From: Candidatus Omnitrophota bacterium | Lineage (GTDB): Bacteria; Omnitrophota; Gorgyraeia; Zapsychrales; Zapsychraceae | Length of the DNA: 64,000 nucleotides | Assembly: GCA_021108075.1 (NCBI GenBank) | Contig: JAIORP010000168.1 | Span: 2,649-66,648 of the forward strand | Reading direction: 5' to 3' | Shown: positions 1 through 64,000 of the stretch, piece after piece | How the letters are laid out: each line of letters begins with the position of its first letter | Position numbering within the stretch: position 1 is the stretch's first letter | Made by a program: the position numbers and the translations under genes | The notes under the pieces: model-generated | The model's database searches: none | Seen by the model: only the letters and a program-made list of their open reading frames with translations | Told to the model about the DNA's origin: nothing

Positions 1-1077
1 ATCCTTCAATTCTTTTGAGCGACGGTCCAGTGACGCCGTTGAAAGAGAAAGTTGAATCACGGCTGCACCGATGGATTCAGAGATACTCACGTTTGCAGCG
101 ACCATGGATTCCTGATCTTGCGTAACCTGTGATATGGAATTAATTTGATTAGCGACATTTTGTATGTTCTCCATCATTTCTCCTAAGCTGCGGCCGGCCT
201 CTTCACTCAATTGACCACCTTGAAGAACATATTGATTGTTGTCCTGCATCAATTGCTTGATTTCATTTGCTGATTCAGCACTCCGTTCGGCTAACTTACG
301 AACCTCATCAGCAACAACAGCAAAACCCTTGCCTTGCTCACCAGCCCGTGCGGCTTCAATAGCGGCATTTAACGCCAATAAATTCGTCTGGTCGGCAATA
401 TCTGTAATAAATGTTACAGCCTCTGTCACCTGTAGCGTTCCTTTTTCAATGGTCTTCATCGCCTCGACCATGGCATCCATTTTTTTTCCCGTAATTTCTG
501 CGCTCTGCTCAACAGATTTAACAAGTTCATTAACACTAGCTGAATTGGTTGCGTTGGATTGAATCGATTCAGATAAGTCTTTAAAAGACTCCCCCTGCAT
601 GGATACACCTTCAGAGATGCCCTGAGCTTTTAGTATGATTTCATTGTTGGATGAACCTGTCTTGGCTGATGATAAGTTTATCCGGGAGAATATATCATCA
701 ATTTCACTTAAAAACGAATTAAACATCCGGGCAATATCTCTAAACGAACCAGACGATGATTCCGTTATTCTTTGCTGCAATGCGCGCTCGCCCGAGGTCA
801 AATTCATAAGCAGACGCTTCAACTCTACCAGGCCTCTTGACAGCCCACCGCCCCCTTTCAATCCAACAAAAGCTATCAACAGGGCCAAAGCAAACCCACC
901 GATGTACACGAAAAATTTAGCCTGTTTCACCACTTTTATCAGTTGTTCTTGATCCGATGATACTTGCAGGATTTGATTGAGCGAATGAGACAAAGAAAAA
1001 ATATAGGCAAGGCAAACAATTATAATAAAAGAAAAAATCCAAAAAGTTTTCGATCTAAAAACTGTTTTGAGTTCCAA
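1..1077 (-). CDS. Methyl-accepting chemotaxis protein, partial. The C-terminus lies beyond the window start. The N-terminus has two TM segments then a HAMP/signalling domain.
   Basis: The minus-strand translation contains the canonical MCP motif [41 protein letters not shown]. The frame is open from position 1 to a TTG at 1075-1077, preceded by an AAGGGGG Shine-Dalgarno. The ORF track omits it because there is no in-window stop. Confidence 0.8.
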
Positions 1078-1185
1078 CCCATCCCCCTTAGAAAGATTGT
1101 TACAATATAGAATTTCTCAAAAAAATATACTATGAATTAATGATACAGATAAAATTTATTAAATAAAGAATTATTTATTATTTCT

Positions 1186-1218
1186 TCAAAATAAAAATCC
1201 CCAACGAAGTCCGGGGAA
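1186..1218 (-). terminator. Putative rho-independent terminator downstream of the 1252..2841 gene
   Basis: The minus-strand RNA would read CCCCGG-ACUUCG-UUGGGG followed by AUUUUUAUUUUG. This lies about 35 nt past the stop codon. Confidence 0.4.
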
Positions 1219-1251
1219 AGATGCATAACAGGCGCTCAGACGCGTCATTTC

Positions 1252-2841
1252 TCAGGGAAGAACCTGTTTATAATATCCATCGTCTTTGAATCCGAGATCG
1301 CGCGCCTTGATCGCGTCTAAATAAGCATGACGCATATCACCGACAAATCCATAGTGTTTTGAACGGAGGTAATACGCCTGGGCATCCAGGGGATTAAATT
1401 GAATGCATTTTGTGTAGTCTTCAATCGCTTTATCGGGTTTTCCTAATTTTGAATACGTATTGGCCCGGTTGAAATACGCTTCGATAAAATGCGGGTCGAT
1501 CTGTAGACACAGGTTAAAGTCAGATAAAGCCAGGATTAAATCCATCTGCCGGACACCACGATTATTATAGGCGATGGCCCTTTCGGGGTTTGCCGCTATG
1601 ACCGAATCCCACAGCGTTAAGCTGTTCTTCCAGACCTGTGTCTGCAGGTATGTTAAAAACGATAAATAGACGAAAACGAACGCGAGGCCATTACAAACGG
1701 TCAGTATGCGTATGCCGCCTTTTTTTCTGGCCGCGTCAAACATGTGATGAAAAGCCGATCCGATCAGCAAACAATATCCCAGGCTGGGTAGATACATAAA
1801 CCGGTCTTCAATCGAGTAAAACGGCTCTGCGCCCGGGCTGTGTACCTGAACCCTGCGCAAAACAAAAAATATGGACAGGATAAAGTAAAGATTCGCGAAA
1901 AGATAGACTTTATTCCTACGAAAGCGCACCATGCTGGCGACCCATAACACAAAGACAATCAAGGATAAAAAATACATGGGACCGGACAGGGTAAAAGGCC
2001 GGGGGATGTCATAGAACATCGTGTACGAAAGCGGAACAAAAAATTTCCAAAGATAAAACATCGTAATCCAAACGACTTTTACAATTTCATTGATAATATT
2101 GGTGCTGTAGGCCACCTGTTCCATATTCTTCAACGTCATCCAGGTGACAGGAATGAGCATGAGAAAAAGTGGTCCCTTTTCAACAATCACTCTCCATGTG
2201 AATTTTCGTCCCTTGAACCAATCACACAGGTAAAAAACAAGCGGCAGACTGATGGCCATGGGTTTCGATAAAAAACTCAAACAGCCTATTAAAACAGCAG
2301 TATAAAAAAAAGCCTTTTTTTGACGATGAGTGTATATCAAATAACAATTTAATGACAGCATATAAAAAAAGGTATAGAGCACATCCTTTCGTTCTGTGAC
2401 CCAAGCGACAGACTCGACGTGCATCGGATGGATTCCAAAAATCAAAGCCGCCAGGGCAGCCACTTTTTGATTAAAGCCTAATTGGATGAAAAAATAAAAA
2501 ATAAGCCATACGACGGCAAGGTGCAGAATCAAGTTATTGAGGTGATAAAAAAACGGGTTCAATTGGAAAAAACGGTATTCAAACGCGAACGTTAAAATCG
2601 TTAAAGGACAATAAATTTTTAGTACCGGGGTCTTAAAGATCCGGATAATATTGTCAACGGTCAAAGAACGGACCAGGGGATTTCTCAACAAAATGACATC
2701 ATCATCCCAGTTCACAAAATCATTATACAACACAGACTGAAAAGATAAGAACGTGATAAAAACAATCGCGAAACTGCATAGGATGATTGACTTTAAGCCC
2801 GATCCCAATGACCAAATTTTATGATGTGACCGTTCTTCCAC
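1252..2841 (-). CDS. Polytopic membrane protein with C-terminal TPR repeats. It resembles a TMTC/PMT-like GT-C glycosyltransferase (DUF1736-type).
   Basis: 529 aa. About 11 predicted TM helices come first. An acidic loop motif NDFVNWDDDVIL follows TM1 (the DD/DE motif of PMT/TMTC/ArnT-type GT-C enzymes). The C-terminus carries three or more TPR repeats (AYNNRG..., AYFNRANTYSKLG..., AYYLRS...). Confidence 0.5.
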   Translation of the reverse strand: MEERSHHKIWSLGSGLKSIILCSFAIVFITFLSFQSVLYNDFVNWDDDVILLRNPLVRSLTVDNIIRIFKTPVLKIYCPLTILTFAFEYRFFQLNPFFYHLNNLILHLAVVWLIFYFFIQLGFNQKVAALAALIFGIHPMHVESVAWVTERKDVLYTFFYMLSLNCYLIYTHRQKKAFFYTAVLIGCLSFLSKPMAISLPLVFYLCDWFKGRKFTWRVIVEKGPLFLMLIPVTWMTLKNMEQVAYSTNIINEIVKVVWITMFYLWKFFVPLSYTMFYDIPRPFTLSGPMYFLSLIVFVLWVASMVRFRRNKVYLFANLYFILSIFFVLRRVQVHSPGAEPFYSIEDRFMYLPSLGYCLLIGSAFHHMFDAARKKGGIRILTVCNGLAFVFVYLSFLTYLQTQVWKNSLTLWDSVIAANPERAIAYNNRGVRQMDLILALSDFNLCLQIDPHFIEAYFNRANTYSKLGKPDKAIEDYTKCIQFNPLDAQAYYLRSKHYGFVGDMRHAYLDAIKARDLGFKDDGYYKQVLP

Positions 2842-2953
2842 GCCTGGTTCCCTTTGTGCTTTTTACAGAAGAGATCATAATATGTCGAGTTAAAATCAAG
2901 TACATCTAAACCGCAAACATATGGTTTTATATGATACCGCAAAAACATCAATA

Positions 2954-3035
2954 ATACCAATTCCATTAAATAATGACCAAAACCAATTCTGCTTTTCAGA
3001 ATTAAAATAGAACAATTTATTAATGGATTTGGTAT
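2954..3035 (+). repeat. MITE-like element, short form, copy A. It is 78 bp of element plus flanking TA dinucleotides.
   Basis: ATACCAATTCCATTAAATAATGACCAAAACCAATTCTGCTTTTCAGAATTAAAATAGAACAATTTATTAATGGATTTGGTAT. It has imperfect terminal inverted repeats and a central hairpin AATTCTG-CTTTT-CAGAATT. Near-identical copies lie at 14478, 45874, 47947, 61592 and 63648. Confidence 0.8.
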
Positions 3036-3126
3036 AATCATTTTTTAAACGAATTCCATCATGATGTCAATCTATTTCCTTATTTCAAAAGAGATAAAGA
3101 GATATCAATCGGCGCTTGAGGCGCAC

Positions 3127-3161
3127 CAAAAAAAGCGCCACAGACCGAAATCTGTGACGCT
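3127..3161 (-). terminator. Rho-independent terminator downstream of mscS
   Basis: The stem is GCGTCACAGA/TCTGTGGCGC with loop UUUCGG. On the minus strand it is followed by UUUUUUU (plus-strand A7 at 3128-3134). It lies 20 nt past the stop at 3182. Confidence 0.55.
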
Positions 3162-3181
3162 TTCATATTAAAAAACATAAA

Positions 3182-4045
3182 CTAAACGGTGGCTGCCCCG
3201 ACCGATGATTGCTGCTGTGATGAACCCGTTGGATAAACATGAATGTCCTGTTGTGGATATGGAATAGAAAGCCCTTGTTTTTCTAAAGCCTCTTTGCCTT
3301 TTTCGGTAAGGTCAAAATAAACCCCCCAATAATCAGCAGGCTTAACCCATGGCCGGCACACGAGATTGACACTGCTATCTCCTAATTCAGAAACAGCCAC
3401 AAGCGGTTCCGGATCCTTCAAAACCCGTGGGTCTGATTGGACAAGTTTCATTAAAATTTGCTTGGCTTTTTTCATGTCGTCATCATAAGAAATACCAAAA
3501 ACCATATCAACCCGTCTCTGATCAATCGCGGAAAAATTGGTAATGGTATCACCGGCAACCTTAGAATTTGGAACAATAATTTTCCGGTTGTCCGGAGAGG
3601 CCAGCACCGTGTTAAAAATCTGGATCTCTTTGACAGATCCCATGACTCCGCCGCCTTCAATAAAATCTCCGACCTTAAAAGGTCTGAACAGAATCAGCAT
3701 CACGCCGGCGGCAAAATTTGAAAGTGTGCCCTGCAAAGCCATACCCACAGCTAAACCGGCCGCGCCTAAAATAGCGATAAATGACGTCGTTTGAACGCCC
3801 AACTTGCCGACAGCGGCGATCATCGTAAAAACAAGAATACCGGCGTAAATGATGTTCTTGGTGAACCCGGTTAAAGCGCTGTCCACTTTAGCCTTATCCA
3901 TCACTTTGGCAATGGTTTTTGCAACAAGACCTGCTATCCATTTTCCGACAATATAGATAAAGATAGCGGCTACGAGATTGAGTAAGAATGGAACGCCTAC
4001 ATCAATAATTTTATCAATAATTCCCTGTAGTTCTGAAGATGACAT
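3182..4045 (-). CDS. mscS: Small-conductance mechanosensitive channel (MscS family)
   Basis: 287 aa. It has three N-terminal TM helices and a conserved pore helix region (GAAGLAVGMALQGTLSNFAAGVMLILFRPFKVGDFI). The C-terminal beta/alpha-beta domains are typical of MscS/YbdG. Confidence 0.85.
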   Translation of the reverse strand: MSSSELQGIIDKIIDVGVPFLLNLVAAIFIYIVGKWIAGLVAKTIAKVMDKAKVDSALTGFTKNIIYAGILVFTMIAAVGKLGVQTTSFIAILGAAGLAVGMALQGTLSNFAAGVMLILFRPFKVGDFIEGGGVMGSVKEIQIFNTVLASPDNRKIIVPNSKVAGDTITNFSAIDQRRVDMVFGISYDDDMKKAKQILMKLVQSDPRVLKDPEPLVAVSELGDSSVNLVCRPWVKPADYWGVYFDLTEKGKEALEKQGLSIPYPQQDIHVYPTGSSQQQSSVGAATV

Positions 4046-4230
4046 AAAATCTCCTCTATTATGATTGGTTAGTATTTATCGGTTAAATTTGAAAATATGC
4101 CGCGCTCATTTTCAAATAGAAATAAAATTTTTGTTAAACGTATCCATTAATATAATCGCCTCGCGATGAAAACTCAAGCTTTTTTAAATCACGCTGGCTG
4201 AGGCAGTTACGATCGAATAAAAAGATTGTC

Positions 4231-4259
4231 TTGACATTGCAGTTTAATTTGTTTATTTT
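4231..4259 (+). promoter_or_regulatory. Candidate sigma70-like promoter for the DUF481 gene
   Basis: TTGACA at 4231-4236, a 17-nt spacer, then TATTTT at 4254-4259. A strong Shine-Dalgarno AAAGGAAGG precedes the ATG at 4313. Confidence 0.3.
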
Positions 4260-4312
4260 GGTTGTCAATAGTTTAAATCTTTTATTATCCTATCCAATGA
4301 AAGGAAGGTCGT

Positions 4313-5053
4313 ATGTATACATTGAAAACCAAATCAAGCATCACAACCCTTGTTTTATTGTCGTTCCTGATCGCATTACCTAACATTGTTTCTGCGGCTG
4401 AAGGCTGGAAAGGTGATATTGGGGTCGGGTACAATCAATCCAACGGCAACACGGAGAAATCATCTTTGAGCGTGGCCGGTCACGTCAAAAGAATTTTTGA
4501 GCACTCCGATTTCATGCTGAAGGGTGACATCTACATGTCTACGACAGACGAACGCTTAGATGATCAAAAATGGTCGGGATTAGCATCATCGAATTTTGAC
4601 ATCGATGATGCCGGCAAGTGGTTTACATCCTTTGGTGTCTTAATCGACCACGACCGTTTTGCTGATATTGATGTCCGCATCACACCATCGGCAGGTATCG
4701 GTTATTGGTTTTTAGACGAAGATGATATCAAATTAAACGTTGAAGGCGCGCTCGGTTATGAATCCACCAGTTACCGTAGCGGGATCCCGGATGAGGACGG
4801 CGTAGTCGCGCTCGGTAAAGTCTTCTTTGAAAAACAAATTTTTGAAAAAGCCAGGATCGCAGAACACATAACTGTTATTCCTTCTCTTGAAGGCGGCGGT
4901 TTCCGCGTTAAATCTGAGACCGAGTTTACGAATCCTTTGCGTGATGATTTAGACCTCAGCGTTAAATATGTCGTTGACCACAACAGCGAACCTGCTGCGG
5001 GTAAAAAGAAAACAGACACACGGATCGTAACAGGCGTCAAATACTCGTTCTGA
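4313..5053 (+). CDS. Outer-membrane beta-barrel protein of the DUF481 (YdiY-like) family
   Basis: 246 aa. It has a cleavable signal peptide (LLSFLIALPNIVSA-AEG). Alternating amphipathic beta-strand pattern, C-terminal residues YSF (a terminal aromatic), and length are typical of DUF481 proteins. Confidence 0.65.
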   Translation: MYTLKTKSSITTLVLLSFLIALPNIVSAAEGWKGDIGVGYNQSNGNTEKSSLSVAGHVKRIFEHSDFMLKGDIYMSTTDERLDDQKWSGLASSNFDIDDAGKWFTSFGVLIDHDRFADIDVRITPSAGIGYWFLDEDDIKLNVEGALGYESTSYRSGIPDEDGVVALGKVFFEKQIFEKARIAEHITVIPSLEGGGFRVKSETEFTNPLRDDLDLSVKYVVDHNSEPAAGKKKTDTRIVTGVKYSF

Positions 5054-5078
5054 GTCTTTTTTTTCTATTCTAATCTAT
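5054..5078. terminator. T-rich tract with a weak stem between convergent genes. It may act as a bidirectional terminator.
   Basis: ACTC-GTTCT-GAGT followed by CTTTTTTTTC immediately after the stop of 4313..5053. The stop of the convergent 1647-aa gene is at 5079. Confidence 0.25.
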
Positions 5079-8000
5079 CTATTTCAAACTTAATATCTTC
5101 GGCAATTGATTATTATCCGGTTCATCTCGTTCTAACCCGATCAACGGCAAAACACTATTCAGAGGAAAAACATTAATGATGACCGGCGAGAAACCGTCGA
5201 TAGGCCCGGCGCTCATAATCTCCTGTATGCGTTTCTGGTCAAATTCAATGGTGATCGCATTGCCTGTGCTTTCAAAATCAATCTCATTAAAATCAATACC
5301 ACCAAGGGAATCATCTGTCAATTGAGCCAAATCTGTTGTCAGTTCTCCACCCCGCAGTTCTGCTTCGGCTTTAGAAACCTGGAGATCAATGATGTCATCA
5401 ATCTCCGCTTGATAATTATTTAAGCGCTGAATGAATCCCTCTTGATCCCTGAGTTCGCCCAGATAACCATTTGAAAAATTACTCCCGTAGCGGGCATCAA
5501 GATCCCTGAAGACTTCATCCAACATCCCTTGCCGTTGGGCATTGGTCAGCCGTGTCAAATCGAAAAATTGCATATAGGACCGTAACCGGGCTGTTTTATA
5601 CACAGACGAAGCCGAATAAACCTGGGCATTGTATTTTGCGGCTAATGCTGAACCGATCATCCCGCCCCAACGGACCGAATCGCCCCAATCGCCGCTGATG
5701 ATAAAAGGTTTGCCATATAGTTTGGAAACTTTAGCCATAAACCAGGTCACTTCAAACAAACGTGGTTGCGGTTCATCAAATAAATGACTATAACGGCTGT
5801 CAAACCTCGAAACATCTGGAAAGTCATTCTTAAACAGAGAATTCAACATGTCGTTCGTCCCGATAGCGATAAAATCTGATTTCTCGACCATCTCTTCATA
5901 ATGCTCGAGCTGGCCCACTTCCTCAACATAAAAACCGATCTTAACAGTATCAAATAGCTGCATCAATTTCCTGATAAAATCCTTCTGCCCTCGATTGAAC
6001 ACCGCCAATTCACCCTGTTTTTGAGATAATGCGTCCCTCGTGTTAGCGAGTGCCGTTTGCTCATCTGCTGACAATTCATCCTGCCCCTCAAAATCAGCAA
6101 TTCTTTGTTCGAGGACGGTAACATCACCCCCTCGCTTTCTTTGCTCTTCAGTAAGGATATCGTCAGCCGCTTTGAGTTTAGCCTCCACGATCATATTCAA
6201 AACGTCATCAACCGTCATAACACCTTTGATATTGCGCATATTCGGAAACGTAACGCCCAATCGTTTATTATCCGCGTGATGATACGCCTTAAATAAAGCG
6301 CGTAATTGTCGTTGACCATATTCATAAAATGGGCGTTGCCCGTTTTCATCCATATAGAAATAAAAAGAAACACCATTAAAGTCCCGCAGGATCGTCTTTT
6401 GGAGTTGATCCCGCTTTTCTTTGCTCTGGTCGCGCTCTATCCTGTCGAGGTATTGCTCCAGAATGATGGGTATTTTCTCACCGGCCACATCGTCCAAACG
6501 GGGCATCCATAAGCCACGCACATCACTCGCTTCGGTCTCACTAAAGATAGACGCATTTAAATAATCGGTAAATTGCTTTACCATTTGCCCCTCTTCGCTC
6601 CAGAGTTTGTTGTTATAAGGATTGCTGAATAACAATTCGAGGCGATGCAGGCCAACTCCTGACGCCGCCACTTTTGCCATGCCTCTTTCGATATCGGATT
6701 CCGCCTTGGCACCAATACTCACCAAACTGTGATAATGCTGGCCGCCTACTTCAAACGGTTTTGTCGCGGCAGAGAAAAAATATTCCTGTTTGCGATCCAG
6801 GTCCTCTCTTGTTTGATAGGCTTTCAAGCGCGTAGGAAGTTTGGGACGAACAGTGACGTCCCCAACACCTTTTGAAGAACCCTGAACAATAACAAAATCA
6901 CCTTCTTTGACATTAGCCGCATTAATCTCATTCACGCCCGAGACGGAGAGCGGAAACTGATTAATCGCATGAGGAGAGCGGCCCTGTTCAACAAAAGCAA
7001 CGATACGCCCATAACGCTGATTCAATGATCCGACCTCATTCGGTGTCAAAACGTCAATAGCCGGATCCACAAAGACAACCACCGCGTCTTCTTCTAATTT
7101 TTCGGCATCATCATCGGCTAAATTCTGAGAAAAAAGCATGACAAAATCAAAAATATTCTCAATCAATTGACTTTGAGCAACTTGATCATCCAGGCGCGGA
7201 ACATTCAACAGATCTTTCGCCTGTCCATATAAAGTCTCATCATGATATATCGCCAGGAAGTCCGCGACGCTACTTTCTGTATCCAAGCCTGTCGTCTGGA
7301 TATGCTCCTTTACAAAGGAAAAAAATCCATCCAGAAAGGCCTTTAAGGTTTCATTCCGGTTAATTAATACGGTGACAGCCGCGTCAGAAAGTTCTGGTGC
7401 TTTTAACAATATTTCGTAATCCGGGTCAAATAGTTTATTTTGACTTTTGAGTCTTTTGCGTATGAATTCGAGCATGAAAAGATACCGTGTCTTCTCAAAA
7501 GCTGAATTGAAACGGCGAACTTCCAAATTCTTTTTACTCTTCTGTATTTCTAAAGGATCAGCATAGGAGGTCACATAAGATTGGCTGTCCAACCGCCCTT
7601 TAACAAAAGTAAAAGATTGATAATTCTCAGCAATCGCCTCGATGTTTCTGTTCCAATTCCCCGAGTCTCTCATCATGGTAAAAAACTGCTGCATTTTCTC
7701 CTCTGTTCGCTGAAGGACATCATGGGCCACCAAATCTTCTCCGGCATCATCGATCTGCTTTAAAGGTTTACCTAAAAAATCTATCATAAAAAATGTCTCT
7801 TGGGTTCCAGCGATACCTTGATCATCATCAATTTCGACATTCAATACAGCCAGACGCTTTTCAATCATTTCCATCCTGTGGCGTGTTCTTGTGATGAGTT
7901 TGTTGTCGCGTGCTTCAGCGGTCTTGGCGAGTTCATCCTGGAGCAGTTGCTGGTCCAATAAATACTCACGGACCAGTTCCCGGTATTCATGGACTTTTAA

Positions 8001-10022
8001 CATCGCGAACGGATGTGTCAAAATCGTGGCCCAGGAACTGCGCAACAGCTTAAAACGTTCATGGCTGTTTTTATCTTCTCCAAACAGCGCGTCACTGTCC
8101 ATAAAGTGGGAGCGTTCCATGACAAGCGCGGGGATATAATCATCCAACAGTTCTTTTTTCAGTTCGTTGATAAAATCATCATCAATCTGTTGCTCGCCCA
8201 ATACTAAATTCTCACGAAAATCCACATTCTCTAAACGCACCAGCTCGTGCACAATACGATAACCAAAAACCATACGCTTTTCGATTTGGTCGACAAGATA
8301 GGACCGGACAACTTGAATCGTGTTTGCGTATTCAGGATGGTCTTTCAATTTTGATACACGTTCAAAAACCTTCTCAAACGTTTCGACCACATGCTGTTGT
8401 TCATGTTCGACTTTTTGATCACGGATCGATTCATTATCTATCGGGGCGACAAGCGGGTAGGTGTACTGCACATCTTCGCGTTCAAAAAATGTGGCCCGCC
8501 CCATTCCGATGCTTTCTAAACCGTTTGATTTACCTGGCAATTTCGTTTGGTCCTGACCAAGATATTCATTACCCGCGATCAAATAACCAGGGGTGTTAAT
8601 GAGAAAAGTCTCGATCACCTCGACATCAACCGTCATGCCTTCCGCTTTTAATCTTTCCACCAGGGCTGCCGCCATTTCAGATGAAGAAATAACTTGATCT
8701 CTCTTCCAACGCTTTTCTTTCCGGACAGACTCAAACAGGTGATCAATCAGTTCTATTTCCCGCAAAGGCAAAGACGCGGTATCCTCGGTTAACATCGCGG
8801 CATCACCTTCCTTGCGCGGGTAAGCGCCTATTTCAAGCACAAACCGGCGTCCCACGGCACTCCGGTCAACCAGCATCGCGTCATCAATCGATTCAAACTC
8901 AACATTCATCAATTGGGTGATCCCGCCGGAGAAATATTTACGCGGCACAACTTCTTGGGCGTACTGATCATACTCTTCTTTGACATAATCGAAAACACCG
9001 ATATTATAAGCCTTAATGTACTGCTCATAAATACGGTCTTTCAATTCCGGATCATCCGCATCGACGCCTAAAATTTTATTTTGATCGACATAAAGTTGTG
9101 ACAATAAACTGTTCGTAACAGTCACTTTGTACCACTTCGCTAATATCAATGAATGGAAAATCTGGCGCAACACTGCAAAATTCTGACCGGTATTGATTTC
9201 TTTCTCGATTTCCGGAATGACAAGATCGCGGACAATGGACGCCGATAATTGACTGATACCCTGCTCTTCTGCTTGGTCCGTCCTGTCCGTTCCCAAGCGA
9301 TTGTTGTCGGCCTCTTGTTGCCACGCGATATAGTCTTCATCCAGCATCACCTTTAAACGGGTCCGCACAATAAAAACACTCAAATCTTTTTCAAAGATTT
9401 GCGCCTGGTCAGGAAGGATCCAAACTTTGTTGAACATATTGATCGGCAACTCCGTCAAACCGTATTTTTCATAGGCCAGTTGATAGACCTTCTGCCAGAA
9501 TTCACGGCCGAGATCTTTCTCCGGATAAATTAAAGAAGAAGTGAGTTGTTTAAGTTGATAATCCTGGGCGAGCAGGTCTTGCCCCAACTCGGTTTTTCCT
9601 AAAACCGGGGTAATGATGCGGTCACTTTCATAGGGCGATAAATTCACCCACAAATCATCTTTTGGAATGGTCAAAGCAGACATAAAGTAATGCACGAGTT
9701 TCTGCGATTCCTCTTTGATTTGCCCGGCATCCAGTTGGTTGTAGCCGCTGTCCACGATAAAGTCAAAACGCAAAGGGTCATCTTTATGAAGCGTGATCCC
9801 TGACAACAAAACCGGAACAAAATCTTGACTCGGCCCGATCATTTCACCGGGTGGAACTAAGTTTCGAATAATCTCGTTTCCAATAGCAACATCCGCTGGA
9901 ATAAATAATGGAAAAATAAGAGTTAATACGTACGAAAATACGACAGAAACGCGCAGTATTTTTTTCATGATATGGTTATCCTTCTTGTAGGGATTAAAAA
10001 ATAGACATAACAATATTAACAT
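5079..10022 (-). CDS. Giant (1647 aa) protein with an N-terminal signal anchor and an N-terminal region of about 1000 aa of unknown function. The C-terminal part carries a PEP-utilizing-enzyme phosphohistidine-like domain and a TIM-barrel domain (Enzyme I/PpsA/PPDK superfamily).
   Basis: The N-terminus is MKKILRVSVVFSYVLTLIFPLFIPA. The C-terminal third contains EQGRSPHAINQFPLSVSGV (compare EGGRTSHAAIIARELGIPAVVG). It contains GVGLHRLELLF (compare GIGLFRTEFLF). It contains FIAIGTNDMLNSLF (compare FSIGTNDLTQY). It contains PFIISGDWGD (compare the CGE motif, with Cys replaced by Ser). Confidence 0.6.
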   Translation of the reverse strand: MLILLCLFFNPYKKDNHIMKKILRVSVVFSYVLTLIFPLFIPADVAIGNEIIRNLVPPGEMIGPSQDFVPVLLSGITLHKDDPLRFDFIVDSGYNQLDAGQIKEESQKLVHYFMSALTIPKDDLWVNLSPYESDRIITPVLGKTELGQDLLAQDYQLKQLTSSLIYPEKDLGREFWQKVYQLAYEKYGLTELPINMFNKVWILPDQAQIFEKDLSVFIVRTRLKVMLDEDYIAWQQEADNNRLGTDRTDQAEEQGISQLSASIVRDLVIPEIEKEINTGQNFAVLRQIFHSLILAKWYKVTVTNSLLSQLYVDQNKILGVDADDPELKDRIYEQYIKAYNIGVFDYVKEEYDQYAQEVVPRKYFSGGITQLMNVEFESIDDAMLVDRSAVGRRFVLEIGAYPRKEGDAAMLTEDTASLPLREIELIDHLFESVRKEKRWKRDQVISSSEMAAALVERLKAEGMTVDVEVIETFLINTPGYLIAGNEYLGQDQTKLPGKSNGLESIGMGRATFFEREDVQYTYPLVAPIDNESIRDQKVEHEQQHVVETFEKVFERVSKLKDHPEYANTIQVVRSYLVDQIEKRMVFGYRIVHELVRLENVDFRENLVLGEQQIDDDFINELKKELLDDYIPALVMERSHFMDSDALFGEDKNSHERFKLLRSSWATILTHPFAMLKVHEYRELVREYLLDQQLLQDELAKTAEARDNKLITRTRHRMEMIEKRLAVLNVEIDDDQGIAGTQETFFMIDFLGKPLKQIDDAGEDLVAHDVLQRTEEKMQQFFTMMRDSGNWNRNIEAIAENYQSFTFVKGRLDSQSYVTSYADPLEIQKSKKNLEVRRFNSAFEKTRYLFMLEFIRKRLKSQNKLFDPDYEILLKAPELSDAAVTVLINRNETLKAFLDGFFSFVKEHIQTTGLDTESSVADFLAIYHDETLYGQAKDLLNVPRLDDQVAQSQLIENIFDFVMLFSQNLADDDAEKLEEDAVVVFVDPAIDVLTPNEVGSLNQRYGRIVAFVEQGRSPHAINQFPLSVSGVNEINAANVKEGDFVIVQGSSKGVGDVTVRPKLPTRLKAYQTREDLDRKQEYFFSAATKPFEVGGQHYHSLVSIGAKAESDIERGMAKVAASGVGLHRLELLFSNPYNNKLWSEEGQMVKQFTDYLNASIFSETEASDVRGLWMPRLDDVAGEKIPIILEQYLDRIERDQSKEKRDQLQKTILRDFNGVSFYFYMDENGQRPFYEYGQRQLRALFKAYHHADNKRLGVTFPNMRNIKGVMTVDDVLNMIVEAKLKAADDILTEEQRKRGGDVTVLEQRIADFEGQDELSADEQTALANTRDALSQKQGELAVFNRGQKDFIRKLMQLFDTVKIGFYVEEVGQLEHYEEMVEKSDFIAIGTNDMLNSLFKNDFPDVSRFDSRYSHLFDEPQPRLFEVTWFMAKVSKLYGKPFIISGDWGDSVRWGGMIGSALAAKYNAQVYSASSVYKTARLRSYMQFFDLTRLTNAQRQGMLDEVFRDLDARYGSNFSNGYLGELRDQEGFIQRLNNYQAEIDDIIDLQVSKAEAELRGGELTTDLAQLTDDSLGGIDFNEIDFESTGNAITIEFDQKRIQEIMSAGPIDGFSPVIINVFPLNSVLPLIGLERDEPDNNQLPKILSLK

Positions 10023-10198
10023 ATTTATTTGTAACAGTCGAACTTATATGGCAGACCCGACAACAATCAGCGGCACAATTTGTAAATCATTTAAATAGAA
10101 TAGTTTAAAAAAACGGACACATACCAAAAATACATGTATTCGGTGAACCCCAAAAAAAAATCAAATGGGTCCATTTGTATTTAGGGTGAAAAAAATAT

Positions 10199-10271
10199 CC
10201 GGTTTTGGTCATTATTTAATGGAGTGGATTCCTCTGAGCTCTGCTCCAAGGAAATTCACTGGAACTGGTAT
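10199..10271 (-). repeat. Truncated or interrupted copy of the MITE-like element (one terminal arm)
   Basis: GGTTTTGGTCATTATTTAATGGA ... ACTGGTAT matches the right arm of the element. An extra 36-bp segment lies between TGGA direct repeats. Confidence 0.45.
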
Positions 10272-10281
10272 TATTATTTTT

Positions 10282-10896
10282 TTAGGGATTGTCGATCCGC
10301 AAGGGGGAGGAAATCTTGCCTTCAAGATCCATCAATATTTGCTCAAGCCCCTGGTTGTAGCCATGGATAATAGCACCGATGCTTTTTTCATGGATCGGGA
10401 CATGTGCAATAAAAATTTGAGAAAACACATCTTCCGGAAAGATAAAATTCGATTGCAACGAAAAACGAATTTCAATGACAACTTCGTAAGCCGAGGGATC
10501 GGAAAAATCCGCATAAAAATGCTTAACCTGACCGGACAAAATATAATCGTATTTCTTTAAAAATTTCGCTCCAATCACCTCTTTAACAGACGCTGAAGCG
10601 GCGAACCAATCAAGGACAATGTCTGTGACCATATAATGCAACGGGCGGTCCCAACGGTTATAGTAATCGGTTTCAAACGATTGATTTTGCATCTGATAAA
10701 CAAACTGCTTGCGGTCATATGGAGAGACAATCAGGAGTTGTTTAACTTTTAAACGGATCGGCGCTTGATCCGACCCGACATCCTGTACTCGGTCCACCCC
10801 CAGGGAATACGATTGAATATCCAGATAATCCTGTGAAACCGTAATGCAACCACACAAACAGATTGAAAGGAATAAAAATAATAATTTCATTTTCAT
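10282..10896 (-). CDS. Lipoprotein, ABC-type transport auxiliary component (PqiC/YmbA-like, DUF330-type)
   Basis: 204 aa. It has a lipoprotein signal with a lipobox-like LCGC. It overlaps the upstream MCE gene by 4 bp. Position after the MCE gene in the operon is typical. Confidence 0.55.
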   Translation of the reverse strand: MKMKLLFLFLSICLCGCITVSQDYLDIQSYSLGVDRVQDVGSDQAPIRLKVKQLLIVSPYDRKQFVYQMQNQSFETDYYNRWDRPLHYMVTDIVLDWFAASASVKEVIGAKFLKKYDYILSGQVKHFYADFSDPSAYEVVIEIRFSLQSNFIFPEDVFSQIFIAHVPIHEKSIGAIIHGYNQGLEQILMDLEGKISSPLRIDNP

Positions 10897-11747
10897 CGCG
10901 GAACATCCAATTTCCGGGGTGGTTTACCGAACAGGACCCGTGACGGGTTCTGGTTTAATTCTAAGCTGAAATCTTTCAATTCTTCAGAAACGACACGCAG
11001 ATTTTCAATCAATTCACTGATGCTGTCCTTTTCAACAGTCATCAGATTATTCACGTGATTTAACGAGGCCTTGAGGTCCTCTGTTATACTAGGAAAATCA
11101 TCTGAAGCGACTTTAAAGTTATCCAGGATCGGCATGAGTTTTTCTGAGGCATGGTTCAAATTCTGGAGGAGCGGAAGAAATTCGTTTTCGAATTCCCGGG
11201 AAAACGTCGTCACCGCCTGCTCAATACGAATGATGGGACTCGGCACGGATGGGATATAAAAAGTTTCCGGAGTCCAGGTAATCAATAACGGAGGATTTTC
11301 TTTGGGATCCACATAATCAATCTCGAGATACAATAAGCCTGTGATACCTAAATAACCGATCTTGATCCGTAACCCTTCATTGCTGATCAGACGGCTCAAT
11401 GTGCTTCCCAGGTCCTGTTCATCTTTCAACCGGCCGAACAATCGGGCGTCGAGATCTATCTCAACCATAACGTATTGATTGTATAAATCATTCGCTTGTT
11501 CATTGTCACCAAAATCATACTTATCGGTCACAACCGTAATGTTCTTGACTTTTCCGACGGACACCCCCCGGTACTTGACAAAAGAACCCACATCTAATCC
11601 CTGCACGCTCTCGTCAAAATACGTTTCCAATTGTATCGACTTGTCAAATAGTTCGCCTGCGCCAAAAATGACGATCGCAACAACCATCAGCACCGTTCCG
11701 ATGACAAGGAACAACCCAATACGGAAATAATGATTTTTCTCTCTCAA
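10893..11747 (-). CDS. mlaD: MCE-family substrate-binding protein (MlaD/PqiB-like)
   Basis: 284 aa. It has an N-terminal TM anchor followed by an MCE domain (YFDESVQGLDVGSFVKYRGVSVGKV) and a C-terminal coiled-coil region. Confidence 0.8.
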   Translation of the reverse strand: MREKNHYFRIGLFLVIGTVLMVVAIVIFGAGELFDKSIQLETYFDESVQGLDVGSFVKYRGVSVGKVKNITVVTDKYDFGDNEQANDLYNQYVMVEIDLDARLFGRLKDEQDLGSTLSRLISNEGLRIKIGYLGITGLLYLEIDYVDPKENPPLLITWTPETFYIPSVPSPIIRIEQAVTTFSREFENEFLPLLQNLNHASEKLMPILDNFKVASDDFPSITEDLKASLNHVNNLMTVEKDSISELIENLRVVSEELKDFSLELNQNPSRVLFGKPPRKLDVPR

Positions 11748-11765
11748 AATTAAACAATCCTTTTT

Positions 11766-12530
11766 CTAGATGGAAACCTGACGGTTAAAAAAATCATGAA
11801 CAAATTTATTCTTCGAGCGTTGTTTTAACGTTTGCGGTTTTCCCTGGGCAATAATGCTTTTCGTTTCTTTGTCCAAAAAAATCACGCGGTCAGCGATCGT
11901 AAAAATGCTATCTAACTCATGCGTCACGATAACAAACGTGATGCCTAAAATACGGGATAATCGAATAATCAATTGATCCAGTTCAGCTGACGTAATCGGA
12001 TCAAGTCCCGCAGAAGGTTCATCCAAAAAGAGTATCTTGGGATCCAAGGCCATGGCCCGCGCTATTGCGGCCCGTTTCTGCATCCCTCCCGAAATCTCAG
12101 ACGGCAAATACTGTTCAAATCCGTCTAAACTGACTTGCTTTAATTTTAGCGCGGCTATTCTTTCACAGGCAGACTTGGGTAAGTCCGTGAACTCTTCTAA
12201 AGGGAGTATAATATTTTCGCTCAAGGTCATCGAGCCAAACAAGGCTCCGCTTTGGTACATCACACCAATCTTATTTAAAATTCTCTGTAACACATCCCCC
12301 TGAGCCAGGGTGATATCATCGCCATCGATAATAATCTGCCCGGTCTTCACTTGATATAATCCGATTAGATGCTTCAAAAGCGTACTTTTACCGCAACCAG
12401 ACCCCCCCAGGATGATAAAAATTTCCCCACGTATAATTTCAAAAGATACATTCTCTAAAATGATGTTATCCCCATATCCCATGGTCAACTGGCTTGTTTG
12501 TATCATAATATCATTTTGTTTCGACATCAA
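11766..12530 (-). CDS. mlaF: ABC transporter ATP-binding protein (MlaF-like)
   Basis: Walker A GGSGCGKST. ABC signature LSGGMQKRAAIARA. Walker B ILFLDEPSAGLD. 254 aa. It abuts the permease gene at 12530/12531. Confidence 0.9.
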   Translation of the reverse strand: MMSKQNDIMIQTSQLTMGYGDNIILENVSFEIIRGEIFIILGGSGCGKSTLLKHLIGLYQVKTGQIIIDGDDITLAQGDVLQRILNKIGVMYQSGALFGSMTLSENIILPLEEFTDLPKSACERIAALKLKQVSLDGFEQYLPSEISGGMQKRAAIARAMALDPKILFLDEPSAGLDPITSAELDQLIIRLSRILGITFVIVTHELDSIFTIADRVIFLDKETKSIIAQGKPQTLKQRSKNKFVHDFFNRQVSI

Positions 12531-13682
12531 TCAAATCCCTAAAAAATAATAAACAATTGAAAAAGCACCTTCAGCCAAAATAATCAGGATCAGAGAACTC
12601 ACAACAGCTCTGGTCGTCGACTGACCAACCGCGCTCGCCCCACTGCCCGTTTCAAGCCCACGATAGCAGCCTATCGAGGCGATTATGAAACCAAACACAA
12701 AGGACTTAATAAATCCGCCCAAGAAATCATTGAGATGGACCGCCCCTAAAATCTGATTGACATAGGTAATCAGGGGATAACCGAAAGAACGGACAACAAC
12801 CGCCCCTCCCAGCAAACCAGCAAAATCAGCAAAAATCGTCAGAACAGGCGCCAGAATGATCATTCCCAAAATTCTGTTTGTGACTAAAAATTTCAAAGGA
12901 TTAAGCCCCATTGTCTTCAAGGCATTAATCTCTTCATTCACCTTCATGGTGCCGATCTCTGCCGCAAACGCTGAACCGGTCCGCCCGGCCAGGACGATCG
13001 CCGTCATCAAAGGGCCCAAAACCCGTAAAATTGACAGCGCGACCAAATTCGCGACAAAAATGTCCGCGCCAAACTGCCGCATCGGAATGGCCGCCTGAAA
13101 AGCCATAATCAAACCCATTAAAAAATTGATCATCAGAATGATAAACAGCGCCTGCACGCCCCCCTCTTCCACGACCCGCCAGACATCTGTCCATCTGAAA
13201 TACCGCAAAGGATCACGCAAAGCCCTCAAGAAATGCACGGACAATTCCCCCAGGAAAACAATTTGCTGATAAATATGTTCGATAAAAAAATAAAAACTTT
13301 CGCCGACACCTTCAAAAATATTAACTCGTTCTTTCGGTCGAGGGGCGGGGCTGAAGGCCGGGTCTTCCAAGAAAACATCCAATAATTTTTGAAAATCTTC
13401 TTTGAGGTTGATGACATTGCAGTGCTGGCCTTTGAGGTGTTGCTGGCGATTAATTTCGGTTAATAACCCGATACCCGCGCCATCGCAATAACTCACGTCC
13501 CGGGCATCAATAATGATTAAAGGTTTTTGCTCCTGTTGAACACGTTCTAGGACTTCATTCCATAAAAGACCGATAGATTGCGCGCTCAAGTGCCCTTTCA
13601 AACGAAGATACAACTGATCTTCCGCAGGTATTTGAACATCATAAATAAAAGGTGGTATGGCTTGTTGAGTTCGTAAAGTCAT
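12531..13682 (-). CDS. mlaE: MlaE-family ABC permease with an N-terminal fused STAS (MlaB-like) domain
   Basis: 383 aa. The N-terminal approximately 110 aa resemble a STAS/anti-sigma-antagonist fold (LIIIDARDVSYCDGAGIGLL). The remainder is a typical MlaE permease with five TM helices. Confidence 0.8.
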   Translation of the reverse strand: MTLRTQQAIPPFIYDVQIPAEDQLYLRLKGHLSAQSIGLLWNEVLERVQQEQKPLIIIDARDVSYCDGAGIGLLTEINRQQHLKGQHCNVINLKEDFQKLLDVFLEDPAFSPAPRPKERVNIFEGVGESFYFFIEHIYQQIVFLGELSVHFLRALRDPLRYFRWTDVWRVVEEGGVQALFIILMINFLMGLIMAFQAAIPMRQFGADIFVANLVALSILRVLGPLMTAIVLAGRTGSAFAAEIGTMKVNEEINALKTMGLNPLKFLVTNRILGMIILAPVLTIFADFAGLLGGAVVVRSFGYPLITYVNQILGAVHLNDFLGGFIKSFVFGFIIASIGCYRGLETGSGASAVGQSTTRAVVSSLILIILAEGAFSIVYYFLGI

Positions 13683-13853
13683 CGAGCGTCCAGTTGATAT
13701 CTGATTTAAAAAATATTATTCACCGATCCGAGTATTATTTTACATGATGTGATGAGATAAAAAAATAAATATAAAAAAATATATCTTTATTTTTTCCGCC
13801 GGGGTATTGGACAGGTTGGCAAACAGGACTCGCGTAGAAAAACCTTCCCCTCA

Positions 13854-14330
13854 TTATGCGCTATTCGGCATCAGGCCTTTTTGCATCTTAACAAATGTGA
13901 TCTCATGCTCCAGGAAATCAGGATGGTCCAAATATTCGCCGCTTGAGACAAAACCGTTTTTCTCAAAAAATGGCCGTGACGCATTTCGGGCTATGGCATG
14001 CAAGTTCGCAATCCCCTGACTTCTCACAATTGTTTCAAGCTTAACAAGCATTTTCGTTCCTAACCCACAAGCACGATAATCTTGCCTGATACCGATGTGC
14101 CGCAACTCATAAGAGTCCGTTGACGTTTGATAGGCGATTAATCCGCCCACAAATTGATCTTGATCTTTGATAGCCAGAATCATCTCATACCCGTCCAGAT
14201 TAAAATCATTTTGAATCTCTTTTGATAAACCTAACGGCTCCCAGAGAATTTGCCACATCAACTCATCAACTTTCCGGGCCTGTTCAGACTGGGGAATAAT
14301 AACCTCAATGAGGATTTTATTTTTTTTCAT
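13854..14330 (-). CDS. GNAT-family N-acetyltransferase
   Basis: 158 aa. It carries the acetyl-CoA-binding motif RQDYRACGLGTKML and beta-bulge region. Confidence 0.8.
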   Translation of the reverse strand: MKKNKILIEVIIPQSEQARKVDELMWQILWEPLGLSKEIQNDFNLDGYEMILAIKDQDQFVGGLIAYQTSTDSYELRHIGIRQDYRACGLGTKMLVKLETIVRSQGIANLHAIARNASRPFFEKNGFVSSGEYLDHPDFLEHEITFVKMQKGLMPNSA

Positions 14331-14477
14331 GGCATCCTATCCTGAAAATCTTTGTTTATGTTTTGCCCCACATCAAACCGGCAAATGACACGATAACGGA
14401 ATGACGTGTCGGAGGCAGGATTGATATAGATTAATTCTGATGATCCCCTGTGTTAATCCCTTCAAAAAATACATATG

Positions 14478-14559
14478 ATACCAATTCCATTAAATAATAA
14501 CCAAAATCAATTCTGCTTTTCAGAATTAAGATAGAACAATTTATTAATGGATTTGGTAT
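14478..14559 (+). repeat. MITE-like element, short form, copy C
   Basis: ATACCAATTCCATTAAATAATAACCAAAATCAATTCTGCTTTTCAGAATTAAGATAGAACAATTTATTAATGGATTTGGTAT. It is flanked by the TA-containing ends ATA...TAT. Confidence 0.8.
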
Positions 14560-14749
14560 GATATGCCTCTTTGCAAACCGGACAGCCCAGAACTTTTTCT
14601 TCCCGGGAAGCATTCTCAGTGACAATACACCCGCCTAAAATCATAATCGACAAAAACATAAACAAAATATTTTTTTTGATTTCATTTATATCATATTGAT
14701 TGACCTATTCAATGATGTTGATCGAATACACATGATGGATTCTGCGCGA

Positions 14750-15481
14750 TCAAATTTCAAAATCACAAATAAGCGGGCGATGATCGGAGAAAGCGACCTC
14801 AGGCATGGAAAAATGAGAAACTTTAATGTCAGGACTGTGTAATATAAAATCAATTTCCCTAAATGGACGGCGGCTCGGAAAAGACGGCAAGCCACTATGA
14901 TTCGCGTTAATCAGTTTCGTCTTGTCCAAAAAATCTTCCATTTCATGATCCCCTCTTAAAACATTAAAATCACCGGCTACTATAATCGGCTTTGAAATGG
15001 ACTGCAACTGCTTGCGCAGTTCATCTAATTGATGATGACGGTGTTTGTATTTAATCGACAAATGGACTAAAAAAATGACCACCTGCTCGATTTCTAATTC
15101 AATCATCATCCGTTTTATCCCCTTACGGAAATAATGAATTTTCTTGTTGTGGATGGTTCGGTTCGTCAGAATCGCATTGCCTTGTTTATTGGTTAAGGGC
15201 AATTTCTGCCAAATAGATTTTCGCGCGTATTTCGATTGATAGACGCAGAAATGTTGCAACTGACGGGCAAGGGTGTTCGCTTGACATTCTTTTTGAAAAC
15301 GAACAGAACCGCTGTCAACTTCAAGCAACCCAAGAATATCTGGATTGACGGATTCAACAAAATCGATCAAATGCGAAAACTTTTTATGCGTGCTCCGCAG
15401 GTAACCGCTAAATGGAAACGGGAGATGGAAATGCCACTCGGAGCCGGTTCCGTAACGAATATTGTATAGAAGAAATCGCAT
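14750..15481 (-). CDS. Endonuclease/exonuclease/phosphatase (EEP) family protein
   Basis: 243 aa. It has the N-terminal LLEVD motif and the C-terminal SDHRPL motif typical of the EEP fold. Confidence 0.65.
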   Translation of the reverse strand: MRFLLYNIRYGTGSEWHFHLPFPFSGYLRSTHKKFSHLIDFVESVNPDILGLLEVDSGSVRFQKECQANTLARQLQHFCVYQSKYARKSIWQKLPLTNKQGNAILTNRTIHNKKIHYFRKGIKRMMIELEIEQVVIFLVHLSIKYKHRHHQLDELRKQLQSISKPIIVAGDFNVLRGDHEMEDFLDKTKLINANHSGLPSFPSRRPFREIDFILHSPDIKVSHFSMPEVAFSDHRPLICDFEI

Positions 15482-15557
15482 AAGTAACTAATAGACTATC
15501 TCATTAACAAAATTATTAACAGCGGCCATAAGACGTCCTCTTAAATAAGTTATGACA

Positions 15558-15899
15558 TTATTCAGCATAATGCTTTAAATCTTTCCTAGCCTGTTCAACC
15601 CAAAAACCAGAACGGTGTTTATTAATCAATTCCATATAAACATTCATCGCCCGGTCACTATCCCCACTGTTCCGGTAACTTTCAGCTAAATAATATAAAA
15701 CAACTTCATTCAACGGGTTATTGGGTTTTTCCTGAACAAACACCTTAAAATGTTTGACGGCCTCTTTATAGCGACCGGATTGATAGGCTTGCATCCCTTG
15801 ATCATACACATCATCAAGTTTAGGATTCGTTGTCGCGCAACTTGCCAGGATCAAAGAAAAATATAACGTCATCAATAGAAATTTCCATTTCCTCATCAT
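15558..15899 (-). CDS. TPR-repeat lipoprotein (YbgF/CpoB-like)
   Basis: The likely true start is MMRKWKFLLMTLYFSLILASC (lipobox). A TPR region follows (AYQSGRYKEAVKHFKVF..., YYLAESY...). The listed ORF extends to 15947 with an N-terminal tail that is probably non-coding. Confidence 0.55.
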   Translation of the reverse strand: MMRKWKFLLMTLYFSLILASCATTNPKLDDVYDQGMQAYQSGRYKEAVKHFKVFVQEKPNNPLNEVVLYYLAESYRNSGDSDRAMNVYMELINKHRSGFWVEQARKDLKHYAE

Positions 15900-15963
15900 T
15901 GCTTTGACTCCTAAGGTCAACCGTTCTTGTGAGATATCTATACTCACACCGAATTATTGAATG

Positions 15964-16359
15964 CTACTCATCCCACCCCATTCCTTCATCGACCGTATCA
16001 TCCGGCCGGTCAGACTTTTTCCGTCCAGCCCCCATAAACTGGACATTCGACGCCAAGACTTTCAAGCGCGTTCGTTTTGCGCCCTGCTCGGTTTCCCATC
16101 GGTCCTGTTTGAGACGACCTATCACAACAACCGGACTTCCTTTCTGGAGATATTTCGCGCAATTCTCCGCGATCACACCCCAAACCTCTATGTCGATAAA
16201 CGACGTTTCCTGTGTCTTTTGCCCGCCTTGCATATACGTCCGATTCGACGCTAAAGTAAACGTACAAACCTTCCGCCCTGACGATGTGTTCTTTAGGACA
16301 ACATCTTTTGTCAGGTTTCCGCCTAAAATCACATTATTAATCTCTAAACTCATGTTCAA
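15964..16359 (-). CDS. ssb: Single-stranded DNA-binding protein
   Basis: 131 aa. It has an OB-fold core (NNVILGGNLTKDVVLKNTSSGRKVCTFTLASN...). The C-terminal tail ends GMGWDE and lacks the canonical DDDIPF tip. Confidence 0.8.
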   Translation of the reverse strand: MNMSLEINNVILGGNLTKDVVLKNTSSGRKVCTFTLASNRTYMQGGQKTQETSFIDIEVWGVIAENCAKYLQKGSPVVVIGRLKQDRWETEQGAKRTRLKVLASNVQFMGAGRKKSDRPDDTVDEGMGWDE

Positions 16360-16584
16360 ACCTTTTTCTGAATAGATTGATGGATAGATGAATCAGACAC
16401 CCGTTTTCTCTAAAATAAAGATATCATAAATTATAGAATGAATAAGCATTTTTCTCAAGCAGCATATTTCAGCCTAGACAATGACACGATTGGACCCTTT
16501 CGGTCATTCCGGTGAGTCCGATAAAGCGCAACATAATAGGGATAGCGTTCAACAAAACGGTTTTGGGCGAACAACAGATATCCA

Positions 16585-17058
16585 TTATTGAAAACGGCAA
16601 TCTGAGCGTCTTTGGATCACTTCGTCTTCAGATGACCGCATCCATCCCGATCGGCTATTTTCGACGGAATCAAAGGCGTGAATATAAGGTTTAATATCAA
16701 TCAAAGGCGTTCCGTCTAACACGTCGACCCCACGAATGGTTAAGACGGACCCATCAACTTTCACTAATCGAACAATCGAGAGGCCTATCGGGTTCGGACG
16801 GGATGGTGAACGGGTTGAAAAAATTCCCCGCAGCGATGGATCCATAAACGGTTTGACGATCAATTGGGATTGCTGGGCCTTATGCCACAGATACAATAAA
16901 TAGAGATGGCTGAATCCCTCTACATCTTTTAACCCCTGGGCATATTGGCAGTCGACATGTACCTTTCCCTCAATCTCCATGCCTCCTTTTGGCTGAACCG
17001 GCATATTATCAATTTTATTAAACGGTGTGCGGATAACTCCGATCGGTTTCACTTCCAT
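16585..17058 (-). CDS. trmO: tRNA (t6A37) methyltransferase TrmO (YaeB-like), short form
   Basis: 157 aa. N-terminal IGVIRTPF and the beta-barrel TsaA-like domain. Characteristic RPNPIG motif. Confidence 0.75.
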   Translation of the reverse strand: MEVKPIGVIRTPFNKIDNMPVQPKGGMEIEGKVHVDCQYAQGLKDVEGFSHLYLLYLWHKAQQSQLIVKPFMDPSLRGIFSTRSPSRPNPIGLSIVRLVKVDGSVLTIRGVDVLDGTPLIDIKPYIHAFDSVENSRSGWMRSSEDEVIQRRSDCRFQ

Positions 17059-17117
17059 ATTGTCTACTCCTCTGCTTCCTGAGTGATCGTCTCATTCGTT
17101 ATAATTGATGTCTTAAT

Positions 17118-17489
17118 TTAAAGGCGGAAATGATCCAGACATGCATTGTCATAGATGACTTCTTCCATCGAGTTCAGATAATACTGGTCGATTGCTTCCC
17201 GGACCGTCGAAATATCACCATCCGTGCAAAACGCTTTGATTCCATTTTGATTGAGTTGCCCGACAGCCCGGACGCCCATGCCAGAGCATAAAACAACCTT
17301 GATGCCAAGGGGTTTGATCTGCCCGATAGCCTGACAGGTCCCATGAATATGATGATGGGCGTGATTGTCAATAAAAAAGAGCGATTGATCTTTATGATTA
17401 TGTATGGCAAGAAACGGCGAGCTGCCAAAATGATCATAAATTTTAGCTCCATAGCCATCATTACTCTTACTGGGAATACATATTTTCAT
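17118..17489 (-). CDS. NifB/NifX/NafY-like dinitrogenase FeMo-cofactor-binding domain protein
   Basis: 123 aa. Typical family size and the pattern ...GIKVVLCSGMGVRAV...GIKAF.... Confidence 0.6.
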   Translation of the reverse strand: MKICIPSKSNDGYGAKIYDHFGSSPFLAIHNHKDQSLFFIDNHAHHHIHGTCQAIGQIKPLGIKVVLCSGMGVRAVGQLNQNGIKAFCTDGDISTVREAIDQYYLNSMEEVIYDNACLDHFRL

Positions 17490-17683
17490 CTCTTTATCCT
17501 TTCTGAGTCATTGAAACGATTTGCTTTTCAAAAATTGATCAGATGATTCTGAATTTTTTGTCATTAATGTTTTGTCTCCGCTATCGTCGTCAAAAAAATC
17601 GACGACGGTTCTTCATTCTTTTACAGATAAAAACATGATCGCACTGGCCGGACTCCATCGTGAAAGCATTCCAACCCTTTTTA

Positions 17684-20491
17684 TTATCCGTCTTCCTCTG
17701 ATAGCAATATAGCCACAGGAAAAACTTTCAATACGTGTCCGACGTTAAGATCCGGCATAATGTCGAAAGTCTTACGTGTGATCGCGTTGAAACCCCGACC
17801 GACAAGTTCCTGTGGACATTCGATAAATGTTTCTCCCCAGACATTCTCACCGGTAGGACTCTCATCTGTTTTGACGATTTCGGTAAAAAAACGAGGGGCA
17901 ATAACTAATACAACTGTATTTTTGCGCTTACGATAAAAGGCAACCAGGCAGTCTTCATGCGTCCCTTTTACTGTCAATGGATGATAGGTTCCGTCTAGAA
18001 AGAGCTCCTCCTGTTGCCTCCGGCATTGTAGGATCTGATGGATTAAAAATAATTTGATCCGTCCGTCTTGACGACTCTGCCACAAGTCGCATAATAACAG
18101 GTCCATGTCATTCCGGGACCTGACATCAATGTCATCCAAACACAACAGACGTTTTTTATAATCTACCGGACGTCGGTTATCGGGATCGACAAAACTAAAA
18201 TCCCATAAGTCTGTTCCCTGATAAAAATCCGGCACGCCGACACCCGTCATTTTCAACAAAGTCTGCGATAAGGAATTAAGAATACCATAGTGCGCGATAT
18301 GTTTCTGAAAAGGAATAAACTCATTCAGAAATTTATTATCGGTATCCTGATTCAAAATCTTATCAATAAAAGCCAAACAGGTTTCTTCATAAACCGTGTC
18401 CGGTTTGATCCACGCGGTATGAACCTTCGCCTCGCGAATCGCTTTAATCGTGTAATCCTTCAGGCGCTGTTTAAACGAATCAAGCTCGGATAGATCAAAC
18501 GGAAAGGCCCCCAGCATGGATTGATAAATAAAATACTCATCATTGGCATCAGGAATATAAGCCCCGTCTATTTTTCTTTTCCTGGCGCGGTTCATTTTGC
18601 TCCAGGTCTTTAATGCATTTTTCCAATCCTCAGGAATTTCCGACAGGACATTGATCCGTGCCCGAGCATCTTCTCCGCGCTTTGTATCGTGCGTTGCTGT
18701 TGCATTGAGCGTGTGCGGAAATTGAGCGAATCTTTGCTGATTAAAATGATGAAAATCATGGCGTGTGATGCCAAAACAACCGGGATCTCCTCCAACTTCA
18801 TTTAAAGAAATCAGTTTGTTGTAGGAGTAAAAAAAGGTGTCTTCAAATCCTTTAGCCATAATCGGCGAGGTGATTTGCTGAAAACGCATAATAAAATGCC
18901 AAAAATCACGTTTTTCATCCTCCCGCAGCGAATCCTCTATCTCTAACAAAAGAAATTTCTTGATAAACTTTATTTCATACTCAAGGCCCGGATGATGTTT
19001 CAACGACTTCGTGATCGCAGTCTGAATATAAACCTTCTCATGTTCATTTCTGTGCAAGGACGACAGATACGTTCGATATACGGGGAATGCCGTCAAGACC
19101 GCCACCAGAGCGCGTTTTAGCCCGAAAAGTGTGATGTCGCGTCCGTAGCGGTCCCGGCTGGCCACTTTCTTCATCAAGTAAGCAAGATTCTCAATATCTC
19201 CCGCCATATGCTTATCAATGATCAACCGTTTTGTTTGGTCAACAAGATATTCATATCGAAAATGAAGTTTTGTGAATTTATAATAAATCTTGATAAAATC
19301 CGCTTTGGACTTGGTCCGGCACAACACGCCATTAACCCTATTCATAAAATCATACCCGGTGGTACCCTGAATCGGCCAATCCGGAGGCAATTTTTCATCC
19401 CCGGCTAATATTTTCTCTGTCACGATAAACGTGTCCTTCATCGCGGCAGATAATCGCTTCAAATAAACCGTCGGGTCATACAAGCCATCAACATGATCAA
19501 TTCTTAATCCGTGAATTTTATTTTCTTGCTTAAGTTTCTTAATAAAATCATGCGTGACGTTGAAAACATTCCGTTGTTCAACGCGCAACGAGATTAAATC
19601 ATTGATGGTAAAAAACCTCCGGTAATTTAATTCCTCACTGGCGACTTTCCAAAAAGATAAACGGTAACATTGCCTGGACAATAACAAGTCAAAAAATTCA
19701 AGACCCCGGTCTTTGTCTTTCTTCCCGTTAAAAAAAAGCAAATTGTCATCAACAAAACTTTTTATCGTCGCGTTCTGATAACAATCCCACAACATCTTTT
19801 TAGCGTGTAAAACCTGGTGATTGTCACAATCCAGTTTGTCTTTGTTTAATAATGCGCTAAAAATATCAACGGCACCATAAAATTTGATATACGTCGAGTC
19901 ATATTCCCCCAGTGTTTGTTCTAAACAAGAGATGTTATTCAGCAGAACGTCTTTGTATGTATCTAAATAGAGGGGAAAACATAAATCATAGTAACGGATG
20001 AATAATCCCCCCTGGTTATAGACCACTTTAATTTCCCCATCTGATAACGCCTCGGAATAAAACTTGCCGAGAAACGGAGCCAAAACCCGCCCCTGGTAAC
20101 TTTCATACATATGGACCCAATCAATATCAAAATACTCAAAATAAAGAGAATGTTCGCGTTTTTCAAATATATCCATAAGCATATCGTTCTCTTTATGGTA
20201 GGCCATATGATTGGGAACAATATCCTGCAGCCAGAACATGCCCTGGTCCTGGACAGATTTAATAAGCGATTCAAACTCCTCATGGGTTCCTAATTGGGGG
20301 TTTATCGTTGATGGGTCGGTCACATCATAACCATGTTGGGAACCAAACCGGGCCTTCAGTATGGGCGACGCATAAATATCAGAGACACCCAATTTATGCA
20401 AGTAAGGCAAAATGGCCTCCAGGTCTTTAAACCCAAAAACAGGGGAAAACTGAATCCGATATGTTGCCCGAGGTATATGCATGTTATTCAA
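17684..20491 (-). CDS. treY: Malto-oligosyltrehalose synthase (GH13)
   Basis: 935 aa. N-terminus YRIQFSP...DIYASPILKA...GYDVTDP, then VPNHMA, is diagnostic of TreY. Confidence 0.85.
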   Translation of the reverse strand: MNNMHIPRATYRIQFSPVFGFKDLEAILPYLHKLGVSDIYASPILKARFGSQHGYDVTDPSTINPQLGTHEEFESLIKSVQDQGMFWLQDIVPNHMAYHKENDMLMDIFEKREHSLYFEYFDIDWVHMYESYQGRVLAPFLGKFYSEALSDGEIKVVYNQGGLFIRYYDLCFPLYLDTYKDVLLNNISCLEQTLGEYDSTYIKFYGAVDIFSALLNKDKLDCDNHQVLHAKKMLWDCYQNATIKSFVDDNLLFFNGKKDKDRGLEFFDLLLSRQCYRLSFWKVASEELNYRRFFTINDLISLRVEQRNVFNVTHDFIKKLKQENKIHGLRIDHVDGLYDPTVYLKRLSAAMKDTFIVTEKILAGDEKLPPDWPIQGTTGYDFMNRVNGVLCRTKSKADFIKIYYKFTKLHFRYEYLVDQTKRLIIDKHMAGDIENLAYLMKKVASRDRYGRDITLFGLKRALVAVLTAFPVYRTYLSSLHRNEHEKVYIQTAITKSLKHHPGLEYEIKFIKKFLLLEIEDSLREDEKRDFWHFIMRFQQITSPIMAKGFEDTFFYSYNKLISLNEVGGDPGCFGITRHDFHHFNQQRFAQFPHTLNATATHDTKRGEDARARINVLSEIPEDWKNALKTWSKMNRARKRKIDGAYIPDANDEYFIYQSMLGAFPFDLSELDSFKQRLKDYTIKAIREAKVHTAWIKPDTVYEETCLAFIDKILNQDTDNKFLNEFIPFQKHIAHYGILNSLSQTLLKMTGVGVPDFYQGTDLWDFSFVDPDNRRPVDYKKRLLCLDDIDVRSRNDMDLLLCDLWQSRQDGRIKLFLIHQILQCRRQQEELFLDGTYHPLTVKGTHEDCLVAFYRKRKNTVVLVIAPRFFTEIVKTDESPTGENVWGETFIECPQELVGRGFNAITRKTFDIMPDLNVGHVLKVFPVAILLSEEDG

Positions 20492-22907
20492 TCTTAATTG
20501 TTAAATGTTGTGCCAATTGTCTATACATTTTCATCCAACATCGGGCATGTTCTTCGCCCGCTTCTTCTTTCTTCCGCATGTCCGCAAGATTATTTTTGGC
20601 AACCAGGAAAAAATCATTCTGGGCCCTCCAAAAATCTATCTTTAACGATAAGGGATCTACGATGTCCAGCATAAAAACAATGTTATTCAATACCCCAGCC
20701 TCCCGGGGGTTTTGCCGCCAGTCAGCCATAAAACCATTTAAACGTTTACGGACCATAAACTCAAGCGTGATTTGATCAATTTCTAATGACCATTCTATAA
20801 CCTCTCGCACCAGTTCCTGCAAACGCTTGAAATCAATCGGATCAGCACCTAAGACACGCATGATATCCGTATTTAAAGACGCTAAAACTGTATTCGCTAA
20901 AATCTGCGGTAAGGGGATTCCCAGTTGTCGAATAACCTGGATAATCGAATAATGATGTTGGTTGATCTGTCTCAAGGAGGATTCAATATCCTCTAACGTT
21001 GTGCATAATATCTGATAAAGAATTTTCCGTTGTTCATCTTTAAATAAATGCCATAAAGAATAATGGCTATTATGAAACGTTTTCTCGATCAGGGCAATGG
21101 TCCCGGCGATATCACTTTTTTTAAAAACAGACTTGATCTCACCCGCTATTTTCTGAAAATTCATCCCCTCTTCAACCGGGATAACACCCCCGATAAAATT
21201 GTGATCACCCAGGTGCAGGGTAACAAAATAAATGGACGCCTGCGCCCCGGTAATGTTTGATTGAATCATGGCTTGCCCGCTGGCCAGACGATGTGAACCT
21301 ACGACCATTAAATCATATGATTCGCTCTGAGCGGTATAACAATAAATCGATGTGACTTTATCATATGTTTCAAATAAGGACGATATGGTGTAATGCGCAC
21401 CAACTCTGGCAAGATCAACAATCGCTGGTTTAACAAGTTGATGGTAAATATTTCTCGCATTCTCGAACTCGGCGATATTACTGGGGATCTTCTCCAACAA
21501 ATGACAAAATGTTTGGTCAAAAGGGATTGAAGAGATGGTTTCAGCCAACTGAATAACACGCGCGGCATACTGAAGAATCTGGACGGTCTCGATCCCGGAA
21601 ACTTCATCGAAAAACCATCCGCAACTTGTAAACATTAGCATGGAAAATCGCTGCATTTCTAAAAGCTGCCGGACCTTCAACCGGTCCCCTTCGGACAAAG
21701 ACATAGAAATATTCTGCGTTAAGAAATGATCAATCTTGCCGGAAGACCTGTCAAGGATCACTTCAACGTATTTATTGCGTAAAGTCCAAACATCATCGCA
21801 ATATTTCCGCATATGATCGACATAAACATTCGCCGCATTATCCCTTAACCAATCCAATGCTCCACGTAACGGGGCCCGCCATTCCTGGTTCCAATCTGGA
21901 TGCTTGCCGGAATGACAGCCGCAATTATTCCGCCAGCGCTCAATCCCGTGCTCACAACTCCAGGAAGAATGTTCAAATATCTCAACCTCAAATTCAGGGG
22001 CATGGGAATCAAGATATTCCCCATAATTCGTTATCCGTGCGAGTTTAAGGGATTTGATATGGTTAATACAGTACGCCAGCGCCATATCACCACTTGGATG
22101 ATGATGGCCATAGGTTTCTCCATCTGTCGCGATATGGACAAATTGGTCATCCTTGTCATGGCTGTATCCGCCCAGCAGACGGTTGGCAAAGTGTTCGCCG
22201 TGATAAAGCAATCCTTCAAACGCGACGCTCTGTGAAATAGGACCATCATAAAAAAATAAAACAATCTGCCGGCCAGAAAATAAACGACACAGGTACGGGC
22301 GACGGGGATTTACGCGGGAACCACTCACATCCCGCCATTTCTTATCGCCGATCTTACGGATCCTTTTAGCCTGTCGAGGGGCTAATATCGTGTAGCGTAT
22401 GCCCTGCGCGGCCATAATATCTAAAGACTCTAAATCAACAGCTGTTTCCGGCAACCACATTCCCTCTGGCGGCCGATTAAAATGATATTTGAAATCTTCA
22501 ATCCCCCACACAATTTGTGTTTCTTTATCCTCCCTCGTCGCCAAAGGAAGTATCATGTGATTATAGGCCTGTGCGATAGCTGAACCATGCCCGGAAAAAA
22601 ATTTTATCGATTCTTGATCCGCCTTGAGGATCGCATGATAAACATCCGGATCCATGCGCGACATCCAATACAGTAATGTCGGACCAAAGTTAAAGCTGAT
22701 ATGGGAATAATTGCTGACAATATCCTGGATACGTCCCTCATCTCCTAAAATACGGGCAGCCGAATTTGGGGCATAACATTCCGATGTGATCCGTTCATTC
22801 CAGTCGTGATACGGATAAGCGGAATCTTGCCGTTCAATTTCCTCCAACCAGGGATTCTCTCTGGGCGGTTGATAAAAATGGGCGTGAATACAAATATATT
22901 TATTCAT
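20484..22907 (-). CDS. Glycoside hydrolase family 57 protein with a C-terminal DUF3536-like extension. It could be a 4-alpha-glucanotransferase or branching-enzyme type.
   Basis: 807 aa. The N-terminus HAHFYQPPRENPW and the catalytic region are typical of GH57. It overlaps treY by 8 bp. Confidence 0.8.
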   Translation of the reverse strand: MNKYICIHAHFYQPPRENPWLEEIERQDSAYPYHDWNERITSECYAPNSAARILGDEGRIQDIVSNYSHISFNFGPTLLYWMSRMDPDVYHAILKADQESIKFFSGHGSAIAQAYNHMILPLATREDKETQIVWGIEDFKYHFNRPPEGMWLPETAVDLESLDIMAAQGIRYTILAPRQAKRIRKIGDKKWRDVSGSRVNPRRPYLCRLFSGRQIVLFFYDGPISQSVAFEGLLYHGEHFANRLLGGYSHDKDDQFVHIATDGETYGHHHPSGDMALAYCINHIKSLKLARITNYGEYLDSHAPEFEVEIFEHSSWSCEHGIERWRNNCGCHSGKHPDWNQEWRAPLRGALDWLRDNAANVYVDHMRKYCDDVWTLRNKYVEVILDRSSGKIDHFLTQNISMSLSEGDRLKVRQLLEMQRFSMLMFTSCGWFFDEVSGIETVQILQYAARVIQLAETISSIPFDQTFCHLLEKIPSNIAEFENARNIYHQLVKPAIVDLARVGAHYTISSLFETYDKVTSIYCYTAQSESYDLMVVGSHRLASGQAMIQSNITGAQASIYFVTLHLGDHNFIGGVIPVEEGMNFQKIAGEIKSVFKKSDIAGTIALIEKTFHNSHYSLWHLFKDEQRKILYQILCTTLEDIESSLRQINQHHYSIIQVIRQLGIPLPQILANTVLASLNTDIMRVLGADPIDFKRLQELVREVIEWSLEIDQITLEFMVRKRLNGFMADWRQNPREAGVLNNIVFMLDIVDPLSLKIDFWRAQNDFFLVAKNNLADMRKKEEAGEEHARCWMKMYRQLAQHLTIKIE

Positions 22908-24755
22908 CTATTTTTCACCTTCATAAACACAAACATGGTGTGGCTGTAGTTTGATATTATCCCCGGAGCGAATGCGGTCCACGGCCAAACAACCTGGGCC
23001 ACCCCAATCAGGGGCAGCTGAATCCAAACACTTTTTATGAGGCAACGGCAGGTGCGGGATACCTAAATTAACGGATTGAACACTGATATTCACAATAATA
23101 AAAATGGAACTCGCCTTATGCTTTCTATGCATCATTAAGACACGATCATCATTTGTTAAGAACACCTGATAATCCTCCCGGTCAAAATGCCTTAACGCCG
23201 GCTGCGATTTTCTGAGTGCGATTAATGACTGATAAAAAGACAACATCTGCGCATGTCGCCCCTCGGCGATAATATCCCACTGGATTTTCGATTGCAAGAA
23301 CACATCTTCGCTGTTAGGGTCCGGGGGCTCCACCTTCCAATGGAATGATTGAAATTCCTTCTTGCGGCCTTCGCGAACAGCCTGGACCAATTGCGGGTCA
23401 AGATGACTGATAAAATACATAAAGGGATTCTTCTGGGCAAATTCTTCTCCCATAAACAACATCGGAACATAAGGCGATAACAACATAATCGCCGCACAAC
23501 ATTTAAGGGACTCGAATGGTACCAGATGAGACAACCGTTCGCCCAACATGCGATTACCGACTTGATCATGATTTTGAATAAAAGCGATAAACTGTCGCGG
23601 AAGGATATGGCCGGAGGAGGATCCGTATTTCTTCCGTCGATGAAGTGAATAATCCCAAGAAAAAACGAATCCTTCTTTTAAGGCCTTAAGCAGTTGCGAC
23701 GGAGCACCGAAATCCTGATAATACCCGGTCCTTTCTTCTGTCATGATTGTTCGTATAGAATGATGAAAATCATCTAACCATTGCGCGTCTAATGCCAGGC
23801 CTCCTTTCTGTTTATCATCAATAATATGCGTATCATTTAAGTCGCTTTCGGCAATCAAATAAAACGATCTTTTCTGTCCGTCAATTTTCGCGCGCACACA
23901 ATCAGATAGTTCCGACAAAAAATGTCTTGCCCCGAAATCACAAATACCGTGAACCGCGTCCAGACGTAAACCGTCCAAATGAAAATATTCATACCAATAC
24001 AGCGCATTATCAATGAAAAATTGTCTCACTCCGCCGCAATCCGGGCCATCAAAGTTAATGGCGCTTCCCCAGGGTGTTTGATAGCGATCCGTAAAATACG
24101 GCCCGAAATGTCCCAGATAATTTCCCTCAGGTCCTAAGTGGTTGTAAACGACATCTAAAATCACCGACAGACCTTTGAAATGGCACGCGTTGACAAATTC
24201 TTTCATTCCAGCAGGGCCACCATAAGTGTTTTGGACGGCAAAAGGATGAACGCCATCATATCCCCAATTGCGGCCACCCGGAAATTGGGAAACCGGCATG
24301 ATTTCAACCGCGTTAATACCCAGGTCAACCAAATAATCAAGACGCTCAACAGCAGAAAAAAATGTGCCTTCTCTGGTAAATGTTCCGACATGCAATTCAT
24401 ACAGGATCATCTCGGATAATGCCACACTCTTCCAATCCCTGTCCTGCCATTGGAAGGCATGATGCTCAACAAGGGCGGAGGGCTGGTGCACACCCCGCGG
24501 CTGGAAAAAAGAAGCGGGATCCGGACATTCATGCTCTTGATTGATCACATATAAATAAAGGGTACCCGGCGATACATCCTCGACGCGAACAGACCAATAA
24601 CCCTGGTCATCCTGCTTCATGGGAATGGTCCGGCTCCGGGGATGGCATAATTTCAATTCAAGCTTTGAACAATTTGGAGCCCACACGGAAAAAAGAGACT
24701 GACCTGAGGCATAAAAAGCGCCGTTTTTCATCTTAAAATATTCCCTCCAATTCAA
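22908..24755 (-). CDS. treZ: Malto-oligosyltrehalose trehalohydrolase (GH13)
   Basis: 615 aa. It has an N-terminal CBM48-like domain and GH13 motifs (DVVYNH, GLRLDAV, FIQNHDQ). Confidence 0.85.
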   Translation of the reverse strand: MNWREYFKMKNGAFYASGQSLFSVWAPNCSKLELKLCHPRSRTIPMKQDDQGYWSVRVEDVSPGTLYLYVINQEHECPDPASFFQPRGVHQPSALVEHHAFQWQDRDWKSVALSEMILYELHVGTFTREGTFFSAVERLDYLVDLGINAVEIMPVSQFPGGRNWGYDGVHPFAVQNTYGGPAGMKEFVNACHFKGLSVILDVVYNHLGPEGNYLGHFGPYFTDRYQTPWGSAINFDGPDCGGVRQFFIDNALYWYEYFHLDGLRLDAVHGICDFGARHFLSELSDCVRAKIDGQKRSFYLIAESDLNDTHIIDDKQKGGLALDAQWLDDFHHSIRTIMTEERTGYYQDFGAPSQLLKALKEGFVFSWDYSLHRRKKYGSSSGHILPRQFIAFIQNHDQVGNRMLGERLSHLVPFESLKCCAAIMLLSPYVPMLFMGEEFAQKNPFMYFISHLDPQLVQAVREGRKKEFQSFHWKVEPPDPNSEDVFLQSKIQWDIIAEGRHAQMLSFYQSLIALRKSQPALRHFDREDYQVFLTNDDRVLMMHRKHKASSIFIIVNISVQSVNLGIPHLPLPHKKCLDSAAPDWGGPGCLAVDRIRSGDNIKLQPHHVCVYEGEK

Positions 24756-24949
24756 ATCCTTACATGTCAGCTAGGAGGCTGTCCGAAAATAGAATTTTTG
24801 TTCAGAACAAGGCGCGAGACGAGAGAAAACCACAGGCGTACATGTGTACGTTGAGGATTTTTTTGAGTTTCGCAACGCAGGACTGGACAAAAACATCATT
24901 ATCGGACAACCTCCTGGTCATAAGGATAAATGTTCATCATAAATTAACA

Positions 24950-27900
24950 CTATGTGCTTCTTTTACGTTTGGTTTGAAAATTATCCATCACGTGTTTTAT
25001 TCCCCTTAAAGGCAGGACGATCCAATCAGGTCGATTGTTAAGTTCATAACCTAATTCATAAATAGCTTTATCCAACAAATATATTTTCAACAGAACATCC
25101 AGATCTTTTTTAACTCTTGGTAAGAACTCGGACTTTCCGATCATATCGAAATACGCCGATAAAAACGTATCAATAACGCGTGCGTACCACGCGTGTGCGG
25201 CGGATTCCAGGATAAAAATATCTTCTTCCCGCACCGTGCTGTTTAATAATAACGTCGCATGCACCACATAATGAAAAGACCGCAACATCCCTGCAAGGTC
25301 TCTTAACACGGACCTCTTAATTCTCCGTTCACTCAAAGCACGCGCAGGTTCACCTTCAAAGTCGATGATAACAAAGTCTTTTCCCGTAAACAAAACCTGC
25401 CCCAGATGATAATCTCCATGGATGCGTATTTTTTTTGCGGAATACTTTGATTGCAGAATCAGTTTCAGTCGGGCGTATATCTGTTTTTCCATCGCCAGAA
25501 CGGGTGTTGCCTCACCTTGAATATCTACGGGTAATGCCCCGATAATTTTCTTCAGTAAACGTAATACAAACCGGGCCTGACTGCCCATCGATTGATAAAC
25601 AGAGCGTTGATACAGCAAGGAGAAGGATTCGGGTTTAAAATCCGGATGGTCTGAACCTGCCGCTAAGGACAAGTGCATCTCGGCCGTACGGTGACCGAGG
25701 AGCTGAACCATTTCCAGGTAAAAATCATCAACCAGGTCCTGCATTTGCTCCACAGTCAGCAAATGGTTTTGGACGTCAGATCCTGATGATGTAAGCTCTT
25801 TCTTACGAAGGCCTTTGACCTCCGATAATATCAGATCGAAATATGATTTCACGTGGTCTAATGAGAAATTCCACGCATCAGATTGATGACGAACATAGCC
25901 CTGCAACAAACCAATGGTGACGGGTTCCTTCCTGGGCTGGCGGTACTCTATGACACCGGCATACGGCGGGATCTGTTTATACTTTTGATCATCCGTTAAA
26001 AACTGAATAATTTCCGCATCCGGATTCTTACCTTCATCAAGTTTCCTGAAAATTTTCAAGAAAAACACATTGTCATATAAAATGGATGTGTTGCTCTGTT
26101 CCGTCTTTAATATGTGGGAGTTCATTTGCCCCGTCACATGTTTCATGATACTGGAAAACTTCTTACCCTTGAGGCCGTAAATTTCGCTTGTAGAATTCTT
26201 AATTTTCTTACGGTTTGTAATCATTTTGAGCAGCAATCGATGGAAACTTGAATCATAGACCCCATCAAAAAGAATCCCGTCTTTACCCCCGACGGACAAT
26301 CGGCACAATATGCTTTCAGGGTATTGTTGCGCGATCATTTTATCTTCTTTTGAATAGATAAACGAAAGGGGCAATAAATAATTTTCTTCTCCCCGGCTTG
26401 CATAATGGATATGCACCACCAACAATTTGACCGTGGTTTCGTCCTTGGGCAAATAAATGATATCATCCACCCGCACAGAAATCATCTGCCGGGCTTTTCC
26501 TCCAAACCAACGGACTTTCTTAAAATAATTTGGCAGCACCGTTGTTTCTAATTTTTTAATATTCTTTTGTATAAAAAGCTCTTCCCAGGAATCGTTTAAT
26601 TTGATCCGCGCTAACTTCCGGCCCAAATCACGAATAATTTTATCCATCGGCTTTAATAGCAACCAAAAATGGCCGTGTGCCCCCAGTGTAATCAAATACG
26701 GTTGATCTTTAAGGATCGGGAATTCATTCTGGCTAAAGACCTCCTGTGGGATATAACCGTTGTACTCTTTAAGGTCAAGTTCAACATACTGGGAAAAACG
26801 TGATAAATTGATGATCACCAAAATGATCTCATCTTTATGTTGCCGTATAAAACTCAAGACTTTCGAATTATCTGAAGCGATAAACTTCGTGGAGCCCTGG
26901 CTAAACGCCTTGTAATTTTTCCGAAAAGCGATAACGCGTTTCATCCACCACAACATGGAAGATAAATTGCTTTCCTGATTCTCAACATTGATAGATTCAT
27001 AATGGAACTCAGAATCGATAATAACAGGCAAATACAGTTCCTGGGGATTGGCGCGTGAGAAGCCGGCATTCCGGTCCGGACTCCATTGCATGGGGGTGCG
27101 CACACCATCGCGGTCACCTAAAAAACGGTTATCCCCCATGCCGATCTCATCACCGTAATAGATAACAGGGGTTCCTGGCAACGAAAACAAAAGCACATTC
27201 ATCAACTCAATCTTTCGATAATTATTACTCAACAAGGGCACTAATCGTCGACGGATTCCAAGATTGATCTTCGAACGGGTGTCTTTGGCATAAGTCCGGT
27301 ACATATAATCACGCTCTTCATCAGTTACCATCTCTAAGGTCAGTTCGTCATGATTGCGTAAAAAGATAGCCCACTGACAATTCTTGGGTATTTTTGGCGT
27401 TTGTTCCAGGATGTCAATGATCGGGAACCGGTCCTCCATTTGAACGCTCATATACATCCGCGGCATGAGCGGAAAATGAAAGGCCATATGGCATTCGTCT
27501 CCCCGGCCAAAATAAGCGACCGCATCTTCCGGCCATTGATTAGCTTCGGCTAACAGCATACGATTTCTATATTTTTGATCAACATGCTTGCGCAGCTTTT
27601 TCAAAAAAGCATACGTCTCTGGAAGGTTCTCACAATTTGTTCCTTCCCGCTCAAACAAATACGGTACAGCGTCGAGCCGTAGGCCGTCAACCCCCAGACC
27701 GTACCAATAATCAACTAACCTGAGAATCTCTTTTTGCACATTTTGGTTATCAAAATTGAGATCGGGTTGATGGGAATAAAACCGGTGCCAATAATATGCA
27801 GCGGCTTCTTCATCCCACGTCCAGTTTGAAACCTCAAAATCTTTAAAAATGACGCGTGCATCTTTGTATTTATCCGGACGCTCACTCCACACATAATAAT

Positions 27901-28300
27901 TCCGGTAATTTGAACCTGGTTTGGATTTCTTCGCCCTCTTAAACCACGGATGCTGGTCGGACGTGTGATTAATCACTAACTCTGTAATAACCCGCAGGCC
28001 CCGCAAATGCGCTTCCCTCAAAAAATCTTTAAAGTCCTTAAGCGTTCCGTATTGCGGATGAATGTTGACATAATCAGAAATATCATATCCATCATCCCTT
28101 AGCGGCGATGGATAAAAAGGCAGCAACCAGATTGCGGTAATGCCTAAATTTTTTAAGTAATCTAATTTCTCAATTAATCCCTTAAAATCACCAATCCCAT
28201 CACCATTGCTGTCAAAAAATGACTTCACATGCAATTGATAAATAACAGCATCTTTAAACCAGAGAGGATTATTTTCCAGGACAGATCGCGCAATTGGCAT
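24950..28300 (-). CDS. treS: Trehalose synthase fused to maltokinase (TreS-Mak/Pep2)
   Basis: 1116 aa. The N-terminal 600 aa are GH13 TreS (DAVIYQLHVKSFFDSNGDGIGDF, INHTSDQHPWF, GLRLDAV). The C-terminal approximately 450 aa are a maltokinase-like kinase domain. Confidence 0.85.
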   Translation of the reverse strand: MPIARSVLENNPLWFKDAVIYQLHVKSFFDSNGDGIGDFKGLIEKLDYLKNLGITAIWLLPFYPSPLRDDGYDISDYVNIHPQYGTLKDFKDFLREAHLRGLRVITELVINHTSDQHPWFKRAKKSKPGSNYRNYYVWSERPDKYKDARVIFKDFEVSNWTWDEEAAAYYWHRFYSHQPDLNFDNQNVQKEILRLVDYWYGLGVDGLRLDAVPYLFEREGTNCENLPETYAFLKKLRKHVDQKYRNRMLLAEANQWPEDAVAYFGRGDECHMAFHFPLMPRMYMSVQMEDRFPIIDILEQTPKIPKNCQWAIFLRNHDELTLEMVTDEERDYMYRTYAKDTRSKINLGIRRRLVPLLSNNYRKIELMNVLLFSLPGTPVIYYGDEIGMGDNRFLGDRDGVRTPMQWSPDRNAGFSRANPQELYLPVIIDSEFHYESINVENQESNLSSMLWWMKRVIAFRKNYKAFSQGSTKFIASDNSKVLSFIRQHKDEIILVIINLSRFSQYVELDLKEYNGYIPQEVFSQNEFPILKDQPYLITLGAHGHFWLLLKPMDKIIRDLGRKLARIKLNDSWEELFIQKNIKKLETTVLPNYFKKVRWFGGKARQMISVRVDDIIYLPKDETTVKLLVVHIHYASRGEENYLLPLSFIYSKEDKMIAQQYPESILCRLSVGGKDGILFDGVYDSSFHRLLLKMITNRKKIKNSTSEIYGLKGKKFSSIMKHVTGQMNSHILKTEQSNTSILYDNVFFLKIFRKLDEGKNPDAEIIQFLTDDQKYKQIPPYAGVIEYRQPRKEPVTIGLLQGYVRHQSDAWNFSLDHVKSYFDLILSEVKGLRKKELTSSGSDVQNHLLTVEQMQDLVDDFYLEMVQLLGHRTAEMHLSLAAGSDHPDFKPESFSLLYQRSVYQSMGSQARFVLRLLKKIIGALPVDIQGEATPVLAMEKQIYARLKLILQSKYSAKKIRIHGDYHLGQVLFTGKDFVIIDFEGEPARALSERRIKRSVLRDLAGMLRSFHYVVHATLLLNSTVREEDIFILESAAHAWYARVIDTFLSAYFDMIGKSEFLPRVKKDLDVLLKIYLLDKAIYELGYELNNRPDWIVLPLRGIKHVMDNFQTKRKRST

Positions 28301-28342
28301 AATTTATTTATCTCCTTCACGTCTTTTTTTACATTCTACTCT

Positions 28343-30313
28343 TCAGGTGCTTTGATGATCAAGCCGGATCACATGGGCCATTGATCTTTGAGGATCAAGC
28401 TCAATATACGCTCCGTCACCCTGCCAAACATATTTCTCTTCATTCAACAGATCATGGGCAATATACGGACGCTCATAATCCAGACCTAATTCATCAATCG
28501 GGACCCGCAACCAGCCGGATTCCGTGCAAAATGGATTCAAATTGACTGCGACAAGAATAATATTTGAATAATCTTCTGTTGCTTTGTAAAAACATAATAA
28601 CTGATCATTGTTGATGTCAAGGAATCGAATCTTACGGGTTTGTTGCAAACTTGGATTTTCTCGACGGATCATATTAAGTGTCGTAATGACACTCTTGATA
28701 TTACCCGGCCGGTCCCAATCCCAGGCCTTAATTTCATATTTCTCCGAATCGATATACTCTTCTTTATCCGAAACGGATTTAGACAAACACAACTCAAAAA
28801 CCGGTCCGTAAATACCGAAATTGGCAGATAACATCGAAGCCAAAACAACGCGCATGATAAACGCCGGCCGGCCACCCTCCTGCAGGTGCGGGACGAGAAT
28901 GTCCGGGGTGTTGGGCCAAAAATTCGGACGAAAGAATTCACCGACTTCCGTTTGCGTTAACTCCGTTAAATATTCCATGAGTTCACTCTTCGTATGGCGC
29001 CAGGTAAAATATGTGTAGGATTGAGTGAAACCGCCCTTGGCCAGGCGATACATAACTTTGGGTCGTGTGAAGGCTTCAGCAAGAAAAATTGTTTGGGGAT
29101 GCGCCTTCTTGACCTCGGCGATCAGCCAATCCCAGAAGACAAAAGGTTTTGTGTGCGGATTATCGACCCGAAAAATTGACACCCCTTTTTCAATCCAGAA
29201 AAAAACAATACTTTTTAATTCCTGCCATAAATTTTGCCGATCGTCTGTTTCAAAATTCAAGGGCAAGATATCCTCATACTTTTTGGGAGGATTCTCGGCA
29301 TATTGGACAACTCCGTCAGGACGCCATTTAAACCACTTTGGGTGAGCCTTGACATAAGGATGGTCCGGTGAACATTGAAAAGCGAGATCAATCGCGACTT
29401 CAAGCCCCAATTTATTGGCGCACGCGACAAAATCCTGAAAGTCAGCAAAATCACCTAATTGAGGATGAATCGATTTGTGCCCCCCCTCTTTTGACCCTAT
29501 CGCCCAAGGGGAACCCGGGTCGCCTTTCCGACAGACAACCGCATTGTTTTTGCCCTTTCGTTTTGTTTGTCCGATAGGATGAATCGGAGGCAGATAGATT
29601 ACGTTAAAACCCATATCTTTAATCGCCGGCAAGATCTGTTGGCAATCCTTAAACGTACCGTGCTGACCCGGCTTTTTCCCCCATGATCGAGGAAAAAACT
29701 CATACCAGCTGCTAAAAGATGCGCGCGGATCTTCAACAAGGACAATCAGTTCTTTTTCATAAACGGTACTTCTTCGGGGATCAAGGTATGTCTCAAGCAT
29801 ATACAGCAGGTCTGAATCAAAGGCGGCTTCAAGGGCATCCTCCTTTTTCCGGGAATTTCTTAATAACGCAATCCATTTCTTCAGCTCTGATTTATGTTGG
29901 GGCATGACGCGTGGCAGTGCGGCTTCAAGAATCTGAACACCGATCATTAAATCAACATCCACGTCTTGCCGCGACTTAACCTTCTTTTGTAAACCTTTGC
30001 GCCATGTATCGAAATCATGAATGAAGCCCTGTACCGTGTAACAGTAATTCACGTTCTCTTCGACCCTGAACTTTGATTCCCAAAGATCATTACCCAAAGA
30101 TTTCATGCGAACTTTCTGCCATTCACGATCTTCTTGCCTTTTAAAAAGCAAAAGAACAAAAATTTCAGCATGACCGTCGGCAAAGACATCCGCGCTGACA
30201 GTAACGCATTCTCCTTTGACGCGTTTGATCGGAAATCGTCCGCCATCAATCTCAGGCCGAACATTCTCGATGACAATCCGTCGGGTAGCAGAAGACGACA
30301 TATTTTCGACCAT
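28343..30313 (-). CDS. glgE: Alpha-1,4-glucan:maltose-1-phosphate maltosyltransferase
   Basis: 656 aa. N-terminal domain plus GH13_3 catalytic core (FRVDNPHTKP, DLAFQCSPDHPYV). The length matches GlgE. Confidence 0.85.
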   Translation of the reverse strand: MVENMSSSATRRIVIENVRPEIDGGRFPIKRVKGECVTVSADVFADGHAEIFVLLLFKRQEDREWQKVRMKSLGNDLWESKFRVEENVNYCYTVQGFIHDFDTWRKGLQKKVKSRQDVDVDLMIGVQILEAALPRVMPQHKSELKKWIALLRNSRKKEDALEAAFDSDLLYMLETYLDPRRSTVYEKELIVLVEDPRASFSSWYEFFPRSWGKKPGQHGTFKDCQQILPAIKDMGFNVIYLPPIHPIGQTKRKGKNNAVVCRKGDPGSPWAIGSKEGGHKSIHPQLGDFADFQDFVACANKLGLEVAIDLAFQCSPDHPYVKAHPKWFKWRPDGVVQYAENPPKKYEDILPLNFETDDRQNLWQELKSIVFFWIEKGVSIFRVDNPHTKPFVFWDWLIAEVKKAHPQTIFLAEAFTRPKVMYRLAKGGFTQSYTYFTWRHTKSELMEYLTELTQTEVGEFFRPNFWPNTPDILVPHLQEGGRPAFIMRVVLASMLSANFGIYGPVFELCLSKSVSDKEEYIDSEKYEIKAWDWDRPGNIKSVITTLNMIRRENPSLQQTRKIRFLDINNDQLLCFYKATEDYSNIILVAVNLNPFCTESGWLRVPIDELGLDYERPYIAHDLLNEEKYVWQGDGAYIELDPQRSMAHVIRLDHQST

Positions 30314-30407
30314 GGATCGGTTTCTCCATTCTCATTTCAAACTATTGTTATGGGCTAAAAAACGTTCATCCAAACATTTATTATGTCAGTTAAAACGGTA
30401 AATGATT

Positions 30408-30432
30408 ATACCAATTCCGTTAAATAATAATT
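30408..30432 (+). repeat. Solo terminal arm of the MITE-like element
   Basis: ATACCAATTCCGTTAAATAATAATT matches the left terminal inverted repeat only. Confidence 0.5.
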
Positions 30433-30477
30433 ATACAATACAACCCGTGATTTTAAACAACAAAACATATGCATCTC

Positions 30478-31932
30478 CTACAACAAAGGAGAAAACAAAC
30501 GGGAAAAAGAATTCCGGAATTTCTCAAAAACACTCAAACGGTCGTAATATTCCAGGGTGATCTCTTCACACAACTCAAGGTCCCTTTGAAAAGACTGCAT
30601 AATTTCATCTGTTATCGACTTATCATAGATTAATGTATTTGATTCATAATTCAAATGAAAACTCCGTATATCCATATTCGCTGTGCCGACCGAACAAATG
30701 TCCTCATCAACGCAAATCGTCTTGGCGTGCAAAAAGCCGGCTTTGTATTGATAAATTTTTACTCCGGCTAACAATAACTTTTCATAAAATGTGAACGCGG
30801 ACCAGAATGGCAATCTGCGGTCGGGCAAACCCGTCATCATCAGACGCACATCCACACCAGACAAAGCGGCTGTCTGCAATGCCATATAAATGCTTTTATC
30901 CGGGACAAAATAGGGCGACTGAATGTAAACCTTCCGAGCCGCTGAAGCAATCAAGGTAAAATATAATTGTTGAATCGACTCCCACGCTGAATCCGGACCT
31001 GATGTTGTAATCTGCATCGGAACGCCTTGTTCAACCTTTTTCGGGGTGGGAAAATATTGGGACTGGAATATCGACTCTTTGCCTGTATTCAACCAACTTG
31101 TCGCAAAAACCGACTGAAGAACCGCAACCGCCTCGCCTTCTATCCGCAAATGCGCGTCGCGCCAGGTGTCAAACCGTTTACCACCATCGATATACTCCTG
31201 CGCCATGTTCATGCCACCGGCGTATCCCACCTGCCCGTCAATAACAATAATTTTACGATGATTCCGGTAATTCAAGGTGTGGATGGTCAAGGGAGAACGA
31301 AAATCATAATAGGGATAAATTTGTATTCCGGCCTTCTGCAAAGAACGAGTATACCTGCTGGTTAACGCGAGACTGCCAACGGCATCAAAAAGAATGCGAA
31401 CCTCAACACCGGCTTTGACTTTATCTTCTAGAATACGGGTGATCTTTCGGGTTAATTTATCATTCCGCCAAATGTAGTACTCCAGATGAATAAAACTCCT
31501 GGCCTTTTCTATGTCGGAGCATAATGCATCAAATTTTTCTTTGCCTGAATAAAAAACCTTCACTTGATTATGGCTCGTTAAGATCGAATCTGAATTTGAA
31601 TACAGCAGATGAATGATTTTCCTCTTGGCTTCATTGGGATACATACGTTCAAGTTCAAGCAGGTTCCTGTTCTGTTCCTGGACAATCGGCTCCAACATGG
31701 CGTTCAGGTTCTTGTCCAACTGTTGTTGCTTCAGACGGCGCTCTTTTCTTTTCGGACGCCAATTCCGGCCAATTAAAAAATAAACGATTAGCCCTGCAAT
31801 AGGAAAAAGCATAAAAACAAGCAACCAGGCCAGCGTCGTCGTTGAATCCCGGTTATCCAACAATAAAAGAATGATGGTTCCGAGTAAATACAAATAAAAT
31901 AAAATTGAGAGTATAATCTGGAAATTATTCAT
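30478..31932 (-). CDS. cls: Cardiolipin synthase (PLD superfamily)
   Basis: 484 aa. It has two N-terminal TM helices and two HKD motifs (HRKIIVIDG and HAKTICVDE). Confidence 0.85.
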   Translation of the reverse strand: MNNFQIILSILFYLYLLGTIILLLLDNRDSTTTLAWLLVFMLFPIAGLIVYFLIGRNWRPKRKERRLKQQQLDKNLNAMLEPIVQEQNRNLLELERMYPNEAKRKIIHLLYSNSDSILTSHNQVKVFYSGKEKFDALCSDIEKARSFIHLEYYIWRNDKLTRKITRILEDKVKAGVEVRILFDAVGSLALTSRYTRSLQKAGIQIYPYYDFRSPLTIHTLNYRNHRKIIVIDGQVGYAGGMNMAQEYIDGGKRFDTWRDAHLRIEGEAVAVLQSVFATSWLNTGKESIFQSQYFPTPKKVEQGVPMQITTSGPDSAWESIQQLYFTLIASAARKVYIQSPYFVPDKSIYMALQTAALSGVDVRLMMTGLPDRRLPFWSAFTFYEKLLLAGVKIYQYKAGFLHAKTICVDEDICSVGTANMDIRSFHLNYESNTLIYDKSITDEIMQSFQRDLELCEEITLEYYDRLSVFEKFRNSFSRLFSPLL

Positions 31933-32096
31933 AGATTAGTTTGAACAGGATTTAACTCGCCCCGCAACAACGAAAAAAAATCAAAGGCTATCGGTCCTCG
32001 GGCAAAAAAAATTTATGGCTCGGTTTAAATGTTGTTTAACTTTTCCCGGGTGGACATTCTGAATCATCATATTCCTTTTTTAAAATATGTCTCAGA

Positions 32097-32306
32097 CTAA
32101 AAAACTGATTTCTTACCGACAATAAATCCGAGGCCAAATCCCGCCAGAAGAAATAAAACTAAAAAAATGATCCGTGACATGCTGATTTTCCAGAACAATA
32201 ATTGAAAATCAACAACCTGTGTGTTCTGCAACAACACGATGAGGACGATTCCTGCTAGAAGGCTCAAAGCGATCAATTTCATTCTGCCCATATCATCAAA
32301 ACTCAT
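32097..32306 (-). CDS. LapA-like (DUF1049) small inner-membrane protein
   Basis: 69 aa with two TM helices. It resembles YciS/LapA. The true start may be an internal Met (MKLIALS...). Confidence 0.45.
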   Translation of the reverse strand: MSFDDMGRMKLIALSLLAGIVLIVLLQNTQVVDFQLLFWKISMSRIIFLVLFLLAGFGLGFIVGKKSVF

Positions 32307-32320
32307 TGAGTTTCCCTATT

Positions 32321-33454
32321 CTATAACCATTTTTTCTTTTTAAAATAAACAAGTATCCCTGTTAAAACCAGTAACAATGCTCCGAGCATGACGTAAAATC
32401 CCAAACGCCAATGCGACATGGGCATGTGGTTGAAATTCATCCCAAACAAACAGGTAAAAAAGGTTGCCGGCATAAAGACAGCGACAAAAAAAACTAAAAC
32501 TTTCATGCTTTCATTGGTTTTGTTATTGATGTTTGAAAGATAAATATCGTTCAAGCCCGTAATAACCTCTCCAAAAGATTCAATGGTATCAATAACCTGG
32601 ACAGCATGATCAAAAACATCTTTTAAAAAGACCCCGGTTGATTCTTTTATCAACATGGAATCCGTATGCAGGAGACCATGAATGACATCCTTTATGGGAC
32701 AAATTTGACGACGCAGATAGATTACGTCCCGTTTTAATAAATGAATCTCTTGATTCATCTCCCGACTGACATCTGTAATCAATTCTTCTTCCATGTCTTC
32801 AATAAGGTTGCCGTAACGCTCTAACACCAGATAGTAATGATCAACGATGGCATCTAATAAAGCATAGGCCAAATAATCGGTTCCCATCTTGCGGATACGG
32901 CCTTTGTTCGCGCGCAAACGGTCTCTGATCGTCTCAAAAACATCCCCCCGGTGCTCTTGGAAGGTGATAACATAATTATGACCAATCAACAAACTGACCT
33001 GTTCAGCCTTTAATCCGTGATGCCTGGAGTCATAATAAAGCATTTTTACAACGATATAAAGATACGCCCCATAATCTTCCATCTTGGCGCGTTGCTCCGT
33101 ATTAACAATATCTTCTTGCACCAACGGGTGAATGCCAAAATGAGCGTCAATTTGTTCAATAATCTCAACTTGCTCAACACCGTCGATATTGATCCACGTC
33201 CGGCTAGGCTTATCGCGGTAGGCAAAGCAATCTTTAATGCTTTTTACGTTGGGTTCATCTAAAAAAGTCTCATCATAATCAAACGCGGTAATGATTGTTT
33301 TCTTTGTTCTTTTTTCACCGACATGAATTAATGTTCCTGGGGGCAAACCGATTTTTTTCGATACTTTTTTGTATAACTTTGGCATACGATCTCCTTTCAC
33401 TCGTCTCCAAATGAATAGCACTGAGAACAAAAACAACACTGCCGTTACTGACAC
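32321..33454 (-). CDS. corA: Magnesium/cobalt transporter CorA
   Basis: It has the FGMNF (GMN) motif and two C-terminal TM helices. The true start is likely the internal MPKLYKK at about 33385. Confidence 0.85.
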   Translation of the reverse strand: MSVTAVLFLFSVLFIWRRVKGDRMPKLYKKVSKKIGLPPGTLIHVGEKRTKKTIITAFDYDETFLDEPNVKSIKDCFAYRDKPSRTWINIDGVEQVEIIEQIDAHFGIHPLVQEDIVNTEQRAKMEDYGAYLYIVVKMLYYDSRHHGLKAEQVSLLIGHNYVITFQEHRGDVFETIRDRLRANKGRIRKMGTDYLAYALLDAIVDHYYLVLERYGNLIEDMEEELITDVSREMNQEIHLLKRDVIYLRRQICPIKDVIHGLLHTDSMLIKESTGVFLKDVFDHAVQVIDTIESFGEVITGLNDIYLSNINNKTNESMKVLVFFVAVFMPATFFTCLFGMNFNHMPMSHWRLGFYVMLGALLLVLTGILVYFKKKKWL

Positions 33455-33464
33455 GGCGCAGTCA

Positions 33465-35606
33465 TTAGGAACTCATTTTGCCGATCAAGACCACAACACT
33501 GTACGGCTTCGCCAGGTAACGCTCCGGGGGGCTTAGCAACACTTCTGCTTCAATCTGACAAAATTCCTCTCCCGCAGGCAAATCCGTATCGATAGCCCGG
33601 TACCATTGTTTACCATCGTACTGAGGCAGTTCTATTGTCTGCTCTTTTTCATCAGCATTCAAAATAAAAAACAAATGATAATCCCCTAAATCCGAAGGGA
33701 TTTCGCTGCCATCAAATTGATAACACAAACACTTCAAGTCGGGATTCAACCAGTCAGGAGTATTCAGGTGAGCATCAAACCACAAAACGTCCGGAACATT
33801 ATCATGATCCTGGTCCTTTCCTGAAAGGAACTTCTCTCTTTTTAGAATAGAATAATGCTGTCGAAACGCAATCGCTTTCTGAGAAAAATGAAACAGGTCA
33901 TCATGTCTGTCTATCAGACCCCAATCAAACCAGGTCAGCTCATTGTCCTGGCAATAAGCATTGTTATTACCCTGCTGTGTGCGCATGCATTCATCTCCGG
34001 CTAACAACATGGGTGTTCCAATAGAGAAAAATAAAAAACATAAGGCGTTTTTAGCCATCTTTTTTCTCAAGCGGTTGACACTGTCTTCATCTGTTGGCCC
34101 CTCACAACCACAATTCCATGAATGATTATCATTGGAACCATCCCGGTTATCTTCCTTATTAGCTTCATTGTGTTTCTGGTTGTATGCGTACAAATCAGAC
34201 AAGGTAAAACCATCATGACACGTGATGAAATTGATGCTGTTATGAGGTTGGCGTTGATCCTGACCATACAGGTCAGCCGATCCCGTTAACCGCCAGGCAA
34301 GATCTTGTATTTGCCGGGGATCACCTTTATTAAAGCGTCTGATCGTGTCACGAAACCGCCCATTCCATTCGGACCAGTTATAAGGGAAATGGCCCACTTG
34401 ATAGGTTGTTAAATCCCATGGTTCCGCGATTAACTTGCGTTGATTCAGGACCGGATCGTCCTGAATCAATTTAAAAAACAGGGAGTCTTTATCATAACGG
34501 CCTTTCACCCGTGCTAATATTGACGCCAAATCGAAACGAAACCCATCCACATGCATAACCTCAACCCAATAACGCAAAGAATCCATCACAAGCCGCATGA
34601 CGAGAGGATGTTCAATGTTAAAGGTATTACCACAACCCGTATCATTCAGGTAATGGCGGTACGGTTGACCGTCTACGCCAACCAGCGAATAATATGTCGC
34701 ATTATCCACTCCGCGGTAACAAATGGTCGGTCCTAATTCATTCCCTTCCGCCGTGTGGTTATACACAACATCCATAATAACTTCTATCCCTGCCTTATGC
34801 AGTTCCCTGACCATTGTTTTAAACTCAACCACTTCTACTCCTGGTTCTCTTTTAGACCCATAGGATGGTTCCGGCGCTAAAAAGGAGACCGTGTTATACC
34901 CCCAATACTCACTTAACCCCGCGGAAACCAAACCATCGCGCACAAAAAAATGCTGCACCGGTAATACTTCAACCGCGTTGACACCTAATTTTTTAAGATA
35001 GGGAATTTTTTCAATAAGGCCAAGGTATGTTCCGGGATGTTTGACCATCGAACTTGGATGAGCGGTGAAACCTTTCAGATGAATTTCATAAAGAATCAAA
35101 TCGTTTAATGAAATATTCAACGGCTTGTCATCTTGCCAATCAAAATGATTGTCAATAACAAGGGATTTTGGCACATGCGCGAATGATTCTAATAAACTAA
35201 ATGAGAGGTCCTGCTCTTTATGATCCATAGCATAACCCTGCAAATGATTTTCGCTGTTGTCATATTGGCCGAAAACAGCCTTCGCATAAGGATCCAGGAG
35301 TAATTTATGGGCGTTAAACCGTTGTCCATTGACGGGATCATACGGCCCTTCGACTTTATAACCATACATCTGCCCCGGATGAATGCCTTCAACCCGAATG
35401 TGCCAGACCGCATGATCCGAACGCGTCAACGGAATAATGTCTGTTGGCGCTTGCCCCTTCCGGTCAAAAAGACACACGTAAACACACTGAGCGTATTCAG
35501 AATAGATAGCAAAATTTGTGCCATTCCCTTCCCAGGTGGCCCCGAGCGGTTCAGGCTGGCCCGGATGAACCTGCCGATTTGTTTTAGGTGTTATCTTGAT
35601 TGTCAT
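33465..35606 (-). CDS. glgX: Glycogen debranching enzyme (GH13)
   Basis: 713 aa. N-terminal CBM48 (QPEPLGATWEGNGTNFAIYS) plus GH13 motifs (DVVYNHT, GFRFDLAS, ITCHDGFTL). Confidence 0.85.
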   Translation of the reverse strand: MTIKITPKTNRQVHPGQPEPLGATWEGNGTNFAIYSEYAQCVYVCLFDRKGQAPTDIIPLTRSDHAVWHIRVEGIHPGQMYGYKVEGPYDPVNGQRFNAHKLLLDPYAKAVFGQYDNSENHLQGYAMDHKEQDLSFSLLESFAHVPKSLVIDNHFDWQDDKPLNISLNDLILYEIHLKGFTAHPSSMVKHPGTYLGLIEKIPYLKKLGVNAVEVLPVQHFFVRDGLVSAGLSEYWGYNTVSFLAPEPSYGSKREPGVEVVEFKTMVRELHKAGIEVIMDVVYNHTAEGNELGPTICYRGVDNATYYSLVGVDGQPYRHYLNDTGCGNTFNIEHPLVMRLVMDSLRYWVEVMHVDGFRFDLASILARVKGRYDKDSLFFKLIQDDPVLNQRKLIAEPWDLTTYQVGHFPYNWSEWNGRFRDTIRRFNKGDPRQIQDLAWRLTGSADLYGQDQRQPHNSINFITCHDGFTLSDLYAYNQKHNEANKEDNRDGSNDNHSWNCGCEGPTDEDSVNRLRKKMAKNALCFLFFSIGTPMLLAGDECMRTQQGNNNAYCQDNELTWFDWGLIDRHDDLFHFSQKAIAFRQHYSILKREKFLSGKDQDHDNVPDVLWFDAHLNTPDWLNPDLKCLCYQFDGSEIPSDLGDYHLFFILNADEKEQTIELPQYDGKQWYRAIDTDLPAGEEFCQIEAEVLLSPPERYLAKPYSVVVLIGKMSS

Positions 35607-35682
35607 AAATATATTCTAACGTTTACGGCAGTCACCTTCAGGTATTGATTTTAACCCGGAAACGGAAATTGGGATCACCTGC

Positions 35683-35799
35683 GAAGGCAAAACTCGTCGC
35701 AATTGCTACGTGATGCTCGGGATTATTTCGTGAAGCGTATCGAGATACGGTGAACGAAATAATCCCGAGCATCACGTAGCAATTGCGACAACTGCCTTC
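35683..35799. repeat. Long palindromic element. It has a 34-bp perfect inverted repeat (35697-35730 / 35755-35788) with an inner 6-bp palindrome and outer imperfect extension.
   Basis: Arm 1 is TCGCAATTGCTACGTGATGCTCGGGATTATTTCG. The spacer is TGAAGCGTATCGAGATACGGTGAA and contains CGTATC-GA-GATACG. Arm 2 is CGAAATAATCCCGAGCATCACGTAGCAATTGCGA. Outer GAAGGCA/TGCCTTC also pair. Confidence 0.85.
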
Positions 35800-35828
35800 T
35801 CGTTACGATTCCGATTGCATTTTCCGGG

Positions 35829-37133
35829 TTAAAACGGTTTTTGAAATTTAAAGAGGATCTCTTCATTCGTTGTCTCGTCTTGAACTGATTGATCTCCCGC
35901 GCCCAAGTCCTTTAATTCTGTTGACACTTCGATAGAAAAATTCTCTGTGATAGCGACTTCGCCGCCTATCTTCTGTTTTGTTTTGACCTCTTGATTCTGT
36001 GCGTCCACATGACGCTCAATATTATAACTGGCCTCAATGTTGTCGGTTATTTCTTTCGAAACCGAAACCCCTTTAACGTCCGCATCAAAGGTGATGGAGA
36101 TATCCTTAAGGCCTAACTTATTCGCTACTTGATCCAATTGGCCGCCCAACAAGAAGTAATCGATCACGTCCTTAACCATATCAGGACTGAGTTGTCCTTT
36201 TCGAAAATGCTCTTCGGTTGTCTTCCATGTCTTATTTGTCGCCAGCATCAGCAACAACTTGCTTTGCGCCATGGGGGGAGTTGATGTGACGGAGATGTCC
36301 GGTTGCTGTAAATCTCCACGCAATGCGATGTTGATGTTCACTTCTTCAATTTCGGATATAGCTCGAATAGCCAGACGGGGATTTGCCGGATCACCAGAAA
36401 AATAAATTTTACTCTGAGCCAAATGAATCAGCGCCGTCCTTTTCCCGAATATCTCTCCCTGCTGCACATGGACTGTGCCATGCAATTCAACATCATCCTT
36501 CTTCTCTTTGATGTTCAGTTCAAAAGAGCACGGCGCGTTCTCCAGGGTCACAAGTTCATGTTTAATTTTAGAAACATGTGCTTTACCAGTGACATCAAGA
36601 CTGTCTATAGTCCCCTTCACAAAAATGTCAACATCAAATAAATCCCCTTTTAACTTCTTAAATTGAGAATCTTGGATAAAGTGCTTCAAATCTTCGATCG
36701 ACATCTTATACGTCGAGACATTAAAATCCAGTTTATCCCCGTTTAGAGAACCAGAAATCAAAATCGGATCAGAATCATCAATGACCGCACGAAAATTATC
36801 AATCCTGACTTCAATCCCTTCGAGACTCAACCTCTTCAAAGCAAAAGACATGTCCTGAATCTTAATGACATTCGGTTTTGGCAACTCATCCATATCGGAA
36901 ATCTGCACATTCTTAAATTCAAGTCCATCGACAAAAGTTCCGCTCACACTCTCCCAGCTTATCTGATATTCCTGTGCATAGCGATCTTTTATTTTCTCCA
37001 AAGCAAAATGACACCCGCCCTGCGTGAATAAAAGGTAATAACCCAGACCAAGGGCGCAAAAAACAAAAATAAAAAATAAGATAGAGATTGATATGGGTAC
37101 AATTCTGGAAGAGTTTCGCATTTTATTATCCAT
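35829..37133 (-). CDS. AsmA/TamB-like (DUF490-type) envelope protein with an N-terminal TM anchor
   Basis: 434 aa. It has a single N-terminal TM helix and a beta-rich repetitive body. The assignment is tentative. Confidence 0.4.
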   Translation of the reverse strand: MDNKMRNSSRIVPISISILFFIFVFCALGLGYYLLFTQGGCHFALEKIKDRYAQEYQISWESVSGTFVDGLEFKNVQISDMDELPKPNVIKIQDMSFALKRLSLEGIEVRIDNFRAVIDDSDPILISGSLNGDKLDFNVSTYKMSIEDLKHFIQDSQFKKLKGDLFDVDIFVKGTIDSLDVTGKAHVSKIKHELVTLENAPCSFELNIKEKKDDVELHGTVHVQQGEIFGKRTALIHLAQSKIYFSGDPANPRLAIRAISEIEEVNINIALRGDLQQPDISVTSTPPMAQSKLLLMLATNKTWKTTEEHFRKGQLSPDMVKDVIDYFLLGGQLDQVANKLGLKDISITFDADVKGVSVSKEITDNIEASYNIERHVDAQNQEVKTKQKIGGEVAITENFSIEVSTELKDLGAGDQSVQDETTNEEILFKFQKPF

Positions 37134-37143
37134 TCTCTTTTTT

Positions 37144-37328
37144 ATACCACATCCATTAATGAATTGTTCTATTTCGATTTTGGCAATTATACCAATTCCG
37201 TTAAATAATTTTCAAAAATTCTCATCGATTTTGGCGAACGCTTTTACGCGAATTGAGAAAAAAAATCAGTAAAATTATTTATTGGATTTGGTCTCGCTAT
37301 TTGTACAATTATTTAACGTAATTGGTAT
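37144..37328. repeat. Nest of at least three fragments or diverged copies of the MITE-like element
   Basis: 37144-37188 is a reverse-arm fragment (ATACCACATCCATTAATGAATTGTTCTATTT...). 37189-37293 is a diverged forward long-form copy (ATACCAATTCCGTTAAATAAT ... TTATTGGATTTGGT). 37308-37328 is TTATTTAACGTAATTGGTAT, a terminal arm whose last T overlaps the pfkA stop codon. Confidence 0.55.
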
Positions 37329-38401
37329 CAGTCACCAAAACATGTTCCCAATGAACGGGCCGACTGAACGAGATAATGTTGCGGATCAATCAGTCGGGCC
37401 CCCTTTGCCACATCGGATAAAGCGACATCGATAAGCTGCTGGCCCTGGACTCCGACCATAAACCCGAACTTATTGCGTTGAATCATATCGACAACATACG
37501 TGCCCAACTTAGTTGCCAGGACACGGTCAAATGCGCACGGTGCTCCCCCACGCTGCAAATGCCCGATGTCAACGGCCCGGGCCTCTAAACCCGTGATCTC
37601 TTCAATCTGTCCGCTTAATATCTGGGCAATCCCACCCAACCGGACAGGACCACTCGCCTTATCAGCCATTTTCTCAATAACCACATCACCGCCTTGCGGC
37701 TTAGCTCCCTCGGCGACAACGATAATGCTAAATCCGCTGTCTTTTTGATTTCTGTCTTTAACACGCTGCGCGATCACATCTAAATTGTATGGAATTTCAG
37801 GAATCAAAATGATATCTCCGCCACCGGCAATACCGGAGTAAAGGGCGATCCAGCCCGCGGTGCGCCCCATGGCTTCAATGATCATCACGCGATGATGGGA
37901 TTGGGCGGTTGTATGAATGCGGTCAATCCCATCGGTCACGACATTGACGGCTGACTGAAATCCGAAAGTTATTTCCGTTCCGATAATATCATTATCAATG
38001 GTTTTTGGTACACCCACGACAGGAATACCGGATTGCATCATTTTACAGGCGATCGCTAAGGTGCCATCGCCGCCAATACAGACTAAACAATCAAGGTCCA
38101 GGTCTCTAATATTTCTGATGACATCAGCGGATACATCAACCGGATCAGCCCCTTTAGTGGCGACATAGTTATAAGGATCGGCCTTGTTTGTCGTTCCTAA
38201 TATTGTTCCGCCTAAAGTTAGAATGCCTGAAACATCTTTAAAGTCTAATGCCCGGTATTTCTCATTGATCAGACCTTCAAATCCATCTTCAATGCCGATC
38301 ACATCCATGTTGCGGGATAAAATCGCTTTTTTGGTTACCGCCCGAATCACGGCATTAAGGCCGGGGCAATCCCCTCCACCTGTCAGTATTCCTATTTTCA
38401 T
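37328..38401 (-). CDS. pfkA: 6-phosphofructokinase
   Basis: 357 aa. It has GGGDCPGLNAVIR, GGDGTL, PKTIDNDI and MGRTAGW motifs. Confidence 0.85.
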   Translation of the reverse strand: MKIGILTGGGDCPGLNAVIRAVTKKAILSRNMDVIGIEDGFEGLINEKYRALDFKDVSGILTLGGTILGTTNKADPYNYVATKGADPVDVSADVIRNIRDLDLDCLVCIGGDGTLAIACKMMQSGIPVVGVPKTIDNDIIGTEITFGFQSAVNVVTDGIDRIHTTAQSHHRVMIIEAMGRTAGWIALYSGIAGGGDIILIPEIPYNLDVIAQRVKDRNQKDSGFSIIVVAEGAKPQGGDVVIEKMADKASGPVRLGGIAQILSGQIEEITGLEARAVDIGHLQRGGAPCAFDRVLATKLGTYVVDMIQRNKFGFMVGVQGQQLIDVALSDVAKGARLIDPQHYLVQSARSLGTCFGD

Positions 38402-38464
38402 AACATAATCTCCCCTGTGGTGATCCTCAAACCGGGCTCGTATTCAACCTCAATCAACCGAACC

Positions 38465-41400
38465 TTAAAAATAAGGAATAGTAATATCTATCTTCGTTCC
38501 CTTGTTCTGACGGCCTTTAAACGATATCGATCCATTCAGCGACTGCAGACGTTCTTTCATCCCAATAACACCTAATGACTTTTTATCTGAAATCTGCTTT
38601 TCGGTGATGCCGATTCCATTGTCCTGTATTGTAAACTGGATAAAATCCTCCGTAGATATAATGCTAATAGTAATTCTCGTCGCCCGGGCATGCCGCAGGA
38701 CATTGGTCAAGGCCTCTTGAAAAATCCTGAACAACACGGTCGCGACTTTCGGTTCAACAAGATGCTCCCCTTCGGAACGAACAAGGCATGTGAGGCCTGA
38801 CCGTTTCTCAAACTCCTGGGCCTGCCATTCGACCGCAGCAATGAGTCCCAAATCATCGAGAATGCCCGGCCGAATCTCACTTGAAATCTTTTGAACCCAA
38901 TGAATTGTATCATCAATCAATTTAAACATCGATTCAATTTTATCTAAACTTCTCGACTGGTCATTCACATGCGTTTTAAGCCAGGCTAAATCCATGCGTA
39001 ACGCGGTTAACGCCTGGCCCAATTCATCATGCAACTCACGCGCTATCCCCTTACGCTCTTCTTCACGCTCCTTATACAGGTGATCTGATAAATGTTTCAA
39101 TTTTTCATTGACATCGCTCAATTCACTGTTTTTTAACTCAAGTTCCCACTCAGCTTTTTTGCGGGCTGTGATATCCATCCCCTGGACAGAAATATAAGCA
39201 ATCTCGCCCGAATAGCCTTTAACCGGTTGAAAAACGCGGGCAGCAAATACTTTTTTTCCGTTTTTATCAAATGACACGCAGTCATGTTCCGAACGCTGGC
39301 CTTTCGTGGCGGCTTGAATAGATTTTTTTATTGTGGATATTTCTTCCTGTGTTTTTTCCCAGAACCAGGCTTCCCAGAGAGGTTTTCCTATGATCTTCGT
39401 CGGAAAACACCCATAGACATCATAGACCAACTGGTTAACCTCCAGCGTGTTCCCGTCTAAATCCGTAATCACAAAAAACTGAAAAAAAGATTGATCAAAA
39501 AACATCCTGAATCTCAGTTCACTATCACGAGAAGCCTCTTCGGCTGTTCGACGGACAGAAATATCTTTAAGAAAACCCAGATAACGATCCTCACTAATTT
39601 TTACCGTATCAATATTCAAATATCCCCTTGAGCCATCCTTGCGAAGATGCATCAGTTCTCCTTTAGACAGGCCTTTTGTGCGGACGCTGTTAAAGTGCGC
39701 CATGGCTTGTTTTTTCCAATCGTCGGGAAATAAATCCGGCATAGACATTTTTAATAGCTGCTGACGGCTATATCCTGTTATATTTGTAATGGCCGCGTTG
39801 GCCTCAATATACTGCCCCTTCTTGTTTGTGACCAGAATGCCATCCGGGGCGTTCTCGATATAGCTGCGAAACTTTGTTTCACTTTCGACAAGTGCCGTCT
39901 CCACACGCTTTCGGTCTGTTACGTCCAATAAAAGGCCATCCCATAGATACGATTTATCAGGCAACTGCTGCACACTGGCCAGAGCCCTCACCCATCTTAT
40001 TTCTCCCTCGGTAGACTTGACCCGCCAGGAAAAATCCCATTTCATATTCTTTTTAGCCATTTTCAGCAAAGTTGTCTTCAAAGACAGGATATCCTCCTCA
40101 ACGATAGTTGCCCGGATCAAATCATCATCGCTTAAAATTTGATCTGCCGTCAAACCAATAATTTTTTGAGTCCCTGAGGTAATATATTTAAACGCGCCTT
40201 TCGCGTCATTTTTGGGGTGCCAGTATTGAAATATGACTCCCGGCAAATTTTCAGTAATATTGGATAATTGTTCTTTGGTTTCCAACAATTCCTGTTGAGC
40301 GACTTTACGTTCGGTTATATCCGCGATAACCGTGATATGACAATCGGGGGCCTCCCCGATAGACCACATCGGTGAGACAGACAAACTGACCCAGACAACC
40401 GACCCATCTTTACGGCAGAACCGTTTCTCCATCGTAAACTCACGGATTTTCCCGCCGACAAGCAACTTCATACTATCTAAATCAGCCTTCAAATCATCAG
40501 GGTGTACGATGTCTTGAAACGTTTTTTTAAGCATCTCTGACGTCGAGTAACCGATGATTTCCCCGTAACGCTGGTTGATGCGGACAAATCGGCCTGTCCG
40601 CGAAATGATCTGGGCGACACCGACCCCCGCCTGTTCAAATATTGTCCTAAACCTAAGCTCACTTTCCTGCAATTGATTAAACACTTTCTGACGGGCTGAC
40701 ATTTCCAAATGCAACCGGGTCGCGTTAGACCTTAACTGTCGATTGGTGGTTATAAGTTCTCGTCCCCTGGCCTTCAATTGCCGGTTGGCGGCCTTTAAGT
40801 CCTCCTCAACCAGAATGAGTTTAGTAATATCATTGTGGATGCAGATGGCATTGATGACATTCTCATCTTTATCAAGGATGGGAGCGATAACAATATCAAA
40901 GACTATCAATCCATCGTCCTTAAATTTGATTTGTTTGACCTGATTTAATCGGTAGTGAAGGATAAAATTAATGGTTTTCTTAGCTGTAAAGACGCTTCTG
41001 ACTAAAGGCATTAATCCTTGCTTCTTAGCTTGCGCGTCCTTTAATACATTGTATTTACCGACAATATCCGTCCCCCCCGGGCCCAACAGTTGCAGTAAAG
41101 CCCGGTTCACTCTGACAATCGTTCCTTTTCCATCGCTGATCCACATGGGTGAAGGCGTTTTTTCAATGATTTCATCCAAAAACCTTTCATGTTTACGCGC
41201 TGCCCATTCAACCTGTTTGCATTGTGTGATATCTTCACCCGAACTCAAAGTTGTGACAATTCTTCCTTGATTATTGCGAACAATTGTATTGTGCCATGAA
41301 ATAATCCGCCTTTTACCTTTGCGGGTTAGGATTTCATTTTCATAGTATTCAACCGGATCAAGCTCCCCGCACATAATTGACCGAAAATATTTTTTAACTT

Positions 41401-42622
41401 GTTTATTGATATCCTTCGGAAGGAAATAAGCAAACCAATCTTTACCTAACGCGTACTTCTCGCTGCATTCTAACAATTCGCAACCTTTCTTATTAATCAA
41501 TTGAATACATCCCTTGCGGTCCAAAACCAGTAAGATCACGCCGGCGATATCGAGGTAATTCTGGATGCGGTCTCTTTGCCGCCTGATATTGATTTCTTTT
41601 TGAATCAGGTTCTTATTGACATCTCTCAACTTTTGTTCATTTGCTTTCAGCTGTTCATTCAACGTTAATAAACGATGTTCCACTTTTTTCATGCGCGTGA
41701 TATCATCGAGCACGCATATTGTCCGCAGAAACTCACCCTGTTTATTTTTTAAAGCTGATGAATTTTTCACGACATCAATAAACGAGCCATCTTTACGCAC
41801 GAATTGGCAATGGTCCCTAAAAGAACGACCTTTTGAGATGACCGTCTTTAAATTTCCTGCCGCGAGCGCGCGATAATCCGGATGAATAAACTGGGATATG
41901 GGTTTGCCGATGACTTCTTTCCTGGTGTAACCTAATACCGCCTTGATCCTTTTATTGCAGTCAATGATGACGCCCTTGTGGTCGGCGGAAAGGATCAAAT
42001 TTGCGGCTGTATCAAAAATGGACCGGTATTTTTTCTCATTTTTTAAGGCCTCTTCCTTAGCCTTTTCTTCAGCCTGCATTTGTTGTCTCAATTTTAATGC
42101 TTGAGCGCGTAATTGTTGATTAGCAGTATGCAATTGAATTTCACTGACCTGCAATTGCTGGTTCATCGCTTTGAGGGTCATGCCCGGGTTCGTCCCTCGT
42201 GCGCTATCGACCAAATACTCAATGACATAGACCAATTGACCTTCCTGGTCAAAGACAGGAATCCCGAAGATATCAACTTGCTGCGTTTTTCCAGCGGTCA
42301 ATTTCTTTAAATGTTTTAAAACAACGCTGCGCTGCGATTTCTTGACTTCTTTTAAGGCGCAGGGCCAGTTGGAGGGACATTTTTTTTGACGATTGTGTAA
42401 AACGCGATAGCAAAAATTTTCTCCTTTTGCCATATCAATCTTTGCGACAGGGTTCGCGTAGAAAACTTTATATGTTTGAATATCGATAACAACAACGGGA
42501 AAGGGAAGAGCTTCAAGTCTTGCCCTGGTCGATTGATTCAGAACAGGTTGTTTCGCCTGACTCAAAACCAGGGGTGCAGCTTTCTTTTTCTTATTCATCA
42601 TCCTCTCCCCGTCAGAATTCAC
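38465..42622 (-). CDS. Multi-PAS/PAC sensor histidine kinase of the HisKA_3 (NarX/DegS-like) type
   Basis: 1385 aa. It has about 7-8 PAS/PAC repeats and coiled coils. The H-box is ELHDELGQALTALRMDL (HisKA_3) and a C-terminal HATPase_c follows (IQDNGIGI). No receiver domain is present. Confidence 0.85.
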   Translation of the reverse strand: MNSDGERMMNKKKKAAPLVLSQAKQPVLNQSTRARLEALPFPVVVIDIQTYKVFYANPVAKIDMAKGENFCYRVLHNRQKKCPSNWPCALKEVKKSQRSVVLKHLKKLTAGKTQQVDIFGIPVFDQEGQLVYVIEYLVDSARGTNPGMTLKAMNQQLQVSEIQLHTANQQLRAQALKLRQQMQAEEKAKEEALKNEKKYRSIFDTAANLILSADHKGVIIDCNKRIKAVLGYTRKEVIGKPISQFIHPDYRALAAGNLKTVISKGRSFRDHCQFVRKDGSFIDVVKNSSALKNKQGEFLRTICVLDDITRMKKVEHRLLTLNEQLKANEQKLRDVNKNLIQKEINIRRQRDRIQNYLDIAGVILLVLDRKGCIQLINKKGCELLECSEKYALGKDWFAYFLPKDINKQVKKYFRSIMCGELDPVEYYENEILTRKGKRRIISWHNTIVRNNQGRIVTTLSSGEDITQCKQVEWAARKHERFLDEIIEKTPSPMWISDGKGTIVRVNRALLQLLGPGGTDIVGKYNVLKDAQAKKQGLMPLVRSVFTAKKTINFILHYRLNQVKQIKFKDDGLIVFDIVIAPILDKDENVINAICIHNDITKLILVEEDLKAANRQLKARGRELITTNRQLRSNATRLHLEMSARQKVFNQLQESELRFRTIFEQAGVGVAQIISRTGRFVRINQRYGEIIGYSTSEMLKKTFQDIVHPDDLKADLDSMKLLVGGKIREFTMEKRFCRKDGSVVWVSLSVSPMWSIGEAPDCHITVIADITERKVAQQELLETKEQLSNITENLPGVIFQYWHPKNDAKGAFKYITSGTQKIIGLTADQILSDDDLIRATIVEEDILSLKTTLLKMAKKNMKWDFSWRVKSTEGEIRWVRALASVQQLPDKSYLWDGLLLDVTDRKRVETALVESETKFRSYIENAPDGILVTNKKGQYIEANAAITNITGYSRQQLLKMSMPDLFPDDWKKQAMAHFNSVRTKGLSKGELMHLRKDGSRGYLNIDTVKISEDRYLGFLKDISVRRTAEEASRDSELRFRMFFDQSFFQFFVITDLDGNTLEVNQLVYDVYGCFPTKIIGKPLWEAWFWEKTQEEISTIKKSIQAATKGQRSEHDCVSFDKNGKKVFAARVFQPVKGYSGEIAYISVQGMDITARKKAEWELELKNSELSDVNEKLKHLSDHLYKEREEERKGIARELHDELGQALTALRMDLAWLKTHVNDQSRSLDKIESMFKLIDDTIHWVQKISSEIRPGILDDLGLIAAVEWQAQEFEKRSGLTCLVRSEGEHLVEPKVATVLFRIFQEALTNVLRHARATRITISIISTEDFIQFTIQDNGIGITEKQISDKKSLGVIGMKERLQSLNGSISFKGRQNKGTKIDITIPYF

Positions 42623-42951
42623 ATATATTGAATTTTCACACTATCTCTATCAATCACGCGACCGGCGCCAACGGTGCAATGATATGCGACAACCCGGGGA
42701 TCCTTCAGCCGCCCTGTTCATCGGAAGATACCTGGCGAGATAAAATGAGCCAAACCAGCGGGCTTCCTTTTCGCCGTCATAAAACAGCTAAGGCCAACAG
42801 CGGGACATCTTGCTTTAGCACAGAAAAAAATACCCTTCAAGGTCAACTGTATTATAGGACGGATTGAAAACTGAACAAATAAGTTTTTTCCCATTGGGAC
42901 ATCCACCCCGGGGCCTGGGGGTGGCGTTTGCTTTAACAGTTGCTGGACCCA

Positions 42952-44691
42952 TCACGGGTTAACAGTAAATTTATCAAAAATTTTTTGAAGTTGTGGAGAA
43001 GGCATGACGCAATTTTCTTTTTCCTCTATTTGATGGATCGAAGCCGGTTCATTTATGTAGACCTCAACCCATACACCATCTTTTTGAAAAACATCGACGC
43101 GTTTAAAATGATGATAAAACAGGTCCCTGACTGTCTTCGTCTCCTGGTCAAGCAACCCATCCTTGATCCACATGGAATAGACGAGCCATAACCGGTTAAA
43201 AGACAGGTCTTCAATATTGAACTCACTTAAAAGCCGATCATTCTTAAAAGGCGTGAATTTATAAAACTGTAATGGATCGCTTTCATCCACAATATCATAT
43301 TCGTTTTCCATGCCCAGGAAAAAAATTTCAAAGGCCGAAATCCCATACGGAAAAAACACCTTGTAAAAAGATTCTGGCAGTTTGTCCCGGTATTTGGCAT
43401 AATGCCGATAGACTTGCTGACGGGTTAAAACATAAGAATGAAAATTTGCGGCAACAACGATATCGCCCTCCTTCATATTCAACGGCAGGGGATCTAATAT
43501 CTCAGAGGCCTGTCTTTTCGGGGGTGTTCCCATAAAAACAGCCTGCAAGTATCCACGCGGATACGCGTAACCCTTATAATAGTTTGTCAAAGCCGGCAGC
43601 TGAAAAGCGCAGAAAATAATGACGCAGATGACTTTATAATGTTTTTTCTTTAACGCGTCGATACCGCACGCCATCAATAAATAATAGAACGGCGAGAAAA
43701 TGATCAATTGCCGATGGACAAAAACAGGTAAAATCCATCTCGAAAGATAAAACATGATGATCACCGGACAAAACAAAAAAGCACTCAATGAAACCGACTG
43801 GACCTTATCCACCTTAAATAAAGCGAAAATGCCATAACAGGCTATGGAAAAAAAGAACAAAAAACTTAATAAAAAATGAAAATAATTCGACCCCGAATAA
43901 CCGACACCGAAAATCATCCAGGCAAAAAGAAAGACTTCATATCTGGGTGAAATCAGCCAAAAATTCTTTCTGACCATGTCCATGTGCTCAGAAAACAATG
44001 CTTTAAGGGCAAAAATAACGATTAAAATAATTACAATCGACAGAATCCACTTGAATAATTTTGAACGGTGTTTTTGCGTTAATAAAGGTATGAAAGAAAA
44101 CAGCAGCAAAAAAACAGCAAAATAATTCGACAGCACAGCCATGAAACCCATGACCGTGAACATCACCCAATGCCCCCGTCGATCCGTTTGAAAAACCTTC
44201 AGATAAAAATAAACCCACACCAAACAGACAAAAACCGCCATAGCGTACCCGCGCGCTTCCTGCGCGTACCAGAGATGGAATGGATTAACCGCCATGATAA
44301 GAAGGGTGTAGAACCCCACACGGGGATTCACAAAGTGATGGGCGATATACCACAAAACAATCAGGGCCATCATACTGAAAAAGACAGACATCAGCCGCAG
44401 CGACATACCATCGCCGATCAGCACACTGTAGAGATAGACAAGAATATTATAAATCGGGGAATGCGGGTCGCGCATCAACATATCCGTGAAGACTTCAATC
44501 GCAGGGGTGTCCGTCAATTCAGCAGTGATTTGAATGCTCTTCGCGCCATACAGATCATTACCGATCTCATCATGCCACAAATCAAAAAAATCATAATGGT
44601 ACAGACGAAGCCCTAAAGCAAGAATAAATAAGAATAGACAGAGAATTTTACGGATAGGTAATTTATTGGATAAAACTATGAAATCAAACAT
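42952..44691 (-). CDS. GT-C fold membrane glycosyltransferase (GT39/GT83, PMT/ArnT-like)
   Basis: 579 aa with about 12 TM helices. The acidic first-loop motif FFDLWHDEIGNDLYGAK matches the DE motif of PMT/ArnT. It has a C-terminal soluble domain. Confidence 0.5.
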   Translation of the reverse strand: MFDFIVLSNKLPIRKILCLFLFILALGLRLYHYDFFDLWHDEIGNDLYGAKSIQITAELTDTPAIEVFTDMLMRDPHSPIYNILVYLYSVLIGDGMSLRLMSVFFSMMALIVLWYIAHHFVNPRVGFYTLLIMAVNPFHLWYAQEARGYAMAVFVCLVWVYFYLKVFQTDRRGHWVMFTVMGFMAVLSNYFAVFLLLFSFIPLLTQKHRSKLFKWILSIVIILIVIFALKALFSEHMDMVRKNFWLISPRYEVFLFAWMIFGVGYSGSNYFHFLLSFLFFFSIACYGIFALFKVDKVQSVSLSAFLFCPVIIMFYLSRWILPVFVHRQLIIFSPFYYLLMACGIDALKKKHYKVICVIIFCAFQLPALTNYYKGYAYPRGYLQAVFMGTPPKRQASEILDPLPLNMKEGDIVVAANFHSYVLTRQQVYRHYAKYRDKLPESFYKVFFPYGISAFEIFFLGMENEYDIVDESDPLQFYKFTPFKNDRLLSEFNIEDLSFNRLWLVYSMWIKDGLLDQETKTVRDLFYHHFKRVDVFQKDGVWVEVYINEPASIHQIEEKENCVMPSPQLQKIFDKFTVNP

Positions 44692-44786
44692 TAAAAAGTC
44701 TTAATCTATATAAGGTAGAAATCTATTTCACCATTAATAACATCAACAATGCAAAATTGAAGCCACCATTGAATGTCCGACGTCCA

Positions 44787-45038
44787 TTAACCGTTACGGG
44801 CACACAAGGCAACATATCTTGCAGGTAAATAGGGCCTGGTTGATCCTGTCTGGGCTTGATTAATCCACACAAAACCACCACCCCCGCAACCACATACACC
44901 TGACTGGCAATTGCGCAAACGAAATGTCGCGCATTGGGCTTCCGCGTAACGCGTTCCGACACGCAATCCGATAACGGAAATAAGCACAAAAGCACACAAA
45001 AAAATTAATAATTTTATCGTTGTCTTAATTCTTTCCAT
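44787..45038 (-). CDS. Small secreted Cys-rich peptide, paralog 3 (83 aa from the ATG)
   Basis: Signal peptide then AEA-QC. The mature peptide of about 48 aa has 5 Cys, a CGC motif and a C-terminal TRPYLPARYVALC. It has a strong Shine-Dalgarno (GGGAGG). It is in tandem with two paralogs. Confidence 0.6.
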   Translation of the reverse strand: MERIKTTIKLLIFLCAFVLISVIGLRVGTRYAEAQCATFRLRNCQSGVCGCGGGGFVWINQAQTGSTRPYLPARYVALCARNG

Positions 45039-45071
45039 CAAACATCCTCCCTTTAAAAAAACATCAAAAAC

Positions 45072-45320
45072 TTAGCTCCCCAGGCAAAGGGTCATATATC
45101 TTGCCGGAACATAAGGGCGACCAGAACCGCATTGTGTCGTTGAAACAGGATTGTAACCAGCAGGACAACCGCATCCACTACTATTGCAGGTTACAACCGT
45201 ATAGCGGACACACGCTTGGGCTTCCGCGCGCGGCACATACAATTTGACACCCACTATGATAGACACCGTTAAAACACTTAAAAAAATTGTTATTAAAAAA
45301 ATATAACTTATTTTCTTCAT
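45072..45320 (-). CDS. Small secreted Cys-rich peptide, paralog 2 (82 aa)
   Basis: Signal peptide then AEAQA-C. The mature peptide has 6 Cys, CGCPAGY and a C-terminal GRPYVPARYMTLC. It has a Shine-Dalgarno GGGAGG. Confidence 0.6.
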   Translation of the reverse strand: MKKISYIFLITIFLSVLTVSIIVGVKLYVPRAEAQACVRYTVVTCNSSGCGCPAGYNPVSTTQCGSGRPYVPARYMTLCLGS

Positions 45321-45429
45321 ACTCTGTCCTCCCTAAAGGATACAAACAGATTATCTGAATTTCAAAAAATACGCAAATTCAAAAGACCGCTTCATAAAAC
45401 CTGTCACATTCGTGATCTTAAGCAAGCAC

Positions 45430-45678
45430 CTATTGCGCGCAAATAGCCGTATACCAATAAGTCGCGTAACTAGGTGAATAAGGGTTTCCCGCCGGTTGAT
45501 TGCGCACCCAACCTGCCGGGCACGGATCCCCCCACTGGCCCGCGGTAGTAGATGAATAAATACGCCAACTGACACATTGCGCTTGTGCTGTTGGTGGTTC
45601 AACACGCAGATTGGAAATACAGAATACGGTCAAAGTGATCAGTATACAAATAATGACTTGAAGTATTCTTTTAAACAT
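45430..45678 (-). CDS. Small secreted Cys-rich peptide, paralog 1 (82 aa)
   Basis: Signal peptide then AQA-QC. The mature peptide has 3 Cys, CPAGW, NPYSPSYATYWYTAIC, and is Ser/Thr/Tyr/Trp-rich. It has a Shine-Dalgarno AGGAGG. An AT-rich putative promoter region lies upstream. Confidence 0.6.
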   Translation of the reverse strand: MFKRILQVIICILITLTVFCISNLRVEPPTAQAQCVSWRIYSSTTAGQWGDPCPAGWVRNQPAGNPYSPSYATYWYTAICAQ

Positions 45679-45873
45679 GCATCTGCCTCCTTTTATGACA
45701 TATACAAAGATAAGTGCCGATGTTATTGATAATATTTTTATATTAAATCTTCATTAATAAGAATAATAGATGCTTTTAAAATAATACCATAAAATAAATA
45801 AAATGCAAAGCCTTTCGTCTTTTTCCTACCCGGCAACGAGACAAAAAAAATTACCTTCCCTATCAGATCAATG

Positions 45874-45978
45874 ATACCAATCCCATTAAATAATGACCAA
45901 AACCGATTCTGCTTTTCTCGACGCTTTAGCGAGAATGTCAGGATTGAAATAAAAACAATTCATTAATGGATTTAGTAT
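45874..45978 (+). repeat. MITE-like element, long form, copy F (about 100 bp of element plus TA flanks)
   Basis: ATACCAATCCCATTAAATAATGACCAAAACCGATTCTGCTTTTCTCGACGCTTTAGCGAGAATGTCAGGATTGAAATAAAAACAATTCATTAATGGATTTAGTAT. The long form equals the short form plus an approximately 22-bp nested hairpin (TTCTCG...CGAGAA) in the central loop. Confidence 0.8.
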
Positions 45979-46125
45979 GGCGATAAAGTAATATCTATCA
46001 AAAATTTTAAAATTATTATTGAACCGGACGGCGAAAAGCTCCCTATCGGTTCGTGTCATCGGTCATCGCGTTCTTTTTATTTCATCCCGGTCCAATAGAA
46101 GTAAAAACCTCAGGGTCTATACCGC

Positions 46126-47331
46126 TCAACGAGACTGGATCGCTTGAAAAACATCATCCGGTCTTATTTGTTGAATACAAATATTATTCTTGCAGGTGGA
46201 AACGCGGTGGTTAAAAACAGACAAACAGGGTGAACAGGGCCATTGGGAATAAAAAATGTGAATATGCTCCCCTAATGGCGCGAAAATCCCGGGACTCTCC
46301 GGTCCGAACAAAACATATTGTTTGATCGACGTCATCGAGGCTAAATGCGCCAGGCCGCAATCATTGGCAATCAAGGCATCCGCGATATCAAACAGGGCAA
46401 ACAACTCGAATATTTGTGTCTGCCCGGTTAAGTCCAGACAAACGTCCTTTCCCAAAGCCTGACAAAATTGCCGGGCTTTCGTTTTGCAATTTTCTGTGCC
46501 GATCAGGAGAACAAAGCAATCCTTTTGAGCAACGATCTTTTTGCCTAATGTGACAAAAGACTCGAACGGCCACTCCCTTAAAGCAAGCACCCCATCACCT
46601 AAATTCATCAGCATCATTCTTGATGCCGCAGGCACGCCCATGCGGATCAATTTTTCCCGCATCGCATCAATGGCTGGCTGTTGGACTTGATATTGAGGAC
46701 GGTCTTGATCATCCATACACTGTCTTTCAATTAAGTCCGGAGTCACCTTGGCCACTGACGCGACCACCTGGCTAAAAGCCAAAAACATCTCACTGATATG
46801 TTTTTGGGGGTTATAAATAACTTTATGCGTCACTAAATCGCCGCGGTACAAACCTTCGAAGCTAAACCGGTCAAACCCAATCCTTTTTGGCGCGGAACTC
46901 AAATAAGACAGAATAGCGGTAAAACGGGAAAAAAATTCTAAATCTAAGACGACATCCACTTTTTCCTTTCTCATGCCGGCAATGACCGCAAACACATCAT
47001 GAACGAACTGTGAGAATGTCGTATCGCGAATCGTGTATATCTTTTTTAATGGGATGATATCCAGGACATCAAATATTTGACGGTTGCATTCAAATGTCAC
47101 GAAAAAAAACTGAGCCTGCGGATAAGCCGCCTGCATCCGCCTGATAAGGGGATAAGACAAAACAATCCCTCCCATTTCCGATGGCTTTAAAAAAAGGATC
47201 TTTCGCGGATTCGGTGCGGTATCCTTTTTTGACCTAAAAAGACCCGTAAGCTTATTAAAAACTGTCAGGAAGAAACACAGCGGAATGCCAACCCAAAAAT
47301 CTATAAATCGCATAAAATTTAATGTCATCAT
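46126..47331 (-). CDS. Glycosyltransferase family 9 (heptosyltransferase-like)
   Basis: 401 aa. The C-terminal motif NDCGLAHLASMTSIKQYVLFGPESP resembles the GT9 consensus (NDSGPMHLAAA...LFGPT). Confidence 0.65.
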   Translation of the reverse strand: MMTLNFMRFIDFWVGIPLCFFLTVFNKLTGLFRSKKDTAPNPRKILFLKPSEMGGIVLSYPLIRRMQAAYPQAQFFFVTFECNRQIFDVLDIIPLKKIYTIRDTTFSQFVHDVFAVIAGMRKEKVDVVLDLEFFSRFTAILSYLSSAPKRIGFDRFSFEGLYRGDLVTHKVIYNPQKHISEMFLAFSQVVASVAKVTPDLIERQCMDDQDRPQYQVQQPAIDAMREKLIRMGVPAASRMMLMNLGDGVLALREWPFESFVTLGKKIVAQKDCFVLLIGTENCKTKARQFCQALGKDVCLDLTGQTQIFELFALFDIADALIANDCGLAHLASMTSIKQYVLFGPESPGIFAPLGEHIHIFYSQWPCSPCLSVFNHRVSTCKNNICIQQIRPDDVFQAIQSR

Positions 47332-47477
47332 ACTTAAAAATCCAGAGGTCGCTGTTTTAAAGGTTTACAACACCCGTATACTATCGCGATAAATATTGGT
47401 TTATATAATTTTTTAGAATTATTATTAATCCTGAGGTATAAAAGTCAAGTTGTAAATTCACGAACAAAAATCCAGAC

Positions 47478-49151
47478 CTAATGATTTGGGCCTTCCTTTT
47501 TCTTGTACACATAAAATAATGTCATCATCTGACGGTCGGTCGACAGATTAAAAAAATCTTTCTTTTCGACTAAATCATAATGAGCGCGCACGGCCTGGAC
47601 GATTTCCTCCGTCCAACTTTGATAATGAATACCGATATCCGAAAGAACAATGAGATCAAAACGTTGAGAAACAATATCATTAATCAAAAGAGACTGGTCC
47701 CAATGCCCCCGGTCAGACAATTCCGTCATGGCAAAGGGGCTATAAAGCGAAAGTTTTCCATTGATAGCCGCGTATCCGGCATATTCCAGAAGAACTTCTC
47801 CCGGAGCGTCATGGACCAATTGGTTTAATTGTTGAGCGATTTTTTTATTATATTCATCTGGAACTGTGCGGTCGACTTTAATAAACAACATCCCCAACTG
47901 CAAAAGCAGACAAAGACTGATGGCGATTTTAATTAAACCGTTTTTTATACCAAATCCATTAATAAATTGTTCTATCTTAATTCTGATATTCTCGCTAAAT
48001 CGTCGAGAAAAGCAGAATTGGTTTTGGTCATTATTTAATGGAATTGGTATTAACGTCTCATTATCCAGCGCTAAGGTCTGTGAGAGGGCACAACCCGTCA
48101 GGATACAGATCGCCGCCCAAATCTCAAGGAAATAATTCAGGGAAGACCCATCTTTACCGGCTGTCACCGTAATGGCACAGGCAAAAATAAAAAAAAAGTG
48201 CTCGAGGCGCCATGACCTTTTGAGGCCATGATAAAAAATCAGCCCCAGAGACAATAAAAAAACAAATCCGTGAGACGCGATAAACCGGCCCATCCAATCG
48301 AAATATCTGTCCCACTGAAAAGCGCCGAGCGTATAACGCGTAATGTGATAAACAAATTGCCCTTTTGTCATAATCAACATCCCGATCACAAGCGAGACGC
48401 CAAGGCCTGTCAGGACAGACAATAAAATCATTATTTTTTTTAAATTCTCGTCATTCCAGGAGACATTGAATCGGATCCCATTCGGCTGACGGCAAGCGAG
48501 CAGCGCCAGACAACTGAATGGGGCCGCGATGGAACTTTGACGCGAAAACAATGCGGCGATAAACAAACCCGCGGCCAGACAAATCTTCTTCATATTATTT
48601 TGAGTATCGCCTTCTATAAATAAAACGAGTCCCCAGACCGAAAACATCACCGCCAGCATATCAACCCGGACCAGAACAGACCAAATATGGACCCACCCTG
48701 AAGAAACGAACAAAAAAGCAGAGAATAACGCCGCCATGTTGTTTTTGGAGCGCGCGTAGACAAACCGCCCGATCGCGTAGGCGCTCAATACCGCGGCGAT
48801 AATGGAAATCAGACGCCCCAAAATTAATTGGGGTCCGAATAAACGGATCAGCAGGGACAACAAAAAAGCATACAAAGCGGGATAATTCATCACAAAGAAA
48901 GGTTCCTGATTTAAGGGAGTAAAGACCGGAACACCTTGAGACATCGCGTACGCCGACTGAAAAACCAATCCCTCCCCGCCATTAACATCATAAGGGAACG
49001 TGGCGATCTGATAGGCATACAGGAGATAGGCCGCACATTGAACAAGCAGAAACAGCACCGCCAGGCAAATAAAAATATGAAAAGGTTTGTTCGGATTGAA
49101 ACAATTTTTGAAAATAAAAAAATATTCTTTCATGCAACTCCGACTCATCAA
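47478..49151 (-). CDS. GT-C-like polytopic membrane protein carrying an in-frame MITE insertion (34 extra codons)
   Basis: 557 aa with about 10-11 TM helices and a C-terminal soluble domain. Residues IPIPLNNDQNQFCFSRRFSENIRIKIEQFINGFG are the translation of MITE copy G (47947-48050). Confidence 0.5.
   Translation of the reverse strand: MMSRSCMKEYFFIFKNCFNPNKPFHIFICLAVLFLLVQCAAYLLYAYQIATFPYDVNGGEGLVFQSAYAMSQGVPVFTPLNQEPFFVMNYPALYAFLLSLLIRLFGPQLILGRLISIIAAVLSAYAIGRFVYARSKNNMAALFSAFLFVSSGWVHIWSVLVRVDMLAVMFSVWGLVLFIEGDTQNNMKKICLAAGLFIAALFSRQSSIAAPFSCLALLACRQPNGIRFNVSWNDENLKKIMILLSVLTGLGVSLVIGMLIMTKGQFVYHITRYTLGAFQWDRYFDWMGRFIASHGFVFLLSLGLIFYHGLKRSWRLEHFFFIFACAITVTAGKDGSSLNYFLEIWAAICILTGCALSQTLALDNETLIPIPLNNDQNQFCFSRRFSENIRIKIEQFINGFGIKNGLIKIAISLCLLLQLGMLFIKVDRTVPDEYNKKIAQQLNQLVHDAPGEVLLEYAGYAAINGKLSLYSPFAMTELSDRGHWDQSLLINDIVSQRFDLIVLSDIGIHYQSWTEEIVQAVRAHYDLVEKKDFFNLSTDRQMMTLFYVYKKKEGPNH
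47947..48050 (-). repeat. MITE-like element, long form, copy G, located inside the 47478..49151 ORF
   Basis: ATACCAAATCCATTAATAAATTGTTCTATCTTAATTCTGATATTCTCGCTAAATCGTCGAGAAAAGCAGAATTGGTTTTGGTCATTATTTAATGGAATTGGTAT. A 100-bp element plus 2 bp of TA equals 102 bp, which is 34 codons. Confidence 0.8.
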
Positions 49152-49181
49152 ATAACATCTATTAATAATTGAAAAATTTCA

Positions 49182-49997
49182 TCATGTCGTTTTAGAAAGA
49201 CACTGTTTCTTAAGGTATTGCATTCCGTCATTAACCTTTTCACTGTAAAACCGCATCATTTCTTGTTCATATTCATCATAAGAATGATCATACAAATAAT
49301 ACGCCTTAACAAAAATGTTAAAAAGGATCAGTTGAAAACAACGGCCCTGCATCTGGTGGTCCATCCTTGATCCTTTAACATCTTTGGACGGCATCAGTCC
49401 CAATTCGTAAAGCCTGGAACCCGCCGTGTTACTGTTGCTGTCCTCTTCACCGGTATCTGTAGCCGGGATCATTTTATCAAGACGCAGGCGCTCAACAAAC
49501 CCCGTCTCCTTATATCCGTCGAAGTCGAAAACAGGATTAGAATACATCACCCCAAACTCGGCGTAAAGGTCTTTGATCATCTCAACACCCCGTTTCATTT
49601 GCGCGGGAAAAATATTCATCCCCTGGTTCGCCCCATCGCAAACATGCGCCACCTGATTGTCCAGGCAGTACAGGATCGTCTGCATATGCATGGCTAACTT
49701 GCATAAACCACAATTTGACAGAAGAAAAAATCCGAATTTACGCCAATAATAGAAATAGCGCGAGTAAAACACAAACCTGGTGATGGCATCGACGTCGATG
49801 ATCGCATGGCTGAACTTTTCCTGTCCATATTTTTCCTGCAGTTTATGAACATTGAATGTTGAGTTCTTCACGCGAAAGAAGCCAAACCGCCTGTAAGTGA
49901 CCAGATGGACCCTGGAGAATTGCTGAGAAACTAAAGCCGCCGCAAGAGTGGAATCCGTTCCACCGGAGAACAAAACGACAATTTCATTTTTATTCAA
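49182..49997 (-). CDS. PP-loop ATP pyrophosphatase (QueC-like, N-type ATP PPase superfamily)
   Basis: 271 aa. It has the SGGxDS motif (VVLFSGGTDSTLAA) and a Cys cluster NCGLCKL. Confidence 0.55.
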   Translation of the reverse strand: MNKNEIVVLFSGGTDSTLAAALVSQQFSRVHLVTYRRFGFFRVKNSTFNVHKLQEKYGQEKFSHAIIDVDAITRFVFYSRYFYYWRKFGFFLLSNCGLCKLAMHMQTILYCLDNQVAHVCDGANQGMNIFPAQMKRGVEMIKDLYAEFGVMYSNPVFDFDGYKETGFVERLRLDKMIPATDTGEEDSNSNTAGSRLYELGLMPSKDVKGSRMDHQMQGRCFQLILFNIFVKAYYLYDHSYDEYEQEMMRFYSEKVNDGMQYLKKQCLSKTT

Positions 49998-50178
49998 CCG
50001 GCTTCTCCTTTTTAACAGCTTTCCTTAACTGCCCGACGATAAACTTCAACAGCGAAAAATACATAAAATAAAGTCCTTGAACGATCCAACCGATGAATTC
50101 CGTGTAAAGGCACCGAAGTTTATACGGCAATACCATGGCTACGCTGCAAATAATACATGCGAAAAATTTTTTTAACAT
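49990..50178 (-). CDS. Small hydrophobic protein, translationally coupled between the rSAM and PP-loop genes
   Basis: 62 aa with two predicted TM segments. It overlaps the downstream gene by 8 bp and starts 4 bp after the upstream stop. Confidence 0.3.
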   Translation of the reverse strand: MLKKFFACIICSVAMVLPYKLRCLYTEFIGWIVQGLYFMYFSLLKFIVGQLRKAVKKEKPVE

Positions 50179-50181
50179 TCC

Positions 50182-51633
50182 TCAACCCTGTTCTTTCTTG
50201 AGTTGTAAAAACAGATATCCCTGCAGCATCAAACTGATGGCCTGAATATAATTCTTCAAAAAACGCCCCTTCGACGGGTATTTCTTCAAACATTTTAAAA
50301 AGCGTCCCCCGTTCAAATAAAAACGCTGTTGGGCCATCAACATCAGATGGTTTAACCGGCCAGCTGACACGTCGCTGTGCGAGCCTTTTGACGAATAATA
50401 GCTGACATCCTTAAATTCAAAATCAATTTTCCTGTCATCACTCAGGTTTTGGCTCTTTGACTGATAAATCTTAAGGATATCATCATATGCCGTGAACTTA
50501 AAAAATGAAGCGGTATCCAATTCTGAATGAACCGCGAAATCAATTGTTTTCAGCATCTCCTCTTCTGTTTCCGATGGAAAACCCAGCATGAAATAACCGC
50601 CGGTTATGATTCCGGATTGTGATGTCTTAAAAATAATATCACGCGCGGCTGATAAATCTAAATTTTTATTAATCTCTTTCTGTAAACGCCCGACAGCCGT
50701 CTCAATACCGTAAACAAGCTTGTATGTGCCGGCCAGTTTCAACAATTGAATCAACTCTTCGTCCATTTTATCAACGCGCAATCCATGGGGAAAGGAAAGG
50801 CTAACATTTAAGTTCGCATCAATAATCCTCTGACATATTTCTTTCGCGCGTTGCATGTCAAAATTAAAAACCGCGTCAAAAACGTGAAATTCACGCACAG
50901 CATACTTTTCTTTAAGGTTGACCATCTCAGCTAAAACATCGTCTGGTTCCCGCGCGAAGAAACGGTTCGAGTAATTCTCCCGGCAATATGTGCATTGATA
51001 CGGACAGCCTCTGGAGGTCATAATCGGCAGGTAATACGCCCTTTTCAACATGCCGTTCCAATTCGCGTAATGAGAATAGCTTTTGGCATCGATGAGGTCC
51101 CAGGCCAACGGAGAAATTTTTGTTACGGAAAAACCCGCAGGACGAGGATCCATCGAATTCCAACAGACAGTCCCTTTGTCTCTGTAAACGAGTCCGGCGA
51201 TTCGCTCATATCCGGATTGCCTTTCAATCGCTTTAATCACCAGGGGGATAATTAAATCCAGCTCTCCCGTAATGGCATAGTTGATGTGCGGATCCATCAG
51301 TAAATAACGGCCGGCAATCATGGCCAACTGTCCGGATACGATGACAACCGCGTTTTTGTTGCGCGTCTTCATCGTCGCGGCCCATTCATGCACCAGGCCC
51401 GCTTCCCAGGCCAACGCGTGCAAACAGAGATAATCCGGATCGATATTGTCGAGGTGCTGTTCAACATCATCACCGGTCAACGAATCAATCCCCATATCGA
51501 TAATATGAACATTTAATGCCAGAGGATCATCCTCGTATAGCGCGGAAACAGCATAAAGGATATCGACCGGAGGCACAGGCCCCCCTAAACCAACAGGCTT
51601 AAATGGCCGAATGAAAAGAATTGTTTTAGACAT
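50182..51633 (-). CDS. B12-binding domain radical SAM protein (class B)
   Basis: 483 aa. It has an N-terminal Rossmann-like B12-binding region and the CxxxCxxC motif (SRGCPYQCTYCRE). Confidence 0.85.
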   Translation of the reverse strand: MSKTILFIRPFKPVGLGGPVPPVDILYAVSALYEDDPLALNVHIIDMGIDSLTGDDVEQHLDNIDPDYLCLHALAWEAGLVHEWAATMKTRNKNAVVIVSGQLAMIAGRYLLMDPHINYAITGELDLIIPLVIKAIERQSGYERIAGLVYRDKGTVCWNSMDPRPAGFSVTKISPLAWDLIDAKSYSHYANWNGMLKRAYYLPIMTSRGCPYQCTYCRENYSNRFFAREPDDVLAEMVNLKEKYAVREFHVFDAVFNFDMQRAKEICQRIIDANLNVSLSFPHGLRVDKMDEELIQLLKLAGTYKLVYGIETAVGRLQKEINKNLDLSAARDIIFKTSQSGIITGGYFMLGFPSETEEEMLKTIDFAVHSELDTASFFKFTAYDDILKIYQSKSQNLSDDRKIDFEFKDVSYYSSKGSHSDVSAGRLNHLMLMAQQRFYLNGGRFLKCLKKYPSKGRFLKNYIQAISLMLQGYLFLQLKKEQG

Positions 51634-51641
51634 AACATCTT

Positions 51642-52952
51642 TTAGTTTTGAACACGAATCATATCATTCCGGACCACACGCTCATAAATCTTTTGGGCGA
51701 TCAAATTATGCCCCACAGCGTTGGGATGAATCGTATCACCATCCGGGTCCAGAAACAAATATTGCGCATTATTCATTTGATTAAATTTTTTAAACTCTTC
51801 AACAATATCAACAACGACAATCTTCCTGTCATCAGCTACCTTTTGCATTATATCATTATAAACCCGGGATAAAGAAGCACACTCATGCAGTTCCATCTCA
51901 ACACTTTTCTTATAGAAAGCGTGACTGCGGTCGGACTGCCGCAGGACCTCATGATATTGCCCCAGATAATAATATGTTTCACTCGAGTGGGGATGATAAG
52001 CCAATGCTTGATTCAGCATTTGAATCGCCTTTTGATAGTCTTCTTTCCCGGCAGCCTTCAGGGCGTGCTGAATGAATTGATCCGACTGAGATCGGTTCTT
52101 TTCAGAAACAGGATCAACGGACGGCAAATTAACAGGCATCTTAATAAAAACAATTTGGATCCCTTCCTGGTGGGCGATACGCACAAAATCCAGCAGGTTC
52201 TTTGCATACGATTGATCTGAGACCCTCCGGTTTGTCATATAATAACGTTGCCCGGTTTTTCCAAAATATTGCATGGCGGTCGATGAGGATCGAACCATCA
52301 AGCGTTTTAATAACGCGACAAAGTGACTGCGGCTCAGAATGTTATCAACGGCAATCAATAGGGGTGAAATGGGTTCCAATTCCATATCACTCTTTCCATT
52401 GCTTCGAAAGAAGCGATGCTTATCGACATCATTAATGACATAGGAAACCGTTATCAAGTCCGGCTTTAATGATAATATGGATTTCTTTAACAACTTCAAA
52501 CCTTGAAAGGAACTGTAACCAATGGACCCCGCGTTCATCACTTCCACGCGCTGAGCCTTTGTTTGACCGGATTGAAGCAGATCCTGCAAGCGATGGGCAT
52601 ATGTTTGTTCTTGACCGACGCCCCATCCGAATGTCGGTGACGCCCCCAGGCAAACAATACGGAAGACATCTTGCCCTTTGCCAGTCACCGGGCCGGACCG
52701 GAAGCCGAATTGATTTGTCTTGATCAACTTCCCGGAAAAGGATGTTGACAAATGAACGCGTTGCTTCCAGAACAAATCGAAATCTTGTTCTAAAACAGCC
52801 AGAATGTGTTCCATCGGTGTCTTATGACGCGTGAGAAGATATCCCAGCCCTTCAAAAAACAGTAAAATAAACAAAAAAAAGACAGCCGCAATGAATGGGC
52901 CTTTATATTTGTCCATAAAGATGGAACCTCTCGCGTATCCCAAAATAATCAA
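51642..52952 (-). CDS. SGNH/GDSL-type hydrolase with an N-terminal TM anchor and TPR-like segment
   Basis: 436 aa. It has a GDS-like block IVCLGASPTFGWG and a C-terminal DPDGDTIHPNAVGH (the SGNH D-x-x-H block). Confidence 0.55.
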   Translation of the reverse strand: MIILGYARGSIFMDKYKGPFIAAVFFLFILLFFEGLGYLLTRHKTPMEHILAVLEQDFDLFWKQRVHLSTSFSGKLIKTNQFGFRSGPVTGKGQDVFRIVCLGASPTFGWGVGQEQTYAHRLQDLLQSGQTKAQRVEVMNAGSIGYSSFQGLKLLKKSILSLKPDLITVSYVINDVDKHRFFRSNGKSDMELEPISPLLIAVDNILSRSHFVALLKRLMVRSSSTAMQYFGKTGQRYYMTNRRVSDQSYAKNLLDFVRIAHQEGIQIVFIKMPVNLPSVDPVSEKNRSQSDQFIQHALKAAGKEDYQKAIQMLNQALAYHPHSSETYYYLGQYHEVLRQSDRSHAFYKKSVEMELHECASLSRVYNDIMQKVADDRKIVVVDIVEEFKKFNQMNNAQYLFLDPDGDTIHPNAVGHNLIAQKIYERVVRNDMIRVQN

Positions 52953-53012
52953 TCTATGAATGCAAGATCACACCTGATATTGTCGGAATTAGTCAGGATG
53001 AAATAAACCTCT

Positions 53013-53222
53013 TTAAAATAAAGCATAAATCGCCGGCAGTATCGACTGATTTCCTGTGAGGCTAATAAACAAACCTAAGAAGGCTAAAACGAAAAGAAAC
53101 GGCAATAACCACCATTTCTTATTTTCCTTTATCAAAATGTACAGTTCCATTAATAATTCTATATTTGATTCAAAACGTGATTTCTTAGGCTTACCCTTTT
53201 TTGTTCCACTATATTTGTTCAT
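53013..53222 (-). CDS. DUF5989-like small membrane protein
   Basis: 69 aa. The core ELYILIKENKKWWLLPFLFVLAFLGLFISLTG..AIYALF is recalled from memory, unchecked, to resemble DUF5989 proteins. The true start may be an internal Met. Confidence 0.4.
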   Translation of the reverse strand: MNKYSGTKKGKPKKSRFESNIELLMELYILIKENKKWWLLPFLFVLAFLGLFISLTGNQSILPAIYALF

Positions 53223-53448
53223 CTGATGCTCTTTTGTTCTCGTAAGACATGAAATGATTTTACCACTGATATATTTTAATCCTCAATGAGAATAAATAAA
53301 ATAAAAACTTTCTGTTCCTATCCCGCACGAGCCAAAAAAATGATGAGCACGCGCAAAGGCTGATTAACACCACACAAGTATAACATCCATCCCGTTTTAT
53401 ATCTTGAATAATACCAAATCCCCTCTCTGTTGGCACATTCGGACTGAA

Positions 53449-54765
53449 CTAGGCGACGTGCACCTTTTTTTCACCGAACAAATAATAACGGATTTTTTTC
53501 ACGAAACGGCCCCGGTTGTGCCGCAGGACCAGGCGCCGTAAAATAAAACGGAAAACGGAAAACTTAAAAATCAACCGCACATTAGCCCACATCTGCCACC
53601 TCTTATGCTTAAGAACCTCTTCATCCGATGGCAAAGCCTTGCCGGAAGACTGTGACATCAACGGCTTAAAAATATTATAATGAATAAAGTCAAAATCAAA
53701 CCGGCGCGATTGACGGATGTCGGCCTTCACCTCGGACAGTGTCTGCCCCGGCAAACCAAATATCAGGCTGCAACAAATTTCGACCCCGAGGTCTTTGCAC
53801 CGTTGCACGACATCAGCGACCGTCTGAGAAGATTGCCTGCGGCGGTTTCTTTGCGTGAGCGTATCATGAAACGATTCAACACCTAATGATATGCTGTAAC
53901 AACCGGCAGACGCCATCGCATCGATCACATTCAGGTCTGTCATTTCACTTAGAGGGATCACGCCCGCGCATTGCCACTCAATAGTGTCCGGACGCTCCCC
54001 GATAAGGGCACACAGGCCTTTGATTCTTTTAATATCATGACCGATAAAGTTCTTATCCTCAACGTGAAACTCCCTGATGCCATATTTGTCAACCAGATGC
54101 GCCATTTCATCAACAATGTTTTGTGGTGACCGGACACGATAAGGCTGGCCGATAACAGATTCAGCGCAGTAGGAACATTTGTGCACACAACCACGGCTGG
54201 TTACTATCTGAGCGTAAATCTTTTGACGCGTGAGCATACCATTTGCATACTGCCCGACAGAAAAAGAGTCCCGGTCCGGAAACGGTAAATCATCAAGGTT
54301 ATTGATCAACGCGAGCTCCCCCGCACGCGTGCGCGTTGTTTGCCGGTTCAATACGCCTTTAATGTTATAATCACGATTTTGTGTGAGGGCCTGACATACC
54401 TCAGAAAAAGCGTACTCCGCGTCCCCTCGGATGGTCGCCTCGATCCCGGGGATCAAAGCGAACAAGTCCTTGCCGGCCAATGTTGCATACTCCCCCAGAG
54501 CGACGACACGGACAGGCTGAAGGCTTTGAATGTTCCGGCACAGGTCTGCCGTGTACGGGTTCATATCAGACGCGACATCTATCCCGACAAGATCAATGCG
54601 TTCCTCTCTCATAATGGATAAAACCATATCGGCCGGATCAAAAAACAAATCAACACCCCGGACACGCCAACCCTTTTTCTTCTGTATCGCGGCGATGGTT
54701 CCCAATGTAAACGGAAAAATTGGTTCCATGTTATGTTTAGGAATATTGATCAATAATAGATTCAT
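53449..54765 (-). CDS. B12-binding domain radical SAM protein (class B)
   Basis: 438 aa. It has a CxxxCxxC motif (SRGCVHKCSYCAE) preceded by a B12-binding-like N-terminal domain. Confidence 0.85.
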   Translation of the reverse strand: MNLLLINIPKHNMEPIFPFTLGTIAAIQKKKGWRVRGVDLFFDPADMVLSIMREERIDLVGIDVASDMNPYTADLCRNIQSLQPVRVVALGEYATLAGKDLFALIPGIEATIRGDAEYAFSEVCQALTQNRDYNIKGVLNRQTTRTRAGELALINNLDDLPFPDRDSFSVGQYANGMLTRQKIYAQIVTSRGCVHKCSYCAESVIGQPYRVRSPQNIVDEMAHLVDKYGIREFHVEDKNFIGHDIKRIKGLCALIGERPDTIEWQCAGVIPLSEMTDLNVIDAMASAGCYSISLGVESFHDTLTQRNRRRQSSQTVADVVQRCKDLGVEICCSLIFGLPGQTLSEVKADIRQSRRFDFDFIHYNIFKPLMSQSSGKALPSDEEVLKHKRWQMWANVRLIFKFSVFRFILRRLVLRHNRGRFVKKIRYYLFGEKKVHVA

Positions 54766-54792
54766 AGCGAAACAATTTATCTTTGCAGAGAG

Positions 54793-56229
54793 TCAGGACC
54801 TTTTCTTATGGAGTATTTTTTTGAAACTTGTTAATTCAAAAAACACATCCCTATTCAACAAGTAAAACAAACCATACTTGAGCAGATGATGGATAAAATA
54901 GGACAGCCGCAGATAAAAAGAGCGGTAAAACAGAACGTACATCTGTTTCGTCGTCTCCATATCCATTTGACTGAAATTGACCGGATGATCTTGATAATGA
55001 TAGGTCTCGCGTATCTTTTCCTTGAGCCGGCTATCGTCAATTTGGGCGTAATAACTGGATCCCGGATAAGCGGTAAAATAACACAACTGCAGCAAGTCCG
55101 GCCGCAGATCCCGCGACAGTTGGATATTATTCAGGACATCCTGCGCTGTCTCTCTCGGACAACCAACCTGAAACATAGCCAACGTGTCTATTTTTAAGGC
55201 CCGGGCCGATTGAAAGACTTCCAGCGCTTGCTGGACCCATATGTCCGGTCGTTTAGATTTTTTGATATGATTTAAAACCTCGACGGAGGAAGATTCTATT
55301 CCAAAACGCAATTGAATACACCCGGCCTTGCGCATAAGCTTTAAAAGATCAACAGATAGTTCGTCCACTCTTGCATGGGACGTCCATTCGATACGAATAC
55401 CCGCGCCCAAAAGAGCGTTGCAAAATGCCCGCACGTGATTGGCTAAACATGTAAAATCATCGTCCGCGATATACAGCATATTCACACCTAAAGCCTGCAA
55501 AGCCTTAATTTCTTCGATGATCAATCCCGGATTACGGCAACGGACCTGAGCCCCAAAGCTCTCGCGGGTCACCTGCGAACAAAATACGCAGGCATGTGGG
55601 CAACCCCGTGTTGTCAAGATATGCCCCCAGACAAGTTTATGATAAAAAGTTAATGGATAAAAAATCTTGTACTTCAACAGTTCCTCACGGGAATAACCTG
55701 GCGCGGGCAAAAGGTCCAGATCCGTGACCCGGGCGATGGATTGATCGGCAAAGGCCATGCTGCACAGACCGGGAACCCCGAGGGGTGTCTGCCCCTGTTC
55801 TAAGGCATCCAGAAGTTCCAGGAAGGACAACTCCGGCTCCCCTCTAATGACACAATCAACAGGAGAGTCGGCATGGATATACCGCCAAGGCTCGGCAGAA
55901 GGATCTTGACCGATGGCAACGATATATGGATTTAATTTCATTTTCATCTCACGCGCGAATGATAAAACCAAGTCCTGTTCGGTGGTCATGGCACTCATAA
56001 GAATAATATCCGGTTTCCATTTGAGCACACCGGATATCAGTGTTTCAAACGGCAAGGGAGAAATCCATGAATCAAAAAAATAAGTTTCATAGAAAATTTT
56101 GGTTTTAAGGAGGGCCTCGATATATTTGAGATAAAAAGGCACACGGATATCTCGCGTGTGGCCGGCTTCTTTAACAACAGTCGCCATCGGCCGCCATAAA
56201 AATATCCTTATTTTCTTTCTATTTTTCAT
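54793..56229 (-). CDS. B12-binding domain radical SAM protein (class B)
   Basis: 478 aa. It has a CxxxCxxC motif (TRGCPHACVFCSQ). Confidence 0.85.
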   Translation of the reverse strand: MKNRKKIRIFLWRPMATVVKEAGHTRDIRVPFYLKYIEALLKTKIFYETYFFDSWISPLPFETLISGVLKWKPDIILMSAMTTEQDLVLSFAREMKMKLNPYIVAIGQDPSAEPWRYIHADSPVDCVIRGEPELSFLELLDALEQGQTPLGVPGLCSMAFADQSIARVTDLDLLPAPGYSREELLKYKIFYPLTFYHKLVWGHILTTRGCPHACVFCSQVTRESFGAQVRCRNPGLIIEEIKALQALGVNMLYIADDDFTCLANHVRAFCNALLGAGIRIEWTSHARVDELSVDLLKLMRKAGCIQLRFGIESSSVEVLNHIKKSKRPDIWVQQALEVFQSARALKIDTLAMFQVGCPRETAQDVLNNIQLSRDLRPDLLQLCYFTAYPGSSYYAQIDDSRLKEKIRETYHYQDHPVNFSQMDMETTKQMYVLFYRSFYLRLSYFIHHLLKYGLFYLLNRDVFFELTSFKKILHKKRS

Positions 56230-56279
56230 AAATATTTCTTCCGACGATCGTCCATCATCCCGCTAAAAAACAGCACCTG

Positions 56280-57734
56280 TCACACCGAATGGTTCAAAAG
56301 CACTTCCAAGCCGGCTTTCAACATCATCTTTCTGCGATAATGGCTCTTCGCTCCGAAAAATTCCCGGATAACAAATGTGGGGCGCAGATAAAATTTGCGA
56401 ATGGCCCTGTTGCGAAACTCCCATACCTGTCTGGCTGACAATTGAGAAGATTCCCAAACCGGTTGCCCGATTGAATGATCAACTTCGATCTTCGGGTCGA
56501 AAATTTTGTTATTTTTTTCCAAGGCATCACGAAAAGATGTATCCCAAGCGGGGTTTGCGATATTAAAAGAAACATAATTCGGGTCGAGCTCAATGCAAAA
56601 ATCGATAAGCCGTTGAAGAGAAAGCTCATCCTCTCCTTGCATCCCTACGATAACATGCGCGAGCGTCCTGATGCCCAACTGTTTAGCCAGGTGAAACGCT
56701 TCTTTTGTCCTTTGCAGTGATATATTTTTGTTGTGCTTCCTTAAAATGTTTTCGCTTGCTGACTCAACACCAAACATGATGGTATGGCAACCGGATTTTT
56801 TCATCGCCTTAAGCAACGTTTCATCAGCCTTATCCGTGCGCATCTCACAACTCCAGGAAAACGGATGGCTCACTTCTTCAAATAAACGGCAAACAGCATA
56901 CGCCTGCTCACGATGTGAACCAAAACATTGATCTCGAAAAAACAATTCCCTTATACCCATCGATTTGATCGACCGCAACTCCTGCTCAATGCTTTCAATG
57001 GTCCGCAATTTAAAAGGAATTCTTTCGTAAGGACAATAGGAACAGGCGTGCATGCATCCAAACGTCGTTAGGATCGTCGTGAACGGATGACACTGAATGT
57101 GGGGCAGATGATAGCGCTTTATGGGAAAAAGATCATGACGGGGTGGCGGGTAGGAACACGCTTCGTTGACCGCAACGATTTCTTCATGCATTGATTCACG
57201 CGTCATGATATTGACAATGGAATCCGAATGAGGATTGAAAACATAACTGAGAATCCCACAATGAGAAAAATCCAAAACAATCGCATCAATACATGTATTT
57301 TCCGTTAATACCTGACGCGGATAAATTCTCGAATAATCCCCGGAAACAATGATCAACGCTGACGTCTTTTGGGACAATTTGCTCAAAAATCGCATATCGG
57401 AACGCCAATTCACAGCAGCGACCATGCAAATAATAATATCCGGACTGAAGGATTGGATTTCTTCAAGTGTTTTGTCCTCGCTAAGGGGCATCACCATCGC
57501 ATCGATGACCGACAGATCACAATCATCCTGGAGCATCCCGCTAAAGACCAGCAGGTCCTGAGGCAGCCAGAGATAATTCCCCTTGGCCAAATGGCTGCAA
57601 TAATAATCGCGAATGACCCCTTTTCTGGCAGGTGGATTCAGCAATAAAACTTTCTTTTTCATAAGCAATACCTTTACCTGTACCGATATATAACGCCTGT
57701 GAATCATCGGCTCCATCATCCACGACGCTTCCAC
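56280..57734 (-). CDS. B12-binding domain radical SAM protein (class B)
   Basis: 484 aa. It has a CxxxCxxC motif (TFGCMHACSYCPY). Confidence 0.85.
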   Translation of the reverse strand: MEASWMMEPMIHRRYISVQVKVLLMKKKVLLLNPPARKGVIRDYYCSHLAKGNYLWLPQDLLVFSGMLQDDCDLSVIDAMVMPLSEDKTLEEIQSFSPDIIICMVAAVNWRSDMRFLSKLSQKTSALIIVSGDYSRIYPRQVLTENTCIDAIVLDFSHCGILSYVFNPHSDSIVNIMTRESMHEEIVAVNEACSYPPPRHDLFPIKRYHLPHIQCHPFTTILTTFGCMHACSYCPYERIPFKLRTIESIEQELRSIKSMGIRELFFRDQCFGSHREQAYAVCRLFEEVSHPFSWSCEMRTDKADETLLKAMKKSGCHTIMFGVESASENILRKHNKNISLQRTKEAFHLAKQLGIRTLAHVIVGMQGEDELSLQRLIDFCIELDPNYVSFNIANPAWDTSFRDALEKNNKIFDPKIEVDHSIGQPVWESSQLSARQVWEFRNRAIRKFYLRPTFVIREFFGAKSHYRRKMMLKAGLEVLLNHSV

Positions 57735-57735
57735 T

Positions 57736-58926
57736 TCAGAGCAAATCTTTCAAAGCAAATCCCTGGGCTTTTTGACGAAAAGATTTTTTGGCATAATGCG
57801 CGCATTTCAACTTGATCGCGCCATGCGGGCAACTTTCATAACATCCAAAACATGATAAGCACTTCTTTATATAAATGGGTGTTTTCCCGCTTGTGATCGC
57901 ACCGGTCGGACAAATATCCGCACATTTGCGGCAGTCCCGGCATAAATCCTTTATAGCATAAGGCCGTATTAACGACGACCTTAACTTAAAAAAAATATAA
58001 TCCTTTACGATGCCAACAACGTTCCGGGAAGATAATGTCGGCAACTGAAAAGATCGACGGCCGATTTGCCCGGTGTCACCGGCCACGGAAATTTTATCCA
58101 AGTCACAGGGACCCAAACCAACATCCCGGGCGATACGCGTGATGAGAACATCTTCCGGGGCAATCCCGATCAAATCACTGCAGACAGCGTCTAAGGCCAC
58201 CAGGTTATCACTACCGGCGATAAAATGACTACGGACAACCGATCCGGAACTCGGCCCCTGACCTTCCATCGCCCAAATGGCATCCATCAAGGCAAAATCA
58301 AATGCAACAAAAACGTTTAAATCCACAATCGCCCGCGCGAGCGCATCTAATCCAGGGGCCAATAAATGCATGCGGGCTTTCAGGCATCCGGGGATCACGC
58401 CCATTTGATTTTTTAAGGCGCCGGTGTAAAGCGACAAACTGTGCGTTTTAAGTTTGGGCAATGAAATCCGATAGTCAACTTCCTGAAGAAGTTTCGGTAA
58501 ATACATTTCTTTTAAACGATGGCCGTTTATGTGTTGCTTCTTTAGCGCGCAGGCGTCAAAATTAACCCACTCCACAGCTTCTTCCCGCGCCACTTTAATG
58601 ATTCCGGCAATGTCTAAGGCTTCACGGGTGAAACCATATATGACAGATGATTCTCCGATGATCGGCCGTCCCCGCAATTTTTTTATGGCCCGCACAACTC
58701 CCCGGACAAACTCAGGATGGGTGTGACTGGCTTCGCCGGGATCTTTTGGAATGGCGATGCTCGGTTTCAATAAAACTCTTTTGTTCTTGAACGCATGTTC
58801 CAGGCCAAAAACATCAAAAATGTCCAAAACCTTTTGTTCAACATGATGATAATCATCGCAAAATTTTAAGACGACTTTTTCATTTTTCTCTGTTTTTTTG
58901 GAGTTCATATAATTTTTTGCGTTCAT
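57736..58926 (-). CDS. DUF362 domain protein fused to a C-terminal 2x[4Fe-4S] ferredoxin domain
   Basis: 396 aa. The C-terminus has two CxxCxxCxxxCP motifs (CRDCRKCADICP and CLSCFGCYESCP). It ends 1 bp before the rSAM gene. Confidence 0.65.
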   Translation of the reverse strand: MNAKNYMNSKKTEKNEKVVLKFCDDYHHVEQKVLDIFDVFGLEHAFKNKRVLLKPSIAIPKDPGEASHTHPEFVRGVVRAIKKLRGRPIIGESSVIYGFTREALDIAGIIKVAREEAVEWVNFDACALKKQHINGHRLKEMYLPKLLQEVDYRISLPKLKTHSLSLYTGALKNQMGVIPGCLKARMHLLAPGLDALARAIVDLNVFVAFDFALMDAIWAMEGQGPSSGSVVRSHFIAGSDNLVALDAVCSDLIGIAPEDVLITRIARDVGLGPCDLDKISVAGDTGQIGRRSFQLPTLSSRNVVGIVKDYIFFKLRSSLIRPYAIKDLCRDCRKCADICPTGAITSGKTPIYIKKCLSCFGCYESCPHGAIKLKCAHYAKKSFRQKAQGFALKDLL

Positions 58927-59129
58927 CCCTGATCTTTTCCATTTGATGAGCCTGCAGATTCCAGGAACACCTCATTCATCCGCCCCGAACGATATAAAAT
59001 CCTGTATATTTTTTTCGCATTATATCAGGCATTAAATCTTTTCAAATCGTTTTTTAATATTTACGCTATCAAGACGTTATGTATATATTTAACTGTTGAT
59101 AAATAGGAATACTTATATATTATAGTGAA

Positions 59130-61448
59130 ATGAGAATGAAATGGAAAAATATTATATTACCTCTTGGGGCTACTCTCCTTCTTGCGCTCGGAACGCTGAT
59201 CTATTTTCTTGTCGCCCGTCAACAATTCGTAAAGTGTTATACCTCTGATGTGATCTTTTTATTTATGGGCATTATCCGGCAAGGGTTCTCTTTACCTTTT
59301 GAGCGGTTCGGCCAATTAATAGCGTTGTTTCTCCTGGGGCTGAACACCCTATTAATTCTATGTTTCGTTTATATCTATAAATCTGAATTCGCCAAAAAAC
59401 ATTTCAAAATTTTGACATTGATCAGTATGATCATTCATCTATCCTATCAAACACTTTACCTCCATTCAAACCTGGCCTGGATTGCGTTTGGGGTTCTGCT
59501 CCTGCTCATTATTTTTGAACACCTCCTCAAAGGAACCGGCCCTTTAAACAGGCCATTCTATCTCGATGCCGTCAACAGGTCAACGTCTGTCCGCCTTCTC
59601 AGCCTGGTCCTGATAACCGCCTTGCCGTTCTTTTACAAATTTCCTGTGACCAGGTTCAATCAACTGATCTTTCAAGACGACTACCCAAAATACTTATATT
59701 TTGCCAGATATCATTTAAACATCCTGAAAAATGGAGCTCTTTTCGGATGGAACGATCAATTTTCCGGAGGGTTCCCAAGCTTTCTGGACCTAAGATTACT
59801 CAGCCTGCCCTTTCTGCCTTTTTCTTTCTTCGGCGATAACATCGGTTTTCATCTAATGATCACGGCATTCTACCTGACGCTTCCCCTTCTCATTTATGCG
59901 CTGACGATTCAAATAAATAATGATAAAACAACCGCCTTTATCAATGGCCTCGTTTGTGGTTTTGCCCAGATGGCCTATTTCGGAGACATGCTGGAATGGG
60001 GCATGCTGCCTGGATTTATTTCGATTTGGCTCATGGTGCTTTCCCTTATATTTATTGAACGCTTTTATCAAGACAAAGCGTTCAGCCTTTTTTATCTCAG
60101 CCTCACCTTAGGATTAATGTTTTATATTCATTTTATATCACTCGCTTCGACGGTGTGCCTGTTATTTTTTAGAACGCTAGCCCAAACATTCCTGTTAAAA
60201 AAAAGAGTATCCGCAAAAAAATTACTATTCATGTGCCTATTCGTCACACTCATTGTCTTACCTTTTCTCCTACCCATGATCCGATACAATCGTTTTATTA
60301 TTCCAACATCAAACTTTTTTGATCAAAGTGACAGTGGGTCCTTAATCTTCCATTTTTCCGATATGTTGCGAACCTATCTCATCCTGCCGGTATGGCTGCT
60401 CGATACCCCCCACTACAGAAGCCTTTGGATGATTCTCCCGCTGGCCATCATGCTTTTCTTTCGCGATGAGCGGGCAAAAAAAAACGCCATATATTTATTT
60501 ATCATTCTGATCATCGCTTTTGGAGGACCCTTCTTCAATACACAATTCACGGCCCGGATTAAATTTATTGTGCCCATTTTTATTGCACTGATTGCGGGCG
60601 TTTGGATCGTCGATCCTTCCGGAAAATTTTCTTTGTCACGCTTCCTGATGATATTATTGGTCTGTTCCTTCATGCTCACAACAAATTCTTTGTCAAAACC
60701 TATCCGCCATATACCTCATATTGCTGATTTTAAACCGCATCTCATTCAAGAAATCACGCGAGCGAACGGACAGTTAATCTTACTTGAAAACACGGCAAAT
60801 CTTAATCCGTACAAGAACCTCTTTGAAGAACATGTTGAATCCGGCTATCCGCATTTTGAAGGAAGTCTTGCGTCGCACACGGAAAGACGCTTTTTATCCC
60901 ATTATGGTACCGATTCCTATCCGTATTTTATTTTTCGAGAAGGGCTGATCCTCTCTGGAGTGTCCAATGGCGACGATATCGCAAAAATCCATATTAAAGA
61001 TATGATCCGCATATTGGATAAATGGGGTATTCAAAATGTCGTGGTATTTAGCTCAAAGGCGAAAAATTATTTTTATAACGCCCATCCCTATTTTGATCGA
61101 ACGTTCCAAGACGAAGGCTTTGAAATGTTCACCTTAAAAGACCGCCAGTCCGGGGATGACAAAATAAAAACACAGACCCTGAACCCTTTTCACAAACAAA
61201 TCACACTTAAAAATATTGCGCGGGGTGAGACGATCACGCTGAAAACAAACTATTTTCCCGCCTGGAAGGCTTTTCATGGAAAGCATAAAGTTGAAGTATT
61301 CAATGATAACGGGCAACTGTCTTTTCTATCACCGACGGAAGGGAATGTAAAGATTGACCTTTATTTTCCCCGATACTATCCTTTGCTCATCATAAGCTTC
61401 GTAGCGATCTTAACGTTTTATATCCTATCCTGGAAAAAATGCTTTTAA
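59130..61448 (+). CDS. Large polytopic membrane protein (YfhO/GT-C-like), divergently transcribed from the rSAM island
   Basis: 772 aa. It has about 14 or more N-terminal TM helices, a soluble domain of about 230 aa and a final C-terminal TM helix. This architecture resembles the YfhO glycosylation proteins. Confidence 0.5.
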   Translation: MRMKWKNIILPLGATLLLALGTLIYFLVARQQFVKCYTSDVIFLFMGIIRQGFSLPFERFGQLIALFLLGLNTLLILCFVYIYKSEFAKKHFKILTLISMIIHLSYQTLYLHSNLAWIAFGVLLLLIIFEHLLKGTGPLNRPFYLDAVNRSTSVRLLSLVLITALPFFYKFPVTRFNQLIFQDDYPKYLYFARYHLNILKNGALFGWNDQFSGGFPSFLDLRLLSLPFLPFSFFGDNIGFHLMITAFYLTLPLLIYALTIQINNDKTTAFINGLVCGFAQMAYFGDMLEWGMLPGFISIWLMVLSLIFIERFYQDKAFSLFYLSLTLGLMFYIHFISLASTVCLLFFRTLAQTFLLKKRVSAKKLLFMCLFVTLIVLPFLLPMIRYNRFIIPTSNFFDQSDSGSLIFHFSDMLRTYLILPVWLLDTPHYRSLWMILPLAIMLFFRDERAKKNAIYLFIILIIAFGGPFFNTQFTARIKFIVPIFIALIAGVWIVDPSGKFSLSRFLMILLVCSFMLTTNSLSKPIRHIPHIADFKPHLIQEITRANGQLILLENTANLNPYKNLFEEHVESGYPHFEGSLASHTERRFLSHYGTDSYPYFIFREGLILSGVSNGDDIAKIHIKDMIRILDKWGIQNVVVFSSKAKNYFYNAHPYFDRTFQDEGFEMFTLKDRQSGDDKIKTQTLNPFHKQITLKNIARGETITLKTNYFPAWKAFHGKHKVEVFNDNGQLSFLSPTEGNVKIDLYFPRYYPLLIISFVAILTFYILSWKKCF

Positions 61449-61591
61449 TCCGAAACAATTCTTTTTTAACATTTTCCAACCAGGGTTCATATTGCAAATA
61501 CGGCAACAGGTTCGCGTCCCGTTCACGCAGGACAACAAAACATGCCTTCCGGCATGGATTCTGGAAAAAAATCTTGCGCGGGTGCCTCATT

Positions 61592-61695
61592 ATACCAATT
61601 CCATTAAATAATGATCAAAACCAATTCTGCTTTTCTCGACGACTTAGCGAGAATATCAAAATTAAAATAGAACAATTTATTAATGGATTTGGTAT
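61592..61695 (+). repeat. MITE-like element, long form, copy H
   Basis: ATACCAATTCCATTAAATAATGATCAAAACCAATTCTGCTTTTCTCGACGACTTAGCGAGAATATCAAAATTAAAATAGAACAATTTATTAATGGATTTGGTAT. Its terminal T is the first base of the TAA stop (minus strand) of the 61695..62804 gene. Confidence 0.8.
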
Positions 61696-62804
61696 TATTC
61701 TTTCAGTACGACGTCTGAGAATTGCAATTTATGAGAGAAGGGCACAAAGAAGAGAAGTCCTAAAAGGACAGGAACGATCTGGTGCACGAAAAACACCAAT
61801 AATCCCAATGCGAGTAGCGTTTCTTTCGGCGCGAAATGCGCCAAAAAAATAATATACGCCCCTTCCCGCACGCCAAAGCCCGATATGGATACAGGCAGTT
61901 GAGTCAGCAGCACCACCAATGGCATATACAAAAACAAGGCCCCGAGGGGGATCACCAGACCATAGGAACGCGCGAACACAAAGCAGATCAATAATTCAGA
62001 AATTTGATAACCCATGGACAAGACAAGCAAAAACAACAACTTTTTAAGCGACAAACCATGCCATAGGTCTATATTTTTTTTAAAGAGCTGAAATAACCGC
62101 GATTCTCTGGCAAAACAGAACAAAAAAAGAATTTTCTTCGCGGTTTCTTTTTTAAGGATAAACAGACACAAGGAAAACATCACAACCACACCCATGACCG
62201 CCATGATCATAAAATATTTCTGATAAATTATCAACTCTCCCTGCCGCATGCCATAAAGCAAACAACCGAGTGCGAAAAAAATTAAAATTGTAATCAGATG
62301 AATAATATTGGCAATCACATTGGACAATAAGCCTTCTATGAGGGGAACATGATGATACTTCTTCAAATAGTAGACTGAAAAAATCTCGGTATTCTTAACA
62401 GTAGGAATAAGTTTGTATGGCAGGCTCCCGCAACGGATAAACAGCGCATTCATATACGACATAGGATAGTTCATATACGCCAGTATTGTCTGCTTAATAA
62501 ACGCGCACAAAAAAATATTCAACAAGATGGAAATGGCTATACCTGTCAGCAGGGAGGCGCTCTTAACCCGGGAGATAAGCTGGAAAGTTTGTTGGAAGTC
62601 AACAACCGATTTCAAATAATAGAAAATGACACATGTGACAGCGAGAATAATGATGAAAGACAGAATAAGCCTTAAGAGGTGTCGATCAAAAAAATTTAAT
62701 AAAATTCTTTCATCTTTCATCATATTGAAATAAAGCCCACCAAAGAATAAATTTTGATGAAAAATATCATTCTTTGAACGGACGACCCCAGCGGCCCTCT
62801 CCAA
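61695..62804 (-). CDS. Flippase-like UPF0104 membrane protein (lysylphosphatidylglycerol-synthase TM-domain family)
   Basis: 369 aa with about 8 TM helices. It is encoded 1 bp downstream of a GT2 gene. Confidence 0.55.
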   Translation of the reverse strand: MERAAGVVRSKNDIFHQNLFFGGLYFNMMKDERILLNFFDRHLLRLILSFIIILAVTCVIFYYLKSVVDFQQTFQLISRVKSASLLTGIAISILLNIFLCAFIKQTILAYMNYPMSYMNALFIRCGSLPYKLIPTVKNTEIFSVYYLKKYHHVPLIEGLLSNVIANIIHLITILIFFALGCLLYGMRQGELIIYQKYFMIMAVMGVVVMFSLCLFILKKETAKKILFLFCFARESRLFQLFKKNIDLWHGLSLKKLLFLLVLSMGYQISELLICFVFARSYGLVIPLGALFLYMPLVVLLTQLPVSISGFGVREGAYIIFLAHFAPKETLLALGLLVFFVHQIVPVLLGLLFFVPFSHKLQFSDVVLKE

Positions 62805-62805
62805 G

Positions 62806-63561
62806 TTAAGTAATATTTTTAACGGCTTTTTTTTGTCGGGATGCCAAACGATATAAATCCCTCAGCGCTTCAATGATAACTTCCAGACTGGCGCCCGTTT
62901 GCTTTCCCTGCACGCGGGGGAAATGGGCAACGGGAACTTCCTTTATCCGGCACCCCTTTTCTCTGGCTTGAATAAAAAAATCCGTATAAAAAACACCTGC
63001 GTGACAGTCAAATTCATCAAAGTTAAAACGATCTTTTTTAAACAGTTTAAATCCGCAATTTATATCCTTCAAGCTTAAATCAAACAACCGGCAGGCAAAC
63101 CACGTATACATCTTCCCCAGTAATATACGGTACACGGAATCCCGGCGATGAGACCGATATCCCGTGATAATGTCATCGTCTTCGAGAAATGGCTGCATAT
63201 CTACGAGTGAAGAAATTTGAAATTGACCATCCGCGTCCATAAAAAGGATGGACGAATATTGAGCGATGTGAAGCCCTGAAAGAAGCGCCGCGCCATAGCC
63301 CTCATTTTCAGAATGCGTGACAACTTTTAACGATGGATAGCGTGCGGCAGCGTCTTTTAAAAATTGAGCGGTTTTATCGCGGCTCCCGTCATCAACAACA
63401 ATCACTTCATATCTTAAAAAAAATGTTTGTTTTGATAAATAATCATATGTGTCGCTTAATGTTTTACCTATAATATCCGCTAAATCATACGAGGGCAAAA
63501 CGACCGATATAGCATCTTTATTCATATTCTTCCTTTTTGAATCGGGCTCGACCGTAATCAA
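62806..63561 (-). CDS. Glycosyltransferase family 2 (polyprenol-phosphate sugar transferase, DPM1-like)
   Basis: It has VVLPSYD, VVDDGSRD and FMDADGQ (DxD) motifs. The true start is probably the internal MNKDAIS at about 63525. Confidence 0.8.
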   Translation of the reverse strand: MITVEPDSKRKNMNKDAISVVLPSYDLADIIGKTLSDTYDYLSKQTFFLRYEVIVVDDGSRDKTAQFLKDAAARYPSLKVVTHSENEGYGAALLSGLHIAQYSSILFMDADGQFQISSLVDMQPFLEDDDIITGYRSHRRDSVYRILLGKMYTWFACRLFDLSLKDINCGFKLFKKDRFNFDEFDCHAGVFYTDFFIQAREKGCRIKEVPVAHFPRVQGKQTGASLEVIIEALRDLYRLASRQKKAVKNIT

Positions 63562-63647
63562 CCGCTAACACCTGTTCCGCGACTCTTAAAAGGGCCCGAT
63601 AAAAGCCATTTCAATTCATTGAGATAAAATGCGTTTGGTTAAAACTC

Positions 63648-63751
63648 ATACCAAATCCATTAATGAATTGTTTTATTTCAATTCTGATATTCTTGCCTTA
63701 GCGTCGAAAAAAGCAGAATTGGTTTTGGTCATTATTTAATGGAATTGGTAT
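63648..63751 (-). repeat. MITE-like element, long form, copy I
   Basis: ATACCAAATCCATTAATGAATTGTTTTATTTCAATTCTGATATTCTTGCCTTAGCGTCGAAAAAAGCAGAATTGGTTTTGGTCATTATTTAATGGAATTGGTAT. Confidence 0.8.
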
Positions 63752-63753
63752 TA

Positions 63754-64000
63754 TTACGATTTTAAAGAAAAAACCCCCTTCAATAACCGAAAAAAGATAT
63801 CCGTATTGTGACAATAGAACGGCGCGTAACGATAAATGTGCTCCCATAAAAATCGGGGACTAAAAAATATCCGCCGGTATATCTTTACCCGCATGTCTTC
63901 GAGTTGACGGGTGCTCACAGCGCTCAAGGTCATTCGGGGAACAGTATAATGGTACATCGACAGCACTTCTTCATCTTTCAACGTGCTTTTCAATTGCTCA
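63754..64000 (-). CDS. Hypothetical protein, probably partial. The frame stays open to the window end.
   Basis: The ORF is open from 63754 to the window edge. The listed start is a TTG at 63993. I recognised no motifs. Confidence 0.25.
   Translation of the reverse strand, partial: EQLKSTLKDEEVLSMYHYTVPRMTLSAVSTRQLEDMRVKIYRRIFFSPRFLWEHIYRYAPFYCHNTDIFFRLLKGVFSLKS

Follow-up and report, generated by a model that had tools for sequence, protein, structure and literature searches.

Stowaway elements of plants derive from Tc1/mariner-type transposases, and Tourist elements make 3-bp TNA/TAA duplications and have PIF/Harbinger as their parent. More generally, 3-bp TNA duplications are typical of IS5 (IS1031 group) and PIF/Harbinger (ISfinder and Repbase conventions), and Zator is said to have 3-bp duplications. 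Among bacterial repeats, RUP of S. pneumoniae is a ~107-bp MITE whose terminal inverted repeats (TIRs) match those of IS630-Spn1, which is thought to mobilise RUP in trans (PMC2229807). IS630-Tc1-mariner elements are all said to duplicate TA, with TATA for Sailor (PMC8533490). Here we describe a repeat family in a 64-kb stretch of an uncultured Omnitrophota genome, referred to below as the window. These repeats are very probably non-autonomous MITEs of a widespread IS630-family clade that has the ends 5'-TACCAAT...ATTGGTA-3' and makes a TNA duplication. A MITE with an IS630-family parent is a known kind of element; its duplication length is the atypical feature.

The repeat family and its copies

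An nhmmer profile built from the six full copies recovered the same six at E-values of 1e-20 to 1e-32. Altogether the window contains six full copies along with a 138-bp variant and three to four remnants:

2952-3037, plus strand: c1, short form; element 2955-3034 (80 bp) between TAA (2952-2954) and TAA (3035-3037); neighbours are an MS-channel gene (3182-4045, minus) and a TPR gene (1252-2841, minus)
10189-10273, minus strand: truncated and rearranged remnant; left arm from position 9 on, a ~30-bp hairpin insertion and another, diverged terminus (...CTGGTA), then TTA
14476-14561, plus strand: c2, short form; element 14479-14558 (80 bp) between TGA and TGA; neighbours are an Exo_endo_phos gene (14750-15481, minus) and an acetyltransferase gene (13854-14330, minus)
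30406-30432, plus strand: solo left terminal repeat with a single mismatch over 20 positions, following TTA; neighbours are GlgE-like and PLD-like genes
37142-37186, minus strand: half copy, right arm only (37145-37186), preceded by TTA
37187-37330, plus strand: 138-bp variant; element 37190-37327 with TIRs TACCAATTCCGTTAAATAAT / ATTATTTAACGTAATTGGTA, between TTA and TCA
45872-45980, plus strand: c3, long form; element 45875-45977 (103 bp) between TGA and TGG (one mismatch); downstream of a GT9 gene (46126-47331, minus) and upstream of three small Cys-rich ORFs
47478-49133, minus strand: host gene of c4, encoding a 551-aa glycosyltransferase family 39 protein (PMT_2; P0001), annotated in a Candidatus Omnitrophica MAG
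47945-48052, minus strand: c4, long form; element 47948-48049 (102 bp) between TTA and TTA, within the GT39 gene
53409-53421, plus strand: 10-nt stretch TACCAAATCC, possibly a terminal remnant, following TAA
61590-61697, plus strand: c5, long form; element 61593-61694 (102 bp) between TTA and TTA
63646-63753, minus strand: c6, long form; element 63649-63750 (102 bp) between TCA and TTA (one mismatch)

The six full copies had already been located in the first-pass annotation, and both re-reading and the profile search bore them out. The high density reported there is also real: the 72.6-kb contig carries eight copies, the eighth full one being a short form just outside the window (L049 28-107), and more than 80 further family members were found in other loci. 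The terminal 11-mer ATACCAAWTCC occurs 13 times in the window, against 0.16 expected. The 11-mer flagged at 53411-53421 is borderline, since about 0.16 chance matches are expected, but it does follow TAA.

Each element begins and ends with TACC...GGTA and consists of TIRs of ~21 bp (TACCAATTCCATTAAATAAT), spacers rich in A and a hairpin at the centre; in helix 1, formed by the TIRs, 96% of cells are paired across 49 copies. The central hairpin of the short form (AATTCTG-CTTTT-CAGAATT), the nested hairpin of the long form (TTCTCG...CGAGAA) and the occurrence of copies in both orientations are all as first described. The lengths, given earlier as 78 and 100 bp, are 80 and 102-103 bp, because the TA taken as flanking is the element's own first two bases. 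The terminal consensus that had been assigned to every full copy does not extend to the one at 45874-45978 (CCAATCCC..., ...TTTAGTAT), which has the most diverged ends. The supposed fragments at 37144-37328 are rather a complete 138-bp variant (37190-37327) with an adjoining half copy (37145-37186), and the same 138-bp composite is found at a non-orthologous site in L033.

The short and long forms differ by a single 22-bp internal block. Its deletion is common to c1 and c2, which are 96% identical, and one and the same deletion is found in three short copies at three loci with differing duplications. The 80-bp form arose from the 102-bp form by internal loss of 22 bp and multiplied after the deletion. 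The long copies c4 and c5 are likewise 96% identical. Elements of 46-276 bp with the same termini occur in Omnitrophota, Bdellovibrionales and Paraglaciecola; the family has spread to many sites and genomes. Its description as a MITE family holds up well: at 80, 102-103 and 138 bp the elements are shorter than 300 bp and have no coding capacity of their own, and they combine TIRs, a duplication seen in filled and empty sites, dispersed copies and termini in common with autonomous ISs. REP/BIME repeats (RAYT-mobilised, with a 20-40 nt palindrome and a GTAG head) were considered and rejected, the present elements being 80-138 bp long with 21-bp TIRs and a 3-bp duplication. As a side observation, short-k assemblies break at the repeat copies.

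Target-site duplication and parent insertion sequences

The duplication is a 3-bp TNA directly outside the TACC...GGTA element, and not TA. Among 87 non-redundant elements, the left flank has T at -3 in 82 and A at -1 in 82, the right flank has T at +1 in 84 and A at +3 in 81, and positions -4 and +4 show no conservation. In 60 of 76 elements the two sides agree in the middle base, compared with 29.9 by permutation (p<=1e-5), and in just 9 of the 76 are these bases complementary. Comparison with empty sites, which had been suggested as a check on the TA duplication assumed in the first-pass annotation, showed that a duplication is present but that it is 3 bp and not 2 bp long. The pairs are empty gggaaTTAaacc (five copies) and filled gggaaTTA[TACC..GGTA]TTAaacc (L069), empty catcTAAatgtcgc (L071) and filled gacTAA[..]TAAatatcgc (L003, L100), and empty caaaaaTAAtttgaggg (L017) and filled caaaaTAA[..]TAAtttgaggg (L036, L122); all three empty sites have one TWA and the filled sites two. 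Tandem copies are spaced by exactly 3 nt (L007, L013), and full-length copies are flanked by TTA/TTA, TAA/TAA and TGA/TGA, two of them in cultured Gammaproteobacteria. Duplications with one mismatch occur in two of the six window copies and in ~20% of all copies; although not perfect, they are what would be expected from copy age. A TA target-site duplication is therefore contradicted by the TNA flanks, the filled/empty pairs and the concordance of the middle base. ITm elements are recognised by insertion at TA and a TA duplication of 2 bp, which is not what we find, the full-length ISs likewise having TNA, and a 3-bp duplication is atypical for the IS630 family. TNA duplicators are readily mis-scored as TA duplicators because the element itself starts with TA.

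Metagenome and genome scans revealed 1.14-kb ISs with the same 20-bp terminus (TACCAATTCCATTAAATAAT) as the repeats. The IS630-type affiliation proposed at the outset is thereby supported, and a parent IS630-family transposase with the same TIRs does exist, outside the window contig; neither the window nor its 72.6-kb contig, the only one of this MAG covered by the analysis, contains a transposase gene. One such IS (L064 199-1342) is 1144 bp long with 31-bp TIRs and TAA/TAA flanks, and its 349-aa ORF scores 216.5 bits with NCBIfam NF033545 (IS630 family, cutoff 100) and 93.5 bits with Pfam DDE_3, in addition to having HTH domains and a GRPR-like motif, RPGRGRKPR. The transposase has 642 homologs at E<=1e-20. 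Among them is P0028, annotated as 'IS630 family transposase [Candidatus Omnitrophica bacterium]', whose 1141-bp element occurs at at least four different sites with TTA/TTA flanks and has a left end identical to the window MITE in 20/20 bases. The 20-bp terminus of the window MITE is also carried by ISs in L140, L141 and L064. More distant ISs of the same architecture are flanked by TTA/TTA (L147, L146 and Aeromonas caviae) or TGA/TGA (Spartinivicinus ruber). All autonomous elements found with these termini encode IS630-family DDE_3 transposases. Past the first 20-21 bp the MITE and the Omnitrophica IS have no obvious sequence in common, so that the MITE is perhaps not a direct deletion derivative of this IS.

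In the mechanism that we propose, the 349-aa DDE transposase, provided in trans, would bind both terminal repeats, cut the element out and insert it into a TNA trinucleotide, usually TAA or TTA, by a 3-nt staggered cut, the repair of which would produce the 3-bp direct repeat. The MITEs would be mobilised in trans by this transposase, and a cognate transposase is presumably present in this Omnitrophota genome. Far more tentatively, the parents might belong to a widespread cross-phylum IS630 clade with a 3-nt stagger and TNA target, spanning Omnitrophota, Bdellovibrionales, Bacteroidia and Gammaproteobacteria (cultured Aeromonas, Spartinivicinus and Psychromonas). If so, the clade would run counter to the stated rule that IS630-Tc1-mariner elements all duplicate TA, would mobilise MITEs as small as 46 bp (two TIRs only) and, through its TNA target, would home to TAA and TGA stop codons.

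Placement and alternative explanations

Most copies occupy 3' UTR or intercistronic positions, and their orientation relative to transcription is mixed (three against two, plus one between convergent genes). The earlier statement that almost all copies are intergenic fails for the one at 47947-48050, which lies in frame within the called 551-aa gene. Together with one duplication, c4 comprises 105 bp, or 35 codons, with the in-frame translation IPIPLNNDQNQFCFSRRFSENIRIKIEQFINGFGI. Across it, the frame of the GT39 gene continues unbroken from the N-terminal membrane domain to the conserved C-terminal domain, and the 35-aa segment is absent from GT39 homologs. The element inserted at the TTA|AAA codons of a GT39 loop, where its translation adds 35 residues to the protein. 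Copy c4 is the only one of ~86 elements inside a long ORF; a second candidate, L133, was discarded as a chance match in a MORN-repeat gene. Elsewhere, stop codons serve as duplications. The right duplication of c5 (61695-61697) is the TAA stop codon of an LPG_synthase_TM gene (61695-62723, minus) and that of the 138-bp variant is the TGA stop codon of a phosphofructokinase gene (37328-38401, minus); overall, this is seen in 6 of 87 elements. In addition, c6 lies directly next to a stop codon (63754-63756), that of a radical-SAM gene. The bias of copies toward gene 3' ends arises because the stop codons TAA and TGA are themselves TNA sequences. Since the duplication restores the stop codon, insertions there are harmless and pile up. 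At its junctions, the repeat family can give rise to outward -10-like motifs.

A classical IS630/Tc1-mariner (Stowaway-type) MITE, with CCAAT...ATTGG as the element and a 2-bp TA duplication, would agree with the reading TA-CCAAT...ATTGG-TA of all copies, with the IS630-family parent transposase and with the ITm elements that the literature describes as duplicating TA (PMC8533490). However, it predicts unrelated bases outside TA, where we observe T-N-A on both sides with N identical in 60 of 76 elements, and to fit the filled/empty pairs it would require an element carrying an additional A at one end at some sites and an additional T at the opposite end elsewhere. Moreover, an insertion of 98+2 = 100 bp would throw the GT39 gene out of frame, and one of 102+3 = 105 bp leaves it in frame, as seen; we consider this explanation highly improbable. 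Just as improbable is a MITE of IS5 (IS1031 group) or PIF/Harbinger (Tourist-like) type. The 3-bp TNA/TWA duplication is exactly that of such elements, but the autonomous elements with these termini are all of the IS630-family DDE_3 kind, and ~1 Mb of loci contained no DDE_Tnp_1 or DDE_Tnp_4 gene between TACCAATTCCATTAAATAAT termini.

A host-selected structured RNA element (terminator, mRNA stabiliser, RNase III site or small RNA) whose spread is secondary would account for the 3' UTR and intercistronic placement of most copies and for the long hairpin into which each of the two strands folds (-30.5 and -32.2 kcal/mol; z -7.3 and -6.0). Pairing in the family alignment reaches 88.8% of cells, compared with 30-46% for slid partners, and double-change cells number 17, where shuffles give 5.7. 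Yet the TIRs account for the terminal pairing, and covariation is weak, because slid controls give similar double-change counts. There are no Rfam matches in the window, and the orientation to transcription is mixed. The terminator role once suggested is at odds with the absence of any terminator-like site overlapping the four copies in 44500-64000 and with the AT-rich stems, which no T-run follows; at c5, the copy lies between the stop codon and a terminator-like hairpin farther downstream (61556-61541). Duplications, empty sites and the coding insertion show that placement is by transposition, and a primary RNA role seems very unlikely. Conservation of the central hairpin, with some compensatory changes, is more than simple parasitism requires. 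Least probable of all is an RPE-like element that specialises in entering protein genes in frame and whose own reading frame is maintained. The case for it is c4, which lies in frame in the conserved GT39 gene with both of its strands open, and the 102+3 bp that are divisible by three. By contrast, only 1 of ~86 elements lies in a long ORF, and neither the 80+3 bp of the short form nor the 103+3 bp of c3 can be divided by three. Of 52 family members, just 10 (plus) and 13 (minus) have an open best frame, compared with ~5% in shuffles, and no ORF is conserved across the 52. Open frames on both strands, initially attributed to the element as such, are therefore a property of the copy at 47947-48050 and not of the family; spurious ORFs do result from the repeats, as anticipated, with ORFs of 137 aa and 36 aa called as genes in the public annotation.

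Comparison with known systems

The MITE family with an IS630-family parent, as we interpret it, resembles several described repeats. Like RUP, it is a bacterial MITE with many intergenic copies and a TIR match to an IS630-family element, but RUP inserts at TA whereas the Omnitrophota family duplicates TNA; the two belong to different phyla and are compared here by description. With the Correia/NEMIS repeats of Neisseria it has in common TIRs (~24 bp in Correia), long-hairpin transcripts, high copy number and two size classes set apart by a single internal block (107/155 bp there and 80/102 bp here). Correia elements, however, duplicate TA and their parent transposase is not known, whereas the Omnitrophota family duplicates TNA and a parent-type IS630-family element has been found. 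Correia junctions can create outward -10-like motifs. The RPE of Rickettsia is likewise a palindromic repeat, of ~100-150 bp, that is tolerated in frame in conserved protein genes, as is c4. The Omnitrophota family differs in that in-frame insertion is rare (1 of ~86) and no ORF is maintained, and in having TIRs, duplications and a parent IS. The parent transposase agrees with canonical IS630/ITm elements in passing the NCBIfam IS630 equivalog and in its DDE_3 and HTH domains and GRPR-like motif, but canonical ITm elements are described as TA duplicators, with TATA for Sailor (PMC8533490), and the clade of the Omnitrophota family duplicates TNA. Finally, the architecture and the logic of mobilisation in trans are those of Stowaway and Tourist, and the Omnitrophota family combines a Stowaway-like parent of Tc1/mariner/IS630 type with a Tourist-like TNA duplication.

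The repeat family inside and outside the window

The six full copies reported in the first-pass annotation were confirmed exactly in position, and its reading of them as MITEs holds: they belong to a real and abundant MITE family of an uncultured phylum. Repeat detection places all six in one group, with both orientations present:

Full copies (span with flanks, strand, form, left/right duplication)
2952-3037, +, c1, short form, TAA/TAA
14476-14561, +, c2, short form, TGA/TGA
45872-45980, +, c3, long form, TGA/TGG
47945-48052, -, c4, long form, TTA/TTA
61590-61697, +, c5, long form, TTA/TTA
63646-63753, -, c6, long form, TCA/TTA

A profile HMM built from these copies finds them again in the window with E-values of 1e-20 to 1e-32, together with a diverged full-length copy (37189-37294), a half copy (37144-37185) and a fragment (10189-10225). 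The window holds 13 occurrences of the terminal 11-mer ATACCAAWTCC, where shuffles give an expectation of 0.16. The long and short forms are separated by a single 22-bp block, the nested TTCTCG...CGAGAA hairpin. Exact protein matches assign the window to record positions 2601-66600 of a 72.6-kb contig (NODE_53 of ENA/NCBI ERZ26872899; runs SRR15668620 and SRR15668623), and NCBI lists one of its proteins under a Candidatus Omnitrophica MAG. An additional (eighth) full copy, of the short form, lies just past the window edge at 28-107 of the same contig (L049). Scaled up from 8 copies in 72.6 kb, a genome of Mb size would hold roughly a hundred copies or more. Since one deletion is common to the three 80-bp copies, which are 95-96% identical and occupy three loci with differing duplications, the 80-bp form spread after its deletion had arisen. 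Short-k (Logan) contigs of the same organism (L053) start and stop inside c2 and c1, as expected for a high-copy repeat. Nearly all genes of the window are on the minus strand and comprise housekeeping genes, envelope genes and a radical-SAM cluster; neither an Rfam gathering scan nor a tRNA scan of the window gave a match.

A scan of genome collections revealed many long-form copies in two further MAGs, CAZIRV01 (labelled uncultured Planctomycetales) and JAJDCA01 (Candidatus Omnitrophota OFTM38), and a metagenome scan added dozens more; viral contigs searched for the family gave no match. The first genome-collection pattern, TACCAAWTCCATTAAWDAAT, was too degenerate and many of its single matches were due to chance; genome-collection loci were kept only if matches were paired or profile-confirmed. 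The same 20-21-bp termini enclose unrelated interiors in Bdellovibrionales MAGs, Paraglaciecola chathamensis and other metagenome contigs, in elements of 46, 53, 69, 81, 139, 177-180, 194, 209-212 and 263-276 bp. The 46-bp elements (L057 10478-10523, flanked by TTA/TTA; L078 1796-1841; L076 3239-3284) consist of the two terminal repeats separated by about 6 bases, which suggests that the termini by themselves are enough for mobilisation.

A composite common to locus L033 and window 37183-37328 was considered as a shared ancestral insertion and rejected; because the flanks are not orthologous, it represents a propagated variant. Separately, the 138-bp variant of the window (37190-37327) has an identical 2-3-base change in both terminal repeats (left TTCCATT to TTACGTT, right AATGGAA to AACGTAA), as do L017 1599-1703 and L019 1978-2081. 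This paired change fits ends that co-vary with a variant transposase, or ends that have been homogenised with each other.

Element boundaries and the target-site duplication

The first-pass annotation had taken the flanking TA for the target-site duplication and had proposed to confirm it at empty sites. In the aligned copies, the base preceding ATACC usually equals the one that follows GGTAT, being identical and not complementary to it. Among 87 non-redundant elements, both sides carry T-N-A (left T in 82/87 and A in 82/87; right T in 84/87 and A in 81/87), and there is no conservation one base beyond. Among the 76 elements having TNA on both sides, which made up the middle-base test, the middle base is the same in 60 (permutation mean 29.9, p<=1e-5) and complementary in only 9. 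The structure is therefore TNA-[TACCAAT...ATTGGTA]-TNA. In other words, the TA constitutes the first two bases of the element itself, and because it does, the lengths are 80 and 102-103 bp rather than 78 and 100 bp. A terminal TA of this kind can mislead boundary calls.

The empty-site comparison did reveal a duplication, but one of 3 bp. Three filled/empty pairs, with empty sites from related genomes and metagenomes, prove the TNA duplication:

Filled and empty sites
L069, filled gggaaTTA[TACC..GGTA]TTAaacc; empty gggaaTTAaacc, in five other copies of a second repeat; 209-bp relative
L003 and L100, filled gacTAA[..]TAAatatcgc; empty catcTAAatgtcgc in L071; 104-bp long form
L036 and L122, filled caaaaTAA[..]TAAtttgaggg; empty caaaaaTAAtttgaggg in L017; 109-bp copy

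No empty alleles of the window copies were found in other samples with these genes (L050-L056), where the sites are filled alike or the contigs break at the copies. Tandem copies are spaced by exactly three bases, which is expected if insertion went into an existing duplication.

The second repeat, one copy of which was the target of a MITE insertion and so provided one of the comparisons, is an interspersed sequence, about 125-130 bp long, that contains three short hairpins with GC (cctcggagcaagccctcgagg ... cgaggcaagcctcgg ... attggcagaat..ttggccaat). It occupies 10 or more sites in CAZIRV/VAPK Omnitrophota-like contigs (L066 3801-3935 and 9795-9922, L103, L065, L007, L098, L029, L089, L111, L136 and L017) and none in the window.

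Placement, reading frames and folding

The stop codons TAA and TGA fit the TNA target, and three window copies are placed on or next to one. An LPG_synthase_TM gene ends in the TAA that forms the right duplication of c5 (61695-61697), a phosphofructokinase gene ends in the TGA formed by the right duplication of the 138-bp variant (37328-37330), and c6 adjoins the stop codon of a radical-SAM gene. Overall, 6/87 elements have a duplication that serves as the stop codon for an ORF of 80 codons or more. Because the duplication regenerates them, stop codons are safe landing sites. It had been proposed that copies at gene 3' ends could act as terminators, but in 44500-64000 none of the copies is overlapped by a terminator-like site. 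Past c5 there is a terminator-like hairpin (61556-61541), which places this copy in the 3' UTR. The fit of TAA and TGA to the target thus accounts for the 3'-end association without a terminator function. The TNA target also explains how a MITE can become so dense in a compact genome.

As a separate observation, the terminus and duplication together (...TTGGTA-TAA-T) read outward as TGnTATAAT, a perfect extended -10-like motif. It is found at window 3027-3038, 61589-61618 and other copy ends (junctions TGGTATAAT); in a motif scan, 61618-61589 on the minus strand scores 10/12 with TG. The left ends of c1, c2 and c6 point at the next gene start, 90-150 bp off.

Copy c4 is inserted in a called gene for a GT39/PMT_2 protein of 551 aa, where the element plus one duplication amounts to 105 bp, or 35 codons; the target was probably the TAA within codons TTA/AAA. 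A 100-bp insertion, as in the TA model, would have shifted the GT39 frame, whereas 105 bp keeps it. In an alignment with eight homologs, the peptide IPIPLNN...FINGFGI stands out as extra sequence inserted into a variable loop. This loop directly precedes the final hydrophobic segment and the conserved C-terminal domain, and the latter is still in frame. This 35-residue insert represents a natural test of the tolerance of a membrane enzyme for a transposon-derived peptide. A 351-bp 'element' within an ORF of L133, considered as a second genic copy, turned out to be a 20-mer that matches by chance within a MORN-repeat gene. The family rarely inserts in frame, and the element reading frames are open in only 10/52 and 13/52 copies (about 5% in shuffles); therefore, the element is generally not RPE-like. 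The spurious ORFs predicted from the sequence do exist in public annotations: the 137-aa and 36-aa gene calls (L049 7075-7488 and 5188-5298; window 61439-61852 (+) and the 63650-63760 region) are read-throughs of c5 and c6, that is, annotation artefacts. The copies create such false genes and break short-k assemblies; a family model would clean Omnitrophota MAGs, all of which are uncultured.

The gene carrying c4 (47478-49133) is one of two GT39/PMT_2-like membrane glycosyltransferases 3 kb apart; the other (42952-44691) has no MITE. The pair flanks a GT9 gene and three tandem paralogous ORFs of 82-84 aa (44787-45041, 45072-45320 and 45430-45678, all on the minus strand), which lie between the GT39-like and GT9 genes and beside five radical-SAM/B12 genes (50182-57734). 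In each ORF, a hydrophobic segment at the N terminus is accompanied by an AEAQ/AQAQ-Cys junction, 4-6 cysteines and the common tail ...RPY(V/L)PARY..LC; none has a Pfam match. Because of the adjoining GT genes and radical-SAM/B12 cluster, they could be secreted or modified peptides.

Folding of both strands, likewise proposed at first pass, yields a long hairpin on each strand in both forms (long form: -30.5 and -32.2 kcal/mol, z -7.3 and -6.0 for the two strands). RNAalifold on the 49-copy long-form alignment recovers the TIR stem only, as subfamily indels misalign the central hairpin, so the structure was specified by hand (TIR stem plus central two-part hairpin); 88.8% of its cells pair, compared to 30-46% for slid partners. 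Compensatory changes are present (TGCT/AGCA to GGCT/AGCC; TTCTCG/CGAGAA to GTCTCG/CGAGAC). Double-change cells number 17 versus 5.7 in shuffles, but slid controls give similar counts. The hairpin is conserved with some compensatory changes, and the indication of selection on pairing is modest; given this modest covariation and the similar controls, we do not claim a selected RNA structure. It is tempting to speculate that the hairpin helps to join two close termini. Another palindrome, near-perfect, with two 46-nt arms that are 93% complementary and separated by 2 nt, sits at 35696-35789 in the gap upstream of a TamB-like gene; neither the window nor any fetched locus contains a second copy.

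Parent insertion sequence and known elements

Among the metagenome loci, the termini pair 1144 bp apart in L064 (199-1342), in an element that has TIRs of 31 bp, is flanked by TAA/TAA and contains an ORF of 349 aa. This ORF passes the NCBIfam IS630 equivalog model (216.5 bits, cutoff 100), and also has Pfam DDE_3 and HTH domains. At E<=1e-20 it has 642 homologs, most of which sit on contigs about 1.1-1.4 kb long. Among these, P0028 is 77% identical to it and annotated as 'IS630 family transposase [Candidatus Omnitrophica bacterium]'; its 1141-bp element matches the window MITE at the first 20 bases (left end TACCAATTCCATTAAATAATTACGG) and occupies at least 4 different sites, with TTA/TTA wherever both flanks are readable. 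The initial IS630 attribution is thereby supported. More distant members retain TACCAAT ends and concordant 3-bp flanks: TTA/TTA in L147, L146 and the cultured Aeromonas caviae, and TGA/TGA in the cultured Spartinivicinus ruber (41-45% protein identity for the two cultured species). Strains with a homolog include Aeromonas caviae KAM479 and Psychromonas marina NBRC 103166. The 3-bp duplication is a property of the whole parent clade.

The MITEs have TIRs, a 3-bp duplication and termini in common with IS630-family elements, and they are dispersed to many sites and genomes. In the mechanism that we propose, the 349-aa transposase would bind the MITE termini in trans and carry out cut-and-paste transposition with a 3-nt staggered target cut, its gene presumably being, or having formerly been, present in the host genome. 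The evidence for TNA duplication by an IS630-family transposase is clean: it consists of the three empty sites, the flanks of 76 elements and the full-length copies present in isolates.

In our literature searches, no paper dealt with MITEs of Omnitrophota or Bdellovibrio, nor with a 3-bp duplication in the IS630 family (ISfinder lay outside the search); such absence is no proof of novelty. Zator is said to make 3-bp duplications. Published overviews describe TA duplication for the entire ITm group (PMC8533490). The MITE itself is a known type of element, and the most interesting by-product is that its parent clade duplicates an atypical number of bases, a finding which, if not already recorded, corrects the rule that ITm elements always duplicate TA.

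What the first reader, a model, noticed from the sequence alone, without database searches (positions are those of the whole stretch)
5079..10022. 1647-aa signal-anchored protein ending in PEP-utilizing-enzyme (Enzyme I/PpsA-like) phosphohistidine and TIM-barrel domains
The C-terminal approximately 600 aa contain recognisable but divergent PEP-utilizing motifs. These are a phosphohistidine swivel-like EQGRSPHAINQFPLSVSGV, the TIM-barrel GVGLHRLELLF, FIAIGTNDMLNSLF, and ISGDWGD in place of the catalytic CGE. The first approximately 1000 aa are unrecognised and follow an N-terminal signal/TM anchor (MKKILRVSVVFSYVLTLIFPLFIPA). A PEP-utilizing module in a protein predicted to be extracytoplasmic or membrane-tethered is unusual. 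Replacement of the catalytic Cys by Ser suggests a non-canonical or non-catalytic role. Such a large single-ORF protein also stands out in this compact genome.
Basis: partly seen in the sequence, partly recalled or inferred. Interest (0 to 1): 0.7.

Follow-up and report, generated by a model that had tools for sequence, protein, structure and literature searches.

The report
Exported cysteine-free Enzyme-I-like Omnitrophota protein
The gene encodes one member of a very large, undescribed family of exported, cysteine-free proteins from the predatory or parasitic phylum Omnitrophota, in which a fixed head and tail bracket a variable "cytoplasmic-type" enzyme, here a divergent copy of the sugar-transport enzyme Enzyme I.

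Summary
The real start is probably Met19, which gives 1629 aa.

- **Enzyme module.** The PEP-utilising homology is real and specific. Profile-profile alignment matches aa ~825-1513 to E. coli PTS Enzyme I residues 30-570 (99.9 %, E 2.6e-31). The phospho-histidine and the Mg/PEP ligands are kept, but Cys502 is Ser and Arg358 is lost.
- **Cysteine exclusion.** The family is almost cysteine-free (0.043 % against 1.08 % in neighbouring genes). This protein has none in 1629 aa. That argues for genuine export and explains the Cys-to-Ser change.
- **Junction motif.** A D-x-A-M motif marks the module boundaries.

The final destination and the biochemical role remain inferred. I rate it a new variant of the known exported multi-enzyme proteins of Omnitrophota.

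The parts
5079..9968 (-). Probable coding sequence, Met19 to the stop codon (1629 aa). The mechanical ORF extends to 10022.
   Evidence: ORF list. AAGGA at 9979-9983 lies 10 nt upstream of the ATG at 9966-9968. Orthologue P0002 starts at the equivalent MKKF.
9894..9968 (-). Sec-type signal peptide, aa 19-43 (MKKILRVSVVFSYVLTLIFPLFIPA, then DVA).
   Evidence: It is the only strongly hydrophobic segment (Kyte-Doolittle 2.14). 115 of 120 relatives have the same K/R-rich n-region, hydrophobic core and small-x-small site (typically SYA|Q) ahead of the conserved domain. No dedicated predictor was available.
8763..9893 (-). Family N-terminal domain, aa 44-~420 (conserved core aa 44-367, ending in RKYFSGG). 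Fold and function unknown.
8790..8885 (-). Two copies of the D-x-A-M-L junction motif (aa 380-384 DDAML, aa 407-411 DAAML) at the N-domain/cargo boundary.
   Evidence: The motif is 11-fold enriched in the family and is concentrated at aa 340-420 and just before the C-tail. It is not an embedded ribosome-binding site.
5478..8543 (-). Enzyme-I-like phosphotransferase cargo, aa ~494-1515. Its parts are a putative N-terminal hairpin (aa ~494-520), a ~300-aa helical insertion, an EIN-alpha-like helices region (aa ~825-975), a His-swivel domain (aa ~983-1060), and a PEP-binding TIM barrel (aa ~1090-1513) with a ~55-aa coiled-coil insertion (aa ~1296-1350).
   Evidence: hhalign 99.9 %, E 2.6e-31, to E. 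coli EI 30-570. Weak collinear match of EI 1-25 to aa 494-520. PDB profile hits to EI. Foldseek of the AF2 model gives EI 2wqd at 4.8e-10. Exhaustive profile search.
6969..6971 (-). His1018, the equivalent of the phospho-acceptor His189 of Enzyme I (GRSPH versus GRTSH).
   Evidence: Alignments to E. coli EI. Conserved in 6 of 7 orthologues as aligned, and in 7 of 7 if a 1-residue indel is allowed in P0007.
5694..5696 (-). Ser1443 in place of the catalytic Cys502 of Enzyme I (IISGDWGD versus GMCGELAGD).
   Evidence: Residue table. Related giant proteins keep CGE, and in P0122 that Cys is the only one in 2048 aa.
5118..5315 (-). Family C-terminal tail, aa ~1570-1635: GGIDxN ... G-F-x-P-V-I-I-N-x-x-P ... 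L-P-L-(L/I)-G-L, followed by a short polar end.
   Evidence: 40-60 % identity to the C-termini of relatives. Present about 10 aa from the stop codon in 46 of 52 complete N-domain ORFs from other genomes. Alignment A4. Second most hydrophobic segment, KD 1.59. No Pfam or NCBIfam hit.

Best explanation
The gene encodes a 1629-aa modular protein of an Omnitrophota bacterium that is exported across the cytoplasmic membrane.

Shown by the analyses:
1. The N-terminus has the form of a Sec signal peptide.
2. It is followed by a ~370-aa domain and closed by a ~65-aa tail. Together these bracket unrelated 'cargo' regions in thousands of Omnitrophota proteins. Neither matches a described family or a solved fold.
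3. The cargo here is a complete but divergent homologue of PTS Enzyme I. It keeps the phospho-histidine and the residues that hold Mg2+ and the phosphate of PEP (Arg296, Arg332, Lys340, Glu431, Asn454, Asp455 and Arg465 equivalents). It has Ser for the proton-donating Cys502, no Arg358 equivalent, a ~55-aa insertion in the barrel and a several-fold enlarged helical N-terminal half.
4. The protein has no cysteine at all, and the whole family is about 25-fold depleted in cysteine. Only metal-ligand or catalytic cysteines are retained.

Inferred:
- After Sec export and signal-peptide cleavage, the head and tail act as the sorting, anchoring or secretion device that every family member shares. The D-x-A-M junctions may be processing or linker sites.
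- The Enzyme-I-like cargo works outside the cytoplasm, in the periplasm, on the cell surface or in contact with prey contents. There it binds PEP or a close analogue, transfers the phosphoryl group to His1018, and passes it to an unknown acceptor held by the enlarged helical subdomain that replaces the HPr-binding subdomain.
- The Ser for Cys is the price of living in an oxidising compartment. It probably slows the pyruvate-enolate protonation step rather than abolishing it.
For: - **Architecture and family.** >2900 clusters match, and all but about 7 share only aa ~20-410 and ~1560-1640. At least 543 loci were found in species-representative genomes, essentially all Omnitrophota, with several paralogues per genome. 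The head and tail co-occur in 46 of 52 complete ORFs. Cargo is diverse.
- **Export.** Signal-peptide features are present in 115 of 120 relatives. There is no other hydrophobic segment above KD 1.6.
- **Cysteine counts, this window.** There are zero Cys in 1629 aa against 1.43 % in the other window ORFs (P about 6e-11). The envelope proteins DUF481 and MlaD in the window also have zero.
- **Cysteine counts, across genomes.** The family holds 0.043 % Cys against 1.08 % in 299 neighbouring ORFs across 80 loci (Mann-Whitney p 2e-41).
- **Retained cysteines.** The radical-SAM member P0050 keeps exactly CxxxCxxC. P0122 keeps only the EI catalytic Cys. Ordinary EI homologues have a median of 5 Cys and none has zero.
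- **Enzyme I homology.** Supported. These residues are invariant among orthologues that are only 27-43 % identical, which argues for retained ligand binding.
- **Literature.** Omnitrophota giant proteins with signal peptides or TM helices carry similar enzyme domains, including pyruvate-phosphate-dikinase-type ones (10.1101/2023.11.21.568195; 10.64898/2026.06.07.730766). Mutations at C502, E431 and D455 strongly impair EI (PMC13598208).
Against: - No signal-peptide or topology predictor could be run, so cleavage is inferred by eye and from simple statistics.
- PEP is not known to be available outside the cytoplasm, so the substrate supply is unexplained.
- Cys502 is important in EI, and Arg358 has no counterpart. 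The module may therefore be inactive or act on another ligand.
- The Pfam His-swivel model (PF00391) is not hit directly, and the AF2 model of that region is poor (pLDDT about 30).
- No HPr-like partner or dedicated secretion gene lies nearby, and synteny is not conserved.
- The roles of the head, the tail and the D-x-A-M motif rest only on their distribution. The N-domain model is of moderate confidence (pLDDT 70).
- Cysteine depletion could in principle have another cause than an oxidising location.
Confidence: 0.6

Rival explanations
1. Pseudoenzyme or scaffold. The Enzyme-I-like region is exported as described but no longer catalyses phosphotransfer. It serves as a ligand-binding or structural module, for example a PEP or carboxylate sensor or a building block of a surface coat.
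For: Cys502 is Ser in all 6 orthologues that cover the position, Glu504 is Asp, and Arg358 is replaced by Asn, Ser or Pro. C502 substitutions strongly impair EI (PMC13598208). Related exported giants that presumably need the activity keep that Cys as their only cysteine, which implies it could have been kept here as well. PEP is not expected outside cells. TIGR01417 scores 37 bits against a cut-off of 342.
Against: The His and seven Mg/PEP-binding residues are invariant across orthologues down to 27 % identity, which is unusual for a dead enzyme. In the related TIM-barrel enzyme pyruvate kinase the enolate proton donor is a hydroxyl residue (Thr298), so a Ser can plausibly relay a proton. That point is from my own knowledge and was not tested here.
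Confidence: 0.25
2. Prey-directed effector. The head and tail form a new secretion or translocation device that delivers cargo into or onto host or prey cells. There the Enzyme-I-like cargo uses the prey's PEP, either draining it or phosphorylating prey or partner proteins. Other family members would deliver kinases, NUDIX, Fic, ankyrin and HEAT modules.
For: The cargoes need cytoplasmic metabolites (ATP, PEP, SAM) or are classic host-interaction modules such as ankyrin and Fic. Omnitrophota are inferred to be predators or parasites (PMC10066038). The family is large, paralogous and scattered through the genome, like effector arsenals. The junction motif could be a release site.
Against: No translocon, chaperone or conserved neighbour was found. 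The N-domain shows no significant similarity to pore-forming or secretion domains; the Foldseek hits to MakE and NheA have probability 0.10 and TM-score 0.11. There is no experimental localisation.
Confidence: 0.25
3. Cytoplasm-facing, signal-anchored enzyme. The N-terminal helix is an uncleaved anchor, and the Enzyme-I-like module works in the cytoplasm as the first component of a PTS-like regulatory phosphorelay.
For: This would solve the PEP supply problem. Authors of the giant-protein study also suspected wrong extracellular calls for glycolytic domains.
Against: The n-region is positively charged and a small-x-small site follows the hydrophobic core, which points to the bulk of the protein being outside. 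Cysteine exclusion is extreme and family-wide, while cytoplasmic neighbours and ordinary EI proteins have normal cysteine content. There is no HPr gene near this gene or its orthologues.
Confidence: 0.07

Closest known systems
PTS Enzyme I (PtsI; PEP-protein phosphotransferase; Pfam PF05524 + PF00391 + PF02896, TIGR01417)
   Same: The whole EI chain from residue 30 to 570 aligns collinearly (hhalign 99.9 %). The GRxxH phospho-histidine motif, GxGLxRxE, RxxDxxxxK, the VE and GTND metal/PEP ligands and the Arg465 equivalent are all conserved. EI is the best PDB match by both sequence and fold.
   Different: The module is embedded in an exported 1629-aa protein. The catalytic Cys502 is Ser and Glu504 is Asp, and there is no Arg358 equivalent. 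There is a ~55-aa coiled-coil insertion in the barrel and a ~300-aa helical insertion in the N-terminal half. The score is far below the TIGR01417 cut-off (37 against 342 bits). No HPr gene lies nearby. There are no cysteines.
'Archaeovorin' and other giant multi-enzyme proteins of Omnitrophota (West-Roberts et al. 2023, bioRxiv 10.1101/2023.11.21.568195; Nielsen & Lui 2026, bioRxiv 10.64898/2026.06.07.730766)
   Same: The phylum is the same. Both have a signal peptide at the N-terminus and the same repertoire of 'cytoplasmic-type' domains (HEAT, NUDIX, methyltransferase, HAD, radical SAM, GGDEF, glycolytic and pyruvate/PEP-dikinase-type) predicted to face outward.
   Different: These proteins are 1-2.8 kaa, not 10-147 kaa. 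They carry one or a few cargoes, have no internal TM helices and no C39 or S8 peptidase domain. They are defined by a conserved N-domain and C-tail that those papers do not describe in the sections I read. I could not test whether the giants carry the same head, tail or cysteine depletion.
C-terminal-domain-dependent secretion cargo (type IX secretion) and N-terminal TPS domains of two-partner secretion
   Same: The logic is similar. A Sec signal peptide is combined with a conserved terminal domain shared by many otherwise unrelated cargo proteins in a diderm bacterium.
   Different: No T9SS CTD or TPS model is hit. The N-domain model is alpha/beta, not a beta-helix. Here both ends are conserved together. 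The resemblance is one of logic only.
Cysteine exclusion in exported proteins of bacteria lacking disulfide-forming machinery (described for Gram-positive bacteria; recalled from my own knowledge, not checked here)
   Same: Exported proteins are strongly depleted in cysteine compared with cytoplasmic ones.
   Different: Here it is seen in a PVC-group diderm and applies to homologues of cytoplasmic enzymes. Only catalytic or metal-binding cysteines are spared.

Membership tests
PTS Enzyme I / PEP-utilising enzymes | PEP-binding TIM-barrel domain (Pfam PF02896) above the gathering score | tested here: met
   32.9 bits against 22.8, two stretches, best at aa 1352-1446. hhalign covers the whole barrel.
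PTS Enzyme I / PEP-utilising enzymes | Full-length equivalog score (TIGR01417, cut-off 341.7 bits) | tested here: not met
   37.2 bits.
PTS Enzyme I / PEP-utilising enzymes | Phospho-acceptor histidine in a swivel domain (G-G-R-T-S-H189) | tested here: met
   His1018 in QGRSPH aligns with His189. It is conserved in the orthologues. However, Pfam PF00391 is not hit directly and the AF2 confidence there is low.
PTS Enzyme I / PEP-utilising enzymes | Mg2+/PEP ligands Arg296, Arg332, Lys340, Glu431, Asn454, Asp455, Arg465 | tested here: met
   All are present in the window protein. They are invariant among orthologues, except Asn454, which is Ser in P0007.
PTS Enzyme I / PEP-utilising enzymes | Catalytic proton-donor cysteine (Cys502, motif CGE) | tested here: not met
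   The motif is SGD in all 6 orthologues that cover the position. CGE is kept in related giants.
PTS Enzyme I / PEP-utilising enzymes | Arg358 of the PEP site | tested here: not met
   hhalign places Asn, Ser or Pro at this position. Local misalignment cannot be excluded.
PTS Enzyme I / PEP-utilising enzymes | HPr-binding alpha-subdomain of normal size and an HPr partner | tested here: inconclusive
   EI 30-145 aligns to aa ~825-975, but it is preceded by about 300 extra helical residues. No PTS-HPr domain was found among the 20 window ORFs scanned or the orthologue neighbourhoods. The whole genome was not available.
PTS Enzyme I / PEP-utilising enzymes | PEP-dependent autophosphorylation activity | not testable with these tools
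   Needs biochemistry.
Omnitrophota head-and-tail ('bookend') family, defined here | Sec-type signal peptide directly followed by the conserved N-domain (WVNLSPYE..., NKVWI.P, LPEIEKEVN, RKYFSGG) | tested here: met
Omnitrophota head-and-tail ('bookend') family, defined here | C-terminal GGIDxN ... GFxPVIIN ... LPLLGL tail within about 10-50 aa of the stop codon | tested here: met
   aa 1574-1630.
Omnitrophota head-and-tail ('bookend') family, defined here | Near-absence of cysteine after the signal peptide | tested here: met
   0 of 1629 residues. Family figures.
Omnitrophota giant 'Archaeovorin'-type proteins | Length above 10,000 aa with many TM helices and C39/S8 peptidase or SecA-like domains | tested here: not met
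   The protein is 1629 aa, has one hydrophobic N-terminal segment only, and has no such Pfam hits.
Type IX secretion cargo / two-partner secretion exoproteins | Recognised CTD (TIGR04183/TIGR04131) or TPS domain (PF05860) | tested here: not met
   No hits even at E <= 10 for the head or the tail.

The most novel reading that the evidence does not exclude
The conserved head, the tail and the D-x-A-M junctions constitute a previously unrecognised protein-sorting system of Omnitrophota. It would export, and possibly deliver into prey, an arsenal of hundreds of re-tooled, cysteine-free 'cytoplasmic' enzymes and eukaryote-like repeat modules. The Enzyme-I-like member would tap or rewire the prey's PEP pool by histidine phosphotransfer outside the producer's own cytoplasm.
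Probability: 0.25. Interest if true: 0.85.

Novelty: new variant of a known kind. Interest (0 to 1): 0.65.

Why it matters
Omnitrophota are ubiquitous, uncultured nanobacteria thought to be predators or parasites. Their exported giant "multi-enzyme" proteins are a recognised puzzle, and published work openly doubts whether glycolytic and PEP-utilising domains can really be extracellular.

This locus gives three handles on that puzzle:
- A tractable 1.6-kaa representative of that biology.
- A simple sequence signature, cysteine exclusion that spares only essential cysteines, which speaks independently for an extracytoplasmic location with functional cargo.
- A shared head, tail and junction motif that define thousands of proteins without any database family. 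These could be used to find the sorting machinery and to catalogue the phylum's exported enzyme arsenal.

For enzymology, it is a natural Cys-to-Ser variant of the Enzyme I active site with all other ligands intact.

Tried and rejected
- **Head-tail docking test.** I built a chimeric N-domain + C-tail alignment to ask AlphaFold whether the tail docks on the head.
- **Large alignment.** A 61-sequence full-length alignment failed internally. A 39-sequence version worked.
- **Tail-only homology search.** It returned only 44-139-aa contig-end fragments. It therefore could not show whether giant proteins carry the tail.
- **Conserved partner genes.** Clustering ORFs in 80 loci found only housekeeping genes and an antisense shadow ORF. 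Synteny of the orthologues is not conserved.
- **D-x-A-M as an internal start.** I tested whether the motif is an embedded ribosome-binding site plus internal start codon. Shine-Dalgarno-like words occur upstream of 5 % of motif Met codons against 8 % of other internal Met codons, and synonymous sites sit at background. The idea is rejected.
- **ClyA-type pore-former lead for the N-domain.** MakE, MakB and NheA top the Foldseek list, but with probability <= 0.10 and TM-score about 0.11, and the hairpin is not hydrophobic. This is not supported.
- **Weak Pfam and PDB hits.** TMP_4, Y_phosphatase2, NAPRTase, UbiH and sorting nexin-7 are all below their thresholds. I treat them as chance.
- **Lipoprotein and Tat signals.** There is no lipobox Cys and no consistent twin-arginine motif.
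- **Arg358.** My first by-eye assignment of Arg358 to the GQRQLR motif was wrong. hhalign places that motif on EI 372-377.
Full report
**The observation.** The window carries a 1647-codon ORF at 5079..10022 on the minus strand. The first ATG is probably not used. An AAGGA Shine-Dalgarno lies 10 nt upstream of the ATG at 9968 (Met19, MKKILRV...), none precedes the ATG at 10022, and the 74 %-identical orthologue P0002 starts at the equivalent MKKF. I use ORF numbering throughout; the likely product is aa 19-1647, or 1629 aa.

**The PEP-utilising module is real and is Enzyme-I-like.**
- Pfam PEP-utilizers_C is above its gathering score (32.9 against 22.8 bits). TIGR01417 (PTS Enzyme I) is hit weakly (37 bits, cut-off 342).
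- A profile of aa 421-1560 from the seven full-length orthologues (alignment A1) finds Enzyme I chains in the PDB, with 2wqd at 1.3e-10. The match covers both the His-swivel/linker region and the second half of the barrel.
- An exhaustive HMMER search of 1.84 billion representatives finds four full-length orthologues, some shorter fragments and partial relatives, and about a dozen other giant proteins carrying the same module. Ordinary ~570-aa PtsI proteins follow at 1e-14 to 1e-5.
- Profile-profile alignment against an Enzyme I family alignment headed by E. coli PtsI gives 99.9 % probability and E 2.6e-31. It aligns aa ~825-1513 collinearly with EI residues 30-570.
- The moderate AlphaFold2 model of aa 421-1560 (pLDDT 63.7) finds EI as its best PDB fold match (4.8e-10).
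- A short, weak but collinear match places the EI N-terminal hairpin (residues 1-25) at aa 494-520, GMGRATFFERED. I therefore read aa ~494-1515 as one Enzyme-I-like module. It has a ~300-aa helical insertion ahead of the EIN-alpha-like region and a ~55-aa coiled-coil insertion in the barrel (aa ~1296-1350). That reading is an inference.

**Active site.** In the residue table, His1018 aligns with the phospho-acceptor His189. The equivalents of Arg296, Glu298, Arg332, Asp335, Lys340, Glu431, Asp455 and Arg465 are invariant in all orthologues that cover each position, and Asn454 is kept in five of six. These orthologues are only 27-43 % identical to the window protein.
- Cys502 is Ser1443 in every orthologue that covers it (ISGD instead of CGE).
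- Arg358 has no counterpart (Asn, Ser or Pro).
- Substitutions at C502, E431 and D455 are known to impair EI strongly (PMC13598208).

Ligand binding and the histidine are therefore under selection. The canonical proton-donor chemistry is altered.

- A search with the whole protein returned more than 2900 clusters, nearly all labelled Omnitrophota.
- Only seven of the 120 listed clusters align along the middle region (six of them along essentially the whole length). The rest share just aa ~20-410 (45-59 % identity) and aa ~1560-1640 (40-60 %), with unrelated middles.
- The middles carry NDK, UDP-glucose pyrophosphorylase, pyruvate kinase, PFK, PGK, adenylate kinase, NUDIX, HAD, methyltransferases, radical SAM, GGDEF, receiver domains, Fic, cytidine deaminase, and HEAT, ankyrin or TPR repeats.
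- In species-representative genomes at least 543 loci encode the head. Essentially all are in Omnitrophota MAGs. Some are deposited as 'uncultured Planctomycetales', and one 2.3-kb contig sits in a Patescibacteria bin. There are several paralogues per genome.
- Of 52 complete head-bearing ORFs in those loci, 46 also carry the tail about 10 aa from the stop. At least two of the six exceptions (L005, L080) are followed by a separate ORF carrying the tail and look like split genes.
- Members can be tandem (L001), but there is no conserved neighbour. In the window the gene follows an Mla-like operon.

**The head and tail are undescribed.**
- Neither matches Pfam or NCBIfam even at E <= 10, nor any PDB sequence.
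- The AlphaFold2 model of aa 44-440, built with 38 relatives, has pLDDT 70 and pTM 0.73 and is a mixed alpha/beta fold.
- The tail (alignment A4) runs GGIDxN, a short variable stretch, then G-F-x-P-V-I-I-N-x-x-P-x-x-S-x-L-P-L-L-G-L and a polar end. Its last part is the second most hydrophobic segment of the protein (KD 1.59). That is too short and too proline-rich for an obvious transmembrane helix.

**Evidence for export.**
- 115 of 120 relatives have a K/R-rich start, a 15-20-residue hydrophobic core and a small-x-small site (typically SYA|Q) just before the conserved domain.
- Independently, the protein has no cysteine from Met19 to the end. The other 34 ORFs of the window average 1.43 % Cys (P about 6e-11), and the two clear envelope proteins nearby, DUF481 and MlaD, also have none.
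- 76 of 120 relatives have no cysteine after the signal peptide.
- Across 80 loci from other genomes the family has 62 Cys in 145,214 residues (0.043 %). The 299 neighbouring ORFs have 1.08 % (p 2e-41).
- The cysteines that survive are the indispensable ones. The radical-SAM member keeps exactly CxxxCxxC. The 2048-aa relative P0122 has a single cysteine, which is the Enzyme I catalytic Cys in KPFTICGEWGES.
- Ordinary EI homologues have a median of five cysteines and none has zero.

This pattern fits proteins that function in an oxidising, extracytoplasmic place and whose cargo is under functional selection. It also recasts the Cys-to-Ser change in this protein as part of that purge. Relatives did keep this Cys, however, so here it was evidently dispensable or the chemistry has shifted.

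**A junction motif.** D-x-A-M-[LVTM]-[SGAT] occurs 1.15 times per 1000 aa in the family, against 0.10 expected from composition. It clusters right after the head (aa 340-420), within 30 aa before the tail, and in front of cargo-domain starts. The window protein has two copies, at aa 380 and 407, and a degenerate DLAQL before the tail. Orthologue P0002 has DDAML at that position. The motif is not an embedded ribosome-binding site. It may be a processing or linker signal, but that is speculation.

**How it most likely works.** Established: the architecture, the homology, the conserved residues, the cysteine exclusion and the phylogenetic restriction. Inferred steps:
1. The protein is exported by Sec and its signal peptide is cleaved.
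2. The head and tail provide the shared sorting, anchoring or secretion function.
3. The Enzyme-I-like cargo acts outside the cytoplasm, binding PEP/Mg2+ and relaying phosphate through His1018 to an acceptor bound by the enlarged helical subdomain.

The supply of PEP outside the cell is the main unexplained point. It is what makes delivery to prey attractive, given the inferred predatory or parasitic lifestyle (PMC10066038) and the ankyrin and Fic cargoes. There is no direct evidence for such delivery.

**Relation to what is known.** Giant Omnitrophota proteins with signal peptides or TM helices and 'multi-enzyme' content, including pyruvate/PEP-dikinase-type domains, have been described. The authors of one study doubted the extracellular calls (10.1101/2023.11.21.568195; 10.64898/2026.06.07.730766). 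I found no mention of this head/tail family, of cysteine exclusion or of the junction motif in those papers or in PMC10066038. My reading was limited to term searches and selected sections. The protein is a homologue of Enzyme I but fails the membership tests for a canonical PtsI: the equivalog score, Cys502, Arg358 and the cellular context.

**Verdict.** The thing is best described as a new variant of the exported multi-enzyme proteins of Omnitrophota. It is a mid-sized, cysteine-free, head-and-tail-bracketed protein whose cargo is a divergent Enzyme I.

Noticed in passing
window 8790-8885 (aa 380-411 of the ORF); family proteins P0002-P0120; loci L001-L080: A D-x-A-M-[LVTM]-[SGAT] motif is 11-fold enriched in the family. 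It sits at module boundaries: after the head, before the tail, and in front of cargo domains such as receiver domains. It acts at the protein level and is not a hidden ribosome-binding site.
   Followed up: partly
proteins P0125, P0128-P0132, P0135, P0159, P0260: A second set of cysteine-poor, signal-peptide-bearing giant proteins (2-4.7 kaa) carries Enzyme-I-like modules. They have a different conserved N-terminus (motif IQDAH) and C-termini ending in (Q/S)AA. Their organism and function are unknown.
   Followed up: no
protein P0122 (2048 aa), residue 1641: The only cysteine in this 2048-aa protein is the Enzyme I catalytic cysteine (KPFTICGEWGES). Similarly, the radical-SAM family member P0050 keeps exactly the three CxxxCxxC cysteines.
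   Followed up: yes
window 17684-35606 (-): There is a cluster of alpha-glucan genes: GH13 amylase-like, GH57 + DUF3536, a 1116-aa TreS-maltokinase-type fusion, GlgE, and two CBM48-GH13 enzymes. A cardiolipin-synthase-like PLD and CorA lie within the cluster, between GlgE and the last GH13 enzyme.
   Followed up: no
window 10282-13682 (-): An Mla-like lipid-transport operon lies directly upstream of the finding. It comprises a STAS-MlaE fusion, an ABC ATPase, MlaD and an auxiliary lipoprotein. A DUF481 outer-membrane protein (4313-5053, +) and an MscS channel lie downstream. A 260-nt AT-rich gap with long T runs separates the operon from the gene.
   Followed up: no
L001 4812-14926: Two family members sit in tandem. 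A 1730-aa protein with another cargo and a variant tail (GGIDLN...LLDLQIKRD...) lies immediately upstream of the Enzyme-I-cargo orthologue P0004.
   Followed up: partly
window 38465-42622 (-): A 1385-aa histidine kinase with multiple PAS domains. With the 1116-aa TreS-Mak fusion, it shows that >1000-aa ORFs are not rare in this window.
   Followed up: no

Follow-up and report, generated by a model that had tools for sequence, protein, structure and literature searches.

Gene content and organization of the locus

The DNA analyzed here (the window) is a 64-kb stretch of a metagenome-assembled genome of Candidatus Omnitrophota, and independent gene calls were available for its source contig (ena:ERZ26872899 NODE_53). 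Fifteen ORFs were found on the minus strand between positions 42952 and 58926, in agreement with the deposited gene calls: in order, a DUF362-ferredoxin protein, three radical SAM enzymes (rSAM-A, -B, and -C), a DUF5989 protein, an SGNH-TPR esterase, a fourth radical SAM enzyme (rSAM-D), a 62-aa membrane protein (sp62), a PP-loop ATPase, the glycosyltransferases GT-C1 and GT9, three secreted peptides (pepA, pepB, and pepC), and a further glycosyltransferase, GT-C2. Pfam searches and the source-contig gene calls bore out the 15-gene content and the domain types proposed in an earlier note on this DNA, and no part of the locus fit a characterized pathway; that note, too, had been able to name none for the combination.

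The intergenic gaps in the deposited gene calls, from the DUF362 gene through to GT-C2, were 16, 50, 27, 226, 96, 8, 3, -8, 48, 146, 447, 109, 33, and 95 nt. They had been described as 0-50 bp throughout and the genes as one long transcription unit, but six of the gaps span 95 to 447 nt, so that, judged from the sequence, several transcription units are possible; sub-blocks are set apart by the gaps of 226 and 447 nt. Nor is the shared orientation a special feature of the block, since nearly all of the longer ORFs of the window (33 of 35 with a length of 150 aa or more) share it. There was no compositional sign of an island (GC 0.40-0.47 versus approximately 0.42 elsewhere), and the numbers of promoter-like (44 versus 36.8 +/- 6.7) and terminator-like (22 versus 19.7 +/- 5.3) sequences were not above those in shuffled sequences. 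The functional neighborhood runs beyond position 58926, into and past the right end of the window.

The region is best read as a composite of three parts rather than as a single pathway of 15 novel genes: a collinear core cassette, a module made up of the peptide array and a GT-C glycosyltransferase, and a set of lineage-specific extras, namely the DUF362-ferredoxin protein and rSAM-A to -C.

A conserved five-gene core

The core consists of genes for the SGNH-TPR esterase, DUF5989, the class-B enzyme rSAM-D, sp62, and the PP-loop ATPase. It recurs in Omnitrophota, Elusimicrobiota, Bacteriovoracaceae, and Myxococcota, and the gene order (SGNH-DUF5989-rSAM-D-sp62-PP-loop) was identical in Omnitrophota and related phyla. 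Homologs of the PP-loop ATPase were found in 80 species-level genomes, giving 80 related loci that were compared with the window (designated by L numbers), 41 of them with the PP-loop gene flanked by 8 kb or more on each side. In these 41 full-flank loci the neighbors of the PP-loop gene included sp62 (35 loci), the SGNH-TPR protein (30), DUF5989 (29), and a B12-binding radical SAM enzyme (18). No literature was found on the signature families of this cassette, which is widely conserved yet unstudied.

The SGNH/GDSL esterase or acyltransferase (51642..52916, minus strand) is anchored in the membrane at its N terminus and contains a TPR insert (Pfam Lipase_GDSL_2 57.6, plus TPR families). The catalytic Ser (GxS), Gly, Asn-Asp, and DxxH positions were kept in 52-59 of the 61 family members, and orthologs of at least 150 bits were present in 33 of the 80 loci. 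DUF5989, which is probably the SxtK family, is a small membrane protein (53013..53222, minus strand; Pfam 54.9 bits) found in 57 of the 80 related loci, with the motifs KWWLxP and LPxxYxxF kept in the family. In the Halobacteriovorax core loci it is preceded by a carbamoyltransferase-SxtJ fusion, and a carbamoyltransferase was present in 19 of the 80 core loci. In 27 of the 80 loci, across phyla, sp62 and the PP-loop gene are immediately preceded by an ortholog of rSAM-D (50182..51633, minus strand; Radical_SAM 58.4) that scores 300-541 bits. The closest solved structures to rSAM-D, those of CysS, AprD4, and TokK, were all weak matches. The hydrophobic protein sp62 (49990..50178, minus strand) had no Pfam match, and its gene shares 8 nt with the PP-loop gene. 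A homolog of sp62 immediately precedes the PP-loop gene in 70 of the 80 loci; the near-invariant residues are P19, R23, G31, W32, and Q35.

Most core-bearing loci, for example those of Halobacteriovorax, contained no peptide, GT-C, or GT9 genes, which indicates that the core does not need them. Genomes that have rSAM-D and the PP-loop gene but no member of the peptide family within 10 kb numbered at least 25. The substrate of the core may be a general envelope component.

The PP-loop ATPase

The PP-loop ATPase (49182..49997, minus strand) belongs to the adenine nucleotide alpha-hydrolase type and carries an SGGTDS motif that was invariant, along with CGLCK and RCFQ, in 20 aligned homologs. It had been called QueC-like, which proved imprecise. 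The nearest solved relative was YcfA, both in a profile search of the PDB (9kq6, E 2.7e-19; QueC 6e-4) and in a Foldseek search with the AF2 model (pLDDT 84), which gave YcfA at E 6e-10 with a TM score of 0.76 and QueC at 3e-5. The score against the NCBIfam QueC model was 22 against a cut-off of 150, and GTP is unlikely to be the substrate. After the PP-loop gene, 20 of the 41 full-flank relatives encode a PLP enzyme of the SufS family (417 bits) together with a membrane protein of 121 aa. Both partners were absent from the window, which weakens the case for a sulfur-insertion step here.

Radical SAM enzymes and the DUF362-ferredoxin protein

All four radical SAM enzymes contain the CxxxCxxC motif and an N-terminal B12-binding region. 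The earlier note had called all four B12-binding, but the B12-binding match exceeded the Pfam gathering score (32.1) in rSAM-B and rSAM-C only. The class-B-like rSAM-A (56280..57719, minus strand; 479 aa in the deposited gene call), with the motif CMHACSYC, scored 79.8 for Radical_SAM and 21.8, below the cut-off, for B12-binding, and the class-B-like rSAM-D likewise fell below it at 24.3. The corresponding Radical_SAM and B12-binding scores were 60.9 and 34.7 for rSAM-B (54793..56229, minus strand) and 78.6 and 33.6 for rSAM-C (53449..54765, minus strand). The four had been described as lying in a row; rSAM-A to -C are consecutive, but DUF5989 and the SGNH gene separate them from rSAM-D. With pairwise identities of just 22-25%, they are paralogs only in a distant sense and represent different subfamilies.

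None of the four fell into a characterized orthogroup, with best NCBIfam matches of 98-141 bits versus cut-offs of 481-578. The best matches were to HpnJ (133 against 578) and AprD4 (123 against 500) for rSAM-A and to BchE (141 against 481) for rSAM-B, and all matches of rSAM-C were far below cut-off. No SPASM or other accessory domain was detectable with Pfam. Distribution also differed among the enzymes: orthologs of rSAM-B (279-313 bits) were found beside the core in five Omnitrophota loci (L013, L014, L017, L018, and L090), the counterparts of rSAM-A elsewhere were weak (201 bits in L026 and 173 in L067), and no related locus had an ortholog of rSAM-C that reached 150 bits.

The first gene of the block (57736..58926, minus strand) encodes a DUF362 domain (Pfam 166 bits) to which a 2x[4Fe-4S] ferredoxin domain (Fer4 families) is fused at the C terminus. 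DUF362 and the N-terminal domain of LarA, DUF2088, belong to one Pfam clan (PMC11770544). Sequence matches in the PDB covered the ferredoxin part only, and no ortholog of at least 100 bits was found in the 80 related loci.

Secreted peptides and glycosyltransferases

The three peptide genes, all on the minus strand, encode paralogs of 82-83 aa, each with its own Shine-Dalgarno site, an n-h-AxA signal peptide, and a predicted SPase-I site. The mature parts are approximately 49 aa with 3 Cys in pepA (45430..45678; AQA|QC site; family HMM E 1e-26), 48 aa with 6 Cys in pepB (45072..45320; family HMM), and 49 aa with 5 Cys in pepC (44787..45038; family HMM). Three Cys are invariant across the family, whose loops are hypervariable and whose tandem paralogs are 28-36% identical. 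The family is rare: a search of 1.84 billion representative proteins gave 7 distant relatives. In the AF2 model the mature part of pepB forms a three-stranded beta-sheet (pLDDT about 80-89) with no structural relative in the PDB, so that, once processed, the peptide is predicted to fold into a mini-protein with a beta-sheet core. Pfam searches detected no NHLP-type or other leader in the peptides, and neither a protease nor an exporter or transporter in the cluster.

Wherever downstream DNA was available, the gene following the tandem array was an ortholog of GT-C2, a PMT_2-type polytopic glycosyltransferase (42952..44691, minus strand; Pfam PMT_2 29.8 against 26.1). This was the case in four loci, two of them short contigs: the window, L053 (313 bits), L097 (344 bits), and L096 (partial). 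A YDLWxDE motif follows TM1 in all of the GT-C2 orthologs. A divergent member of the peptide family, in L093, was unlinked. L053 also contained GT9 and the core, and L097 an ortholog of GT-C1. The peptides adjoin rSAM-D and the PP-loop gene in the window and in L053, the two loci that offer sufficient context. The peptide genes are linked to genes of this locus in other genomes, but where co-occurrence with the radical SAM enzymes had been proposed, the conserved linkage is to the GT-C transferase, and the radical SAM core is found without peptides in the genomes noted above.

GT-C1 (47478..49133, minus strand) is also of the PMT_2 type (27.0 against 26.1), and both PMT_2 scores are barely above the Pfam threshold. 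It carries an in-frame MITE-like insertion (47947-48052). The ortholog in L097, encoded after that of GT-C2, is 38% identical (340 bits by BLASTP, 352 bits by phmmer) and does not have the roughly 34 inserted residues. GT-C1 had no sequence relative in the PDB, nor did any GT-C have a solved one. GT9 (46126..47331, minus strand; Pfam Glyco_transf_9 66.4) belongs to the heptosyltransferase family; it scored 80.6 against 134.6 for NCBIfam heptosyltransferase II, and its closest PDB entry was WaaF (1psw). Orthologs of GT9 (378-419 bits) adjoin the core in five Omnitrophota genome loci.

Genes flanking the block

Two large polytopic proteins were found in addition to the two PMT_2 GT-Cs. One, encoded divergently on the plus strand (59136..61448), is a 770-aa membrane protein with many hydrophobic segments and a C-terminal soluble domain; it had no Pfam or NCBIfam match, was not found in related loci, and is possibly another GT-C-like enzyme. 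Next are two minus-strand genes, one for a flippase-like LPG_synthase_TM protein (61695..62723; 342 aa in the deposited gene call, in L092; Pfam 84.6 bits), which scored 30.8 against 43.2 for the NCBIfam flippase-like domain, and one for a 239-aa GT2 glycosyltransferase (62806..63525; Pfam Glycos_transf_2 84 bits). The three best NCBIfam matches of the GT2, all below cut-off, were the polyprenyl-phosphate sugar synthases PgfS, PpgS, and ArnC-type, and the extended clusters of L013, L014, L017, and L018 include orthologs of it (200-237 bits). Only the 3' end of a fifth B12-binding radical SAM gene is in the window (63754..64000, minus strand), where the ORF fragment matches rSAM-B-like proteins; the full gene, in L092, encodes 467 aa, and the enzyme is 34% identical to rSAM-B. 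A DegT aminotransferase gene comes after it on the contig, beyond the window.

Possible function of the locus

The earlier note had offered two options, a RiPP-like maturation system and a pathway for a heavily methylated glycolipid or glycan. A tailored glycan or glycolipid fits better, given the surrounding GT2 (polyprenyl-phosphate-type), flippase-like, DegT, and several GT-C-like genes, and the RiPP option is the weaker one. We tentatively favor, at a little short of an even chance, a composite cell-envelope glycosylation locus in which a tailored sugar is put by a GT-C onto exported peptides, and the chemical steps, sugar carrier, acceptor, and electron donor that we infer are as follows. 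The upstream GT2 and DegT would make a carrier-linked sugar, which the flippase-like protein would flip. The core would probably tailor a sugar or envelope precursor that is associated with the membrane and likely linked to a polyprenyl: rSAM-D through radical, probably cobalamin-dependent, C-H chemistry, the PP-loop enzyme through ATP-dependent adenylation of a carbonyl or carboxyl group and then sulfur or nitrogen substitution, and the SGNH enzyme through transfer or removal of O-acyl groups on the periplasmic side. Lineage-specific tailoring would be added by rSAM-A, -B, and -C, with the DUF362-ferredoxin protein as a possible reductant, that is, electron donor to the radical SAM enzymes. 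The GT-C enzymes would then move the sugar from its polyprenyl-phosphate carrier to the exported peptides, as TfpW does on pilin subunits. The acceptor of this heavily tailored sugar is probably pepA-C, because tandem, fast-diverging peptides directly upstream of GT-C2 in four loci are what one would expect of substrates and not of neighbors by chance. We know of no precedent for a cobalamin radical SAM enzyme tailoring an envelope glycan.

The same enzymology might instead serve lipid A, the LPS core, or another envelope glycan or lipid, as ArnB/C/T do. The peptides would then not be substrates but either secreted effectors with a separate role or accessory partners of the GT-C. The set of DegT, GT2, flippase-like protein, and PMT_2 GT-C mirrors ArnB, ArnC, ArnEF, and ArnT; the closest relative of GT9 is an LPS heptosyltransferase, WaaF; and the core is widespread without peptides, including four Omnitrophota genomes in which orthologs of GT9 and GT2 are part of the extended core cluster with no peptide genes nearby. 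The position of the tandem peptide paralogs (28-36% identity) directly upstream of GT-C2 in four loci argues against such an acceptor, as do the lack of ArnA and ArnD equivalents and ArnB, ArnC, and heptosyltransferase scores far below cut-off, and we regard it as possible but rather unlikely. A radical SAM-modified membrane lipid, in which a hopanoid-, ether-, or ladderane-like lipid would be methylated or rearranged and the glycosyltransferases would add a head group, is very improbable. HpnJ, HpnR, and a ladderane-type lipid radical SAM enzyme are among the best NCBIfam matches, and another part of the window contains a PLD gene that resembles cardiolipin synthase, but the scores (133 against 578, 76 against 650, and 80 against 360, respectively) are far below cut-off, no squalene/hopene cyclase or ether-lipid genes were present among the annotated window ORFs or related loci, and the peptide/GT-C synteny would be left unexplained.

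Modification of the peptides in the cytoplasm by one or more class-B radical SAM enzymes, possibly with the PP-loop enzyme, followed by Sec export and perhaps glycosylation, is improbable to a degree between these two. The chemistry would be C-methylation or Cys-derived cross-links by the radical SAM enzymes and thioamide formation by the PP-loop enzyme, whose nearest relative does make a thioamide. The three invariant Cys among hypervariable loops, the adjacency of the peptides to rSAM-D and the PP-loop gene in the window and L053, and the existence of RiPP precursors with Sec signals, the bufferins (PMC11626156), are consistent with this, as are weak radical SAM matches to RiPP C-methyltransferases (TIGR03975, 94 bits; ApyD, 92-104 bits). 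Those scores, however, are no better than the ones for HpnJ, BchE, and AprD4, all being 3-8-fold below cut-off, and no Pfam-detectable SPASM or accessory domain or NHLP-type leader was present, nor any protease or exporter; the peptides themselves are predicted to fold. Furthermore, rSAM-D and the PP-loop gene lack a nearby peptide in at least 25 genomes, rSAM-A, rSAM-C, and DUF362 have no orthologs near any other peptide locus, and in L097, whose upstream side ends at the contig edge, the peptides are followed by GT-C genes only.

Comparison with known systems

YcfA, from 6-thioguanine synthesis in Erwinia amylovora, activates a carbonyl by adenylation and works with the PLP enzyme YcfC to introduce sulfur, forming a thioamide; YcfC has no catalytic Cys and acts as a C-S lyase (PMC12494993). 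A class-V PLP enzyme is likewise paired with the PP-loop ATPase in about half of the related loci, though not in this window, but that partner keeps the SufS-type RSGxHCC motif, from which it looks like a desulfurase. The window ATPase is only 18-19% identical to YcfA, its family has three invariant Cys (CGLCK...RCFQ), whereas YcfA has no Cys where the first two align, and it is coupled to tiny membrane proteins. Bufferins are RiPPs with Cys residues that are exported by Sec and modified by enzymes of the MNIO type (PMC11626156). Small Cys-containing Sec precursors beside modifying enzymes, with a mature part predicted to fold, are common to both systems, but the peptide families are unrelated, and the neighbors here are GT-C and class-B radical SAM enzymes, with no MNIO/DUF692 or DUF2063 gene. 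The sxtI-sxtJ-sxtK-type trio comprises a carbamoyltransferase and two small ORFs of uncharacterized function (PMC2885083). The Halobacteriovorax core loci resemble it in having DUF5989 after the carbamoyltransferase-SxtJ fusion, while the window has DUF5989 but neither a carbamoyltransferase nor SxtJ.

Three-component systems for glycosylation from polyprenyl-phosphate sugars include ArnB/C/E-F/T for lipid A, Pgf protein glycosylation in S. mutans (PgfS), and mycobacterial PpgS with its partner transferase. Here too a GT2 (PgfS/PpgS/ArnC-type), a flippase-like protein, DegT, and PMT_2 GT-Cs lie within 25 kb, but every match is far below the equivalog cut-off, ArnA and ArnD are missing, and five class-B radical SAM enzymes, the YcfA-like ATPase, and SGNH enzymes are interleaved, as in none of the known systems. 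The tfpW gene adjoins a pilin gene, and in the same way a small exported protein is encoded directly beside a dedicated GT-C here, an arrangement kept in four loci. TfpW itself, an oligosaccharyltransferase of the GT-C class, attaches arabinose to type IV pilin subunits of Pseudomonas aeruginosa (bioRxiv 10.1101/2020.04.19.049825). Unlike pilins, the peptides of this locus have an SPase-I site and no prepilin motif, are approximately 45-50 aa when mature, and are encoded in tandem arrays of 2-3 paralogs, which are putative acceptors for glycosylation.

Composition of the gene block

The block lies on a 72.6-kb contig of a Candidatus Omnitrophica metagenome-assembled genome (ena:ERZ26872899 NODE_53; NCBI tags K8S27_124xx). 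All fifteen co-directional genes that had been described at 42952-58926 could be located on the minus strand, in agreement with the gene calls deposited for the contig. Pfam bore out the following domain content: a DUF362-ferredoxin fusion, four radical SAM (rSAM) proteins whose N-terminal region resembles a B12-binding domain, DUF5989, an SGNH/GDSL hydrolase with a TPR insert (SGNH-TPR), a PP-loop protein, a GT9 glycosyltransferase, and two GT-C proteins with marginal PMT_2 matches. The three small secreted peptides (pepA, pepB and pepC, 44787-45678) are 82-83-aa ORFs that proved to be genuine paralogs, each preceded by a separate ribosome-binding site and starting with a signal peptide that ends in AxA↓QC. 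None of the fifteen proteins reached the equivalog cut-off of any characterised family.

The gaps of 0-50 bp given for the block hold for part of it only, and other gaps are larger: the intergenic distances from the deposited starts are 16, 50, 27, 226, 96, 8, 3, -8, 48, 146, 447, 109, 33, and 95 nt. The 226-nt gap is at 53.2-53.4 kb and the 447-nt gap at 45.7-46.1 kb. Co-directionality says little about the block, because 33 of the 35 large ORFs of the whole window are already on the minus strand. Promoter-like and terminator-like sites were no more numerous than in shuffled sequences, and the scan therefore gave no evidence for an operon. No Rfam family, riboswitches included, was found anywhere in the window, and Pfam detected no peptidase or ABC transporter between 42.9 and 58.9 kb. 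A horizontally acquired island was ruled out, as GC content and composition do not deviate.

The block is best read as three layers: a conserved cassette, a peptide/GT-C module, and a lineage-specific set made up of the DUF362-ferredoxin gene and rSAM-A, -B, and -C. Against PDB sequences, the DUF362 protein matched in its ferredoxin part only. A clan link connects DUF362 to LarA (PMC11770544), and other DUF362 literature was uninformative.

A cassette conserved across genomes

The PP-loop gene (49182-49997) encodes a member of a well-conserved protein family of approximately 280 aa (45-55% identity). Eighty species-level genome loci encoding this protein were fetched, the window proteins were searched against all of their ORFs, and the ORFs were also clustered de novo. 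The loci came from Omnitrophota, Elusimicrobiota/Endomicrobiaceae, Halobacteriovorax/Bacteriovoracaceae/Bdellovibrionales, Myxococcota, and UBP9, plus doubtfully labelled assemblies. Both analyses recovered a recurring, largely collinear cassette consisting of SGNH-TPR, DUF5989, a class-B rSAM orthologous to rSAM-D (50182-51633), a 62-aa membrane protein (sp62), and the PP-loop gene. Neighbors were counted in the 41 of the 80 loci that extended at least 8 kb on both sides of the PP-loop gene. The most frequent was sp62 (35 of 41), followed by SGNH-TPR (30), DUF5989 (29), a 121-aa membrane protein with an N-terminal CCG motif (26), a second SGNH-TPR type (21), a SufS-family PLP enzyme (20), and a B12-type rSAM (18). 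A carbamoyltransferase and a SPASM rSAM were each found in 12, and GT2 and GT9 genes in seven each. Orthologs of the window's own GT9 were present in five of the 80 genome loci. The SGNH catalytic residues S110, G150/G156, N179-D180, and D411-H414 (numbered on the stop-to-stop ORF) were conserved in 52-59 of 61 sequences. Since soluble enzymes are here coupled to tiny membrane proteins and the SGNH enzymes are membrane-anchored, the cassette probably tailors a membrane-associated substrate.

The cassette is conserved in Omnitrophota, Elusimicrobiota, Bacteriovoracaceae/Halobacteriovorax, and Myxococcota, and no literature was found on its signature families. DUF5989 and DUF7411 returned no literature mention, and the cluster is not described in an Omnitrophota genome paper. 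The small ORFs sxtJ and sxtK, which accompany carbamoyltransferases, are still uncharacterised (PMC2885083). No B12-type rSAM was detected near the cassette in the Halobacteriovorax/Bacteriovoracaceae loci L007/L027, L023, L031, and L035. The annotated Halobacteriovorax marinus locus contains a carbamoyltransferase-SxtJ fusion followed by DUF5989, and a different, non-B12 rSAM of about 415 aa; there is no glycosyltransferase nearby. Because the cassette occurs in this cultivable species, its function can be tested directly by genetics.

Members of the PP-loop family were also found in assemblies with unreliable-looking labels: L081 ('archaeon'), L019 ('Gottesmanbacteria'), and several 'Rickettsiales', 'Enterobacterales', and 'Planctomycetia'. 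These labels probably reflect mis-binning or automatic labelling, so the phylum range of the cassette needs to be re-derived from marker genes.

The PP-loop ATPase is closer to YcfA than to QueC

The ATPase had been called QueC-like in the earlier note, a label that did not survive profile analysis. QueC models reach only the first 30-70 residues and score far below cut-off: TIGR00364 gave 22 against 150, over the N-terminal 30 residues only, and Pfam QueC gave 24 bits over residues 6-74. When a profile of 20 family members was compared with solved proteins, the best match was YcfA of Erwinia amylovora (E = 2.7e-19), with QueC at 6e-4. An AlphaFold model of the enzyme (pLDDT 84, pTM 0.84) gave the same ranking in Foldseek, with YcfA first (E = 6e-10, TM 0.76) and QueC far behind, together with TtuA, LarE, and ThiI (1e-5 to 1e-4). 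The PP-loop SGGxDS motif is invariant in the family, as SGGTDS. Identity to YcfA is 18-19%, which is too low to judge the equivalence of residues. The 'QueC' label carried by this family in public annotation is misleading.

In L090 (10788-12375) and in many other relatives, the PP-loop gene is followed by the gene for the 121-aa CCG protein and then by that for the SufS-family PLP enzyme. The latter scored 417 bits against the SufS model and carries an RSGxHCC motif, and its frequency beside the PP-loop gene is consistent with sulfur insertion. The 121-aa protein, which matched no assigned family, may serve as a membrane-bound sulfur relay. The window lacks both genes, as do several other loci, among them the marine Omnitrophota genome L053.

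Radical SAM enzymes

Four paralogous rSAM genes in a row had been reported. Three are indeed adjacent (rSAM-A, 56280-57719; rSAM-B, 54793-56229; rSAM-C, 53449-54765; all on the minus strand), but rSAM-D is set apart by two genes, and pairwise identity among the four is 22-25%. The CxxxCxxC motif is present in all four and in a fifth rSAM encoded upstream, and the four block proteins scored 58-80 bits against Pfam Radical_SAM. The Pfam B12-binding score exceeds the gathering threshold for rSAM-B (34.7) and rSAM-C (33.6) and falls below it for rSAM-A (21.8) and rSAM-D (24.3). Apart from B12-binding and Radical_SAM, no SPASM/twitch or other accessory domain was found in the four at the Pfam level, at which a divergent recognition domain could escape.

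The rSAMs also fall outside the characterised orthogroups with which they were compared (HpnJ, HpnR, BchE, AprD4, PhpK, BzaD, Mmp10-type, and RiPP C-methyltransferases), and none reached an NCBIfam equivalog cut-off. The best scores, each given with its cut-off, were HpnJ 133/578, BchE 141/481, AprD4 123/500, and TIGR03975 94/282. The fifth rSAM, whose 3' end forms the final 250 nt of the window (63754-64000, minus strand), is 34% identical to rSAM-B and scored 148 against a cut-off of 578.

Conservation of these enzymes in the 80 loci was uneven. Orthologs of rSAM-D (300-541 bits) were found in 27 loci and those of rSAM-B in four, and the GT2 encoded upstream of the block had orthologs in the same four. 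rSAM-A had two counterparts, both weak. No orthologs of rSAM-C, DUF362, or GT-C1 were found in the 80 loci.

Secreted peptides and their neighbors

In a word-index search, the three window peptides matched nothing but themselves. Seven distant relatives of 77-88 aa emerged when 1.84 billion representatives were searched with a full HMMER profile. The members of this family have a signal peptide with an invariant Ala at position -1 of the predicted SPase I site, followed by a near-invariant Gln and an invariant Cys, and their N-termini follow the classical n-h-AxA pattern of a Sec signal, with an A↓QC junction. The mature part contains a central C-[GP]-x-G and a C-terminal L-C-x(2-4), giving three invariant Cys overall. 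No Pfam family, including NHLP or Nif11-type leaders, was found in the peptides. The mature peptide was modelled with fair confidence as a three-stranded beta-sheet, and a fold search with this model gave no significant structural relative in the PDB.

The strictly conserved neighbor of the peptides is GT-C2 (42952-44691, minus strand), whose ortholog is the next gene after the tandem peptide array wherever downstream sequence exists. In L053, whose PP-loop protein is only 41% identical to that of the window, two peptide genes lie directly upstream of a GT-C2 ortholog (313 bits, 34% identity) and are co-directional with it; they also adjoin a GT9 ortholog (418 bits) and the five-gene core. These peptides are below the reach of single-sequence phmmer (E < 1e-5) and were found by inspection of ORFs and then by HMM. 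A 4.5-kb metagenome contig (L097) encodes two peptides followed by orthologs of GT-C2 (344 bits) and GT-C1 (352 bits) and by a third GT-C-like gene, which L053 shares. In L096, two peptide genes are followed by the start of a GT-C2 ortholog, and in L098 the contig ends after two peptide genes. A single divergent member (L093) has an unrelated context. A metagenome scan with the GT-C2 alignment returned only two distant loci, both without peptides, and a motif search of the 80 core loci for analogous, unrelated secreted Cys peptides found none. The peptide/GT-C synteny is what might be expected of a dedicated substrate-transferase pair.

Glycosyltransferases and the upstream region

GT-C1 (47478-49133) and GT-C2 scored 27.0 and 29.8 bits against Pfam PMT_2 (cut-off 26.1), and neither had a relative among PDB sequences. 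Four GT-C2 orthologs share a conserved YDLWxDE motif immediately following TM1, which corresponds to where PMT-type GT-C enzymes carry their catalytic acidic motif. On the family profile, and for GT-C2 on this motif as well, both proteins are putative, if marginal, PMT_2-type GT-C enzymes. GT9 (46126-47331) scored 66 bits against its Pfam family and 80.6 against TIGR02195 (cut-off 134.6), with other heptosyltransferase models lower. A TibC-type autotransporter heptosyltransferase was ruled out for GT9, since only WaaF-type structures match.

Upstream of the block on the same strand (61695-64000) are genes for an LPG_synthase_TM flippase-like protein, a 239-aa GT2, and the fifth B12-binding rSAM. 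The top three NCBIfam matches of the GT2 were PgfS, PpgS, and ArnC-type polyprenyl-phosphate sugar synthases, all below cut-off. The source contig continues beyond the window (L092:12560-19483) with a DegT/DnrJ/EryC1 sugar aminotransferase and a 587-aa polytopic membrane protein. Homologs of the 587-aa protein lie near the core in six other genome loci. A plus-strand gene (59136-61448), divergent from the DUF362 gene, encodes a polytopic membrane protein of 770 aa whose C-terminal domain is soluble. It had no Pfam or NCBIfam match and turned up in none of the related loci, and it could be another GT-C-like enzyme.

Repeat element and other features of the window

The window contains four copies (86-96% identity) of a MITE-like element, about 106 nt long and flanked at its ends by inverted repeats (ATACCAAATCCATTAAT...ATTAATGGAATTGGTAT), at 45870-45954 (minus), 47947-48052 (plus), 61589-61702 (minus), and 63641-63755 (plus). 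All four fall in the interval 45.8-63.8 kb, inside the cluster or next to it, and none would be expected by chance. As RNA the element forms a strong hairpin (-31.5 kcal/mol, z = -8.1). The copy at 47947-48052 lies within the GT-C1 gene without breaking its reading frame and contributes about 34 residues, which the L097 ortholog does not have; another creates a spurious 137-aa ORF at 61439-61852.

Elsewhere in the window, a minus-strand run at 20484-35606 encodes GH57/DUF3536, two CBM48 alpha-amylase-family enzymes, a TreS-maltokinase fusion (1116 aa), and GlgE, indicating a GlgE pathway in the source Omnitrophota genome. Among these genes are also one of PLD type (cardiolipin-synthase-like) and one for CorA. 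Directly downstream of GT-C2 (38465-42622, minus strand) is a 1385-aa multi-PAS histidine kinase (HisKA_3/HATPase_c), and genes for PAS histidine kinases likewise occur in L053, at a distance of a few kb from the cluster there.

A possible glycosylation pathway

Together with the upstream DegT, GT2, and flippase-like genes, the block gives a coherent three-component glycosylation scheme in which we infer every chemical step. A sugar would be built on polyprenyl phosphate, tailored, and flipped, and the GT-C enzymes would then transfer it on the periplasmic side. The synteny of peptides and GT-C2 points to the peptides as the probable acceptor; a less probable alternative is LPS or another envelope polymer, favored by the wide occurrence of the core without peptides and by the WaaF-like GT9. 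In the RiPP pathway raised in the earlier note, the enzymes would act on the peptides themselves, a reading that is now weakened. RiPPs with Sec signals are known (bufferins, PMC11626156), and the peptide-rSAM linkage that had been named as a check was seen in part: in the two loci that extend far enough to tell (the window and L053), rSAM-D and the PP-loop gene have peptide genes nearby, but the enzymes are peptide-free in at least 25 genomes. Pfam shows neither a leader in the peptides nor an accessory domain in the rSAMs, the block has no protease or exporter, the peptide core is predicted to be folded, and RiPP-family rSAMs scored no better than HpnJ, BchE, and AprD4, all of which argue against a RiPP. 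Tailoring of a lipid found no specific support.

The fullest version of periplasmic peptide glycosylation, which we consider unlikely as a whole, is that Sec-exported Cys mini-peptides are glycosylated by GT-C enzymes with a sugar modified by cobalamin rSAMs and the YcfA-like enzyme, the cassette being common to other acceptors. The disulfide- or Cys-bearing peptides would then be a new class in Omnitrophota and a few unplaced lineages. Their sugar would be C-methylated or rearranged by several rSAMs and thio- or amido-modified by a possibly Fe-S-dependent YcfA-like adenylating enzyme, and the cassette would serve other acceptors in predatory and ultra-small bacteria of at least four phyla. 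If true, the glycopeptide would be a surface or effector molecule of a new kind. Omnitrophota is a metagenome-only phylum with suspected host-dependent lifestyles, in which surface and secreted molecules are likely to matter, and the peptide/GT-C module predicts dedicated peptide glycosylation there. Should the core act on an envelope component, it would be the first example we know of in which cobalamin rSAM chemistry and YcfA-type carbonyl activation are applied to the cell surface.

Comparison with known systems

The proposed pathway differs from the Arn pathway, in that the ArnB model scored 106 against 631 and the ArnC-type model 58 against 529; the GT-C genes had no NCBIfam ArnT match, and no formyltransferase/decarboxylase or deformylase was found among the annotated genes. 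YcfA, a tetradecamer whose Cys-adduct mechanism involves Gln129, activates guanine nucleotides at the C6 carbonyl by adenylation and attaches cysteine there, after which the PLP enzyme YcfC cleaves the adduct to yield a thioamide (PMC12494993). In contrast, there is no Aminotran_5 gene anywhere in the window; 20 of the 41 full-flank loci have one beside the PP-loop gene. The PP-loop family differs from YcfA by three invariant Cys (CGLCK ... RCFQ), a pattern reminiscent of [4Fe-4S]-dependent sulfurtransferases such as TtuA.

For the peptide/GT-C module a precedent is TfpW, a transferase acting on pilin subunits, whose gene adjoins the pilin gene. Modification of pilin subunits by TfpW has been described (bioRxiv 10.1101/2020.04.19.049825). 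The overall logic, polyprenyl-phosphate-based periplasmic glycosylation with tailoring, is already known; the new elements are the interleaved cobalamin-type rSAMs, the cassette with the YcfA-like ATPase, and the dedicated family of secreted peptides. The product has a non-negligible chance of being a new glycopeptide class or a thio-modified envelope component.
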